From positions 1 to 64,000 of the forward strand of contig JAPETS010000058.1 of assembly GCA_026023565.1 (NCBI GenBank): a DNA stretch of 64,000 nucleotides, given 5' to 3'. Both the position numbers and the translations under genes were made by a program. Of the stretch, positions 1-64,000 are shown piece after piece; position 1 is the stretch's first letter, and each line of letters starts with the position of its first letter. The DNA comes from Cirrosporium novae-zelandiae (taxonomy: Eukaryota). The notes beneath the pieces are model-generated. The model saw only the letters and a program-made list of their open reading frames with translations, was not told the origin of the DNA and searched no databases.

Positions 1-169
1 TCCATCTAAAATACCCCCCCCCCCCCAAAAAGCTTACTAGAATGACTGAGTAAGGAAAACAATCAACCCCCCCTTTTAACTTTGCTGTTGTTAGAGGACC
101 TAGGGTCATAGATGAATGACTGGGTCTGACTGGTGATATGTGTATTGGATGATGTACTAAGCTAAGTGG

Positions 170-195
170 GAGGCTCACCTTATAAGGTGAGCCTC
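170..195. repeat. Perfect 26-bp palindrome
   Basis: GAGGCTCACCTTA|TAAGGTGAGCCTC read directly from the sequence. Confidence 0.9.
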
Positions 196-514
196 AGGGC
201 ATATGCTCTAGGGTCTAGCCTAATCGGGAACCATAACAGCTTTGGAAATGAATGAATCGATAAATGAATAAAAGGAGAAATACAACGACGATGAGACCAA
301 GTATTGTCAACCCCCATCCATCCCCTCACCTGCTCGTGCTCTGGCCTACCTATTCAAAAAATTAATTATTGATTCCGGGACTTTGATCTCACTCACCCAT
401 CAGCTGCCAGGGCAGGCTCTCGTTAAAACAAAACAAGAGACGAGACGAGATAGGCCACGGGTCAAAGATATTGATTGAGTACGGTACGGCTTTTTTGATA
501 CGAAGTGAGGTTTA

Positions 515-1240
515 TTAAGAATAGAGAAAAGTTCTTGCGAGGAGGATATGGATAGATCGATGGATTATGCAGAGGGAGGGGGGGAGGGTATAGGAACGTA
601 AGTTCCGTGCTGTGGTGTTGGCCCTGGATTTAGAATGCAAATCTTCTATCTGTGTCATCAAATCAAATAACTCTATTTCGTAACCAAAACCATTACCCTC
701 CCGTCTTAAGATAAGTTGATGGTAGAGAAACTCTATCCTTCGCATATGAAACCATTCGTAAAGTGTGAGTTCGGTGTCATCGTCCTGTTCTGCGCATGAG
801 GTAGGAGCAGCAGAGTGGAGAAAAAAGGGGGAGGAGAATATGCTGCTGTCGTCGTTTGTTTTTTTGTTTTTGTTTGTTGTTTGTTCGTTGTTGTTGATTG
901 GATCAGCGGCGTCGGCATCGAGACTGAACTTGAAATTAGGGCCCAAAGGGTCGGATTTGTAGGAGGATAGAATAGAGACAGGATGGGTGGTGGTGGCCGT
1001 GGCAGCAGCAGAGGTTGAATTTGGAGTAGGGTTGGAGGAGGACATTGCTGTTGCTGCTGCGAGGGGGGTAGCAGTGGCAGATGATGGAAGAAAATTAAAA
1101 GTGGGGAGGGTATCATTAGCAGGGATTTTTGGCGGCGTGAGGTATTTTTTTTCGGACTGGAATAAGTGTTCGAACTGGAATGATTTGAATATATCGCGGT
1201 AGGGATTTTTTGGGGGGGTCGTGGGACGGGTGGATGCCAT
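515..1240 (-). CDS. Hypothetical low-complexity (S/T/A/N-rich) protein
   Basis: ATG-initiated 241-aa ORF with a TATA-like CTTATAAATA about 185 bp upstream on the minus strand. No recognisable domain, and the 3' end may be spliced. Confidence 0.35.
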   Translation of the reverse strand: MASTRPTTPPKNPYRDIFKSFQFEHLFQSEKKYLTPPKIPANDTLPTFNFLPSSATATPLAAATAMSSSNPTPNSTSAAATATTTHPVSILSSYKSDPLGPNFKFSLDADAADPINNNEQTTNKNKKTNDDSSIFSSPFFLHSAAPTSCAEQDDDTELTLYEWFHMRRIEFLYHQLILRREGNGFGYEIELFDLMTQIEDLHSKSRANTTARNLRSYTLPPSLCIIHRSIHILLARTFLYS

Positions 1241-1345
1241 GATGGGAGGTTGGAACTTGTTTGATTTTATTTTTGTTGTTGGTGAGTGTGAGAGTTGCGA
1301 GTGAGAGTGAGAGGGAGAAAGAGAAGGAGAAGGAGAAGGAGAGTA

Positions 1346-1385
1346 AGTGTGAGTGTGAGTGTGAGTGTGAGTGTGAGTGTGAGTG
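1346..1385. repeat. (GAGTGT)n microsatellite
   Basis: Tandem hexamers visible in the sequence. Confidence 0.9.
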
Positions 1386-1605
1386 CAGGAGTGAGTGTGA
1401 AAGTGCAGGAGTGAGTGTGATATTTATAAGGGGATTTCCATTTCAAACCCTAATCCCACTCTCCTCCCCACTTTTCACATTTACCTAGGCACCCAGATAC
1501 TTACATTACTCATATTACAAATTCGCCTTACGGGTAATTTGCTGCGTTTTGTTTATATCGCCCCGAGTATAGAATACGGGATGGAATGTGATGGAATAGG
1601 GACGG

Positions 1606-1691
1606 CCGAGGATGAGTCGTATGCTTGAATGTGCATCCACGGCATCGGAGAATCAAGCGAGTGCACATTCAAGCATGCGACTCATCCTCGG
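1606..1691. repeat. Inverted repeat/hairpin with 30-bp arms (29/30 match) and a 26-nt loop
   Basis: CCGAGGATGAGTCGTATGCTTGAATGTGCA at 1606-1635 and its near-perfect reverse complement at 1662-1691. Confidence 0.9.
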
Positions 1692-1743
1692 GTCTTGGAG
1701 CCTTGGAGCTTTAAAGGGAGTGTGAAAAGGTATAATGACAGGG

Positions 1744-1887
1744 CAGTGTTGTGAATAGAACTGGACCAAATAGACCGACCAGATCGATACCTTTGATCGG
1801 TCTATAAATCAGACCGGGTTTCGGATTTTGATAAACCGGCCAGACCAAAGAGGTCGGTCTGGTCGGTCTGGTCTATTGCCAACATTG
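1744..1887. mobile_element. Short MITE-like element, copy 1 of the AGACC-repeat family
   Basis: Imperfect terminal inverted repeats CAGTGTTGTGAATAG / CAATGTTGGCAATAG (reverse complement), with internal AGACCGACC/GGTCGGTCT units. Confidence 0.55.
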
Positions 1888-3011
1888 AGCTTTACTTTAA
1901 CATAAATCTCCAACCTTGCTTCTGAAAAGAGGAGGAGGGGAGGGAGAGTGAACAAAAAGTTCTAGTCTGGTATTTCAAAAGTAAGATCTCCTCTTTCTCT
2001 CTCTCAATCCCCCCTATCCCTATTCATTCTACCCCTCTATACCTCCCTCCCTCCACTGCTTACATCTTTGCCCCCCTTGTCTCACTCGCTTCTACCACAG
2101 TATCCATCCAATTCCCCTGTACCTCTTTCCTTCCTCCAAACCCCGCTTCAACCCCCGATCAAAAAGCCGAATTTAATCTATGTCCTAGTCTAATATAACC
2201 CAAGCCCAACCCAACTCAACTGAAAAAAAAGAAAGAAAGGAAAATGGCTAGGACTTAAAACTAAAAATGTAGGACTCGAAAATTTGAATTTTTTTATAAG
2301 TACGGGATAAGGGATCTTGTTTTCGTGGATGCGTGGATACGGTGTGTATGCGATGCGGTCTTTGGGTTTTGGTTCTGAGATGTTGGGTTTCATATGGAAT
2401 GAGTAAGTACCTACTACCTAAGGGAAGTAAGTAAGTGATTGAATGTAAGATTAACAGACCAAGAGGCTGCGGCGGTTAATATGTGTTATTGTCAATAGGC
2501 TACTGTGGACGGATTAGACCGACCAGACCGAACCTGAGATCTCAGATTTCGAGTCCCTTTTTGATTCTTTCAATCCCTTTGGATTTTTAAATTCCTAAGT
2601 CACCAACCCCCGGGGGACTGTCCAACCCAACTCAACCCTCTGGTCTCTTTTCCCCTCTTCTCCCCACCCCTCTCCAAGCTTATAACCTGACCTCCAACTC
2701 CAACTGGGAAAGTCAAAGTTATTGACGGCTTATTTCCATTCTCTTTTCTTCTCTCCACTATGCAACCCCCCCTTTCCAAAAAAAAAAAAGAAAATGTAAT
2801 CAGTCGATTAGGCTTAAGTGATGAATAATATATTGTTTGTTTTTGGTGAGAGAGTAAGAGTAAGAGTAAGGAGGAGAGAGTAAACGAGGAAAAGAGGGTG
2901 GGTGGAGAGGGGTAATTCTTGGACAGTCTTGACTAGCTAGACTTGAGTAGCTAGTGGAAGAGTTGTTGTCAACCAGCCAGCTGCTGCGGCTATGTAGATG
3001 GGTATACATGT

Positions 3012-3471
3012 CAGCGTTGTCGATGGACCAGACTAAATAGACGGTCTATGGTAGACGGTCTATAGATCTTAGACCGACCAGACCAAGCTTTTGGATAGAC
3101 CGACCAGATTTTAATTATCCAAAGTCTATTTGGTTTATATAAATGCGAATTATTAATAGGGGGTATATTTTTGGGGTTTGTAAAAAAAAATTTGGGGGTA
3201 TCGGAGTTCGGTATTTTATTTCGTATAGATTAGTAAGCCTTTATCTCCACGTGATATCACGTGGAGATAAGATCATTACTAATTTCTACGAAATAAAAAT
3301 ATACCAAATATCTACTTAAATACTTCAGTAATATACTATATATATACATATATACACGTGATAGACCAAAACCGACCTTGGGCAATCAAGGTCTGGTCGG
3401 TCTGGTCGGTCTGGTCGGTCTGGTCGGTCGGGGTCAAACCGTCTATTTGGTCTGGTCCATTCCCTTCACTG
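3012..3471. mobile_element. MITE-like element, copy 2, with CAG termini, subterminal inverted repeats and a central hairpin
   Basis: ATGGACCAGACTAAATAGACGG (3023-3044) matches the reverse complement of 3439-3460 at 21/22 bases. Both ends start with CAG 11 bp further out. Tandem GGTCTGGTC units are present, and a perfect 30-bp palindrome lies at 3241-3270. No target-site duplication found. Confidence 0.65.
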
Positions 3472-3654
3472 CCTATGACTTGAAAGTACGTACAGTCTAT
3501 GAGCATATAGATACACTCTACCACAGTAGTAAATAAATAAAATTCATTCATCATGCGTTCAGAAATATCCAATTTATTCGCCCCTCATCATAGAGTTGAG
3601 ATCAACAAATCTTCCGTCTCATCAGTCCCATCAAAGTTTTCAAACCCCCTATTT

Positions 3655-4582
3655 TTAAGCTCCGTGTCCATGCTTTTTGCGGCGGTGTTCTATAAATTTA
3701 TCACGACGAGTACCGCTATATCGGCAGCCAGGCTCCGGGCATTGAAAGGGCCGTTCATTGGAGTGAATTTTCTCGTGACGGCGCAAATCATAGCGCCGCT
3801 TGAATGCCTTGAAGCAGCGGGCGCAGCGCAAATTGATAGTAGTGGGAGTTTGGGATGAATGATGCCTTTTTAAGGCTGGTGTTGTTGTGTCAGCTAATGG
3901 CATACTGGTGGAGCTGACTGTTGCTGGGGGGAGTTCTTGGCTGATTGCGGCAGGACAAGCATCGTAGTCTACTGTCTGCAACATGTTTGGGACGAAGAAA
4001 TCAGCGTGATTTATATGGAGAGAGCCTCCAGGTGCAGTGTACTCGGTGATGGATGGATTGCTGAAAGTGATATGGCTTGAGGTAAAATTGTCCAAAACAA
4101 AGTTATTCCGAGAACCATTGTGATTCACATCGAGAGGGCCTCCAGGTGTCGTGTATCCGGAGAGATATGGATTGCTAAAAGGGGTGTGATTTGAAGTAAA
4201 ATTGTCCAAGGCAAAATTACTCCGGGCACCATCGTGACTCAAAGTCGAGTTGACAGAAGCATCGGTTGCGATGATCTGACCAATCAGACCAGATTCCTGA
4301 GCAGAACCAGGATGACGCTCAGTAGCAGGGGTAATACCGGTAGCTGCAAGGTATCGTCCATGGGCAGACTCGTGGACATATCGATAGTGGGTTTGCACCT
4401 CGTCGAAAGTTGCAAATAACGCATTGCAAGCCAATATAGGACAATGCAGGATTATTGGCAAACTTATATGTTGAGTTGTCAGCAAAAAAAAGAAAAAAAA
4501 AAACTTACCCGAGTCCGGACCCGCAATCCTGCAGAAGATCTGCACTAAACTGCGAACCGAACTGGGATTGCATCCGGTTCAT
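3655..4582 (-). CDS. C2H2 zinc-finger protein (putative transcription factor), 2 exons (4582-4509, 4462-3655), about 293 aa
   Basis: Fingers CARCFKAFKRRYDLRRHEKIH and CPEPGCRYSGTRRDKFIEHRRKKH joined by an ERPFQ linker, plus an N-terminal CPILAC...H...H finger. A GTAAG...CTGAC...AG intron gives an in-frame join. The start codon is uncertain. Confidence 0.75.
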
Positions 4583-5091
4583 TGTTCGTGAAGCAGGACG
4601 CTTTTCTAGATTGAGAGATAGCAGGGGCGCTTGCAGGGAGGGCGTTGACAACGAAGCAATGTCAAAGGAGGGCGTAAGGCTGAGAATCCAACCAATGATA
4701 TGTTTTTAAATGAGGCTAAAGAGCAAAAAGTTAAGAACAATGGGATTGGGGAAATAGCTATTCATATAGGGATTAGATGAGGCTGGGTTACGAGGGCGTC
4801 TCTTGTAACAGCTGGCTGACAACCCTAGATAGAGAATGATGGAACGAGTGCAGTAGGCCGGTTCCTATCGACTTTACATGCTTTGCTCTTAGTCCAGTCA
4901 ATATCTACTACACAAGTTCGCTGGTAATAGATAGATTCTAGGAGCTAGAACCAAATCCTAATCTTCTCACAAGTCTACACGTATAAACCAGGACATAACA
5001 TCAATCGCAGAGTGAAAGAAAAACGTTAATCTCCAAAAAAACCCTTTCAGTTCATTTTGTTGATACCACAAATTAGATCACTTTAGATATT

Positions 5092-5657
5092 TCAAGAGAC
5101 AATTTTAGACTGTTCACATTGGTCCTTCAGACTATGCTTTTTACGTCTATGATCTAAGAGCTTATCCTTTCTTGTGAATGCGTGAACTCCGTTGTAGATA
5201 CAATCAGGTTCCGAACAAGGAAATTTCCGCTCTACAGGGTCATGGACCCTCATAAAACGATGACGATCATGCTTGCAGCTAAAGGACTTTCCACATTGAA
5301 AACAGAAATGACGACAACTAGCCGAACTTTCAGAATGATGCCTTGTGGGATTATCTGTTGTCATGCTCATATTTTGAATGGACGGACCTGATAAAGATCC
5401 TGAGAATATCTGCAGGAATTCCAAGGATGGGTAATAGATAGAAAAAAGGAAATTCAGCACGGAGAAATAACAATGTGATGAGCACGTGGCAGTGCAAATG
5501 TGGCAATGTAGTGAAATTTAATATTCACTATGACATATGGACAATTATTATCTAAGTCGGTTCGGGTTAAATCAGAGTGCTCGAATGACTTTGCCTGGGG
5601 CCTCGGGCGTTTGGAGGAAGGGCGTTCGTTGTTAAGGCTGACAGGCTGAGAATTCAT
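5092..5657 (-). pseudogene. Tandem paralog of the upstream C2H2 gene, probably degenerate
   Basis: CFQCGKSFSCKHDRHRFMRVH (first His replaced by F) and CSEPDC...TRKDKLLDHRRKKH. The exon-1-like ORF MNSQP...KRPR has ATATGT where a GTATGT donor is expected. Confidence 0.5.
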
Positions 5658-5799
5658 CCAATCTGATTTTTAGTAAAAGGCATAGCGTTGACAAAACACC
5701 AACGCCCCCAGCACCAGAAACGTAGGAAATTGATAGGAGGAAAAATAGTTGTAGGAGGGAGGCTGCATTGTTGATTAGGAATTGGAGAATCCTTTGTAG

Positions 5800-8700
5800 G
5801 TAATAGTATCACGTGATGACGCGTACTGATCAACGCGTACTGTGTAAACCCCTTTAATCAAAGGGATATAGACTATACAAAGAGAAACGATTTGTTCTGG
5901 TAAACAATGCTCATAGTTATAATGATGAACTATATATCGTGTCCAACGAAGGCGACAGGTACATGATACTGCATCTTGGGAGATTACTACGCTTTATTGC
6001 TATTCCACCACTTTTGAAATCTAGAAAGGAGTTTTCGTGGAAATCCAGGTGTGCTATTTAACTAGGTTCTACTATCTTATGTAGATGCCCTTATTATACC
6101 TAGACTCCATGTTATGACCCTTGCAGTTGTAATAGGCTTTGGCCGTGTCTACAAATATAATGTCTTGACAGCCTTGATGAACGATTCTCACTCTTTAATT
6201 ATTGGGTTGTTGGGTGGGTATGTGAGTAAGTAAGTAATATTTAATATGGAAAACTAAGGGCTATTAGATTATAGATTTTAGGTTCTGGGCTATCAGCTTC
6301 AGATTCTTTGAGGATATGGTAAAGGATAACTGATGGTGATAGTGATGGGTAAGTATATCTATTTCCCTCCTTCCATCCCTCTTTCCGTCCCCCCCTACAT
6401 AACCACACCATTAAAGTCTTAGAATCATATTATCCTACCTTTAATTACTACTACCCCTTGCTACCCCAATACAACTGCCCTAAACCCCCTCTATTATATC
6501 TATCAAGAATCTCTCCTATCAAGCACCTCCATAATCCATCCATACATATATTTTTACCACTTACTTTCCACTTTCCTGCTTTCGAGGTTTTGGACTTTGA
6601 GTTAGCACAAAATGTCTTCGTAGAGATTTGGGGGGGCTGGCAGTTGTGATCTTTTCTACTCTTCCCTTATCTCTCAGTCCGTATACAAATACATACCTAA
6701 TGTGTCATTTATCCTCTAACTCGTAAATCCGTAAATCCGCAACTTATATCTCATACCCCCCCCCCACCAACTATCAACCCTTTATCTATTCCAATGCTAT
6801 TTCAGTCGGATTACCCACCTCCAAATTTACATGTATCATCATTCCTTATCCCTCCCCCTATTCCATTCATCAACCACGACTACAACAACCCAACCTCAAT
6901 CCTAGGGATCAAAAAATTAAAAATCTAGTGCTTATGGATTGCTTTTCATTGTATACAACTGGATTTTATTCGTCCATTCCTTCTCTCACTATTATTTCTA
7001 TAAAAAAGTGGGGGGGGGGGAGGGTTTGAAACCCTATGGCCTAAGCAAACTAATAAGAAAACAAACAAGTATAGATACGCAACTTAATTTTAACATTCCC
7101 CCCCCCCTTCCCCGAGTCATATTAATAAGGTCGCTCGACCTCGCAAGCAACGAATATATATATACATATTGGTACAATACAATTTCTCGATATAAAATCA
7201 AATTATCTCATTATTACTCTTCGCCCTTTAAGGCCTATTTACAACTACTTTTGTTCCCTTCGTTATTATTCCTAGCCTCTTTACTTTTTCTTTCCTTTGT
7301 AGCAAACCTCCCCCCCTCTTTTTTCTAAAAAGATACCAGGTCCCTTATTAATAACTTTCTTTTCGAATTTTTATACCTAAGCTAGAAACTATTGCATCTT
7401 GTCGATATATTTCTTTGAGATATTTTGCTTGCCTTTTCTCTTAGTCGCCACTGTTGCTCTCTTTTTTCGCGCCTCACTCATCTCAACGACGGTTTTTTTT
7501 TTCGGTTTCTGAAAACTATTGAGAGAGTGGTTCGATATATCTTGATTATTACCATGGTCAATTCCGAATTCCTCTGGGACTTATCGAATCTATTGTATGA
7601 AAAGTAGGTTGGTAAATGAAAGAAATGAATTCGATTGTAATTGTGTGGAACGGGTTCCGCTAGCGTCGGTAGCAGTATTAGTTGTATGATTGCAAAGAGA
7701 GCCATATCTATATAGTTTATATCATCTCATCTCGTTCGGTTTACTATGTAGCCTTGGACAGTGGAGTAAATAAGTAATTCTTTAATCTTCTTCTTAGCTA
7801 ATCAGGTGAGAACCGTAATTAGTAGATCAATTATCGAAAAAAATGCTTAAGTTAAACCTTTTATCACCTCTAAATCCTGGTATCTTGAAAAGAGTTTCTT
7901 GCGGATTTTTTTCAAAACTATAGTACGTGCCTTCTTCATTCTATAATAATATGTCACACCCCTTTTATCTGTTTCTTTTTTTTTTCAAAAGATCTTCGTG
8001 GTTATTTGCAGGTATCGCTTGGATGACCTTCTCAAATATGAAGTCACTTAAGATAGTGTGAACCGGCGAACCTAATCTCTTCCTCTCGTCATTACTCCAG
8101 ACTAGTTCCTGCTTCTGTCCCAATATATCGTATAGGCGTTATGTATCAAGAAATTTGGTCTGACTTACCGCTCCCTTTGGGATTCCATGCTGATTGCTCC
8201 CCCTTTTTCGTCTCCGTCTTTTCAGCGAACCTGGGGGTGGGGAGGTGGAATTGGCAAACCACACTTGTCTCCCCTGGTGGGAGGATCCCCTTCAGATTCA
8301 CACACACTCTCTCTGGGTGAATTCACTAATGGAATCTCTTTGTCACTGGAATTCTTTCTAGCCGGCATATGTTGGGTTGGACTGGCTCCATCACCATCAT
8401 TTTCATTTTCATTATTTCCAATTCCATTATCTTTATTCTCGCTTTGCTTACCGTCATCGTGCTTATCGTCATTATCACTGTTATGATTATTATCATGTTG
8501 ATTATCCTCATCATCCTCATAACCCTCACCACTATCCATTTTGAGACAGTTTCCGCGTCTTGCTGGATGGTTACCCTTTTTCGTTTAGACGGTAGTGAAG
8601 GGCTTGGTTTCACGACTTTGGAGAGGTAAAAACGGTACATCAAAATTAAATGGAACCCCGATCGCCTCACCTTTGTCCCGCGAATATTCATCCTCTCTAC

Positions 8701-11700
8701 CAATTCCAGGAGCATAGGAGCCAGGTTGAGGAGTCCTAATTTGGAAGCGGTCGCCTTTAACCCCACTAAACTTGGGGTCGGGGGGGGGGGGATTTCCTGA
8801 TCACTACCGGTATCGACCCAAGATCTGGCTGTACAATATTTCTAAAATAATCTGCTGCAATATTGACCAAACAATATTTGAAGAATCCCCTCAGCAAATC
8901 TGAGTTTGTCATCGTCATTATCCCTACCTAGATCCGCGGACAGTACCTGTTGGATAAAATTTCGGGTATTACTATATTCTATAGCGCGGTCATTGGTCCG
9001 CCAGGCATGTAAAATATAGAGGATAAGCTGGGCTGGAGGGGTGGATGGATGGCATGTAGGTATGATAGTCCATTCAAGTAATTATTAACTAGCCCTTGAC
9101 AGCATCTGAGACCAGATTTTTTTTCCCTGGCTCATGTTTTAACCAAGTATGTGCTAGAAGCCTTGAATTTTAATCCGTTGAATTATTAACAATTACGATA
9201 TTAAATATATTATCAAGATATCCACTAAATTGTAGTGCTAGCCGGATTTTCATGGAAATCTTGTTGAAACTAAAAGGACTTGTTTTCAAAAAAAAAAATA
9301 TAAATTTACTCGGTGTATAGTAGTACCTGGATAAATGGTATAACTAGTTGATTTGGGCGAATTAGTTATATATCTCCTACTAAATTTATTTATTTAGCCA
9401 CTAAAGACTCACGATAATTAGCACTATCAAATAGGCTTACCAAAGGAGCTGTATGTTGAACTTTAGTTCAAAAAGGAGGGTCCCGGGGAGGTGTAGTTGT
9501 GTGATAGGGCCACAGCATGCATCAAGGCCATACCTCTTTGAAGCGTCCACGTCTAGGTAAAGTGGCTTATCTGGCGAATGGTGTTACTGTAAAGGTTGAG
9601 TTTCTGAAAATATCTTGCAGATGGCTGAGAGCCTCGAGTTCCCCTATATGTAGGTACTGTACAAAACCATAGCGGTTTCACAAACCTCTTTAATACTCGA
9701 CCCTTAATATAACCCCCCCCCCATTTCTTTACCTCTCAACTACTTTCACCTGTAAGTGCAAGGTAGATTAATTAATAATTATGTTCACTCTCTCCACCGT
9801 TCACACCTCACTGCGCTATTTTCAGAGATGATATTTTTTTTTTGCCCAGGTGCTAGATTGATATAAAAATCGATTTTGTCGCCGGATTATAATAAAAAAT
9901 AACGATAAACAAAATCAGAACCAGAATTGTTTTACCCTGACCTACGTCGGTAACTAAAAAAACATAATTTAAAAAAATAATTTTATTATCCGTATTATCC
10001 AATCTGCTTCCAGTATTTGGTGGGGATTAAATCCCAGCTTTAGTATTAGGGGGGAAGGGTGGCGGTAGCAGGAAAAGCTCGAGTAACCTATACAGGATAA
10101 ATGGTGGGTTATTCAGGCTCTACACCTAGCCGCCGATAAGCATCCGTATACCCTAGACCCTAGATGGTTCGGAATTTTTGGCGGGTGATCGACGACGGGT
10201 TTAGAAAAAATAAACAACCCTTTTTCTAACGAAGTAAGAAGATTTGTATGGGATGTATTGTCTTAACCAGCCGGTTAGTCCGAGATAGGTTTCGAGTTCC
10301 TATGTATAGCATTTTAAGGATTCAAGGATTTGAGTGGTAAGCTGATACAATCCGCTTACAGACTTAAGTTTCCGGAGAGCGTTTTCCTTTACTTTTGTAT
10401 CTTTGTAATTGTCTAATATAAGTTTTGATTATTGTGTTGATCGAGTATACAGGTAGCTCCCCTCAAGAGGTGATAATAGCAGTGGAGGGAGGATAGTATT
10501 TGTTGTAATAGTGACTGCGATACAGGTTTATCTTGAGGAGCCCTATATTGATTCACTTCTTCATGGTCGGCTGCCTTTTCCGCTATAAGTGGCCTCCATC
10601 TGCCCACGGTCATTTGTTCCTGTCACAACTATGAAATATTATCTGATCTGACGTGTAGGATTATATCATACCAATATAGTATCATGAAATCGAGTTTTTC
10701 CATTTTGGTCTTTTGATTTTGAACAGAAAGGAGGGGATTGATAACTAACTAGATATGAGTTGCAACAACAGGGATGTTGAGATCATTAGAACCTATGAAA
10801 TCTTGCATTTGACTAGCTAAGATGGGCATGGATACAGAAAGGCGAACTTGAGATGAGAGGGTACTTATAAGCCAAAAATAGGGCTTAAGCGAGGTACAGT
10901 AGGTGGTACCTATCCCAAAAGAGAAGGGTTTATGCTGGGGGGCGAGTTGTCATATATAAGAAGCTGACTGATTTTCTATGGAAGATATATCAGTTGCTTA
11001 AGTACCCCTTTAAGGGGAATCACTGTGCGTGCAACTAGAAACACAAAGTAAACAACTGCAAACAAGGCAAATAAACCCAGCTCGTAACAGTTTTAGTATT
11101 GTGTGATATGGAAATGCAAAAGGCACCTCGGAGGCTAAAAGGGGTATAATTTCTTGATTCTTTCTCAAGGCTGGTTGACCAGGCCAGGATAGGCGAGCGT
11201 GTTTTTGGAATCATGTGGGTTCCACACATCGATCGCGGGCCAGGAGCATCAGCCGGGGCCGGTATACTATAAAAAATATTCCTCGTAAGTCGTGTGGTCT
11301 ATTCACCATAGGAGTTGCCGATACCATTGCAATACAGTCTATGTAGATACTCTTAATCGCAATTGAATTTCGACTTCAAGGATTTTTTATCAACTGGCAC
11401 TCATCGAGTACAGTTATAGCAAAATGGACATTGGCAATATGGTGACACACCATTTTTTCACAGTTCAGCTGGAATCATCCTATAGGGGGGTATATCTTGT
11501 CAGCTATTATGCGTATGAAAGCTCCTCGATTGTGGTTTCAATAATTTCTCGGCTTAAGGTTTAAAAGCACCAATTAAAGCACTTGCGTTGTTCCTTATTC
11601 AAACTGCTCCCAATCCCTAACCGTGACAGGAAACGTCGGTTTGAGGAGTGATGGCGGCGGAGATCCGTTTATCAAGGAGATCAAAGTTGGTCTTCATTAA

Positions 11701-14700
11701 CTTGATTCGGTTCCAAGAGTATTTGATCGATGTTTCCTTTGCTGGGTATTTTTTAATTAAGGCTTGAAACCCAGCATCACCATCTTTCAACCAGCGTTTC
11801 GATCACCTTGTTGGCTTGGGTCATGATGGGCCCAAAATTATTCCTCCCCCTTGGCGGCTGGGTTTACTACTGGGTTTATTGTTGGCCTTGAAGGTCGGTT
11901 TTGGCGGATAGTCTGTTGAGGTTATCTCGGCATGGGCTGGTCGGAATATGGCGGCTTTGATGAAGTGTTAGCATACATGCTGGTATCGATGTATTTTGAA
12001 AGCCTGTCAACGTAGGTGCTGGGCCCCGAAGAAGATGACAGCGCTATGGTGACATGACGTGGTAATATATTTTGGTTAAATTTTGAAGTCTATAGGTGAA
12101 GGGGGTTCTTAAAAAGGTTTTGGGGATTGGAGGGGGGAAGTATTGCTTTTCCTTGTCTTAATTCATTTTGTTATGAGGAAGCATATTGAAGAATTGGCTT
12201 GTCTTGGTATTAACATGAAGAAAAAGAGCAACACCGTTAATAGAAAAGAGCTTTACCATGTAAAGAGGTAAGCCAACCTCTTATCACTAATCAAAAATAG
12301 CATGATTAACCCGTTAGGTTAAAGCGGATAATCATGTTTAGCTATATGAGCTTGCTGCGTGTCTGTGACATATCTGCAGAATTGAAGGCCTCAGAGAACA
12401 GCAAAAATAGATTAGATTGACTATTTTGAGGACGTTTCCGCGGAAAAGATAATCCTATCTGAAGTTCTTTTCTTTTCTTAACTTTTTATTGTTGCTTTTT
12501 GATTTGCTTTTGCTGGTGGTGGTCTAACGACAATGTTGGGATGTCTGGATTTATGAGGTGATTGATATATATCCCTTGCTTTTTGTCGAAAAGCTAGGGG
12601 TTAAAATTTGTTCTTGCCGAGCGCATAGATCAAGTCGACCATTTCAGATAGACATCCTGATCTTAATGAATTATACAAAAGGTGTAGATAGACTGACCTT
12701 CAATTGTTGATTTTTATGCAATGTAATAAATCTAACACCAACATATAAGGAACAACTCACGTTAAGAAGAAAATGCTGACTAGAATTCCTTTCCTTTGAA
12801 TAGATTTCGGTATATTTGGTAATTGTCCTATGAATCTAATAGTAGTATTTTCAGAATAGGTTCCAAATCAGTCTTTTCCTTCTAAGCAAATAGGCATTGT
12901 CGAGCCAATTAATGATCGAGAAAATTTGTCTAATTTAAATTGAACGATGATGGGAAAAAAATAGCATGAGTAAGATAGAAAAGGGCAGTAAAAATCTCGG
13001 AAGTTGTCTCTTGGATTTAGGAGGGGTGGGACGGATGTATGTTATAGCTTCTGATTATTTCTAACGAATAATCGTCTGGAATTGTGTTTGCTGGAGTATA
13101 AAGTGGGTAAACCTCCCTCGAGCAAATCTAACTACTTTCATATTGCAAGAGAGCAGTAAATCAAAATATAATAGATGGACGACGACGACCAGATAAATGC
13201 GAGAGAAAGAAATAAAAGGAAGGGAAATAAAGGAATAGTAGGATACTCAGGTATGGTGAATTCCTAGTATAGGTTTTAGAGAATAGAAATATTGGTTGAT
13301 AGGAATGTTTATGTGGTACGACCGAATTGGTTGTATGAAAATGAAATCTGTTGATGGAAAGTAATGGAAAGTTAGGGTTTAGGTCGATAGATAGCTTATG
13401 TCAAGCTCCAGGAGGGAAAATGATAAAAACGATGAAAAACGGGTATGGTTGATTTATAATCTCTCGATCGACGATCTCGACCTCCTTCAACAACTGTTCG
13501 CTATATACAGTGCTAGAATGACCGTGTTGACAAATGCAAATAGTGTCCAAGTAACATTAATTAATAAAATCAAAATAAAAAAATAACAACAGTCTCACTA
13601 CTTGTTTGTATAAACGAATTGACCTGATAATCCCTTCTCTACAACTACGCTCATACAGAGAAACTTCTTCGGTCCTACAAGTTATACAGGGAAAAATCAA
13701 GTTTTGAAACCGACATTCTGGAAACGAAGTGTGGGAGGGGGAGGGGGGCTAAACATGTGGCATGTAAATTTAATAAAGCCTCAGGAATATGAAGGTGAGG
13801 GGTTTGAGGCTAATTCACCCGTTGATGGATGGTACTTACAGTAGTGAATGAGGGAAAATGGGGATTTTGAGGATAACATCTCAGTAAATCCTAGTTAGAA
13901 CACTGGAGGAAGCCTGAAATTCCCGACGAAGAACAGTACCAGCATTGTTAGCGGGAGCAGCGGCGGCAACATCAGCTTAAGCGAAGAAGCAGTTGAGGCG
14001 CGGCACGAGGACGGAAAGAATCTGAGAAAATAAATAAAAAGAAAGAGGGAATAGGAAGAACTATATACCACAAGATATTTTTTATATTGCCTGTGACAAA
14101 CGCCGCAAGAGCGGCCCGGCTGCTGAGAGCACACGAGGTGAAGGTTCACAGCAAGGCGCCAAAGATATTTCAGACATATAGGCCTGGCAGGGACAACTCC
14201 ACGGCCAGCAGTGGAGGCGGCGGGAACGTTGAGGGCGGGGCGAGAGTGAGGCATAGTGGCGGGGAGAGAGTGAGGTTGGTGATGATAAAGTGAAGATTGG
14301 TGGTAAGTAAAAAAGAAAAGAAGATCTAAAATAAAATATATATCAGCAGGAACTCACTAGGGGTGGAGGCGGGAACAGTGCGGAGCAGCAGTGGAGTAAG
14401 AAAAAGGGAGAAATGTAGAAACGTTTTGGTGCTCCTTGAATGAATCAACGAGAGCTGATGATGATAGTCTTCTTAGAAGAAAAGACCTGTAACACAAGAC
14501 AGACCGGTAAGGTCATGCTACCATTTTCTGGGGAAGTCGAGAGAGGAGGAGATAGCCTTTAAGCTTCTCTTCAGCGGCACTCATACCAACCACGTCCACC
14601 TTCTGCTCGAGGAGCTAGATTGTAGAGTAACCTGAGAAAGACTTCTTTAGGTTGAGCCTGATACGTTTAGGATGAGTACTACTACTTGAGGAGAAGCTTA

Positions 14701-15500
14701 AGACTATCTTCGTCTCTTGGATTCCCCAACAGAATAATCCACATTGGGTGCTTTTTGGGATGCACAAAAAGTACGTCTTTCAATCTCCTAGCTGAGAATG
14801 AGTAGGATAAGCCCAAATGCTTCATCCTAAACGGGGCCACGTCAAGGTAGCTTCTATTTATCACCTTCAAGTTGATAGTTAGGGTGTCAAAATGGCTCGT
14901 GTTGGTTGTTTCGGGGTTTTGATAAAGGGTAGAGAGAGTGTCTGTTAAACGCTAAGCACAAAGACAACATGACGAAAACACGCACGAAGGCATGAGCAAA
15001 AAAACTCCAATATCAAACATGGATATTGTACAGGTAGGTATATAAGTAGTCAGGTGGTGCTGTTGTTATATATAACAGAGAAAATAAATATCTGAAGAGG
15101 AAAAGAGAAAAAGAAAAGAGAGAGCACAAGAAAATTCCTTTTCTTTATTGCGAGACGTTGGCTGGGATGGGATGGGTAGTTGGATAGTGAATATGTGGTA
15201 TGCGTGAATAATTACATGTAGTGAAGGCATGATAACAATCATGATTGTTGGTAATTGGGGGGGGGGAGGATTCACTGTTCGTTATTCACTCTAAGCGAAG
15301 ACAGCAGACAGCGGTAAGTTAAGGCAAACATCAAACATCAAACATGTAAGTGGCGTACAGTCAGTAGAAGGAAGTTGATGGCTTGGTGTTTCTGCCGCAG
15401 GCCCTAGGCGTGGTATGTCTGTCATCATTAACTTAGTTTAATATAGCTTGGTAGGGTGTGTGGAGTTGGTAGGGAGTGGTGAAATTAATAGGGTTGATGA
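5800..15500. other. Gene-poor, AT/TA-rich decayed region, probably mutated (RIP-like) transposon or gene relics
   Basis: About 10 kb with no long ORF, only broken fragments such as 8222-8766 and 13895-14254, and many TA dinucleotides. I could not assign an element family. Confidence 0.45.
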
Positions 15501-15689
15501 ATTTTGGACATGTTAATGTAGATAATAATTATGGGATTCTAAGTTTGTTATTTTGTCTCTATCTCTAACCCCCTCTAAAGTTAACTTTGAAATATATAAA
15601 AATAAGCTTAGGTGTCTATATCATTGTGTTTGTTAATTCAGGAAGGTAGGTGGAGAGACCTGAAGTTTGGATTGTTTGGGCATCGGATT

Positions 15690-17285
15690 CTATCCCTTCC
15701 GGCTTCCAGATCTCAAAGTCTTCATCTCCAACCATCTGGCACAGGCAACACATTTCTCATCAACTAATCGACAAAAGATATCAGCGACCCAGAAGATTAG
15801 TGCGAGTAGCAAAGTTTCTGCCAGCAGAAACCCGATGAGATATCCTAGTACGCTTTCCTTCCCCGTTAGTGACCATAGCGCCGGGAAGAGGCGATATCCC
15901 ACGATATGGATGAGCGGACCGTGGGCAATGTAGAGGCTATAGCTGACCCAGCCTAGATACTGCACGACACGTAGGTCGAGGAAATACCGTGTGACGAACC
16001 AAGATTTGGGTGTGTGGGAGATAACGGCGACGACCATGATGGCGCCGATGGATGGGTAGAACCGCCAGCAACGTTGGTCGAAGCAGGGGATTAGCTTTCC
16101 GAGGAGGCGGTAGCCGGGGGTTCGGCGAATGCAGTAGTCTGGGGCGGAGAGAAGGTAGAGAGATGTGAAAAGGGTGGCACATCGGATGAAGTTGATCCCT
16201 ATGCGTCGCGCAAGATGGACGGGGGATTTGGAGGATGGGGATAGTTGAGTGTTTCGGGCATCGTAGAGGAGGGAGGTTTCGGCTAGGATGCTCCCGCTCA
16301 GGAAGAGGACCGTGTCCCAGCGGCTCCAGGAGTAGCAGTAGAGGACGAGGATGACAGATGTTGCTACGCGAAATGGGTATTGCAGTCTGGAAAGCGACAG
16401 GTTCGCTAGAAATAGTAGCATCGAGGAACGATACTCCATTGGGATGGTCCAAAGGTGCACATCGTATGGTGGGTAGTATTCTTCCCATTCCCAGACGTTG
16501 GTCATTTCCCGCAGCATCTGGAGCCAATTAAGAAACTGGGCGAAAAAGGTTGGAAGTCGTTCCTGGTGGTGTTCTGATTCTGCGGTGATGATGGTCTTGT
16601 CATTGGCAATTGTTCGTGTGTACTCCCACATGCCCGCTTGAATTGTAAGCATCACCATGAACGAGGCAATGGTGGTAGGTAGGAAAAGCCGGAGGGCTCT
16701 TCGAAAAGTGGAGGAGCAAAGTGTAATCAGCAGCTTGTCCCATTGCTCATTTCGTGCCAGCTGCAACGGCTTGTACGACAACACAAATCCGGAGATGACG
16801 AAGAAGATGCAAACGGGTCCTGATCCGGAGTAGACTAGGCGTATAATAGGCAATTGGTGGAATCGAAGGTTATGGGCAATTGGTTCATAGTGGTGGGCAC
16901 ACATGGGCTCCCGATGGGCCTCCTCTGAAGTAAGGCCATAACCATAGTTGACAAAATTCTGAAAGGCCGATATGATATGATAATTGACCACACAGAGAGC
17001 GGCGACTCCTCGTAGACCATCCAAAGCGGAGGTTCGCCGGAGAGTAAGTGACCGATCTGCCGAATTGGACTTGGAGTCTATGAGAGTAGAAATGAAGCTT
17101 GGGAGTAGGTAAAGACCCAACCTACAAAGCCACGAACGAATTGTTGACACATTAATATTCGTGTCTTGAAATGATCTTTTCTGTCGATGAACCTGGAAAT
17201 CTGTTTCTGTGTCTTCACCTAGTCCAAGATGTTCAAGCTCTACGGATGAGCTGCGTGATGAACGACGATCCAGTAGAGGTTCCAT
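15690..17285 (-). CDS. Membrane-bound acyltransferase-3 (OafA/YrhL-like) O-acyltransferase, about 531 aa, single exon
   Basis: Motifs LDGLRGVAA, IFFVISGFVL, RRALRL, HLWTIPMEY and YLGWVSYSLYIAHG, with many transmembrane segments. The first in-frame ATG is at 17285 (MEPLLDRR). Confidence 0.85.
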   Translation of the reverse strand: MEPLLDRRSSRSSSVELEHLGLGEDTETDFQVHRQKRSFQDTNINVSTIRSWLCRLGLYLLPSFISTLIDSKSNSADRSLTLRRTSALDGLRGVAALCVVNYHIISAFQNFVNYGYGLTSEEAHREPMCAHHYEPIAHNLRFHQLPIIRLVYSGSGPVCIFFVISGFVLSYKPLQLARNEQWDKLLITLCSSTFRRALRLFLPTTIASFMVMLTIQAGMWEYTRTIANDKTIITAESEHHQERLPTFFAQFLNWLQMLREMTNVWEWEEYYPPYDVHLWTIPMEYRSSMLLFLANLSLSRLQYPFRVATSVILVLYCYSWSRWDTVLFLSGSILAETSLLYDARNTQLSPSSKSPVHLARRIGINFIRCATLFTSLYLLSAPDYCIRRTPGYRLLGKLIPCFDQRCWRFYPSIGAIMVVAVISHTPKSWFVTRYFLDLRVVQYLGWVSYSLYIAHGPLIHIVGYRLFPALWSLTGKESVLGYLIGFLLAETLLLALIFWVADIFCRLVDEKCVACARWLEMKTLRSGSRKG

Positions 17286-18349
17286 CCTTGCGATAGACTT
17301 GAGAGAACTCAAGAGTGTCACCTAGAATCCCAAAAACCTATCCAGACTTATTTGGACCTTGAAGCCGTTCTGAAGGGATGGTTAACCCACCAAGACAGGT
17401 CCACACTTACTCAGCTGTCTGGTAGCGTAACATGGGGCTCTGAACGCATAAAAAAAGAAAATGAAGCTTTGTAACATCATACTTGAATAGAATTCTGTTC
17501 AGTTTTCACCATTAGCAGCTCTCAAGTAAGCAAGTCATCATCCGTGCTCATGAACACTTATTGGCTTTGATGATGTGAATAGAGTTGACCTGATTTCTCA
17601 ATCCCACGTCTAACTCCAAACCACCATTTTAATGCCACTCCATGATCATGGGCTTACCCCGTCAGTCCTGATAATAATAGACAATTTCAAAGCGAATCCT
17701 GCTCCTAACCATCTCGCACTTGTATCTGGTCAAGTCGCCGATGAAAATGTAGTGAACAGAGCACTCAAAGGTCATTGCATCAGTTCCAGGGCTGAAATAG
17801 TGCAGGTTCGATGGATGTGCCTGATGAAGTCAGACAAGATTGATTACAGTAGTAAAGACTAAGAAAGGTTGAGTTCTTTAGAAGATGAAGGATCAAGTTT
17901 AAATTATTCCCCTGAGCCTGGAGCAACTATCATCCGCTTGCCCCAACTTGTCCAACTTGACCGACGTGCCGAGTATCTCGGAGTCGACGTTGCTCAGCCA
18001 ACAAAAATAGGGTTCAACCCCTAATAAGAGAAGAAAATTTCTGTCAAGTTCAACCTCTGGTTATAGCTAGCAGGTATTTTTTATTAGTGCTTACGTTGTT
18101 TCCACAGGTTCTTTGCTTCGAGTCATGTATATCCTTATACGCCCAGAAAGAAATTGAAAACAAGTCATTTGTTAAGATCATCCCAGGTCTATCGGAGTTG
18201 ATAATCTATGATCTAGAGATATGAATAATGGCTAGGGACATACTGGGTTTTCTGTAAGTGTCATTAAATAAGCTCTGGAGGTGGTGATATTTCTATTGGA
18301 ATTTTTATCTAAAGTCTAAATCATATCTCTTCATCATTCATCCTCAGTA

Positions 18350-20264
18350 TCACACTCGCACAAGAAAAGTAACAGATCCTACTAGAGCAAAGAGACATCC
18401 TGAGACTAGGAACGGTAACCCCAACCAAGGGCCTTGCAGTTGCATCCCCCAATAGAATGTGTATGAGAGAAGTGGTCCAGCAATCATACCACCGGTCGCC
18501 TCCATGACAGCAATCATAGAGTACAGTTGTGCAATGCTACTGTGGTAGCTATTTTGATCTGCAATGGATGTAACCAGACTTCGCACAATGTTGCTGTAGC
18601 CAGTACCAAGGGTATAAACAGTGAGGCCTTGGTGGCATAGTCAGCATCAGGAGCTGAAACATGAGTGAAAGGGAATGAGGCGTGTACTCACCAATGATGG
18701 TCAAAGTCGGTGTTGGTGCAAAAGCTATGATCCAAAGACCTATCATCATAGATATCACACTCCACCGAGAAATCCACAAGTCCTTAAGAGCAGCTGTAAG
18801 GCCCAATTTGTGCGACAACAAATGGCTAGCTGCTGGAATAAAGACCGAGAGAAGAAACATGTTAACACCAGCTCGAAGAGAGAGCAAATACCCTGCCTAT
18901 GATATTTGGTTACATTAATTCTAGAACATATAGGACATAGGAATCGCTTACCTGTGCCAGGGACCAACCATATCTTTTCGAGACATACTGGAGAAGAACT
19001 GCCAACGATTGCCTACCAAGTCTTGCCACTAACGATGTGAGTATCAACCAGAATACCCTCATATCTTCAGTTAACACTCTGAACGATTTATGCAGAATAG
19101 CTAATTGTTCTCGCAGCTTTGATGAATATGATGATACAATGACCTTTATATTCAGCGAATGTATTTCCTCACTATACTCAGCCTGAGACTTTTGTGGGTC
19201 ATGAAGAATAGGTTTCAACCCCGTCTCTGGAATAGCAAATGCAAAGATCAGGGACATTGCAGCTACAGCTAAGCCTAGCAAAAGAGGAATCCATATATTT
19301 TGTTCCATTAGTATCGACGCTAGGGGTGTGGCGACCAATTCCGAGGTAAGTATGCATGTTGTGACCTGACAAAATACGACCGCTCTGTAAACGCTCAGGT
19401 CAGTTGGTCTCTGTCTGATACCACAGAAGCTCTAATGCTAGATGGCATTCGGCTTTTTCAAGTCCTTTGGGTGCATATTTCCATTGGGTCAAATACCTCT
19501 CGGCCGATGAAGTGACATCTGCAATAATTGAGAACAGCATAGCTACTGTGAACTGGGATCCTCCAAAAATATAAAACAAGGAAGAAAGCCAAGTAAGTCG
19601 CAGCGGCAATTGCAGATATCCTATACCCAAATTAACTCTGGACCATGGTAAAGCAATGGGATTTTTAAAGTGACTGAAAGGATATAGCTGATTACAGATT
19701 TATGCTAATGAATCAATAATATATTACCTAGATAGGTATCATATTCAAAGCTAGGGTGAAAGACCGGATTTAACAGAACATACCAATTAGCAAGGCCCAA
19801 GCCAGTCCTAGCCATGCACCAAGCAGATTCAAGATCAACATTTGTCTTCGTCCATACCGTTGAGCAAGGAGCCCGAGTGGGATTGATAGAACGATATCTA
19901 AGTCGTATAAGTCTCAAGCTAGTTGAAAGGAGTTGATGTTCATGCCAGGGATATAATCAAAGAGGGCCTGCCATCCAAACAAAATCGCAACATCGTGTTG
20001 CACAGCATCAATCTTGCAGTACTTTTCTAGCACATTACCATGATCATCAAGATAACTTGGATCATGAACCGAATAATACTCTCTACAAACGTTGGATTCG
20101 TAAAGACGTAAGCGTGGAGTATTCGTTAGGAAAGCACCAATATCCCAAGTGACCAGAACTAAAGTACAAAAGGCAAAGACCTTGAATGATTTCGAAAACG
20201 ACTTAGGTGAGGAATCGTCATGCTCCTTGGGAATTAACAAGTTGGATTCATTTTCATCGGCCAT
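18350..20264 (-). CDS. MFS transporter (SLC46/PCFT-like, ustT-type fungal cluster efflux pump), multi-exon
   Basis: Exon 1 has RLYESNVCREYY...CK...VQ...GWQ..FD.IP. Exon 2 has motif A GLLAQRYGRR. Later exons include IIADVTSSAER, AIPET and GGMIAGPLL, joined by short introns. Confidence 0.85.
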
Positions 20265-20686
20265 TTTCAGAAAGCGAATAATGGCATTGACAGAGAATAA
20301 TTATCAGTTGATTTATGCGGTACCTGGCTAATTTTATATACTAAGAGGCCCAGTAGCCTATATAGAATAATTTCATTCCAGGATCCTGATGGAATGCATG
20401 CCATGTATGCAGATATCGCTGGCGGGTCACTCGGACTGCCTTATCTCTGCTTGAGGTTTCGTGCATCTGATCCAATGTACATAATTAGTAGTGTCCTGCA
20501 GTTGAGCCAGGGTAGCCATAGCGGCAACCCTTAGGCCACTTCCAGTTAGAATATAGATTTCAAATCTTTCATGTGAGCAAAAGTCCGTTGAACAGGTGGC
20601 ACTGGTGGCTCAGGATGTTGGGGGCATAGATCTGTGAGTTCTCGACTAGGCTAGCTTGGATCCAGGGTCTATTAATTAGGTCTTAC

Positions 20687-20697
20687 TGCGGTGTGAT
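20687..20697 (+). promoter_or_regulatory. Candidate cluster cis-element TGCGGTGTGAT in the MFS/ABC divergent promoter
   Basis: The identical 11-mer occurs on the minus strand at 29080-29090, and the CGGTGTGA core occurs at 35265-35272. Confidence 0.35.
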
Positions 20698-21410
20698 TCT
20701 TATAACCTTACCTTCTCCGCTCTTCCTCCTTAACAGACACCATCACCTACAATTAGTTACTCCATCTCTTCACAATGCACTATCCTCTAGGGTCGAGTCT
20801 AAATACAATAAAGTTGATTAAAGTGCACAATACATATGCGGCTGGAATTAGCCGACCCAAATTGCATTTTACAACAATTCTTTGCACTTGAACACCAGCC
20901 ACGGTGGCCACCTTGATGAAACGAGATCTTTCATCCAACTGCTTAGCTTGAGCGTCCTCCAAAGCCACTGATGAGTAGCACTTTGCAACTTGGCTAGGGC
21001 TCTGATCTCACGTGATGGACAACTAACCAATTCTGGGGCTCCGGCCTCTGTTAGGGGTTTCCCTGTTTCCAAAATATTCTAGCCTTGAATCCCAAAAATG
21101 GGGCTGAGAGATTGAAGAGGTAGATCAATGTTCTAAAACAAGCAAGTTGAAACTTGAAAGTTGGACGGTTGAAATGGGAGATCAGACGGATTTATTTTTG
21201 TCATGGCATAGACGTCAACTCAGCAGCAGGGAACCGTCTGCCCTGGAAATTACCCACAGACGTAAACGGTCTAATGGTCCGTACACAAAATCTACATATA
21301 TCTAGTGAGTTCGTCAAAATGACGTCTATATTCAGTATTCCTGATTTTGCACATTCTTTTGTGTTGTTTTATTCGTTCATTTTTTCTTCGATACATTCAT
21401 TATCCGAACC

Positions 21411-24400
21411 ATGTTCAATCTTGGTATTTTTTCTCAGAGCTCGACCCTTGCGGGACGAGGTCGTAATCATTACTACGTTCATATCGAAGATGAAGAAACC
21501 GAGACTGAGGGAGTTGATGAACATTTACCCCAACAGTCCCTTGACCTTTCAGGCTTCAGCTACAATCCTCTTCAACTATGGCTTACACCTCTCATGCGAC
21601 GGGTGAAGGCAGACAATTATTACGACGAAGCAGACCTTCCAAACTTTGGGAAGAATTCTCGTTACCTACGTTCTTTTGCTCGACCTTTATACCAAGGAAA
21701 TTATTTTGCTCTTCTTCTGACATCCGAGGTAGGGTGGCCTCTTGTAATATCGGGTATCCTTGAGGTAAGAGACTATACCAAATCCATTCGATGGCAATGT
21801 TGAAATTTCTCTAGTTTATATCCTCATGTTGTGCCTTGTCTGCACCACTTGTACTTCATGAAGTACTTTCTTCACCAAAGACCATTCATCTTGCTGTAAT
21901 TCTGTTTCTAGTTACCATATTCGCAACTTTGACTGGCCGTGCGAAGGACCAAATTTGCCGTGTTTTGGCGGCAAGACTATCTGCAATGCTTCAGTCTGCC
22001 ATTTTCGAAAAGAGTCTACGGCTCTCAAGTCCTGCACGAATGGATCACTCTGTTGGTAATATTATCAGCAGCTCTACCAATGATATGGTTTTCTTGCGAA
22101 ACTATTTTGTCAAGGTTCATGATATCTGGAGCGGTCCATTCCAATTAATTGTAATATTTTTCCTTGTGGTGAAGATCATGGGTCCATCAGGATTAGTTGG
22201 TGAGCAAGTATTTGATAGCTACTTTAATTATAACTGATCATTGCGTAGGCTTTTTTGTCATGATAACTCTGCTAGCCTCCCAAAACTTAGCAAACTCCAA
22301 AGTACAGGCTTTTATTCTAAGCTACTTGAATCTAGACGAGGAACGAATCACACAAATAACACAGACATTTCAGCGAATCAAAGGAATCAAGTCTCTTGCA
22401 CTCGAAGAGACGTTCTCGAGAAACATCAATAAGATACGCGAGAGCCAGCTACTTTCCTTGTGGCAGCAAATGCGACTGACTTTCTGCTTTTTTACATCCA
22501 TTAATCAGATGACTCCAGGTTTAGTAGCCATGGCCTCATTTACTACTTATTGGTATGCCGGAAATAAATTGACTGCAGAGGTTGTATTTCCTGCCTTTGC
22601 ATTCTTTGAGATGAGCTTCTCACCCGCTTCTAAACTGTCATTATCCATCACTCGTCAATTTGCTGTGCAGCCATGCCTTCGGCGAATTACGTCTATACTG
22701 AATGCCGAAGAAGACTTTACTGTACCAGTTCCTTGTCTATCCCCCCAAGATGCCGTGGTGTTGGATAGGGCCACATTTCGATATCCAAAATCCAAGGTTC
22801 AATCAGAGGCTGATTTCACGCTGGGCCCTCTAAATTTGCATCTTCCGCTAAATAAGCTTACTATGGTTGTAGGACCCAGTGGCTCTGGAAAGTCGACACT
22901 GTTAGCAGCTATTACCAGACAGTGTGTGGCAGATGCCAATTCGATCATACAGACTAGTGGCAGTATAGCTTTGTGTTCCCAGGAACCATGGATCATATCA
23001 GGAACGGTGCGCGAGAATATTCTCTTTCGGTCAACCCTCGATGAAAAGCGATATCGCCGTGTGCTCCATGATTGCTGTTTGGAGCAAGACCTTTTGACCT
23101 GGGAAGGGGGAGATGAGATGATGGTCGGAGACAATGGAGCGAATCTAAGTGGCGGACAGCGAGCACGCATATCTCTTGCTCGAGCCGTGTACAGCCAGGC
23201 CGACATTATCTTGATGGATGATCCCTTATCGGCAGTCGATAGCCGCATTGCAAAATGTCTCTTTCATGGATGTATTCGAAAGCTTCCTCAAACAGTCGTT
23301 CTAAGTAAGTGGAAGGCTAGGTTATTATAATTATTCTATGACTAACGGCATATAGTTACCCATCAGCTCTCTTTCCTCAAGCATGCAGATGTTGTTCTGG
23401 GACTTGATAATGGATCTCAAAGAGAATATGGTACCCCTAAAGACCTCTTGGATCTCGAACATGGCTTTTTGAGATCGATGGTATCCAAACAAGAGTCTAT
23501 TAACCCAGAGGAAAAGGATGACTTGGACACGGATAATACTCCAGGTGTAGACCCGGAGATTTCCTTGGGTTCTGCACGAAAACCCAAAGATGAAGAGCGC
23601 ATGAGAGGCAGTGCCGATACTCGGTTATATCGCTTTTACAGCGAATGCGCCGGAGGACGTTCTTTTTTGTTAATTTTATTATCCATCTTTCTGTTGACAA
23701 TATTAATTCGAACCATTAGTAGCATTTGGTTTACCTGGTGGATTGATGATGATTTACAGCTTGACCAAAATTGGTACATGGCAGGCTATGTATTGCTAAT
23801 TTTATTCCAGACTGCAGACGTTGGTAAGTTGGGTATATTGAATTTGTGTTATGTAGCTAACGATAACGCAGCATATCTTGGGTTGTTTCTTGTCAAGGGC
23901 AGTGTGCAAGCGAGCCGGAGAATCCATTATGAGGCCATGAGACGTCTTCTAGGTGCACGCATTGAATTCTTTGACAACCAGCCTCTTGGGCGTATCTTGA
24001 ACCGACTTTCCAACGATATTCAAGCTATTGACTTTCGATTGATGAACTCGGCCGACGCATTCTTCGTCTCAGGAAGTTCGCTTTTGGCAGCGACAGTGGT
24101 GCTCATGATTTCGTCACCATATCTGATACTTGCATTTATTCCAATCTTCTACTCGAGCTACCTCATCCAAGAGCTCTATCGCGCGTAAGTGTATGTCCAG
24201 GTTTCTCTTATCATCTATTGACATCTCCAGGTCCGCTCGTGAACTCCGGAGGTTGTGTTCAATTCTCGACTCTCCAGTTTTAGCCGTTGTAAGCGAGACA
24301 TTAAGTGCTGTGCCGTCTCTCAAGGCATATAAAGCAGAGTCTTTCTTCATGGATAAACACGAAAAAGCCTTGGATCGTGCCATGGCTTCAATGCTCGTCA

Positions 24401-25779
24401 GATATTCTTTGGAAACTTGGATAACCTTCCGAGCAGAGTTACTATCTGCCGCAGTGTTGGGATGCGTCGCCCTGTTGACCGTATGTGGTTTCGTGTCCAA
24501 AGAACAAGCTGGGTTGGCACTTGGGATGACAGTGACACTGTCAAAGTATGTTCACCTGTTTCTCTGGGCACTCATCAATGTGGAAGTAGAGATGAACTCG
24601 ATAGAGAGGCTGGAGCAATATATGGTGCATACTCCTACTGAAAGGGCTACTTCTTTTGAAGAGGTAGGACTTCCAGACAGTGTATGGCCCAGGAACGGTG
24701 ATATAGAATTCTCGGGCGTGGACCTCCAATATCCCGAAAGCGATAGAATTGCACTCAAGAATCTTAATTTGAAGATATTCGGTGGCCAACACATTGGAAT
24801 TGTTGGCAGAAGTGGTTTGTACCCTTTGTCCAACCATAAACGCGTATTTGCTGAGATGGCTCAATGCTGACATGACTAAATTCAGGATCCGGAAAATCCA
24901 CCATCGTCTCAGCCCTGACTCGTCTCACCGAAATCAAAAAAGGCTCCATCACAATCAGCGGAAAGAACATAAGCGATCTACCCATCCAACAACTCCGCCG
25001 CGGCGTCCACATCCTACCACAAGAGCCCGTCGTCTTTTCGGGGAGCCTTCGCAAGAATCTAGATCCCTACGATCAGTTTGACGATGCCTCACTCTGGGGT
25101 GTTCTCGACGCATGCGGTCTCTTTGATTTCTTTCGAAAACAAACCCCAACAACAACCCATCAAGACTCCCCCTCATCTACACCTCAAACCACCAACGCCA
25201 ACAGCTCTAACACTGATCTCCTAAATTTCCCCATCCACGCCGACGGCGGAAACCTATCCCGCGGACAGGTTCAATTAATCTGTCTAGCGCGAGCCATGCT
25301 CTTCCAACCAAAAATCTTAATCCTAGATGAAGGTTAGTTCCATCCCCATCCTCACCCCCACCCAAACTCCCTAAAAATAAAAATAACTCACTCACCCTCA
25401 TCATTATCATCATTTAGCAACCGCATCAATAGACCCCCAAACCGACTCCCTAATCCAAGAAACCCTCCAATCTCATTTCCCCATCGATACAACAATAATC
25501 TGTGTCGCCCACCGCATTTCCAGCGTGGCGTGGATGGACCGTATTGTTGTGATGGACTCCGGGGAGATGGTTGAGGAGGGGGATGTGCTTGACCTACTAC
25601 TGGCTGGCGAAGAAATGGATGGGAGCGGGGAGAAGAAGGTTGGTGGTAATGGTGGATACTACAAAGATCTGGTCATGCAATCGGGTGGAAGGGATCTGTG
25701 GGAGGCTATGGCGTTGGTGGCTAGGGAGAGAAGATTCGGTAGCGTTGGAGATTTGGAAAAAGGGAAGGGAAAGCAATGA
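21411..25779 (+). CDS. ABCC/MRP (YOR1-like) ABC transporter, TMD-NBD-TMD-NBD, about 8 exons
   Basis: Lasso-like WLTPLM. NBD1 has GPSGSGKST, LSGGQRAR and IILMDD. TMD2 has FFDNQPLGRILNR and MNSIERL. NBD2 has GRSG^SGKST, NLSRGQ and ILILDE^ATAS, with AHR at the H-switch. Confidence 0.92.
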
Positions 25780-26204
25780 TATCGTTTCCCATTCTTTTTT
25801 TTATTGTTTTATTATAGATGTATACTACTGTACCCTACACCTCTACTCCTGTCTACTATATGTATGTAAGAATGCAACAAAAGAAAATTTTCTATTTCTT
25901 TTTTATATAATTTAAAATCTTAAATTCCTAAATGCATAATAAACTCACCACACTCCACCACTCCATCGCTTCAAAATACCTTTTATCTTTATTTTTATCT
26001 CTTTCTTCATCATTATCCATAAACATTAAACAACAGTAAAAAAAAAAAGGGGACAAACTCATCCTATCCTTAATTTTATAACAAAGGTTGTGTGAGATAA
26101 TTGGAACTGGGATTCGAACGAGAACGAGGAAACTGGGATTTGGGGGATTGGGATTAGCATTAAGCATTAAGCATTTCTAGTCTGAAATGTGTGAACTCGT
26201 TGTT

Positions 26205-26206
<2 letters not shown>

Positions 26207-26242
<36 letters not shown>

Positions 26243-26243
26243 T

Positions 26244-26276
<33 letters not shown>
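26207..26276. repeat. Adjacent homopolymers, about T35 then G31, within a low-complexity spacer (about 25.8-27.7 kb)
   Basis: Direct reading. Run lengths may be sequencing artefacts. Confidence 0.85.
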
Positions 26277-26277
<1 letters not shown>

Positions 26278-27691
26278 TGTGAGAAGAAGGGAGAAAATAG
26301 AAAGATGATGGACCCTCGATATTAATGTGTGAGCTCGGTTGATGTGTGAAATAGGGTTGTGTCTTTGTTCCTTTGTGCCTTTGGGAGGGGAGGGAACGTT
26401 ATGAAGCATTTCTATTTCTATATTTCTTTATTTTCAAATGCCTATTTCCTTGTTTTCATTCCTATACCCCCCGTACTAGTATTCAGGAATATAATACATA
26501 ACATATAATATAGACGATCTCATTCATTCTATACAAAAATCTGAAGAAGAAGAAGAAGAACAGGGAAAGGAAAAGGAAAAGGAAAAGGTAAAGGAAAATG
26601 GGGAGGGGAGAAGGGAGAAGGAACAAGGAACAAGGGGAAAAGGAGGGAAGAAGAAGAAGAAGAAGGAAGAGTTATATGGGTGTATAGATATATACTCCCT
26701 CCTCCTCCTCCTCCTACTATTATTATTATCAGTAGTATATCAAAAAACCCCAAAATATAATACAAAAAAAAATTCCCAAAAAACAAATAGCGTTTGTTAT
26801 TTTTATAGCTCCCCTCCCCCTCCCAAAAAAAAAGGGTTAGATGATAGAATATCTTCCTTAATCACATATATATATAATATATACATATGCGAACCCACCC
26901 CCCCCTCCTTTTTTTTATCCATCCATCCATCCATCCATCCATCAACCCAAAAAACACCTTTCTTTCTTAATTACACAACCACAACTTCTATTTTTTTTCA
27001 TTGTAATTACTTGCTCTTTTTTGAATACCAACAACAACACCAAGATAAGAAATAGAGAAATAAAGAATTTCCCCCAATCTTCAATCTAATCATTTTATCT
27101 ATTTACTTGTTTTTTTTAATTGGGAGTATAGGTATTGGATTTGGATTTACTATAGTAGTTGGTGGCGGCAGGAGGAGGAGGAGGAGGAGGAGCAATATAG
27201 GGAGGGAGGGGGTTTGGAATGGAGATGGAAATGGATATGGGTGTGGGTGTGGGTGTAGGTGTACTGTACGGGGGAAAGAGAAGGAAAGAGGATAATGATG
27301 GAGAAGGGGGTTTTGGTTTTCTTTTTTGATGTCTGTACGATTTATTTATTTATTTATTTATTGCTTTTTGGTTATTGGGTTGGTTTTCTTTCTTCGGCGT
27401 CTTCCTCTTCTTATATTTCTTCTTTTTCTTTAGGTATGTTTTTTGGAGTTTAGCTATTCATCTAAATTTTTAAACCGGGAGACAGAGAGAGAGAGAGAGA
27501 GAGAAGAAGAGGGTATAGTATAGTTCGGATATAAGAAAGGAGAAGTCTGATCTATCTATCTATCTATTCGTCTGTATATCTATTTAAACTTTGAAACCAA
27601 GAGAGAGATATGTACGATCAGATCTAAGCCTGCTGCTACACTCACTCCACGTATATAAAAACGAAAAAGGGAAGGGACACGTCCCCCACCC

Positions 27692-28915
27692 TCACACCCC
27701 AAAAGTCTTCATAGCACCCAACATACTCTCCCTCCAACCCTTCACCGCATCTCCCCTCTCCCCTCTCGGACAAACCTCCACAATCGCCCTCAAGAAATTC
27801 GCAACTATCTGCATCTGCTCCTGCTCTTTGGATGTGTATTGCATATCAGCTAATAACCCCTGAGCATCCACTCCCCTCTCCCCACACCTCTCCTCAAACC
27901 TCGCAAACATATCCGCCTTCTCCACCAACGAATCCTCCTCATCATCCTGCTGCGCATTCCACAGAAACGCACGCGTCGGATTCCATCGCGGGAACGGCAC
28001 CACCCCCGCAAATTCCCAATCCAGAATTGCTGTTATCTTGGCTGTGGAAGGGTCCACGAGGATATTTGCGTAGTGGAGGTCCTTGTGGGCGAGGCGGAGG
28101 GGGGTTTTGTTCAAGGTGGATGCGGAGGCCGGGAGGGCGGTTAGGAAGGCTTCGAGCTTGGGTAGGGTGTCTCGCATGTGTTCTAGAGTCGGGTGGATGG
28201 AGATGGCGTGCATGTACTTGCGGATGTGTGCGGTGATGTAGTCGATGTAGGTGTTGAAGGGGCCGGAGATGTTTAGGGTTGAGAAGGTCTCTGTGGCTGG
28301 CCAGTGCTTTTCGATGTCTGGGAGGAACCAGAAGGTTTCTTCGAGCACGGGGCCGGGGATTATTTTTTCGGTATTGTTTTGGGTTTGGTTTGGAGGAGAG
28401 AATTGTAGGCCGCCGATTTGTGTCCATTCTTTCTTGTGTAGCTGGAGGAGGATGTCGATCACTTGCTCGATAATCGAATCCATTTGCTCGTCACTAAAGG
28501 ACCGAAATACGTCCGCCAAGCTCTGTCCCGGACATCGCGTAAACAAGATATACTCCCTGCCCAGCGGGTTATCAGTCATGGCGTCATAGCTCACGAGATC
28601 TGGGACCGGGATGGAGGTGTTCTCGCGCACCCATGAGAGCACGGCAGCCTCATTTTCGGTTTTTATTTTTGCAATGTGGTCGCCGGAGATGCGGAGGATT
28701 AGGTCGGTGGAGGGGCCCGGTGGTGTTGGCGCCGAGGGGGGTAGCTTTGGGATGATGGTTGTGGTGGGGTAGGTGATGACGTAGATGAGGTGGAAGGCGG
28801 CGGTTACTTTGAGGGGTTTGATGCTGGTGGGTGGGGGGAGGGAGAGGGAGGTGAGGAGGGAGAGAATGGTTTCGTCGCTGAAGGGGAGGGGGAGGTGGTC
28901 TGCTGGGGATCCCAT
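27692..28915 (-). CDS. APH/choline-kinase-family phosphotransferase (kinase-like fold), 407 aa, single exon
   Basis: LILRI, ENEAAVL..V...TSIPVP, Brenner motif HKDLHYANIL and metal-binding ILDWEFA. Confidence 0.85.
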   Translation of the reverse strand: MGSPADHLPLPFSDETILSLLTSLSLPPPTSIKPLKVTAAFHLIYVITYPTTTIIPKLPPSAPTPPGPSTDLILRISGDHIAKIKTENEAAVLSWVRENTSIPVPDLVSYDAMTDNPLGREYILFTRCPGQSLADVFRSFSDEQMDSIIEQVIDILLQLHKKEWTQIGGLQFSPPNQTQNNTEKIIPGPVLEETFWFLPDIEKHWPATETFSTLNISGPFNTYIDYITAHIRKYMHAISIHPTLEHMRDTLPKLEAFLTALPASASTLNKTPLRLAHKDLHYANILVDPSTAKITAILDWEFAGVVPFPRWNPTRAFLWNAQQDDEEDSLVEKADMFARFEERCGERGVDAQGLLADMQYTSKEQEQMQIVANFLRAIVEVCPRGERGDAVKGWRESMLGAMKTFGV

Positions 28916-29079
28916 TTTGTATTTTTTTTATTTTTTGATTTAGTTCACGGTGGGGAGTATAGAAGAGTGGAGTGGAGGTGATTTTTATTTTATTTCATGT
29001 ATACGCGAGGAGCGAGAGCGGGGGATTGATGATAAGAGATCTGACTACTAGAATGGATTCATTTATATAGCCATGTTGG

Positions 29080-29090
29080 ATCACACCGCA
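29080..29090 (-). promoter_or_regulatory. Candidate cluster cis-element TGCGGTGTGAT just upstream of the phosphotransferase TATA box
   Basis: ATCACACCGCA on the plus strand, with minus-strand CTATATAAAT at 29061-29070. Confidence 0.35.
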
Positions 29091-29496
29091 TAAAGAATTA
29101 TCTTCCTTACCCCCCCCCTGCAGAGCTAGTGTTTTCGAACGTCGTACTAATGTAGCTTACTCTTGTAAGATATTTGTATTCACTTTTTGATGTCCTTCAC
29201 TCTTGTGAGATATGGCGGTTTTGATTTATTATCATCTCAAGTTACAGATAGTACATCTAAAAAAATATGTAGATAATGCAATAGTTGTAGTTTACTCTCA
29301 CAAGTTCCTATCTATTATAGATATGGACTGAGAACCGATTCTTTAATATGCTAGTAAAATTGAGTCTGCTACATATACGCAATTAATATGCCGAGTCAAC
29401 TTTACCGCATCCACCTAGACCCACGATTCTAATATTTATGCCTAGTAACCCGGAAATGCTTTGTTTCTTTGTTATAAAGGAAAATAATATACATAA

Positions 29497-30477
29497 TTAA
29501 GCTTTCGACATCTTGCTGGTACTGCCCATAGCACGATTCGCGAGCAAACTCTCTTTGATAGCCCCAGTAACCTGTAAATCCCAGCCATTCCGGTCGAGAT
29601 GGTCCATGGCTCGACGTGTGCTTCCTCCAGGGACGCAGACATCATTCTTAAGCTCAAGTAGAGATTTGTCCATGGTCTCCTGGGCAAGAACGCCGGATCC
29701 AATGCATGACTGTATTACTAGATCACGAGCGAGTTCTTCGGGTAGGCCGAGTTCTGTGGCGGAGTTGATCATGGTATCCATGAGATGATAGAAGTAGGCA
29801 GGCCCGGAACTGAAAAGATGTTAGCTACTTTGGATTGGGAGTTGGTATAGAGCGTGATAGGAAACATACCCAGATACGGATGCCACGACGTCTAATAGAG
29901 ACTCTTGGGATAAAATGACAACACTTGGAGATATAGACTTGAAGATCTCCATAACGCTCTTCAATTGAAATCTCCTCACAAGATTGCATGGATAAAGGCC
30001 TGTTGCACCTTGCCGAACCATTACTGGTGTATTGGGCATAGATCTCACAATTGGCACATTGCTTGGCAGCCACGCCTTCATCTGGTTCACAGTGATACCA
30101 GGACAGAGCGTCAATATCACAGGACGTGTCGGCCTTTCAGCAATGACATTATAGATTTCGGCACACACAGACGGTATATCAGCCGGCTTGGTGGAGATCA
30201 TCACAACATGTAGGTCATCGTCTATGTCAGTCGCAGCACTCCAAATGCGAGGATCGGTGTTGTTAGTCGTCACAGCGACATTATGGAAGGAGGCTTTCAA
30301 CCGTTGAGCATGTTCCTGACGGCGAGCAGTGACAACAATATCTTTGAATTGAAGCTGGGATGGTCTTTTCTCAAGTAATCCCGCCAGTATCCCTTGACCC
30401 AATGTCCCACAACCAATTATTGTTACCCGTAGACGGGTGGTTTCGAGGATTTCTGGTTGTTCGTTGCTGAGCACCAT
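29497..30477 (-). CDS. Pyrroline-5-carboxylate reductase paralog (ProC/PRO3 family), 306 aa, intron 29869-29810
   Basis: Rossmann motif IIGCGTLG, RSMPNTP, SG^SGPAYF across the intron, and VCVPGGST. Confidence 0.92.
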
Positions 30478-31433
30478 GATGTCTTGCTTAGATGTTCAGT
30501 CTGGACAGGACTGCTAAAGGAATCGAATAAGAAGCTAATGTGTATAGTAATTAATAATGGTTATTCAGGCTCATTATGGAGTACATATTGGGAACATGAA
30601 TCAGCTAATAAGGCAAGTCCTCAATGCTAGAGGTCACATTATCAAGCATTGATGGGGTTAGATGCCTACTGGCTTCAAGGATTGAATATGGAGGGCTTAT
30701 GCGGGGTCAACAGCCCTCTATTGCTTGAAAGGAGAAGGTAGGATTCGACGAGATTGACTATGTTGATGATGACGATCAGGATGGACTGTAACACGTTCAT
30801 ATTTTCAGTGATCTCGTAGGATTCTTTAGTTGCAACTTTCTTGCAGACTTTAGACTTCAGGGAATTTAGCTTCTTCTACGACTTGTCCAAAAGCCCCACA
30901 AACCCCGGAGCTTGTTTAGACTCCCAAACTTTGTCCTGAAGCTTGTCGTTCCGCCCCCATTGCATGTACGGTGAGCTGCTGGTCCTTTACCGAAGTCATA
31001 GTTTATGCAATTTAACCTCATAGGATCCCAATGTCCTAAGTTCTGGCCTATTAACCTGTCAGCACTATCCATCGAAGGAGTTCAACTACTGCACCATGCG
31101 ATAGAATAATCAAGCAAATCTACTATTTCTGTTACATTACCATAGCAAACCAGATTGACCAACTTGGTCACCGCTTCTTCTATTCTCAGAGTAGGCCTTT
31201 GACCTGGCCTGATACTGGCATGGCATGGACATCTGCATCCCTTACACATGGAGGTCTCCGAGATCACACTGTAATTGCCTCTGAGCTGATGGAAAGACCC
31301 CGGTTTGACTGTTTGGTCAACATGGTGGCAGGGTACATGTCTAGGTAGATCTAAAGTTGGATCAAGTAAGATTTGTGAGGTAGATACAACTTCAACGTCG
31401 ACTCGAACTCGAAAGCCATACTCTGTTTCTTGA

Positions 31434-32594
31434 ATGGCCATCGTCTCTGCTTCAATGGATATCAAAACTGTGGATTTCATCGGGTTCAAGGATGGTTCTG
31501 CCAGCCAGCGCCAGGTGATTGGCGAAGCTGTAACTGAAGCCTTTCGAAAGAATGGCTTTCTCAAATTGACCAATCATGGTATTTCTAGAAAGACCCTTGA
31601 TGGGCTGTTCAATTGGGTAATTTTTTCCTTCCAAATCCTTACTGTCCAATTTTCACTGTACTTGGCCATTATTGACACTCTTCTCGGGATGTAGAGCGAA
31701 AAGTTCTTCAGCCTCCCTGTCGAGGTAAAGCAAAAGGCTCCTCACCCATCGTCCCCAACACCAAATCGAGGATATAGTGCGGTTGGAATGGAGAATACAT
31801 CTATTCATGGACTCGCTGGAAAGGGGGTGGAAGATGAAAAAAATATACTTGTGGATATGAAGGTCTGTTAGGCATTAAAAAATCTGAGTGCGTTCAAGGA
31901 ATATCTGTCAAGAAGAAACTAAACTGTGGTATAGGAATGTTTTGATCAAGGTGCTGTTGATGATGAGCTCTACCAGAACATCTGGCTTCCAGAATCAGAC
32001 CTACCGGGTTTTCGTGCGTTCATGGAATCATATTTTGATATCTGCTTCGCAGTCCAGCTCCAGATTATGCAAGCTCTTGCTATAGGGCTAGGGCTCCCCG
32101 AGGACACATTCGATAAACTCCACGATAGACATGAGAATGAGCTTCGGTTGACTCATTATCCTGAGATTGAAGCTGGTGAACTCCTTGAGGGAAGCAAGAC
32201 GCGCATATCTGAACACACGGATTTTGGAACTATCACCTTATTATTTCAAGACTCTGTTGGGGGTCTAGAGGTTGAATGTCCAGATAAGCCGGGACATTTC
32301 GAGCCTATCGAGTCAGATAAGGTGGAGATGATTGCAAATATTGGTGATTGCCTCCAGCGCTGGACCAATGATCAATTACACTCAACCCGGCATCGTGTCC
32401 ACATTTCTCAGCGTGACCTCAAGGCAGGGACGAAGATTCTGCCCTCTCGATACTCGATTGCCTTCTTTGCCAAACCCAATCGAAAAAGCTCGTTGCAGCC
32501 ATTTGCAGAGCTTGTAGAGCCAGGGCAAGAACCGAAATATGGCAATATGACAGCAGGGGAATTCATTATACAAAGATCATCTACAACATATTAG
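31434..32594 (+). CDS. Fe(II)/2-oxoglutarate dioxygenase of the IPNS/DIOX_N type, 336 aa, introns 31617-31694 and 31863-31934
   Basis: GFLKLTNHGI, KFFSLP..K, NRGYS, LRLTHYP, facial triad HTD...HRV and 2OG-binding RYS. The spliced CDS is 1011 nt and in frame. Confidence 0.92.
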
Positions 32595-33866
32595 ATTTAG
32601 TGTTGCCATCGATTTCGATCGATATGAATAACATACCATCTCATTTTCAACGGTATCGACTTAGAGATCGATGGTTTAGCCAAAATTGAATAGAAACGGA
32701 AATAGAGAACACTCCACAACTAGACAACAACGCCTCAGGCTAGTTGCGATATAGATCAACAAATGAGGCTTTATTATGGCGTCTTCTCACGTCTTCGAAC
32801 TCCAATTACCTAGGCGTGTCTCTAGAAGATGAAGCAGAAATGGTTGACGTTGATAAAACCATAATCATCCTCCGCAAACCATCGTTTATTCCAGGCCCTT
32901 TTCCTCCTTCGGGAATAAGGGGGGCTAGAGAGGGGCTGAACGCTAAAGCTTGATGAGGCGTTGGCACGCGTGGCACCATCATCATCGGCCAAGAAAAGCT
33001 TATATTGACCTTCACCCCTTGTTTAATCTTCCAAGCATCCAAGCATCCATCCACGTGACAAGTCTAGTTCTAGTTAAGCTTTTACAGGGAAAAACTAAAC
33101 CCCCATGGGTAGTCATACGGATGAAAAGTGAGCCCTAACTTAGCTCAAGTCAAGTCAACGCAGAAGCAGGAAGCAGGGAACTTGGTTCTTCAAGCAGAAT
33201 AGAATAATCAAGTTCCCTTACTTTATCCTTGAATAATTACAAGCACGATCAACTAACCCCCCCGGTCCAAAAAGAAACCTTACACTAGATCGATCGCAAC
33301 ACCTGCCGTGTGCGGAGAAGAACAACATTCATTCCCCTTGTCCCTCATCAGGCCATGCTTCCTAATCACGAGATAAATATAGCCAGCGTCCTCTCTCACT
33401 CAACTTCGGTTACAAATAAATAAGCTTTCACACTTATTTTTATTTTTAAGCTTTTTTGTGATGCAGATCTTGCCGAGAAGGTAAAAAACAACAAAGAAAA
33501 GAAAAAGGCTTAAGTTCGTTGAAGTATAAAATAAGCTTCTTCTTTGTTTTTTTTGATGAGATGATGATGCGTTTGTTGTTTACTACTATCGGGTTGTGCC
33601 TAGGTTACTTGTGAAAGAATGAAAGAAAACATGTTGGGTTTGAATTAATTACTTTGTTATAATTTGCATAAGTATAGGATATAATTTTAGGGTTTCTAGT
33701 TACACGAGAACGGATGTAAGCAGTAGTAGAGAGGAGGAGGATCTTTCAAAAAAATATTTCTTTCTAACCACCCTTTTGCAAAAACAATCGCTTCATATGC
33801 CTGCCCCCTGCTCTTGCTCTACCCGAGAGCACAAACACAATAAAAAAACAAAAAAAAAACCCAACC

Positions 33867-34917
33867 TCAAGACCAAAAAATCAACCTCGGCTTAGCCCCC
33901 GAAGTCTCGGGAGGAAGCAAGCCCATGAAGCTACTGAGAGTCAATCTAGGCCGGCGCCATTCGACCGCCCCCCCCAATTCCGGGTGCGGCTCCACCTCCA
34001 CAGGGAAAACCTGATGCATATTCCTGCTATTAAAAAAACACAAGTCTCCGGGACTGGGGTGGATGGTGCAGTTGTTCCTGCCCTGCACGATCTCCGGGGA
34101 ATAGCCGTAGGAGCTGGGATCGCGGAAGTCGAGGGATTCCTCGGTCCACTGAACGTCGTGGACCACGGTGCGGCCTCCCTTGACTGGGGAGAGGTAGAGG
34201 TTGAAGACGGCTTGGCGGGTGATTTTGTTGATGAGCCAGTCTTCGGTGAGGGAGTCGTAGGGGGACCAGTCGCAGTGGATCGGGGTGGATTCGTTGATGG
34301 CGCGGAAGATGCCGGAGAAGTATTTTTTGGAGGGGCCTTCGTTCGCGACTATGACTTCGTACTCGGGCACTAGGGAGGCGATCTTGGCCATAATCAAAGC
34401 CCAGACGTTTGTTCCCGTTTTTGCTGCTAGGTCTGAGTGGAGCGTTTCCAGCTTTCGCACTTCGTTAAAGTAGCGTTCTTTTTCTGGACATTTGGGTAGC
34501 AAGTCGTTAGCATGTGTCCTGGTTTAGTGGGATGGGCAAAGGAACAAGGTGTAAAATAATACCATCTGATCTCTTTTGGAAATCTTCCGCCGATTGTGCC
34601 TGGAACTCAAACTGCGCGATGCCGACTTTGAATAGGTCTGGTCCTGCAACATGAAGGTAGGGTGACAGCTTGGGGCTCAGTTCTTCCTCGTACTTGTGCG
34701 CCAGTTCTTTATTGATGAAGCCCCGTTCGCAAATCACTGGCGTTCGGCCTTCGAGAACGTCGAGGAAGGCTTCGCGCGTGAGGGGCACATCGTCTAGTGT
34801 CTTCCAGGTGGACTCGTGCGCTGGTAGGGTCTTTCCGACGCCTTTGAAGTGGAGGTAGGATTCGTGGTAGACGTTGGAGTTAGAGGAGGTGATCTGCTGG
34901 TGAACTGTGGTTGCCAT
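33867..34917 (-). CDS. Second, unrelated Fe(II)/2OG oxygenase (putative proline/amino-acid hydroxylase), 323 aa, intron 34562-34484
   Basis: YFSGIFRAIN, IHCDW (HxD), GDLCFFNSRNMHQV (distal His) and RLTLSSF. The spliced CDS is 972 nt and in frame. Confidence 0.75.
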
Positions 34918-35264
34918 GTTGGAAAAAAAATAAAATAATTGAGAATGTAGAACAAGTTTTTGCGGGATGGGTTTGTTCAATTGAATACACGATTATATTT
35001 ATATCTCCCCTCAGCTCCGAGTAATCGAGATAGGATGATGATGCCAATGATGATGCCAGTAGTGAAAGTAGTGGGAATTGTGAAGCTATATGAACATGTA
35101 AGAAATGTAACGCTTGATATCGATTTAGTCTACCTGCAAGTCCGTAAGCTATGGATCCCTGGTCGCAACTTTATGATAAACTATATGGCCTGACTGCTTT
35201 TAAAAAAGTGAAGCAAATAAGCAAAACGGCCGTCCCGATGGTCGTACCAGCCTTTCCTAAAATC

Positions 35265-35272
35265 TCACACCG
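35265..35272 (-). promoter_or_regulatory. Candidate cluster cis-element CGGTGTGA in the oxygenase/NRPS divergent promoter
   Basis: TCACACCG on the plus strand, about 240 bp upstream of the NRPS ATG. Confidence 0.3.
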
Positions 35273-35514
35273 ATAGGAGGAGGGTAGCATAAGGATCTTA
35301 TAATTTCCAAAGGATCCTTCCAGAAGCTTGGATTATTCGAGACCCTGAAACACGGTAGCTTGGCTCTATATAGCTGGTCTTAGATAGTTATTTTGAACTT
35401 GGATAAAAAAATTTTGAAGAAGAAATGTACTCAACTTGAACCTCTTTTTACTCCTCTACCCTTCTATAATCACAATTCTTTGCCCTGCAATATTATATTC
35501 GCCCCCCCCCCATC

Positions 35515-38500
35515 ATGTTTCCTCATAAGAGCTCATCTACAAGAGATGAGACAATCATTTCAATCTTGGACAATGTCATGAACACCAACCCCAATGGTGT
35601 TGCTGTTGATTACGAGAGGGGATCACAGCTCACCTATGCCGATCTACGTCATCAAGTTGACATCCTTTCTCGGTCGTTGAGGCCGAATATCAAAGCTGGT
35701 CAATTGGTATTTGTCCTACTCCCTCGATCCTTTGCTCAAATCGTGAGCATTGTATCCATTATCCAGCTTGGTGCTGTCTATGTCCCTTTCGACATTGAAA
35801 TCCCCCAAGCGAGGCTCGAAGCTTTACTTCGAAGAGTGAAGCCCCCATTAATTCTCACAACCACTACCAATGCAGAGCGACTTAATTCTTGGGGATTCAG
35901 TGACTGTCACTGCGTCGATCCCAACTTGTGCCTGCAACAACCTCTAAACGAAACCGGGCATATAGAGCCCATTAATGTCAAACCTAATGATCTGGCCGTT
36001 GTCTTGTTCACGTCTGGAAGCACGGGGGAGCCAAAAGGCGTACAGCTATCCCACAAAAATCTTATCGAGCCTATCCGGTATCTTAGCAAGGCACAAAAAA
36101 TCACAAAGTCTGCTCGTATTGTTCAATTTGCGGGCTGCGCTTTTGATGTGCATCTTCTAGATATCTTTTGCGCTCTCTTCAACGGATCGACTCTTTGCCA
36201 GGTCTCGAAAGACAATCTCCTTTCACGACTGGCTTTCTGGATTAATCAGATGGAGGCAGATATGATACATCTGACTCCAAGTGTCCTGTCGATATTGAAT
36301 CCACAGGAAGTGCCGCTGCTGAAGTATATGCTTTCAAGTGGCGAGACAATTACGAAACAAATAATTGAAAAATGGGCACCACGTGTGACCCTAACAAATC
36401 TCTACGGTATGCTTTCCGATTTCAAAGTAGTGATGGCAAAGGATGCTAAAGTCTTTTAGGACCGTGTGAGGCCTCTTCAATTGTAGGCTCCCAATTAAGT
36501 CCGGGAACAGACCCTAGTGTCATTGGAGAGGCAACTCCGCACGCAAATCTCATACTACTTGACGAGCATGGAAATGCCGTACCGCAAGGGTCAGCAGGTG
36601 AGATTTACTGCTCGGGAGAAAGTGTCTTTCTGGGCTACCTGGGTAATAAAGCAGCCACGGCCTCCAAGTTTAAACTTGTAGGCCCCGAGATGTCATCATT
36701 TTTTGGAACGGGTGACTTGGCTTCTATGACGCCAGAAGGGAAGATTCAGCTGTTGGGTCGAATAGATTCTCAGGTATGTTTTTATCTGAGCATATCGCGT
36801 TCTTAGGCTCCTATATCCTAGAGAGTGGAGCAGTAGGCCTTTACTAACGGAATTCAACGACAAAGGTCAAAGTCAATGGACAACGAGTGGAACCTCTTGA
36901 AGTTGAACACGTTCTTTTATCTCATTGTGCCAAAGCTGTTGTAAAGGCACGAAAAGATGCGAATGGACAAGTGCGGCTCCATTCATTTGTGACGAAATCG
37001 CACAACTTCTGTGGACCTTCGGATCCCTGCCTAATCCTTGAAGACGAGGAGAGCTTTGTACAAAAGTTAGATGAGGTATGTCAGTCTTCTTTGCCCAGTT
37101 TTATGCTTCCCCAAATTATAGTGGTAAGTGCAATTCCCCTTAATGCGAGTGACAAAATTGACAACAGGCGACTGGATGATATATTTATGAAATTAATGGA
37201 TTCTGAAACGGATCCGACTTCACAAATGACTTCTCTTGAACTTCAGGTGGCTCGAATCATTGAGCGTCGGATATTTCATAAGATAGCATCCGTAGACCAT
37301 CATCTACTGTCATTGGGTCTTTCATCTCTTGATGCAATGGTTGTGATTAAGGAAATTGAGGAAACTTGTGCAGTGTCACTCCGGTTAAGTGACGTCATCC
37401 GAAATCCGACCATTAGATGCTTGAGTCGGATGGTGGAACAACAACAACAACACCAACGAGCAGGAAACCCAGTGTCAATAGCAAAGAAAAAACCACCCAA
37501 CAACTTTACTACAGCTCTGGAAAATCATCCACTACCCGAGAAGAGCTCAGACTTCCAAAGCTATCCGTACTTTGTGACCACTTCCACGGCTCAGGATCGG
37601 ATCTATGCTGCACAAAAATTATTAAATAACAGTGCATATAATTGCAATTTCGTTCTGAATATAGACAATTTTGAATTAGATCTATCAAAATTATTCGCTG
37701 TTGTTCGCTTTGTTTGTGGTAGACATGAGACGTTACAGTCAACTTACCATGACTATGATGACTCCATCTCCGGTAACAGTGATGCCAGCGACTACCCAAC
37801 CCCTCCACTGGCTATCCAGAAAGTTCACGACATTGAGAACTTGCAACCCGAGTTTGAGAGTTCTAGTCTTGTGGAATTATCAGACATCTCCACATCGAGT
37901 GAGTCAGGTGTCTATGATGTGGCGATGTCGATGATCAAGGACAAGGCTAGGCGGCTTTTCGACCTAGAAAAGGACTCTCCAATCCGAGTGGGAGTTTATC
38001 AGGTCGGGAACTCACATTTCATAGTTCATTTCAATATTCATCACATCTCAATGGATGAATGGTCATTTGGAAAGTTGTGTGAAGAGATTGAACTTGCTTA
38101 CAATGGATCATCCAGAGATAAATCTCAGTTCGGCGACCTCAGCACGAGACCTGTCCAATACAGCGAGTTCGCAAGATGGAGTAGAAATGCCTCCACAGGA
38201 ACAGTACGCCAAGAAAACTTGGAATGGTGGAAAGAGAATATTGGAGGAGATTATGCTTACCTTCGTCCTGCTGAAATCTCTCCAGTTACAGTGGACCGCC
38301 AAACTCAAGAGATGTTTCAAGACAATAGTCGAATATTTGTTCATGCTGCCAACCCGGATCATGTAAGCAAATTTCAGACCCAGATATGTAACTCCACGCC
38401 ATTCATAGGATGGCTTAGTCTTGCTCAAACTATCTTGGGACGTATATCCAGAAAACAGAAATTCCTCCTCGGCGTTCCTGCTACAGAGCGAGGCGAGAAA

Positions 38501-41500
38501 GCCACATTCCAGAATGTCATTGGTTTTTGTCTGAACACGCTGCCATTCCCTGTCACTCTTGATGAGTCCGAGACCTTTGAAATGCTTATGAACAAGACCC
38601 ACCAAACATTCTTCGATTGCATGGCCCATTCAAGCTCGTATGAAGAGATCATAAATCACCTCGGGGATAGTCGTGATAGCGGCCGTGGTGGTCTAGCAAT
38701 GTCAGTAATGTTCATATACCATGACATGCGGCGACAGGATAACGATACTACCGCGCCTTCTGCATTTTTGCGCGATGCCAATCCAATTCAGTTGACTGAA
38801 ACGGGTGCTGAATTCCCTTTGATCATTCATTTTGACCCCAATCAGTCGAACCCTCGCCTACTCCTACAATATCGCGCGGACACATTTTCGGAAGATTTCA
38901 TTGGTGGCATCGGCCGCGCATTCGACGTTATCCTTGGAGATGTCATTTCAAAGAGTTCCACGGAGCCAATATGTCAGCTAAATATTGTCTCTAAATACGA
39001 TATGCAAAGACTTGATGATTGGTCTGCAACGACCGAATTTTCATCTCAGATGCGTGAAACTTGGATTAATGGGAAAGGTACCAATCTTGTTGAACTTTTC
39101 AAACGTGCTGCATATAAATTTAGTGATGCGGTTGCATGCGAGAGCATTAACGGAGAGAGTCTGTCTTACATGATGCTATATCGAAAGGCTTCTGCACTTG
39201 CAAAGGTATTGCAGAAACGCCACTTGGGAAAATCGCGAGTCGGTATTGTCGCCATGGATAAATGCCCTGCGCTTGTTGTCTCGGTTCTTGCGGTTCTAAT
39301 GACGGGGGCAGCCTTTGTCATGGTAGATCCTACTCATAAAACTGTGCTGAACCAGAACAAAATCGAGGTTACTGATGCCAGCCTGGTCATTGTTAATGAT
39401 GACAGCACTTATACAATCAACGACTGGAAACTCGATAGCAAAATCGACATTGTGAATGTTACGTCGCTTGATCTCACGTCCGACACCACAGAAGAGTTGG
39501 AAATATCTTTAGACAGGTCCGATAGTGCTTATTTGTGCTTTACCTCTGGTTCCACCGGAAATCCAAAGTGTTTCGCAATTCCTCATAGTTCAGCGGCTGC
39601 CGCCATCATGGGATCTATTGAGGTGTTTGGCCTCCGCCCTGGGCTGAGATGTGGATTTCTATGCAACGTCACTTTCGATGTTGCTGTGTCTAATATTTTC
39701 ACTACTCTTATTTCTGGTGCTACTATGTGCATAGCTCCAACGGATTCACTTCTGACCTCTTTGGATGGCACCCTGAATACCTTGTCCGTCAATTATATTG
39801 AGACAACACCAAGTGTTGTGGCTACCCTGTCAGGACCCTCTCAGGTACCTTCTCTTCGAAAGATTACCCTCATTGGCGAACCCCCTTCGTTGAAAGTGTT
39901 TCAGACATGGGTTGACCATGTAGAGATATATAATTCTTATGGGCCTGCAGAGACAACAATCACTAGCCACGCACACAAGTATAGTTCTGATGATGACCCA
40001 CGAACAGTCACTCGAAATGTTGGCAAAATGTTTCCAGCAATTCGATCTCTTATACATGATGCTCAAGGGAGACCACTCCTACCTGGAACTATAGGCTATC
40101 ATATGATTGGGGAGCAAGTAAGTGGTAAATTCAGCCAGCTTAGCTCGGGTTATATTGCCCCAATATCTGCGAATAAGAGATTCCAACAACATAATGAATA
40201 TGGAAGGTTCTTCAACACTGGCGATCTCGCATTCTTTGATTTTGACGGAAATGTCAATATCATTGGTAGGGAGGATGACCAAGTCAAATTACACGGTATT
40301 CGATTTGATCTTGGTGACATTGAAAGTGCGATTGACTCTCTCCTGGATAAAGGCAGTAAGACCACTGCCGTCATTTGTAAACTTGTTCAAACTGGAGCAT
40401 CCGTTCTGGTTGCATTTTTGCAGCATCCTATTTGGGCAGATGGACCCAGACAGGCCGCTTGGCAGAAAAATGTCCAACCTGAAGACAATAAGCTGTTATG
40501 TTCTCTTCGGGACAAGGTTGAAGTGGTCTTGCATGATGTCATGATCCCCCGTTACTGGATACCAATCTGTTGGGTACCTAGAAGCAATACTGGAAAGGCT
40601 AATCGTGCCCTTCTTAAAGAGTGGTTCTCTGAGATTCAAGACCAGGACCCGGAAAGATTTAGGGCTTATGCTACACTGCAAAACCAGGAAACAAACAGTT
40701 CTATTCATGGAAGTTCTCTTCTCCAGGATCCATTAGGGCAGAAGGTGGTGCAATGCTGGAAGGAAACCCTGGGGCTTTCTGAGTCTGAGATCAACCCTGA
40801 AGCTTCGTTCTTTCACTGCGGAGGTGACAGTATTACTGCAATTCGATTCTGTTCCAAAATGAGGTCACAGAATGTGACCGGGTGTTCTGTATCTCAGTTG
40901 TATGAGACCCCTTCGATCTCTCGGCTTGTTGATGCTCTTCGTTCTCGACAATCCCTTGAAGATTCTCCGGAGACCTCAAAAACGGTTGACTCCACAGTTG
41001 AATATCCACTTCTCGGGTCGCGTCGGGACTATTCAGTTCTCTGCGAGCATATCAAGACCAGCCTGGCTGAACTTGCTATGGATAAAAGTTGCGTTATGAA
41101 TGTTCTTCCTTTACTATCAATGCAACATGTCATGCTCTTACAATCAATGGAAAACCCAGAGCTATATGTAACGCAAGTCATCTACACATTCGCTGGCTCT
41201 TTCGATATTCTTCGGTTTGAAAGTGCATGGAAAGCTGTTGTGAGGGCTCACCCGTCCCTCCGAACTACTTTCATGTCAATCCTTACGACCGATATCCTTG
41301 AAATACTTGCAGTAGAGACAAATGGCTCCGATCATGATAATAGCAGTATGAGCGTTTTGCCACTGCCAACTAGCGACAAGTTTGAGAGCACTCTGCGACA
41401 AGATCGTCTTAAAGGTTTCAAGCTCGGAGGCCCCATGCAACGAATGGCGGTATTTAAAGAAGCAGATGAGCTTCATCATGCCGTTCTAACGATACATCAT

Positions 41501-44500
41501 GCAATCACTGACGGATGGTCCTTTAATATTATCCTACATGAACTCTCAAAAGCGTATCAAGGAAATGAGCTATTCAACGGGCCATCTCCTTCTGAATTTC
41601 TGGCTTTTGATATGGGGCGCGACAAGTCAGAGGCAAAGAAGTATTGGCAACATATGATGGCAGACTTTGATCCATACTCATTCAGCTCTAGCGATGCGAA
41701 AGCTATTAGATCAAATGATATAACACCATCTACATTACGAATGAATGTGAAGACTCTTCATTCTGATGTGGTTTCCCAGTATGCTCGATCTGTTGGCGTC
41801 ACTCCGGCCACTATCTTTCAGGCCGCAATGGCCATTCTTCTCTCAAGAGCTACGAACAGAAAGGATGTCGCTTTTGGAGTTACAGTTAGTGGACGAACAT
41901 CTCCAGTAAATGGACTTGCTGACACGGTTGGCCTTTTCATGAATACCGTCCCTTTGAGGTTATCTGTTGAGGCCTGTGAGGATGTAAACAAATGGCTCCC
42001 GGATATTTCTAGAATCTTTTCAGCCGGCATGTTATATGATTATGTTTCCATTTCCGAAATCTTTTCCGACCATGCCTCGCATGGAAAGCTATTTGACTCG
42101 ATATTGGTATATGAGAATTACGCCACAGACACCCAAGATTTATTTGGGGAGAATCTCGCATTACAAAAGATTGATGGAAGAGAATTTTCAGATGTGCCTT
42201 TTATGATAGTAGTTGAGCATGTACTATCTGGCACAGACATTACCTTCAAATGGAACTCGTCGCTCCTCACAACACAGCAAGCATCCTCATGGCAGCTTCA
42301 GTATGCATCAATCGTAGAGGATATAATTTCTGATCAATCATTGCCATTGACAGTTGCCAATATAGGCCAGAAAAAACCATACGCCGAGTTACAACAATCG
42401 GTTACGGCCTACGAAAACTTGAAGCAATGCTCCAAAAATGTCGACTCTAGCGATACTCTAATATCACTCTTCAAGAACACCGTCTTAAAGAGTCCGGATA
42501 GTACAGCACTGGAAACACCAACAGGAAGCATGACATACAAAACCTTAGATCATGAGTCAGACGTTGTTGCTATGAAGCTACTAGAGTACGGGGTCAGTCA
42601 AGATGACATTATTCCAATTATTTTCTCTAGATCAACCGATATGATCGTGGCAATGCTGGGTGTCATGAAAGCTGGTGCATCATATTGCCCAGTAGATGTT
42701 CACACGCCAACTATGCGCCAGTTATTGTTGATCAGGAAAGTCGAGGCGAAATTTGTGCTCGGACAGGTTGATCACATGAGTGGCCTCTCAGCCATGCAGG
42801 ATTTGGTCTCCTTGAGCTTCCGGTTGCTCTTTTTTGACGACTTGCTTGAGGAGAGCATTGAAAATCTCGAACAACCTCTTCCGAAGATATCACATAACCA
42901 AACTTGCTATGTACTCTTTACTTCTGGGTCGTCAGGACAGCCCAAAGGATGCATTCTAAGTCACAGAGCTGTAGTAAACGTGGTTAAAGAGACCTGCAAA
43001 GTTTACCACACAGATTCATTTTCACGGGTATTGCTTTTTGCCAATTACATTTTTGATGCTTCAGTTGTTGATATATATGGTTGTCTCTCCACCGGAGCTT
43101 CGCTATGCATCGCTGATAGCGAAGATGTGATGGGTGATCTAGAGGGAATGGTGAACAGAATGCGCATCACCTCACTCCATCTCACTCCGAGCGTCATCAA
43201 GCTCCTCGAGCCAGATCGATGCACCTCCTTGAAAACATTGATATCTGGTGGCGAAAAATTGCCTCTTGCTGTTCGTGATACGTGGGCAAGCCGGGTTAGG
43301 TTAATTGATGGCTATGGACCTAGCGAGACAGCAGTTCAGGTTTCGGCAACGCTAGTTGAACCATCAAACCCTACCTCCGTCATTCCTCAACCTTTACCTG
43401 GGAACTTTCTTATTGTCTTGGATAGTCATCTCAATATTGCCCGAGTAGGGCAGGTCGGTGAAATATTCATTGGCGGTGTCCAGCTTTTCGAGGGCTATGT
43501 CGGCGACCCAGCGCTCACCTTGAAGGCTTACATATCTTCTCCCTTCGATACAGGGTCTCGATTATATCGTACTGGGGATTTAGGGCGATTTACTGAGGGG
43601 ATGGCAATCCAGATCCTTGGACGAAAAGATAGCCAGATCAAGTTTTCCGGCCAGCGAATCGAGGTCGAAGAGATTGAAAGCATTCTCAATTCGGCTCCAA
43701 CTGTCGCTCGCTCTGCTGTTGCCGTCTATGAAAGTCAACTTTGTGCTATCGTGCAAGCCAAATCGTCTAAGTCAACCTGTTCGATTGAGAGCTTGAGCTC
43801 GTTTTGTGCAAACCGACTACCTACTCTACTGGTTCCAACTAAGATTATTTTGGCAGAGGTTCCTTTAACTGCTAGCAAAAAGATCAACCGAAGACAGGTT
43901 CATGAAGATTTATCCACTAGGAAAGCTGAAAATAACAAAAAGAAGTCCTTGGACTCGCCATCTCTAACACCGGAAGAGGAATTCATTAGTTCCGTGGTTG
44001 AGAAAATACTTGGACGCCCAGTGACGGATGTCAATCTGGCTTTCCCATACATTGGCCTGAACTCTCTAAGCTTGATGCAACTGAGAGGGGTACTAGCCAG
44101 AAAGTACAGTGAGCCTTTGACATATTCACAACTCAGCAGAGCAGGTAACATCCGGAAGCTAGCAACCATGTTGAAATCAGCAAGGACGTCAGATATCACT
44201 ACTAGAAAAATCAAAGAGCAGCCAGTTACTGGTTCCTTTCCAGCACTGCCTATGCAGTCCCGGATGTGGATGGCACAAGAGAGGCTGCAGGACGATACGT
44301 ACAATGTCTTTAGTCTAGCTGAAATCGAGGATGTCAATTCCGAACGACTTTTGGAAGCATTAAAGAGTCTTGTGGAAAAAGTTGATATTTTCAAGATAAC
44401 GTTCTCCTGGAGCGACAAGGACAATTTGCTATATCAAAACTTACATGACTTACCACGAGCTCGCATCTTTATGAGGGATGTAAGTCACTTGGATAAGCCC

Positions 44501-47500
44501 TTTGAAGAGATTCAATCCCAATGTATTCTGGACAACAAACTGGTGTTTGACCTCCACAAAGGACCCCTTGCGCATTTCACAATCTACAACTGTGGGTTTG
44601 GAAAATGCTTCCTTTATTACAATATTCACCATATTCTTGTCGATGAATGGACTTGTCAACAGATTCTGGCCTCGCTGTCTAGAATCTATTACGATGATCG
44701 ATGTGATATTCGCTTTATTTCGGTCACTAATGCAGCGCAATCTTTCCAATCGTTATTCACAGAGGAACAGGCGGCAGGCCGTGTAGCCAAATTCGTGGCG
44801 ATGTTGGAAGATATTCCAGTATTGGATACTAAAGATTGGCCGGAGCCGTCAGTTGACTGCATTGATCGACAAACGCATACTGTCTCCCGCAAACTACCGC
44901 GAGCTAAGATTTCCTCTTTTATGAATACTTGTCTTACCGCAGGTATATCGCAATTTTCATCTTTTCTGTCACTCTTCCAACTGGTAATGCATCGGTAAGT
45001 TCAATCACGGAACGATATTAGTCCTTATCCTCGAAGTTCAAAGATTCCAAGAGCATGGATTTGCGCTAACGTGAGTAGGTACACTGCTGCAAATGATTTA
45101 TCGGTTCTTATACCTATTTCCACTCGAGGTAGTGATCCAGAAATGGCAGAGGCTCTTGGGAACTTTACCAACACTGTCCTGGTCCGATCTAATCTGCAGA
45201 AGGATGATGCGATCAAAGACTTTCTCAGAAGAACAGCAGATTTCGTTGATTTCGCCATGGATAACTCATTGGCTCCCCTGGAAGAGATTCTCTCTTATCT
45301 ACACTCTTCTGTGTCTGAGCATTCCGTAATGTTCGTCTTTAATGAATCGTTGGCACAACCGTTCAAGACCATGCGCGACCAATCTTCAAAAATTTCCATT
45401 GAACAAACAGCAATGTTTGATATTTGCTTCAATATCACAGGCCAGTTAGAGGATGTGTCGATTGAATTGCAATACAATACTGGCAAATTTGACTCGCGCT
45501 TTATGGAAGGTCTTGTTGAGTGTTACCTGAATCTGATCACGAGTTTGGACTCTCAAATAGACCACAAGGTACAAAGTTTGAACTTCTGCTCACCTACTCA
45601 TACTTCGTTAATTGATCGACTCTCAAACCTTGAAAGTGTGAAAGAGCCAGTTTCAGATTGCCTCCTCCATGAAATATTTGAGCGCCAAGCACAGGATACC
45701 CCCGATCGTATTGCAATCGATTTCTTGGATCGTGGGCAGATTCATGGCACAACATATAAGGAGCTCAATGAACGCGTAGGTTCCCCAGTTCCCCCGCCCA
45801 CAAATGTACTGACACTTTCTAGGCATCCGAAATTTCGGCAGTTTTAAAAACAAACTACGACGTTCAATTTGGTGATATCATACCGATATATGCCGACCAA
45901 GGCCCGGAATTTGTGGCAGCTTTATTGGGTATACTGAAGTCTGGAGCTGTATATACGCCTCTACCTAGGGACAGTACATCCTTAGCGAGAGCTGTCAGCA
46001 TAACCCAGAAATGTAACGCAAAAGTGGTCATTGCTGATGTGTTCACTATTGATGGCCTCGAAGTGTCAATTTTGAACGTCAACAAGCTTCCACAAATTTC
46101 ATCGGGAAGTGTAACGCCAACTAGCGTGACATCATCGCAAATTTCCTCAGATTTCTTTTCACAAAGAGTGGTAAGTGATAGCATCGCTTACATAATATGG
46201 ACTTCCGGAACCACTGGCATCCCAAAAGGAGTTCAAGTTACTCATGCTGCGGCTGTAACAGCTTTCTATGTTACAGCGAATGAAGTCTATGGTGGAATCC
46301 AAGATCGTGTTTTGCAGTTCTCAAGTCCGATGTTTGATGTATCACTCGAAGACATCTTCACTGCATTTGCAAGAGGAGGCACAATATGCACGGCGCGAAG
46401 TCATGATTTACTCTACAATATAGAGACTGTCATTTCTGCTTTGAAACCTACAGCTGCTGGTCTGACGAACTCAGTGATATCTCTCCTCGATCCAAAAACA
46501 ACACCCTTGAGGATACTTGTCGCAGGTGGAGAGCCTCTCTCTGGAAAAGTCAAACAAGCATGGATTGGCTCTTCAACTCGCCTCATCAACGGCTATGGCC
46601 CAGCAGAAAACACAGTCCTTTCGTAAGTGGATTTTCTCTAGACTTTCATTTCCAATGCTAATTTCTATAGTACATATTCCGAAGTTCAAGATTCTACCAG
46701 TATCTTGTCAATTGGGAGACCTATTTCTTCGGTCACCGCTTTTATCTTAGATTTATTTGAGAATCTCAGCCTGCCATATGTCAGAGGGGAAATTTTCCTC
46801 GGTGGCTCGCAGCTATTTGATGGCTACTTTTGCGAGCCTCAACTCTCTGAGAAAGTATTAATTCGACATCCCCGATATGGTACACTCTATTCAACGGGAG
46901 ATATAGCATACTACGATAATGACGGCAACATTAATATATCTGGTAGAGCAGACGATCAAGTCAAGATTCACGGACAGAGAATTGAACTTGGTGGTATTGC
47001 TTTTATGATTGAACAGCAAGCTAATGTGAAACGAGCAATCGTAGTCAAACATGCTGAACAGCTTGCTGCATTTATCACATGGACCGAGAATCATAAGACT
47101 ACTTCTATGGATGATTTTGCAATTCTAGATATCAAGGAGCCGAGAGTACGAGAACTGGTAGACTTCCTTACAACTAAACTCTCGTCTTCGACGGTGCCTG
47201 TGGTCTGGGTAGAAATTAACTCGGTACCCATGACGTTGAGCGGAAAGATTGATAAATCTCGCCTCAAATCAATGTTAGGCAATATTCGCACATCTACAAC
47301 TGACGAGTGGGTTCCGCCAGAGGGTGACGTCGAGCAGTCTTTGCATGACTGTCTCTGTCAGACTCTCAATATGGACTCGGTCAGCGTGCTAGCAAACGTT
47401 TTTGAGCTCGGAATGGATTCATTCCTGGCAATGGGTTTCATCTCCCGAATCCGCAAAGTCCTCCCACAATTTTCGGTGAATTCCCGCGACGTTGCCGAAT

Positions 47501-50500
47501 CTCTGAATCTACGATCGCTGGCTCGCCGGATTCAGTTAAATTCAACTGTGTCTATTGGCACTACTATGCAGATAGAAGTTCCACCTACTTCACAACTATT
47601 CGATTCCATCGAAACTCCCATTCCTGCAAGTTCAATGCAAGAACGATTCTATTTGTCTCAAATGGTCTTCGGAGATGCTACCTATAATTTACCTATAGCT
47701 TTTGAGCTTGTGGGCATTGACTTCGAAAGGTGGCAGCACGCTTTTGAGGACATTATCAAAGAAAATGCAATATTTCGCACATCTTTCCAATACACAGATC
47801 GATTGTGGCAAACCATACACAACCCTAAGAAATCGGATTTTAAAGTCTACAATTTCGAACATTTAGACTCAGAGGATGCCAAATGCCAAATGCAAAAGAT
47901 TTGCCAATCTGATGCTGGCCGATCATTTGATCTTCAGAAGCCATATCCTATTCGCTACAGGGCGTTCTTGGTTCCACAAGACAAAAAATACGTCTACATT
48001 AATATGCATCATATAATTGCTGACGAATTCTCAGTACAATCAATGCTGGCAGATCTCACTTCAAGATCTGCTGGCTTCGGTTATAAGGAAAAGTCTCAAG
48101 TACATGCAGCTCAATACGCAGATTATTCTACAGAGGAAGCGCGCATACTAGACGATTCTCTCAAGGTAAATGATTCATACAACTTCTGGAAAGTCTATCT
48201 TTGTGATGTTGCACCAACTATTCTCCCTCCACTAGCCTCATCCCAGGTCTACGAAAAGACTCACGGCGTCTTCAATTTTGATTTCAGTATACAGAAAAAC
48301 TTCTTGAATTGGTCGAAACGAGAAGGCATGACCAATTTTTCGGCTCTCCTATCACTTTTTGAGATTTTACTTTCTCAGATCTGGAATAGTAATGATCTAT
48401 CCGTCCTTATACCTGTGTCTCAGAGGCCATTAAACTCTCCCGACCCCTTCTATGGTTGCTTCATTAATACTTTACCTATCAGAGCTCAAGTTGACGGCTC
48501 GCATACCCTTGAGGACACTCTCCGTCGACTTACTAGAGAATTACTCGATGTTTTACAAAACTCTGTAATTCCCTACGAGAAAATACTTGGGCATGTAGGT
48601 GCCGACAAGGGCATGTTCAAAATCATGTTTGTCTATCACGAGGAACATCAGAGCCCTGATTCCGGTTTCCTACCTACACATGATATTCTCTCCAAGGAAC
48701 CAGAAGGAGTAGCGCCCAAATTTCCCGTCACCTTTTCGGTTAATCTAGCTCAAAAGGACACCAATCCATATATTAAACTCACAGTTGACTATGATCGCAC
48801 CAAGATCGATGATGAAAGTATAGTCATTCTCTGTGAACACTTTGAGACCTTGATTTCTGCAACCGCGCAAGCTTCGCCGCAAACTCTAGTAGGGTGTCTC
48901 GAGACATTGACCAATTCTGAAGCTATTATAATACATCAAAGTCTTCAATATCAGGTCAGCAGTGAACAAGAACGCTTTTATGTTCATAATCTGCTAGAAG
49001 CACAGGTGGCGCAGAATCCAGACAAGATCGCATGCGAGTTCGAGGGTCAACACAGGGTGACATATCGCGAACTCTGGGCCAAGATTGAGAATATCAGCAC
49101 ATACCTGGACACATATGCTACAGGTAGCAACGGAAAAGTTGGTATCTTTATGGAGGCTGGGTTCGACAGGATCGCTGCAATATTCGCCACTGTCAAATGT
49201 GGCATGACTTATGTTCCTCTTGAGGTAACTCTGCCTCCTGCAAGAAATGCATTTATAGTCGAGGATTGCAATGCTCGTGTGATTCTAGCCTCCGGTTGCC
49301 AGGAAAATAAATACCGACACGCTCTCGAGCAGCTAGATTCTGCCAAACCAAAACACATTCCGATCTGCTTAATTCCCGATCCAGTTCCCGTTCAAAAGAC
49401 CCCTACTCAAATAAACCCAAAAATTAAGCCCTCGGATCTTGCATATGTCTTGTATACGAGTGGATCAACCGGAAAACCAAAGGGAGTGGAGATTCCACAT
49501 AGTGCTCTCTCTAACTCGGTTAAAGAACACATAAAGCTTTACCGTTTGGACTCAAGTAGCCGCCTTTTACAATTTGCACCATGGACCTTTGATGTATCTG
49601 TCGTTGACATATTTGGCACACTTGCTGTTGGTGCCACTCTCTGTCTAGGACGCAGAAATTTCCTTCTTTCCCAATTCGAGGATGTGTTCAACATGATGCA
49701 GGTCACCCATATTGCCACCACACCCACAGTAATTAAATTGTTACCACCGTCAAAAGCGCCTTCTCTAAAGGTTCTTGCAATAGGTGGTGAGCCAATGACC
49801 AAGGGAGTACGTGATTTGTGGTCCGAAAGAGCTTTACTGCTGAATGTGTATGGACCAACCGAAACAACAGTTAATGTTCTTAGCTGTGTTGTCAAGCCTG
49901 ACTCCAATACAAGCATCATCGGGAAATCATTGGGTAATGTTCAAGCTCTTATACTAAATGAGCAGCTTTCAGAGGTGCCCATAGGCTGCATTGGCCAATT
50001 AGCAATTGGTGGCCCTCAGGTAGCAAGAGGCTATCTTAACAGGCCCAAGGAGAACAAGTCATTCATTGAACATTCTAGATTTGGAAGATTATATCTTACA
50101 GGTATGTGTAATAACTTACTCTAAAAGGGCTATGCTGACAGATGATAAGGTGATCTCGCAAAATTCACCAAGGATGGATCTGTACTTTGCTTAGGCCGAC
50201 GAGATACGCAAGTTAAACTCAGGGGCCAAAGGATTGAGCTTGGTGAAATAGAAGATATTGCCACAACTTGCCAGTCAATTCAGAGAGCTACGTCTTTTGT
50301 AGTGAACAAAGGACAGGCTGAAGGATTGGTCTTGTTCTTCACTATGGACTCGGACAACACGTCTACAGCCTCTGGTAATGGTAAAATGGAATTTCTGTCG
50401 TTAAGTAAGGTTGAAGCTGTAGTGGAGGAAGCTTACCAGACCATGACCCAGAAGTTGCCCCCATACTTCATCCCTAAATATTGGATACCTTCATTGGCAA

Positions 50501-53500
50501 TGCCCACGAATGCAAACGGGAAAATTGATCGAAAAGCAATTACCAGATTGGTGATGGATCTGAGTGACTCGGAAATTAATGATTTTATCTATCGCAAAGA
50601 GAGCCAAACTACCTCTAGCCTGCCATTAGTTACAGACGCGGAGAAGGCCATCGCGGAAGCAATGAAGAAGGTTCTAGGCACTGATAAGATTGACGCCTCC
50701 AGCAATTTCTTCTCCCTATCCGGAGACTCTATCTCGGCAATTCGTCTGAATAGTACACTCAGATCTGTGGGATATTCCATTACCGTCCAAGATATCTATG
50801 AAAACCCTGTTGTCTCACAGCTGGCCGCCTCCGTCATGTCCAGGACTACTCCAAATGACCAGAGGATCAATCTCAGCCCCGCTCATGGAAAGCTACATGG
50901 AACACCAATTATTGAATGGTTTTTCGGGTTGCAGAAGCAAAACCCACATTGGTATAACCAGAGCTACGTACTCAGGATGAAAGATATGGGAGCATTGCAG
51001 AACATGCCAGCAGCTTGGGCTAAGGTGGTCGAAGTACATCCAAGTCTACGCCTAAGATGTGATCTTAGCTCCGAAAAGGCTGCTGTACACATCCCAGAAT
51101 TCACTTCAAGCACTGACTGCTTGGTGACAGAGCATGGAATGTCTTCCATGGATGAATTTTCGGAGTATTTGAAAAAAGCACAGTCATCTCTTTGCATTGA
51201 AAATGGACCGATTTCAGCACTTACCTTTGTTACAACCGCTGAAGATACTTATTGTATCATTGCAGTACACCATCTAGCCATAGATATCGTGTCCTGGCAG
51301 ATCATCTTTGATGATCTAGAAAAAGCCTTGAGAGGAGAAACAATTGCACCAGAATATAACTCCTTCCGGTCATGGTCTCTGTACGTTCAAGAGCAACAGA
51401 ATTCTCGAAAAGCTTCAAATTACCTTCCAGAAGTAGACACCTCTCTACCACCCGTCCGCACCAATTCTGGGATCCTTGACGACTTTGCAGGAAAGATGGA
51501 CAAGAATACTAATGCATCTGCTCGGATAATCAATGTGGAACTCTCTTGGGAACTCACAAAGTCTTTCTTGACAACTGCCAATAAACCGTATCGTACGGAA
51601 CCTGTCGATTTACTGCTAGCTTCCCTAGCCATGGCAATGTCCAAGTGGCGACGTCTTAGCTTGTTCGAGGTCATTTTCGAATCGCATGGCCGAGATTTCA
51701 AGAATAGGAGCCTAGACTTTTCCAGAACAGTAGGATGGTTTACATATCTTTTCAAGATACTCTTGACTATAGATCACGACACCTCTATTGGTGATTTTAT
51801 TGCTCACGCAAAAGATTCTAGACGTGCAGCGAACCAGGCCCTTGATTTTACGCACGACGCAGCAGTCCGCAGTCAGTATCCTACCATCATGTTCAACTAC
51901 CTTGGGTCTTATTCCAGAGAAGAATCGGGTACTTCATTCAGCATGGTCCACAGAGAGGAATTAATGGGAGCAGTTGAAGACCCTAACAATCTGCGACCCT
52001 CCGTACTAGACATTAGTTGTGCCGCAACCGACGGAATCTTAGACCTGAGTGTTATATTCAGTGATGCTCTTCATACTGAAGATGATATCCAGGTTTTGTT
52101 GAACGCTTGGCGTGGGTCGCTACAGGAAATCCTCGATTTCTGCTCTGTCCATGAAAACGAAACTGTATTTACGGGAAGTGACTTTCCGATGTTGCCATTT
52201 GATGCCGGGAGCATAAACCAGTTGGTAGAGAAATCTCTGCTACCACAGGGTATATCTGTTGATTCAGTCGAGGATATTCTTCCAGCGACAGGTATGCAAA
52301 ATGCAATGCTACTAGCAAGCCAAGAGTTTGGATCCTATCAAGAAATGTATCGCTATCGTATCGAAGGAAACTTGGATTGTGCAAAATTCCAAGCAGCTTG
52401 GAGCCAAGTTATCCGCAAACACAGTTCGCTAAGAACCGTCTTTATACCTTGCGACGGATTTCAAAGCGTGCTGAACAGCGAACTACTGCAAGTCATTATT
52501 AAACCTACACATTTCAATGTGCAAGTGAGTCTAGAACGACCCCAGGAATCCAGCCCAGGCTTTGAGTATGGCCAACCACTTATTCAGCTGTCTCTTTATA
52601 AGATAGGAGCAGAGCAATTTGAATTCTTATGGACCTGTCACCATGCAATTGTCGATGGTTGGTCAATGGGTGTTATCATGAATGACCTATACCAGGCTTC
52701 TGGCAACAATCTAAGCCAACATGCGCTCCAATTCAAAGACATTGTTGCATTTGTCAATGCTGAGCATAACCAGGACCAGACGAAAAAATTTTGGCAAAAT
52801 GAGTTAAACGGTCTCTCTCCTACTATTTTGGTCGATTATTCAAACAGCCCACAACAGCAAATTCCCAGTCCGCAGAATTCGCGCATCGTTCAGAGCTTAC
52901 ATTGTTTAGCAGAAGATGCGAAACTGTGTGCTGCATCACGAGGAATGACCATATCCTCTCTCCTCAGAGCGGCATGGACACTGGCGCTTTCATTTCATTG
53001 CGGCGAAAATGAGGTAAGTGCATTTTTAATAATTGATAGGTCATAAGACCTTAATATGTAAATCAATATACTGATAATGAGTACTCTAGGTCATGTTTGG
53101 TGTCACTTCTTCGGGGAGACATTATAACATTCATGGGATTGAGGGGGCCGTTGGACCTTGTATCACCACTGTTCCGTTTGCAGTGAACATTGAGTCAGAA
53201 TCTACACTCGATGTTTTTCTAGAACAGATCAAAAAGAAGGATTCCGCTATTCTTTCACACCAGTCTATGTCATTGGGACAGATATACAAGGCGACAAATT
53301 CTACCAACCTCTTCAATACTCTTCTGATTTACCAGAACCATCCGAAATACGATGATAGAACAGCGCAACCATTCTCTATGCATCTAGAATATTTCGAGGA
53401 GACAACAGATGTTCCATTGAATCTTTTAGTCGGACAGAATAATGACAATGAATTGTCTGTCACAGCACTGTTACATGGCAATCACTTCTCGGACAAATTT

Positions 53501-56318
53501 ATGAAAGGTGTCATTTCAAGCTTTGGCATGGCTTTGCAGCAAATATGCCACAACCAAAATCTTACACAGACCAAGATTAGAGAACTTGACTTGCTGGACA
53601 AATCATTCCATCCCAAAATTGAAAAGAATGAGCATGAATGGTCAAGTCAAGATCTGTCAGTATGGAACTTGTTTGTTCAACAATCAATGAAAACACCAGA
53701 TAAGGCTGCTTTGGAATTCTACTCTTCTCAGGGAATGGAATCTTTGACTTATTATCAGCTGCTAGAAATGTCTAGGAGAGGTGGCGCAACTTTGAGAGCT
53801 GCAGGTGTTACGAAAGGAGGTCGAGTTGTACTGTATCTTGACAAGTCTTTGGAAACAGTTGCAGCAGTATTTTCCGTGCTCTCAATTGAAGCTGCCTATG
53901 TACCGATTGAAGTTGGCACCCCTGTGGATCGAATTTCCGAACTGTTGCAGCAGTCAAATCCAAGATTGATTATCACTTCCAGTCAATCCGCATCACTCTT
54001 CTCTCCATCAGGTCGACAGGTGTTACCCATAGAAGATATCTTCAATCAAGAAAATGACATTTCAGGCCCACCACAACAACATGAAGATGTATCTAACGAT
54101 CTAGCAGCAGTCTTGTTCACCAGCGGTACTACAGGTGTTCCCAAAGGAGTCTGTATGCCAAATCGGCAAATTGCTGGATATGCTTTGAACATGGTTGAAG
54201 CATATGGATATGATCAAAACAGCGTTATATTCAATTTCGCAAGATACATATTCGACGTGTGGATTACCGATGTATTTGGCGGCTTCTGTTGCGGTGCTAC
54301 AGTGTGTATTGCAAACCAGAAGGATACCGTCAACGATCTGACGTCTCTTCTGAAACGATCGCGAACAACTGCCATCAATTTAACATCATCAGTAGCGGCA
54401 CTACTTGACCCAGAGGAACTACCTGATTTGAAATCAATGGTTTTAACTGGCGAGCCTGCTACTAAACATCTCATAAGCCTATGGGCCCCAAAGGTCTATC
54501 TCGTCAATTCTTATGGTAAGCACCACAATTCTCTAACTTGTCATTTTATTAACTTTGATAGGCCCTACTGAGGCTGCCGTTATTGCCTGGACGGATGTTC
54601 ATTCTTCTAGTGATAGCAGATGTGTTGGTAATGCTGTAAGAGGTATGGATATAGTGATCTTGGATGATCATCTTCGAAAGGTTCCTGTCGGCGTTCCTGG
54701 TAACCTATACACGTCTGGATTTCAACTATCTCTTGGTTACTGGGGTCGACAAGATTTGACAGCAAAGGCCTATGTGAACAGTCCGTTCGAAAAGGGCACA
54801 ATAATGTACTCCACTGGTGATATCGGCGCCTACGATTCAAAGGGAAAAATCCTTCTCTTGAACAGAAAAGACAAGCAAGTGAAACTAAGAGGTCAAAGGA
54901 TAGAGCTTGGAGAAATCGAAAACGCCATTCGACAGGCACATCCCAGAGTTACAGTGTCTCTGCTTCCAGACAAGCAAGGAATTCAACAGCTTATTGCGTT
55001 TTTTGAGTCAGACTCTGATGATGTTGCATTAGAAGTCAATCGCCAGCTTACTGAGCTCATTCATCGTGAGGCCCGTCGACTATTGCCTAGTTACATGGTT
55101 CCGGCAGCTTATATTCCATTGCGTCAAATACCACTCACAGTCAATGGCAAAGTTGACAGCAGGACACTAGAAAGCATATACCAAAGCCATATTGATTCGA
55201 CAACGTTATCCAAGCAAGCTCAGCAAAGTACCCGACAAAATCTCACCACAACGGAACGCGCTTTACAAGAACAAGTCAAGAAGATATTTGGCGTCTCCGA
55301 CATGTCTATTGATGTCGACCTCACCACGTCCATTTTGGACTCGCTATCATCAATGCGGCTGGCTGGGAGCCTGCGACGCTTTTTTAAACTTCCCATCAAC
55401 CTGAAATGGATCATGGAAAATCGCACGATTGAAGACCTAGCCAGTAAAATTGATTCACACATTGCATCACGCGATCAAATGACCGTCGCGCAGCCAGAAC
55501 CAACTAGTTCTTCAGCTGTGGTAGAGTCTGTCGTTGAATTCTCCAAGCTTGACGGGAATACTGTCAAAAAGAGACTGTTCTGCATTCATCCAGCATCAGG
55601 TCTTTCATTTGAGTTCCGGAACCTCGTCAAATACCTACCACACATGAGTATAACCGGAATCAACGACCCTAACTACGGAGTCAAAGATGCATATCCCGAC
55701 ATTCCTACTATGGCAAAAACATACGTAAGTCTCCCCAACAAGACCAACCAAACCGTACCATCCCCCATTCTAACAAAACCTCCTCTGTAGCATTCCATAA
55801 TCACCAAACTCCAACCCACAGGCCCCTACTACATAACAGGCTACTCCTTCGGCGGGCACGTCGCCCTCGAACTGGCCCGTCTCCTCCACCAATCCAACAA
55901 CAAAGTAACCCTTGTCCTGGTCGACTCCTCCGCCCACAACCCACCCCCACCATCCATAACCCCCCGCCTCGTCTCCTCTGTCATAAACCGCTTCGGCATG
56001 AAACCCCCCAACGCCTCCTGCACCCCAGAAGAACACAATCTCCGCACCAACATGGTCGCAGAAGTCGAACGAAACTTGCATCTCATGAGTCGCTATACCC
56101 CCCAGCCATATGATGGGCCCGCGGTGTTTTTGAGGGCGTATGATGACGAGGAGGAGGAAAGGACGTTTGTGGGGGATCGGTCGAATGGGTACGAGGCTGT
56201 TATTGGGGACTTGGAGGTTTTACCACTATATGGGAATCATTACAAGGTGTTTACGGATAAGAGATTTTTGGATCATAATGCAGGGGTTTTTGGCACTGTT
56301 TTTGATAATGACAAGTAA
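35515..56318 (+). CDS. Hexamodular NRPS A-T-C-A-T-C-A-T-C-A-T-C-A-T-E-C-A-T-TE, 10 exons, about 6,747 aa
   Basis: Introns at 36407-36459, 36774-36865, 44995-45078, 45776-45822, 46623-46670, 50102-50149, 53014-53089, 54516-54561 and 55725-55790 give a 20,244-nt in-frame CDS. It has six TSGS/TxGxPK A cores. T motifs are GLSSL, GGDSI, GLNSL, GMDSF, SGDSI and ILDSL. C motifs are HHISMDE, HHAITDG, HHILVDE, HHIIADE and HHAIVDG. E motifs are HHLAIDIVSW, ESHGR, SRTVGWFT and FNYLG. TE motifs are LFCIHPASG, GYSFGG and GNHY. Confidence 0.95.
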
Positions 56319-56501
56319 AATAAATAGATGGAATAGATGGGGTATTTGTAATCCATCATCTGCAGCATATGTATTGATAGGTAAATACAACTAGGATAGG
56401 ATATTCGATAGACTATCGGATATAAAAACAATACATACAAGTACTGTACACATAATACTCTATCACGATTCCTTACCTGACCACATACATACATACCCAA
56501 T

Positions 56502-56821
56502 CAGGGTAGTAACTACTAGACTAGACTAGACCAGACCAATATAGTCCAGTCTATTACCCCAGCACCACCTCTATAACCTAATCTCCCCACCCCACCCCAC
56601 CTTAGATCCTAAACAACAACTAATCTAGTGTTATGAATAAGATCCGTGCTCCGAAATCCATTTAAGCCTCTCTCTCTCTCTCTCCATAGATATATAAATA
56701 AATAAATAAATACGAATTACGAAATAGACTAGTGAGGGGAGGGGGGGTATATTTTTTATATATATTAAGGGTTGATTGGTCTGGTCTAGTCTGGTCTGGT
56801 CCTGGTCTATCGACAACGCTG
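56502..56821. mobile_element. MITE-like element, copy 3, just downstream of the NRPS
   Basis: The right end in reverse complement (CAGCGTTGTCGATAGACCAG) is nearly identical to the left end of the 3012 copy (CAGCGTTGTCGATGGACCAG). AGACT/AGACC units occur near both ends. The left end is approximate. Confidence 0.55.
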
Positions 56822-56946
56822 CGTATAGACTAAGTTATATGGACTGTACAGTAGGGCTATCTCATTGTTCTTTTGTTTGTCAGTTGGGTTTAGGGATTAA
56901 GTCAGATGCAATTACTTGTTGGTTGGTTAGTTAGTTCTGTGCTACA

Positions 56947-58681
56947 TCACAACCTCGCTCTTCCCTCTGGGGTCTCCTTCTCCTTTTCCCTTTCATTTTC
57001 CCTTTCATTTTCCCTTTCCCTTTCCCTTTCCCTTTCCCTTTCCCTTTCCCTTTCCCATTCCCCCACACCTCTCCAATACCTATCCCTCAATGCCAAAATC
57101 CCAAACCCCTTTTCTCCCCACCAATCTTCCCATTCCGGTAACTCATACCCCCCCTTCCCCTCCCTTTCCATTTCCCCCATCCCACCCGACCCAGCAAAAT
57201 CCCTTAACCACCGAAAATAATCCCCAAGATCCGGATATATGTCATGGAAATGCGATGTGGGACCCTTGGATTGGAGGAGGGATTCTTCCCATTGGGTTTG
57301 CGTAGAGAGTGGGGGGAGAGGACGGGTGGAGCGGTTGGAGAGGTGGCGGGATATGGCGAGAGCTTGGTATTCGTAGATTCGGAAGGTGAGGGAGGTGCGT
57401 GCCTAGTTTGAATGGGGGGGTTAATTGGGGCCGGGGGGGGAAGGGGAGGAGGGATTTACCTGTCCTATTACCACGAGAGAAGGGTCCGAGATCTGGAAGA
57501 TATGCTGATAAAATCCCGCTAGTCTATTTTGCGGGGTCACGGGGTTAGGTTTCAGAAACGGGTAGGACAGCCGATATCCCGTCGCAAAGATGATCTTGTC
57601 GAAATTGTCCAGCTTAGTTCCATCTGCAAATTCAAAGGTTCCTCCGTTCTCTGGAGTTATTCGGGAAATAGGAGGTTTGCGGTGGACGTTGGGGAGGTTG
57701 AAGCTGGATTGGAGGGCTGGGTTCTCATTTCTTTGGGAGTTGTAGAGGGGGGCTGAGACTATATCGTAAATGTCGTTGACGAGGTCGGCGGCGGAGATGT
57801 TGCCGCCTACGATTAGGACCTTCTGTAAATGCGGGTCAGATTTGTTTTAGTTTGGGGGGTAGGTGATGAGGGGGGATGGGGGGGTGCTGGTGGGTGTACC
57901 TTGGAAACATAATTATCCGGCGACCGATAGGCCTTTGAGTGTTCGAATTTTTCTGGAAAGGCCTTATAGGCTTCTTCAATCCCTGGAATGGCTGGTACTA
58001 GTCCTATATTGTAATTACCAGAGGCAACAACCACCGCATCGAACCTCTCTTGCCACCAGTAGTCCTTGGCTTGTCCCTTGGGAATATGTCCACTTTGCCG
58101 TAACGTCAAGATCCATTCATCCCCAACTTTTTCCACCTTCTCCACGGTTGTTCGAAATGACACAAGGTAAAGATAGTCTTTGAAGAGGTCCTCGATGTAT
58201 TCCGCAACAACTTTCCATGGGCGAGTGGGGTTCTGCTGACCGTACCGCTTAACTGACAAAGCGGAATTGGCCATGGGTAAAGGCGTATGCGTGAATGCCA
58301 TTGTCTCAGCACCGATGTTGCTGTCAAGTCCATCATAGATACCTGTACGTGCAGTAACGTCTTCTGGCTCCGGGGGAGTAAACTCAGGGTACTTGGTGGG
58401 ATAGTTTATCTTCCGCGAACTCTCCTCGGTCGTCGCGAAAACGTCAGGTACAGGATCATAATGCCTACCAGGAATAACTATCAATTAAACCCTCTCTTTT
58501 GTTCAAATCAACTCTAAGGAATGGAATTTTTGAGGATATACCAAAGTCCCCCGACGCTTCCTTTCCTCTCAAAGACTCGAATTGTATCAAAGTATTTCTC
58601 GTCTGACAATGCGCGTACGGCTGCGACTCCGGAGGGACCTGCACCAATGACAGCGATGCGACGATAAATGGGAGGGGTCAT
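56947..58681 (-). CDS. Flavin-containing monooxygenase (FMO, thiol-specific FMO1-like), about 4 exons
   Basis: VIGAGPSG FAD motif, VFER...GGLW, FDAVVVASG, FMO fingerprint EHSKAYR, VGGNISAAD and FATGY. The C-terminus runs through a (GAAAGG)n microsatellite encoding an ER repeat. Confidence 0.88.
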
Positions 58682-59262
58682 GATTGATAGGATGCTCTTA
58701 AGAACAGAAAATGAAACAACAATGAAAAGATTTATCTAGGATACATCATTTGGGCACGCTGCAACATTCTTTTTTATTGTGTAACCCTTGGATGTATAGT
58801 AATAGGTATTTATTATTTTGTCAGCTCGATTTACGGCGGTGTACTATACATGCATGTATGTAATATGTGCTTACTGGCCTTCTGATCGAGTCGTTGTGTT
58901 AAGGTTGTTTGTTAGTGCTGAGGTACCTAGGTAAGTGTGATTTTGTGTATGGTTCTTTATTAAATTTATCCAAAATATTCTAGTTATACTATCTAGTCTT
59001 GGCACGGCATCTTCCGAGATCTTTAACAGAAACCACATAAGTAAGATTGCAACAACTCATGATAGCTCCGATTAGGGCTTCTCTGAAATGCCCTAATCAA
59101 CAAACACAGTACAGGACTAATCCCACTTTGGTCAACAAGTGGATAGCTTCAAGCTTCAAGCTTCAAGCTTCAAGCTGAGAGTCTATAACAACCTCTAACG
59201 ATATAACGATAACCAGAGAGACCTAATTACTTCGAATTAACCTAATTAACGTATCTAGAAAA

Positions 59263-61445
59263 ATGTCCAAACCCGCTATCATATCCGCACTCCGCCCCCC
59301 ATCTACGAGACCCTATCTCCTCCGTCATAGAACCAAGAACCCCGCCACCAATGCCAACAACCAACCAACAACACCAACACCATCAGCAACCCATCAACAG
59401 GAACAAGAAGACCAAGAACAACAAGAAGACGCCCACTCCATAATCGCCCCCTCAAAGCACACTCCAAAAATCTTCCAAAAAATAACCGGCTCCCTCTCCT
59501 CCACAGGCCCCCTCCTCCATCCATTCCGCCTACTCCGCCAAGACCTGCAAAACCTCCGCCAGAGATACATCTCGGACTGGACGACCTTCAACCAGCAGAT
59601 CGTGGCGAGTGCCGTGTTCGTGTTCTTCACGAATCTGCTGCCGGGGATTACGTTTGCGAGCGATTTGTATGTGCTGACGGGGAGGAATTGGGGGACTATT
59701 GAGGTGGTGCTTAGTACGGGGTTGTGTGGGGTTGTATTTTCGCTGTGCGTGCTTATTTTTATTTTATTCTTATTTTTTTTTTTTTTTGGATACGGGGTTC
59801 TTTTGGGGAGTTTCTTTTCTGTTGGGGTTTGGTGCTTTTGTTGTGTGGGATATATCCTGTTTGAAGTTAAGGGGTCAAGAGTGCGAGACATGTTGCCATA
59901 ATATATGCCAAAGAATTAATAACATCATTCGTTCATTCATACCATCCATCCGCCCCTCCCCCCTAAAAGTCCTAACCACGAAACCAACCCCCCTTCTCTC
60001 ACAGTCTCTCAACCCAACCCCTCACAATCCTGGGCGTAACCGGCCCCTTCACCGTCCTCGCCGAAAACATCTCCTCCCTCTGCACCACCACCTTCCACAT
60101 CCCCTTCCTCCCTTTCATGGCCTGGACTCTCCTCCACTCCACCTACCTGCACTACCTCCTCGCGATCCTCAACGCCCACGACTGGACCATGCGCTATGCA
60201 ACCACCTTCACCACCGAAATTTTTTCTCTGCTCAACAGCATCATCTACTTTCACAAAGCGATCCAGGAGCTCCAGCGGGTTAAAGAAGGGTTGTCGTTTG
60301 CTGCTTTTCTGTATGCGGTTTTGGGTGCTAGTTTTACGACTTTGGTGGCGATTTTTTTGAGTACGGCGGAGAGCTGGAGGCCGTTGTTTCCGAGGGTGGT
60401 AAGGACGGCGTTGGCGGAGTATGCGGCGGCGATTAGTATTGTGGTTTTTATTCTGGTTCCGCATACTAATCCTGACCTGAAGGCGCTGGATACGCTCTCG
60501 CTACCAGTGTCAACCTCCTTCACACCCACATCCCCAGAACGCACCACATTCATTGTAGAGTTCTGGACGCTGCCGCTTCGATGGGTGTTTGCGGCGATGA
60601 TTCCAGCAGTCATAATCACGATCTTGTTTTTCTTCGACCATGAGGTTTCAAGTATTATTTGTACGATTGATCGGTACAATACGCGCAAGCCGGCTGGGTT
60701 CGCGTGGGATGTTGTATTGCTGGGTACGACGACGGGGTTATGTGGGATCTTGGGTATCCCTCCTGCGAACGGTCTCCTCCCACAGGCACCGCTGCATTCG
60801 GAATCGCTGATGCATGTTCCGAAACCCACATCCTCATCTCCACCCTCATCCCCAGAATCATCACAACCACAACCACAACAACCCCGCGTCCACGAGCAAC
60901 GCTACTCCCCCCTCCTCGCCTCAATCCTAATACTCCTCTTCCTCACCCCGCCCCTGATGCACCTCCTAGGCCTAACCCCCACCTCCGTCCTCGCCGGACT
61001 CTTCCTCTTCATGGGCCAGCAATCCCTCTCCACAAACCCCATCCTCTACCGCTTCTTCTACCTCCTCACTCCCCCATCTTCTTTGCCCCCACTACCACCA
61101 GGGGTTTCTTCGTATTGGCCTGTACATGGATATACGTTGTTGCAGATTCTGGTTACGGGGGGGGTGTTTGGAGTTACGCTTACGAGGGCGGCGCCGATTT
61201 TTCCGGTATTGGTGGTGGCGTTGGTGCCAGTGAGGTTGGTGGGGATGAGGAGGGTTTGGGGGAAGGGGAGTTTGCGGTTTTTGGATGCGTGGGCCTGTAG
61301 GGGGGGCAGGCCGGAGGATGAGGACGAGGTGGAGGAGGGGGATGGCTTGGGGGATGGTGTGGTGGTTGGAGACGGAGGTGAGGTTGAGATGGGGGTGTTT
61401 GTGGGTGAGGGAGGAAATGGGGGGAGAAGTGGGGGAGGGGTGTAG
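59263..61445 (+). CDS. SLC4/HCO3- cotransporter-family boron efflux transporter (BOR1-like), intron about 59745-60004
   Basis: RYISDW, FFTNLLPGITFA, QPLTILGVTGP, ILFFFDH, GIPPANGLLPQAPLH, VHEQR and VLAGLFLFMG. Confidence 0.9.
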
Positions 61446-62111
61446 GGTAGAGATTAGATAAGGTAGGTGGTTGATTGTGGTATTTTTTTCTTTTTTGGGG
61501 GGGATTGATTACTTGAGCCTATTCTAGTTTGTTTGGCTATTAGTTAACGGTGTTTTGTCGGAGGTCTTGGGATACCATATCAAAATGATCATGTACAGTA
61601 CAAGGAAACAACTGTGGATTTTAATTCTTATTACCGACTTTACATTTGCCCCTTCATTGGAGCGCATAGTTATTTCCTGGAAATCCAAAAAACGAGCTTC
61701 TCAAGTCTTGAAAGCCCTTTGAAACGCATTGGTTGCCTTGAAAATAGATGTGCTCATGCTGCAATTGGGCGAACTTCGGAGGGCAACCGCCAGCCCAGCC
61801 GAGTCGGAGGAGGTGCTATCGAATCCAGCCCCGAATCACCTGCTTCCAGAAATCTTTTGACCTTCGGACTGGAGCTATCAGAGTCTAAGTCCGAGTCCTT
61901 TGTTCCAGGAACTTTTTGATCTTCTCGTTAGGGGTGTTAGAGTCTAGGTCCAGGTCGTCTTGTTCCAAGAATTCTTGAGCCTCCTTAGAGGTTTCGGCGG
62001 AGTTGTTGAATTCTTGGGCCAGGTTAGCATGGGAGTTTCGTTTTAGATTGGCTTTGGCTTTTGACCAACTATCCTGTTCAGATCATCAGAGCTTAGGAAG
62101 CTAACGTCCAT

Positions 62112-62507
62112 TCAGTCCGTGATATATCCCTTTGCGCCATCATTCTGAACATGAAGAAATTTTTGATTTCCGGATGAATAGGCAATCTGCCAAAACACAG
62201 GCTGCTGAATCATTGATATGTATGACATTGAAATGGCATAGAAATACCAGGCTTCCTGAAGCTCAGATTCCGCGTCATGAACCGCCACACCCCAAAGGCC
62301 GTCGATTTGATCGTTTATCACACTAGTGATTCCACCAAAGAGCTCATTTTCGAGAGCCTCGCCAAGTTCAGGCTCGCAATTCTGAAAGCAAACTTCCGAA
62401 TGATATTTAGCAGGTATTTTCTCGACATTAAAGTATGGTGCCGCATGGGCAAGCTTGTGGCAGATTAAAATTGCAGTTTTGAAGTTGTATAACCGTACTT
62501 TCGGCAT
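62112..62507 (-). pseudogene. Fragment of a fungal HExxH-motif protein, likely a relic
   Basis: CHKLAHA (HELAHA-like with E to K) followed by ELGEALENELFGG. The ORF is short with stops around it. Confidence 0.35.
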
Positions 62508-62808
62508 CGCACAGAATAGAATCTAAACAACGTATGTTTCTCTTTCATAATCAAATTGAGAGTGTATAAAACGTATCAAGAGCGCGAAGTAGTACAATGT
62601 TATGTCGAGGAACCTGTTGGATATTGCCCAAAGTGGAGTTAGTGCAAGATTGATGGTCATTAGCCGAGGCAACTTTTCATCACAATTCTACCGAACATCG
62701 GACTGTTACGACTAATTTGATTCCTTGAGAATCAAGAATTATTCAACAGTCTCCTCTCTCTCCTCATTGCTACAGCTAACCGGAGCAGCTCTTATATCTT
62801 TTCTAATC

Positions 62809-63742
62809 ATGTCGACGCCTTTACGAATCTTGGTTCCCGTGAAGAGGGTCATTGACTATGCTGTATGAAGCTGACTTCTACATACCCTCTCACATGTCAT
62901 GAATTCCGAGTCTTGATATGTCGTTCGGTACAATGTGATCACTATTAAACTAACAATCTACTTATTACAGATAAAACCGCGGATTAACAAGGCCCAAACT
63001 GCTGTTGAGACCGCTGGCGTAAAGCATTCTATGAACCCTTTTGATGAGCTCTCCATCGAAGAAGCTGTCCGACTTCGGGAACGAAAACTACCTGTTGAAG
63101 ATATTATTGCATTCTCTGCTGGCCCTACCAAGGCTCAAGATGTGCTGCGAACGGCAATGGCCATGGGAGCGGACCGGAGTATTCATGTCGAGATCACTGA
63201 TAAGGATGGTGACCTGGAGCCATTAAGTGTGGCCAAGTTAATAAAAGGTGTTGTGGAGAAAGAGAATCGGAACTTGGTGATTTTAGGGAAGCAATCGATT
63301 GATGATGACGCAAATCAGACAGGCCAAATGTTGGCTGGATTGCTGAATTGGCCTCAGGCAACGCAGGCTTCCAAGGTTGAATTCAAGGGTGAAAATGTAG
63401 AGGTCACAAGAGAGGTTGACGGGGGAGTGGAAACGTTGAGGGCAAAGCTACCAATGATCATTACGACCGACTTAAGACTGAACGAGCCTCGCTATGCTAG
63501 CTTACCGAATATCATGAAGGCCAAGAAGAAGAAGCTAGAGAAGAGAACACTAGAGGATTATGGTGTTAGTTCTGAGAAGAGACTAAAGACGATCGAGATC
63601 ACAGGTAAGTGCAGGGAGTTGGCTATTGGCATTCGGAGTGGGTTGCTGATGGATGACAGAGCCACCTCCAAGAAAGGGTGGTGGGAAAGTGGAAGATGTC
63701 GATGGTCTGATAGCCAGGCTGAAAGAAAAGGGAGCACTGTAG
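62809..63742 (+). CDS. ETFB: Electron transfer flavoprotein beta subunit, 3 exons
   Basis: MSTPLRILVPVKRVIDYA^IKPRINK, SMNPFDELSIEEA, LGKQSIDDD, VTREVDGG, DLRLNEPRYASLPNIMKAKKK and a last exon PPPRKGGGKV. Confidence 0.96.
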
Positions 63743-64000
63743 CGATTAACTTAGAATCCAGACCGAATCTGTAATAAGCAGAACTCCATTACATGTAGGC
63801 AAAAACGCAAGGTACCTAGGTATCTAAGGGTGGGATAGTTGGGGATAGCCTAGCCCTTTAATGATGCCTTACACAGGACACAGCGTTAAGCGACTACGCC
63901 CTTTAAACCTGCGCCCTTCGGATTATATTTGGTTTATAAAAACAACTCTCCTCCCTTTCATCGAGTTTCCTATTTTTTTTGCCTCCTTCAACCCTTCGAT

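Follow-up and report, generated by a model that had tools for sequence, protein, structure and literature searches.

An intact, orphan six-module NRPS gene cluster with two 2OG oxygenases and a P5C-reductase homologue in Cirrosporium novae-zelandiae

Gene content and borders of the cluster

The analysed stretch of DNA (hereafter the window) covers positions 1 to 64,000 of contig JAPETS010000058.1, and two of the proteins encoded in it correspond to the NCBI entries M1834_007983 and M1834_007985, which carry the label Cirrosporium novae-zelandiae (MAG). All eight genes proposed in an initial annotation of the interval 15690-56318, including a six-module non-ribosomal peptide synthetase (NRPS), were recovered where that annotation had placed them:

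15690-17285, minus strand: acyltransferase-3 gene (ORF 15693-17321), 531 aa from the first ATG at 17285, membrane O-acyltransferase family (PF01757, E 7.8e-17)
~18353-20264, minus strand: MFS-like gene, multi-exon membrane protein with at least five short exons
~21300-25779, plus strand: full-size ABC transporter, TMD-NBD-TMD-NBD, at least eight exons (two ABC_membrane and two ABC_tran domains)
27692-28915, minus strand: APH-family kinase, single exon, 407 aa (PF01636, 63 bits versus a cut-off of 23.2)
29497-30477, minus strand: P5C-reductase (P5CR) homologue, 306 aa, exons 29870-30477 and 29497-29809 (F420_oxidored and P5CR_dimer)
31434-32594, plus strand: OG1, 336 aa, exons 31434-31616, 31695-31862 and 31935-32594 (DIOX_N and 2OG-FeII_Oxy, Pfam)
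33867-34917, minus strand: OG2, Fe/2OG oxygenase, 323 aa, exons 34563-34917 and 33867-34483
35515-56318, plus strand: NRPS, 10 exons, 6747 aa, six A domains
35515-36406, 36460-36773, 36866-44994, 45079-45775 and 45823-46622, plus strand: NRPS exons 1-5
46671-50101, 50150-53013, 53090-54515, 54562-55724 and 55791-56318, plus strand: NRPS exons 6-10
50917-52215, plus strand: putative E domain after T5 (NRPS aa 5011-5443), directly followed by a further C domain
55572-56315, plus strand: terminal thioesterase (TE, aa 6522-6747), with the last intron inside it
56515-56800, no strand: MITE-like element, 26-nt terminal inverted repeats with ACTAG/ACCAG units

As had been proposed, six of the genes form three divergent pairs (MFS/ABC, P5CR/OG1 and OG2/NRPS), with 956 bp between P5CR and OG1 and 597 bp between OG2 and the NRPS. 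The eight genes had also been described as contiguous; all are present, but an AT-rich spacer of 1.9 kb (25.8-27.7 kb, GC 0.357) divides them into two blocks. The right border reads as annotated, with an inverted repeat whose arms (56515-56540 and 56775-56800) are 92% complementary, followed by profile matches to FMO-like, HCO3_cotransp (BOR1-like) and ETF genes. The left flank (5-15.7 kb), taken to be decayed DNA, is indeed poor in ORFs and AT-richer (GC 0.39-0.43, TpA/ApT 0.87-0.99), but its (CpA+TpG)/(ApC+GpT) ratio of 1.13-1.16 makes for a weak RIP signature only. A profile scan of the cluster interval yielded no pathway-specific transcription factor.

The ABC transporter carries a Walker A motif, an LSGGQ signature and a Walker B motif in both NBDs, as found in full-size transporters. 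The MFS-like gene matches MFS_1 weakly (E 0.012, in one 173-aa exon at 18913-19431), and the look-alikes found in the Atlas (scores 0.91-0.95) are without exception members of MFS-clan families. The catalytic motif of APH kinases consists of HxDxxxxN and a downstream Asp; besides its PF01636 domain, the translated kinase has both (HKDLHYAN, ILDWE), with weak matches to APH(3') and GntI (E ~1e-6) and no PDB relative at E <=0.01. This kinase and the acyltransferase-3 may serve in tailoring or in resistance or have no part in the pathway, and the acylation or phosphorylation of the product that had been suggested is purely conjectural.

Architecture and relatives of the NRPS

Nine introns, each 46-92 nt long and bounded by GT..AG, interrupt the NRPS gene, and Pfam profile positions continue over its splice sites (30/30 chunks). 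The domain order is A1-T1-C-A2-T2-C-A3-T3-C-A4-T4-C-A5-T5-E-C-A6-T6-TE, or A-T-(C-A-T)4-E-C-A-T-TE, with six each of the A, T and C-like domains (Pfam, 30 chunks), in agreement with the six modules of the initial annotation. This is the layout of a modular type I, collinear synthetase, a class that we define by A3, A5, A7, the A10 Lys, the T-domain Ser and the C-domain HHxxxD in repeated A-T-C modules. A3 occurs six times, HHxxxD is present in 6/6 C-like domains and the Ser in 6/6 T domains, and the Asp binding the alpha-amino group is kept in all six A domains.

The protein begins with an A domain (from aa 21), so that it has no lipo-initiation. A T0/C starter, an acyl-AMP ligase and a C(T) domain had been reported as absent, and this holds for the NRPS domains and for the ORF profile scan, where no separate AMP-binding gene was found among 143 ORFs (17.3-35.4 kb). 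At its other end, the lack of C(T) had been read correctly, but the terminal TE had been overlooked, so that a release domain is not simply missing. This last domain matches PF00975 (E 1.4e-10, 42.3 bits versus a cut-off of 26.4, last exon), its profile leaves off at position 55 and resumes at 59 across the last intron, and it has a nucleophile motif (GYSFG at aa 6589) as well as GNHY at the C-terminus. Judged from its sequence, the TE is catalytically plausible, which would place the NRPS among the less common fungal multimodular synthetases with TE release.

The prediction of at least one D residue is supported by one probable epimerisation step, assigned to the C-like domain after T5. This domain matches Pfam Condensation and contains an HHLAID motif, and the tandem of C-like domains after T5 is clear; its match to TIGR01720 (E 3e-16, 59.7 bits) lies below the cut-off of 74.2, and no EGHGRE-type motif was found in the NRPS by regex. 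None of the A-domain codes, read by hand, matches a proline code known to us. Such codes are described as poor predictors of substrates in fungi (PMC10212144).

No characterised cluster with this gene set had been recognised initially, and no close characterised NRPS is visible here: among 1.84 billion representatives the best relative (P0241) shares 42% identity over modules 1-5 and the E domain, and the remaining ones <=32%. P0241 is the sole ortholog-like NRPS and lacks module 6 and the TE. Its collinearity over modules 1-5 and E would fit an orthologue of an already characterised cluster, as would the fact that the word-index search took in proteins of 4742-5000 aa only. Yet the library, clustered at 50%, holds no representative more than 42% identical, and the literature searched on gene set, NRPS architecture and genus gave no matching described system, so we regard such an orthologue as very unlikely. 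The locus holds a genuine and intact cluster for a non-ribosomal peptide; it adds to the orphan natural-product clusters and is not a new kind of system.

The oxygenases, the P5CR homologue and their recurrence

In the PDB, OG1 matches thymine dioxygenase (5c3p, E 2.9e-43) and UcsF (9ktp, E 9.6e-35), with ~45% identity (by eye) to the former and ~40% to the latter over its last 219 aa. Its HTD and distal His align as an HxD...H triad, and OG1 falls in the thymine-7-hydroxylase/UcsF subfamily. The divergently transcribed P5CR homologue, whose first exon is 100% identical to P0391 (also 306 aa), combines a Rossmann N-domain (PF03807, E 2e-7) with a dimerisation domain (PF14748, E 1e-21); against TIGR00112 its exons, scored separately, reach 97.5 and 66.7 bits (cut-off 196.75). 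It belongs to a small clade, with 18 matches at 37-56% identity (the named ones fungal) before similarity drops to <=35%.

OG2 is covered by tblastn matches of P0121 (exon 1 at 100% identity, and a second match, at 96.7%, that extends into the intron), and its AF2 model (pLDDT 88) has the fold of WelO5, a cyanobacterial carrier-independent Fe/2OG halogenase (top Foldseek match 5j4r, E 1.2e-11, TM 0.65/0.74, at 13-15% identity; TM 0.74/0.90 in the Atlas structure search). Its match to PF22814 is weak (E 4e-5). In WelO5-type halogenases the carboxylate ligand is replaced by Gly or Ala (HxG/A), which opens the halide site. OG2, in contrast, retains HxD in a triad (H188, D190, H275) that is invariant in 32/32 aligned relatives, and should therefore hydroxylate rather than halogenate. 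OG2 relatives at ~60% identity occur very widely, also in chytrids, so the family is not specific to this pathway. OG2 points to a widespread, uncharacterised fungal WelO5-fold hydroxylase family, of whose enzyme class no fungal member had been characterised according to a 2022 review (PMC9144378).

In five of the 18 metagenome loci with OG2 relatives, the distance from OG2 to an OG1 homologue is 0.03-2 kb; these five represent three independent loci (L003/4/5, L007 and L008). In L005 the order is OG2-OG1-P450-P5CR; this P5CR has no BLAST similarity to that of the window (best E 0.085), which makes the recurrence one of families and not of orthologues. OG2 and P5CR homologues also adjoin by locus tag in Gaeumannomyces hyphopodioides (RB595_003618 and RB595_003619), and the two match lists overlap in only one named genome besides that of the window. 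NRPSs that are paralogous, and unrelated to the one described here, occur within 10 kb of OG2 in five loci, four of them independent (L001, L010, L016/17 and L018). APH, ABC, MFS and acyltransferase-3 genes were found beside OG2 relatives in 0/18 loci, and the claim of a complete eight-gene cluster is not upheld.

This lack of conserved linkage, the AT-rich spacer and the missing transcription factor would all be expected if the NRPS, perhaps with OG2, were the entire pathway and the other genes chance neighbours or genes of other function, the peptide consisting of proteinogenic residues with any tailoring occurring later. However, a P5CR-family gene by the OG2/OG1 pair in two further genomes makes chance unlikely, and the three divergent gene pairs have short, shared upstream regions; we consider a pathway of the NRPS alone, or of the NRPS with OG2, quite unlikely. 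The functional core is best read as NRPS, OG2, OG1 and the P5CR homologue, to which the kinase, ABC, MFS and acyltransferase genes are tied by adjacency alone. The earlier idea of a modified proline gains real support from the subfamily of OG1 and from the recurrence of OG2, OG1 and P5CR-family genes together.

Clustered P5CR homologues of fungi can make pipecolate instead, and those of the apicidin F and KK-1 clusters are assigned to its supply (PMC10512319). By analogy, the P5CR homologue would reduce lysine-derived piperideine-6-carboxylate to L-pipecolate, with OG1 and OG2 hydroxylating pipecolate, proline or further residues, whether unbound or already part of the peptide. That both 2OG enzymes lack a known substrate and that no A-domain code resembles a proline code would suit this route. 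Yet it needs no methyl-oxidising oxygenase, whereas OG1 is of the thymine-7-hydroxylase/UcsF type, is divergently paired with P5CR and recurs with OG2 and P5CR in L005; moreover, the scan of 143 ORFs (17.3-35.4 kb) brought up neither a lysine aminotransferase nor a saccharopine oxidase gene. We therefore hold a pipecolate product to be unlikely.

A proposed pathway and comparison with known systems

The best explanation, which we rate as about evenly balanced between right and wrong, is a TE-released hexapeptide with a D-configured residue 5 and alkyl- or hydroxy-proline supplied via OG1, P5CR and OG2, because the NRPS architecture and catalytic motifs are intact and because of the OG1 subfamily, the gene pairing and the recurrence. 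By analogy with EcdK, UcsF and DetxE, OG1 would turn a terminal methyl group of Leu or Ile into an aldehyde in two oxidations; this aldehyde would cyclise to a methyl-pyrroline-carboxylate, to be reduced by the clustered P5CR homologue to 4- or 3-methylproline; OG2 would hydroxylate the imino acid or the peptide. The NRPS would assemble aa1-aa2-aa3-aa4-D-aa5-aa6, the TE would set it free, either hydrolysed or cyclised head to tail, and export would fall to the ABC and MFS proteins.

Counting against this explanation are the A-domain codes without proline match, the non-orthologous P5CR of L005, the single further named genome shared by the OG2 and P5CR match lists, the alternative of pipecolate as product of clustered P5CR homologues, the wide spread of OG2 relatives, the 0/18 loci with accessory genes beside them, and the absence of module 6 and TE from P0241.

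OG2-OG1(-P5CR) might even be a fungal cassette, portable and not yet described, that delivers a new hydroxylated alkyl-imino acid to different NRPSs across Ascomycota, phosphorylated here by the APH kinase to give a phosphorylated peptide or a hydroxyl activated for elimination. We find this quite improbable; either outcome, if true, would be out of the ordinary among fungal non-ribosomal peptides. The cluster, if expressed, should yield a new hexapeptide from the isolated ascomycete class Xylobotryomycetes, and a genus-level literature search retrieved no natural-product paper on the genus. Fungal WelO5-fold hydroxylases accompany UcsF-type oxygenases and NRPSs. Knowing which reaction they catalyse would aid the annotation of many fungal clusters.

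The echinocandin/pneumocandin systems (EcdA/GLNRPS4, EcdK/GLOXY4, HtyE/GloF) also rely on a six-module fungal NRPS. EcdA has a T-C starter and a C(T) end, whereas the window NRPS has an A domain at its start and a TE at its end, and is thus not of the echinocandin type. Unlike in echinocandin clusters, genes for an acyl-AMP ligase, a P450 or homotyrosine were not detected in the ORF profile scan of the window cluster, and the second oxygenase is WelO5-fold and not of the DIOX_N type. In echinocandin biosynthesis (PMC7778625), a 2OG oxygenase makes an aldehyde from an aliphatic amino acid (Leu in the case of EcdK) that leads via a pyrroline carboxylate to methylproline, and a second 2OG enzyme hydroxylates proline-type residues; the clusters described there encode no reductase, whereas the window cluster encodes a P5CR homologue.

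ACV synthetase is likewise a fungal NRPS starting with an A domain; it has an E domain near its end and releases its product by a TE, as is probable for the window NRPS. In its three-module layout the E domain immediately precedes the TE, as opposed to six modules and an E-C-A-T-TE end here. TE release is described as known for few fungal NRPSs (PMC2823734).

APF3 (apicidin F) and kk1I (KK-1) are likewise P5CR-family genes supplying a cyclic imino acid from within a fungal NRPS cluster (PMC10512319); they differ in being assigned to pipecolate and not being paired with a UcsF-type oxygenase. A parallel in enzyme types, a UcsF-subfamily 2OG oxygenase with a cyclic-imine reductase, is offered by UcsF/UcsG (UCS1025A) and by DetxE with P5CR (destruxin/isaridin). 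UcsF and DetxE convert L-Ile to 4-methyl-P5C, and P5CRs were shown to carry out the last step to 3-methylproline (PMC8233208). The Beauveria P5CRs are housekeeping enzymes encoded outside clusters, whereas in the window a divergent P5CR homologue is clustered, with OG2 as a third enzyme.

Gene content and borders of the cluster

Judged by its short introns, which are bounded by GT..AG and carry CTRAY branch sites, the window DNA is fungal. When the long ORFs and a set of 143 ORFs from 17.3 to 35.4 kb were scanned with Pfam, all eight genes listed in the initial annotation were recovered, including its three head-to-head pairs (MFS/ABC, P5CR/OG1 and OG2/NRPS):

15693-17321, minus strand: acyltransferase-3 (AT3)
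~18353-20264, minus strand: MFS-like gene, multi-exon
~21.3-25.78 kb, plus strand: full-size ABC transporter
27692-28915, minus strand: APH-family kinase (APH)
29497-30477, minus strand: P5C-reductase homologue (P5CR)
31434-32594, plus strand: OG1, DIOX_N/2OG-FeII_Oxy oxygenase
33867-34917, minus strand: OG2, second 2OG oxygenase
from 35515, plus strand: NRPS, very large
56515-56800: MITE-like element with a 26-nt inverted repeat, right flank of the NRPS

The MFS assignment is the weakest of the eight (MFS_1 E 0.012 in a single exon, otherwise MFS-clan look-alikes only), and PDB sequence searches returned no relative for the MFS exon or for the APH kinase. The P5CR exon is identical (100%) to the library protein P0391, named M1834_007983 at NCBI, and OG2 corresponds by tblastn to P0121 (NCBI M1834_007985), exon 1 matching at 100% identity and a second match, which extends into the intron, at 96.7%; both entries are labelled 'MAG: Cirrosporium novae-zelandiae', a species of the class Xylobotryomycetes.

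The gene order on the right is as claimed, the inverted-repeat element being followed by FMO-like, HCO3_cotransp and ETF genes (Pfam). The FMO-like flavin monooxygenase gene (56950-58484, minus strand), directly past the 3' end of the NRPS and the neighbouring MITE-like element, could be an extra tailoring gene or a marker of the cluster border. The left flank has few ORFs and is AT-richer; its RIP-type dinucleotide signature is weak and does not support strong RIP. An ORF for a C2H2 zinc-finger protein is located ~11 kb to the left of the cluster (3655-4545, minus strand), and no regulator, Zn2Cys6 or other, was found within the cluster interval. An AT-rich spacer of 1.9 kb at 25.8-27.7 kb (25800-27690, GC 0.357), between the ABC and APH genes, divides the cluster into a block AT3-MFS-ABC and a block APH-P5CR-OG1-OG2-NRPS. 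This spacer carries one 186-aa ORF (26495-27052, plus strand) without a family match.

The six-module synthetase and its relatives

The NRPS model joins ten exons, separated by nine introns of 46-92 nt, into an open frame of 6747 aa, and Pfam profile coordinates continue across the splice sites in 30 of the 30 chunks scanned. The six modules proposed from the sequence are borne out by a domain scan that gives six A-T units in the order A1-T1-C-A2-T2-C-A3-T3-C-A4-T4-C-A5-T5-E-C-A6-T6-TE, with HHxxxD kept in all six C-superfamily domains and the Ser in all six T domains. The additional C-like domain after T5 (TIGR01720, E 3e-16, under the family cut-off) has another C domain directly behind it, an arrangement typical of epimerisation domains. 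A match to the Thioesterase family (42.3 bits versus a cut-off of 26.4) covers the C-terminal 226 residues, which hold a GYSFG nucleophile motif and GNHY at the C-terminus, so the synthetase does possess a release domain, of the TE type. The terminal condensation-type domain C(T) is the usual ending of fungal cyclic-peptide synthetases; its reported absence holds, the window NRPS terminating in a TE instead. According to one study, TE domains are not rare among fungal NRPS-like genes as a whole (PMC10212144). Read by hand, the ten-residue codes of all six A domains start with Asp, which would be consistent with all six modules taking alpha-amino or imino acids; regex and hand readings differ at position 278 in A2 and A5.

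A HMMER scan with NRPS residues 403-1602 as query, against 1.84 billion representatives, gave a single stand-out match, the protein P0241 (1685 bits versus 1250 for the runner-up). By BLASTP, P0241 is collinear with the window NRPS over residues 1-5420 of the latter at 42% identity and stops exactly behind the E domain, without the C-A-T-TE portion. This ending could reflect a split gene there, a gene fusion in the window or a truncated gene model; in the window, a single continuous exon (50150-53013) spans E-C6, where P0241 stops. Two of the five A-domain codes of P0241 could be read by regex, A1 being identical to that of the window and A3 differing at 2 of 10 positions. The next relative, P0378, has four modules at 32-37% identity, and the remaining ones among the 150 matches listed show 24-31% (table values). 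Since the library is clustered at 50%, it contains no characterised NRPS above ~50% identity to the window NRPS. A word-index search covering proteins of 4742-5000 aa returned NRPS matches at 22-25% identity, which are uninformative. In the freely available literature on the gene set, the architecture and the genus, we found no described cluster of such composition. The six-module Scedosporium NRPS SAPIO_CDS6317 was rejected as a counterpart, as its E domain is described as following module 3 and its last domain as a C domain, unlike in the window NRPS (PMC6737921).

The oxygenases and the P5C-reductase homologue

The last exon of OG1 matches thymine dioxygenase (PDB 5c3p, E 2.9e-43) and UcsF (9ktp, E 9.6e-35), and its iron ligands align with theirs. 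Enzymes of this subfamily carry out successive oxidations of a methyl group. According to PMC8233208, L-Ile is converted to 4-methyl-P5C by UcsF and DetxE, and P5C reductases complete 3-methylproline. The P5CR homologue of the window has both P5CR Pfam domains and belongs to a small clade, with 18 matches at 37-56% identity (the named ones fungal) and the rest at or below 35% (36 matches from 301 candidates). The main rival to an alkylproline route is that P5CR supplies pipecolate and both oxygenases are plain hydroxylases: the P5CR homologues APF3 and kk1I have been assigned to pipecolate supply (PMC10512319), and it is the UcsF-type match of OG1 that points to the alkylproline route instead. 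A swainsonine-type use of P5CR (PMC8403587) was rejected, no SwnK-like PKS-NRPS being present in the window.

For OG2, a PDB sequence search gave no clear relative (best relevant E 0.013). Its AlphaFold model (pLDDT 88) matches WelO5 best (E 1.2e-11, TM 0.65/0.74, 13-15% identity), and an Atlas structure match reached TM 0.74/0.90. OG2 shares its fold with the halogenase WelO5 but, unlike it, keeps the HxD...H triad, invariant in 32 of 32 relatives; on this motif OG2 should be a hydroxylase, and a halogenase reading was rejected. In a 2022 review, the WelO5 class is without a characterised fungal representative (PMC9144378). Relatives at ~60% identity span many ascomycete classes, and chytrids also have them, so that the OG2 family is broad and not dedicated to the window pathway. 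The chytrid relatives (Thoreauomyces humboldtii and Powellomyces hirtus, 51-52% identity) represent an unusual breadth for a gene of ascomycete secondary-metabolite clusters.

Linkage in other genomes and a proposed pathway

An alignment of 32 relatives of OG2 was used to scan metagenome contigs, and the resulting 18 loci were probed by tblastn with the window proteins, near-identical loci being collapsed. An OG1 homologue (34-44% identity) adjoins OG2 in L003/4/5, in L008 and in L007, whose 5-kb contig is scrambled. In L001, L010, L016/17 and L018, OG2 has a paralogous NRPS (25-32% identity) at most 10 kb away. The order in L005 is OG2-OG1-P450-P5CR (Pfam, 57 of 101 ORFs from five loci); its P5CR has no BLAST similarity to that of the window, so the recurrence is at family level and not of an orthologue. 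In Gaeumannomyces hyphopodioides, homologues of OG2 (RB595_003618) and P5CR (RB595_003619) are adjacent by locus tag. The linkage of accessory genes elsewhere holds in part: an OG1 homologue, a P5CR-family gene or a paralogous NRPS recurs near OG2, whereas APH, AT3, ABC and MFS gave no relative in any of these 18 loci at a cut-off as loose as E 1.

The four-gene row of L005 (9639-18064), also seen in L003 and L004, lacks an NRPS within 10 kb. Immediately upstream of the row is a LINE-like retroelement (endonuclease, RT, RNase H), and farther out comes a gene for a beta-eliminating lyase. L011, L012 and L013 carry second OG2 copies at ~8-11 kb, with ~84% DNA identity to the L003-L005 copy, surrounded by relics of copia/RNase H type and a large gene with TPR repeats; two of them cover query residues 31-272 only, and these copies look like decaying paralogues. 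L008, a 9.3-kb contig without an NRPS, holds OG2 and OG1 homologues, a POT/PTR2 peptide transporter and a SAM methyltransferase in tandem (2170-8585).

The best-supported reading is an orphan NRPS cluster with NRPS, OG2, OG1 and P5CR as its core. OG1 and P5CR would convert Leu or Ile to a methylproline-type imino acid, OG2 would hydroxylate this or else the peptide, and the synthetase would assemble a hexapeptide whose fifth residue is D-configured, and the TE would free this peptide in linear or cyclised form. Domain architecture, motifs, family assignments and recurrent linkage are what the data show, whereas we infer these substrates, the order of steps, product export and any contribution by the kinase or acyltransferase. 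The observation behind the initial annotation is confirmed, and its interpretation is largely reasonable. Of the incidental findings, the repeated association of a WelO5-fold hydroxylase with a UcsF-type oxygenase is the most useful. The cluster itself belongs to a well-known type, that of orphan fungal NRPS clusters. By the same chemistry as UcsF and DetxE, EcdK takes Leu towards 4-methylproline, with the reductase encoded outside the echinocandin clusters according to PMC7778625, whereas the window carries its P5CR homologue within the cluster.

Follow-up and report, generated by a model that had tools for sequence, protein, structure and literature searches.

In Nostoc, leucine is converted into 4-methylproline by LdoA, NosE and NosF, with LdoA performing the first step, leucine 5-hydroxylation (PMC5676206). 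The nosE-nosF gene arrangement has been described (PMC4946873, PMC7660261), and the available sections of PMC7660261 and PMC7503407 do not mention the oxygenase of this cassette. In the destruxin/isaridin pathway, DetxE, a proven isoleucine oxidase that is only 42% identical to UcsF, yields a product reduced by housekeeping P5C reductases (P5CR) encoded outside the cluster (PMC8233208). Echinocandin clusters likewise do not contain the reductase gene, and hydroxylation of proline is carried out there by GloF/HtyE (PMC7778625). Genetic evidence links two P5CRs encoded within clusters, Apf3 (apicidin F) and Kk1I (KK-1), to the supply of pipecolate; deletion of Kk1I leaves less than 10% of KK-1 (PMC10512319). 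E. coli ProC is less effective with pipecolate than with proline (PMC12899673), and the MBJ-0110 synthetase, which is adjoined by a 2OG oxygenase, makes peptides containing pipecolate and 4-hydroxypipecolate (PMC13036780).

Both methylproline cassettes built from an oxygenase and a P5CR and cluster-encoded P5CRs that supply pipecolate are thus established. The fungal locus described here shares with UcsF/UcsG, DetxE and EcdK/GloC a DIOX_N/2OG oxygenase (ox1) near a nonribosomal peptide synthetase (NRPS), and with UcsF/UcsG the pairing of an oxygenase with a reductase. It resembles the Apf3, Kk1I and mbj clusters in having a P5CR or a 2OG oxygenase in a fungal NRPS cluster, which in those systems supplies a cyclic imino acid, and the nostopeptolide genes LdoA-NosE-NosF of Nostoc in having an oxygenase of the ox2 family and a P5CR beside peptide synthetase genes. 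It differs from the UcsF, DetxE and EcdK systems by an extra WelO5-fold oxygenase (ox2), from the DetxE and EcdK pathways by the position of the reductase, which is outside the cluster there, and from the Nostoc cassette by its fungal host, its added DIOX_N oxygenase and a nosE ortholog that was not found in the genome. A preliminary description of P5CR and ox1 had proposed a methylproline cassette on the model of such precedents. UcsF/UcsG is likewise an oxygenase and reductase pair, but UcsG was uncharacterised as of 2021 (PMC8233208) and the echinocandin reductase is not a cluster gene. That description overlooked ox2, which lies outside the region it covered, and also the pipecolate precedent of Apf3 and Kk1I.

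We propose that P5CR, ox1 and ox2 probably form a precursor cassette that provides the neighbouring NRPS with a modified cyclic imino acid. In the reading that we prefer, to which we give a probability of about 0.4, ox2 would oxidise leucine, P5CR would reduce the resulting methyl-pyrroline and ox1 would hydroxylate the ring or finish the oxidation.

Gene organization of the locus

The window, that is the whole stretch analysed, comprises bases 1-64000 (64,000 bases) of a contig from an intron-bearing fungal genome of 31.4 Mb. Pfam analysis of 36 open frames identified an ABC transporter, an APH-like kinase, a P5CR, two 2OG oxygenases and a long NRPS (Table 1), with FMO-like, bicarbonate-transporter and ETF genes 3' of the NRPS. 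The head-to-head arrangement of P5CR and ox1, first described as about 950 bp apart, was recovered with start codons separated by 956 bp and both gene models intact; from the gene layout alone, the two genes would share a common promoter. No motif of at least 10 nt was common to the P5CR/ox1 and ox2/NRPS intergenic regions. GC3 values were 0.62-0.71 for ox2 (0.64-0.71), the kinase and the TE exon, and 0.43-0.48 for P5CR, ox1, the transporter and most of the NRPS. This split argues against a common origin of the cluster genes and counts against the preferred reading.

Table 1. Features of the cluster region (positions in the window; a point in the strand column marks an intergenic region).
Feature	Position	Strand	Description
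ABC transporter, possible exporter	21345..25779	+	two membrane and two ATPase domains; approximate limits
APH/choline-kinase-like phosphotransferase	27692..28915	-	between transporter and P5CR; candidate cluster member
P5CR	29497..30477	-	306 aa; exons 30477-29870 and 29809-29497; one GT-AG intron, 29810-29869, 60 nt
P5CR/ox1 divergent intergenic region	30478..31433	.	956 bp; bidirectional promoter presumed
ox1, DIOX_N/2OG-FeII oxygenase	31434..32594	+	336 aa; exons 31434-31616, 31695-31862 and 31935-32594
ox1 introns	31617-31694 (78 nt), 31863-31934 (72 nt)	+	from the gene model
ox2, WelO5-fold 2OG/Fe oxygenase	33867..34917	-	323 aa; His-x-Asp (hydroxylase type); intron 34484-34562
ox2/NRPS divergent intergenic region	34918..35514	.	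597 bp
NRPS	35515..56318	+	6747 aa; nine introns; uninterrupted

The P5C reductase

The N-terminal Rossmann and P5CR dimerisation domains are present in the cluster P5CR, with matches above cut-off to F420_oxidored (PF03807) and P5CR_dimer (PF14748) and 181.6 bits on TIGR00112, just below the cut-off of 196.75. The Rossmann motif GCGTLG and the motifs RSMPNTP and SGSGPAY were found, and the database protein P0151 is of the same length, with an identical first exon. P5CR_dimer was matched three times genome-wide, by the cluster P5CR and by two other proteins, L001 and L002, in keeping with the expectation that a separate PRO3 exists and that the cluster gene is not the sole one. L001, with 232 bits on TIGR00112, behaves as the housekeeping P5CR; reading by eye of ~20 kb around L002 showed no NRPS or PKS ORF. 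Since the genome carries these two other P5CRs, the cluster copy is cluster-specific, and its low identity to them (21% and 25%) also rules it out as the housekeeping PRO3. Its identity to nine bacterial ProC matches was 31-35%, and to the P5CRs of the Nostoc cassettes only 21-25%. It counts against our preferred reading that housekeeping P5CRs suffice for methylproline elsewhere (PMC7778625, PMC8233208).

A homolog search returned 29 proteins, 19 of them inside the clade of the cluster P5CR. In a tree of 27 sequences, the cluster enzyme and its fungal relatives form one clade (support 1.0), which is separate from other fungal P5CRs and stands closer to the ProC enzymes of bacteria than to PRO3 of fungi. 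Named members come from Penicillium, Trichoderma, Parastagonospora, Aspergillus section Flavi and Gaeumannomyces, the Flavi and Trichoderma sequences being set apart from the remainder. None of the 29 matches was a clade member from section Nigri, which also weighs against the preferred reading.

PYCR1 Ser233 and Thr238 bind the substrate carboxylate (PMC7560826; PMC12899673). Mapping by motif placed Val at the Ser233 position in all full-length clade members examined, with the Thr kept. This change suggests a reshaped pocket, although it does not name the substrate. It would suit a pipecolate route. In that scheme, L-pipecolate would arise from lysine through reduction of piperideine-6-carboxylate by P5CR, hydroxylation of pipecolate (or proline) would fall to ox1, and ox2 would separately provide another module with a hydroxylated branched-chain residue. 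We regard this route as possible but rather doubtful. The genetically supported Apf3 and Kk1I speak for it, and the weaker activity of E. coli ProC on pipecolate would favour a dedicated copy (PMC10512319; PMC12899673). However, none of the 29 P5CR matches was named Apf3, Aps3 or Kk1I, nor UcsG or PRO3, in a word-limited search in which most entries were nameless.

Linkage of these genes in other fungi was judged from accession numbers and equal contig sizes. In P. cinerascens, the P5CR (KAJ5190382) and ox1 (KAJ5190384) homologs are two accessions apart, and in P. waksmanii those of P5CR and ox2 lie on contigs of equal size. In Gaeumannomyces, the ox2 homolog RB595_003618 adjoins RB595_003619, a P5CR homolog of the same clade, an adjacency that the pipecolate route leaves unexplained. 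The ox1 ortholog and an ox2 sister (support 0.94) of A. ellipticus are on contigs of the same size (89,661). The linkages in P. cinerascens, Gaeumannomyces and A. ellipticus speak for the preferred reading. In eight section Flavi species, the oxygenase found at a distance of two or three accessions from the P5CR is a different DIOX_N enzyme; this, and the finding that no ox2 homolog from section Flavi species or Trichoderma was among the best 120 of 126 ox2 matches, is a further point against the preferred reading. The WYK-1/imizoquin lead gave no identification of the Flavi cluster, and the table of the AO090038000390 cluster has no P5CR entry.

The pairing of the P5CR clade with different oxygenases in different fungi could also be expected if P5CR merely boosted proline or were a self-resistance copy, as the preliminary description had considered, with the oxygenases acting on unrelated residues or on the finished peptide. 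The Ser to Val change in the substrate loop could then confer inhibitor resistance. One would expect such a copy to have its origin in the host PRO3, but the cluster enzyme is closer to bacterial ProC than to either of the genome's other P5CRs. Moreover, an amino-acid-type oxygenase was found alongside in every traced neighbourhood of the clade. We therefore consider this explanation improbable.

The DIOX_N oxygenase

The ox1 protein matches DIOX_N and 2OG-FeII_Oxy in Pfam and has the DIOX_N fold with His-x-Asp...His and Arg-x-Ser. Its iron and 2OG ligands are H204, D206, H263, R282 and S284, in the numbering of the database protein P0001, which is ox1 from its second Met (329 aa); together with the P5CR motifs, they bear out the earlier statement that the catalytic motifs are intact. 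The designation "IPNS-type" is correct at the level of the family, but the best PDB matches of full-length ox1 are thymine dioxygenase (202 bits) and UcsF (186 bits), with IPNS at ~47 bits against exon 3. Thymine 7-hydroxylase was ruled out despite its top score, since L006 has the T7H-type motifs and ox1 has a Lys where T7H has Asn. Lys290 of ox1 is common to BuaE, PpzD and UcsF and is absent from thymine hydroxylase. A metagenome scan with ox1 returned five short loci, none with cluster context.

Within the T7H/UcsF/BuaE/PpzD family, ox1 and its orthologs in Penicillium and Aspergillus section Nigri, to which it is 58-62% identical, make up a clade of their own (support 0.996). This clade lies outside those of BuaE, PpzD and EmeC and of the L016 ORF (FastTree, 51/106 sequences, without UcsF), so that the proline-hydroxylase clade (BuaE, PpzD, EmeC) does not include ox1. 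PpzD hydroxylates proline, BuaE is labelled "Proline hydroxylase buaE" at source, and FoPip4H has pipecolate 4-hydroxylase activity. The L016 ORF is presumed to be the Fusarium pipecolate 4-hydroxylase, and the pipecolate route is the weaker for this presumption. Identity of ox1 was 44% to BuaE, 42% to PpzD, 47% to L016 and ~37% to UcsF, the last counted by eye.

The leading claim of the preliminary description, that ox1 is a leucine or isoleucine oxidase of the UcsF/EcdK type, did not hold up well. In such a route, ox1 would doubly oxidise isoleucine or leucine to methyl-P5C for reduction by P5CR, and ox2 would do something else. UcsF is indeed the second-best PDB match, and the lid loop of the ox1 clade is like that of UcsF (Thr, then Ser-x-His-Gly), a pattern absent from every other family member for which the loop could be extracted (106 sequences, with some loops not captured). 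DetxE shows that an identity of ~37% to UcsF does not exclude the function (PMC8233208), and a double-oxidising enzyme would need no NosE. On the other hand, BuaE (174 bits) and L016 (172 bits) score nearly as high as ox1 against UcsF, so that ox1 has no special affinity to it; the Flavi oxygenase scores 147 bits. Five iron-proximal residues of ox1 (Ser202, Glu203, Thr205, Phe207, Phe288) are as in PpzD and EmeC, whereas UcsF has Trp, Pro, Phe, Leu and Leu and matches at none of the five. These states are common across the family, which argues against a UcsF-type pocket and is no proof of proline hydroxylation. No match named UcsF, EcdK, GloC or DetxE was present among the best 120 of 442 ox1 matches. 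Taken together, ox1 appears nearer to BuaE and PpzD, and its role as the leucine or isoleucine oxidase is unlikely.

The similarity of ox1 to fungal proline and pipecolate hydroxylases (BuaE, PpzD, GloF/HtyE, FoPip4H) consists of 42-47% identity and the same iron-proximal motif, whereas its separate clade, its lid loop and its C-terminus are different. With regard to the pipecolate route, the identity to L016 and the sharing of Asn78 and Asn88 with the L016 clade are in its favour, as is the 2OG oxygenase beside the MBJ-0110 synthetase (PMC13036780), but the tree places ox1 outside the L016 clade.

The WelO5-fold oxygenase

The ox2 gene is single copy in the genome. A profile built from 40 ox2 relatives matches WelO5 (E 2e-16), and the predicted model of ox2 (pLDDT 90.6) has WelO5 as its first Foldseek match (TM ~0.64), in agreement with the Atlas. 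A WelO5-type halogenase is ruled out by the iron site, which is His-x-Asp, with His188 and Asp190 invariant in the family alignment, and not His-x-Gly. The HilA isoleucine dioxygenase model was matched weakly, far below cut-off, by 17 of the 40 family members and not by ox2 itself. Homologs of ox2 are widespread in fungi, chytrids included, so that many of them may have a general role. A literature search on fungal WelO5-like hydroxylases gave nothing relevant.

A prokaryotic scan for ox2 relatives with a single short pattern recovered 39 loci. Among the 26 cyanobacterial ones, a P5CR was found within ~4 kb in 21, a Zn-dehydrogenase in 19 and an ABC transporter in 15; the 13 non-cyanobacterial loci had neither P5CR nor Zn-dehydrogenase (0/13 each). 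Across 81 genomes of the genus Nostoc, compared by eye, the ox2-family oxygenase and the nosE-type 4-methylproline dehydrogenase occur in the identical 27, always at most 3 kb apart, and the remaining 54 have neither. This reflects one inherited Nostoc cassette, and the co-occurrences are therefore not independent events. From this gene neighbourhood, and not from accession ACC80786, LdoA would belong to the ox2 family.

Identity of ox2 to the Nostoc oxygenases is only 27-31% over ~290 columns, and ox2 groups with neither Nostoc paralog in the tree. The best full-length match to NosE in the genome reached 28% and was not taken as an ortholog, and none was found on the cluster contig. These observations count against the preferred reading. 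Nevertheless, on family membership and neighbourhood, ox2 is a better candidate than ox1 for the first oxidation.

The peptide synthetase and the proposed pathway

The NRPS is encoded in a single frame across nine GT-AG introns and has the organization A-T-C-A-T-C-A-T-C-A-T-C-A-T-E-C-A-T-TE, that is six A, six T and five C domains and a terminal thioesterase, with the epimerase of module 5 recognised by a TIGR01720 match below cut-off. A-domain codes were extracted by motif; we take that of A2 to resemble the ornithine type and that of A6 the proline type, and give this little weight. The architecture predicts a hexapeptide, matched to no known compound. It also ruled out identity with the MBJ-0110 cluster: MbjA has five modules and no epimerase, and no P5CR is mentioned for it in the available description, whereas the NRPS here has six modules, an E domain and a TE.

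In the preferred reading, ox2 would hydroxylate the terminal methyl of L-leucine (or isoleucine), and the aldehyde that cyclises to methyl-pyrroline-5-carboxylate would come from a further oxidation, for which ox2 itself, ox1 and a general dehydrogenase are candidates. The dedicated P5CR would then reduce the pyrroline to methylproline. The most likely role of ox1 would be hydroxylation of the ring, as by GloF/HtyE in echinocandins. The product would be loaded by one module, probably A6, which follows module 5 with its epimerase, and release or cyclisation of the hexapeptide would be the task of the terminal thioesterase. Gene models, folds, families and co-location are what we observed, while all substrates, the step order and the module assignment are what we infer. 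We place this pathway ahead of the pipecolate route, of oxidation by ox1 and of proline supply or resistance, in that order. Formation of methylproline by either route, through ox2 or through ox1, is somewhat favoured, and the first proposal of a methylproline cassette thus remains plausible, with a dedicated P5CR that is found beside amino-acid-type oxygenases in other fungi, though not with ox1 as the leucine or isoleucine oxidase. The three-gene cassette would work like the known methylproline and pipecolate cassettes and is at most a candidate member of these groups.

The novelty lies in the combination: next to an intact NRPS ending in a TE stand a P5CR and a DIOX_N oxygenase, each from an uncharacterised clade, together with a fungal oxygenase that belongs to the same family as that of the cyanobacterial cassette. 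Neither this cluster nor any fungal enzyme of the LdoA family turned up as described in a literature search with most subscription journals outside its range. It is conceivable, if only tentatively, that the locus represents a second fungal route to 4-methylproline, independent of EcdK/UcsF, in which an LdoA-family WelO5-fold leucine 5-hydroxylase acts with a P5CR of a bacterial-like clade and the DIOX_N oxygenase replaces NosE or adds a ring hydroxyl. Such a route would feed an undescribed thioesterase-released hexapeptide and would give a first function to the widespread uncharacterised oxygenase family of ox2. The three enzymes are small, soluble and directly assayable; functions for them would extend to three orphan clades, and substituted prolines or pipecolates may become accessible with new biocatalysts for C-H oxidation. 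If true, the route could also explain methylproline in fungi without the known genes in the cluster, such as the leucinostatin producer P. lilacinum. An ox2 homolog is present in P. lilacinum.

The NRPS and neighbouring genes

The NRPS terminates with a thioesterase (TE) and not with a terminal condensation domain. GC3 is about 0.42 along the gene and climbs to 0.55-0.62 in the TE part, and this rise hints at an origin of the TE separate from that of the rest of the synthetase. The APH-like phosphotransferase matched the guanitoxin kinase model only weakly, far under the cut-off. The acyltransferase-3 gene and the transporter-like ORFs may be members of the cluster.

Location of the features discussed

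Feature	Location or identifiers	Remark
Acyltransferase-3 gene and transporter-like membrane ORFs	window 15690-20300	upstream of the ABC transporter
APH-like phosphotransferase	window 27692-28915	within the cluster span
NRPS	window 35515-56318	fungal, six modules, intact, TE at end
Second PRO3-like P5CR of the genome (L002)	G000:C74:536649-536954	
Cyanobacterial cassettes with two ox2-family paralogs	L031:343-4762; L036; L038; L052	
Section Flavi example (A. flavus), P5CR and DIOX_N oxygenase pair	P0207 = G4B84_010023; P0225 = G4B84_010021	

Relatives of ox2 in cyanobacteria and fungi

Two ox2-family paralogs, about 39% identical to each other and flanking a dehydrogenase and a P5CR, were found per cassette in 9 of the 26 cyanobacterial loci examined; the second paralog may perform another modification, for example one yielding hydroxyproline. 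Among fungi, Purpureocillium lilacinum encodes an ox2 homolog (P0453, 54%). For the leucinostatin cluster of this species, the published report describes nosE and nosF homologs as absent and assigns no source for methylproline (PMC4946873). Homologs from chytrids (P0230, P0238 and P0488) branch beside the ascomycete clade in the tree, which suggests that the family is old within fungi.

Other P5CR genes

L002 compares with the housekeeping-like P5CR (L001) at 40%; TF-like and P450-like ORFs lie nearby, and no synthetase was seen within ~20 kb. In Aspergillus section Flavi, a P5CR of the cassette's clade adjoins an oxygenase from a DIOX_N clade different from that of ox1; this different clade also includes Penicillium and Trichoderma members. 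This pair is possibly part of a pipecolate cluster resembling the MBJ-0110 cluster (mbj).
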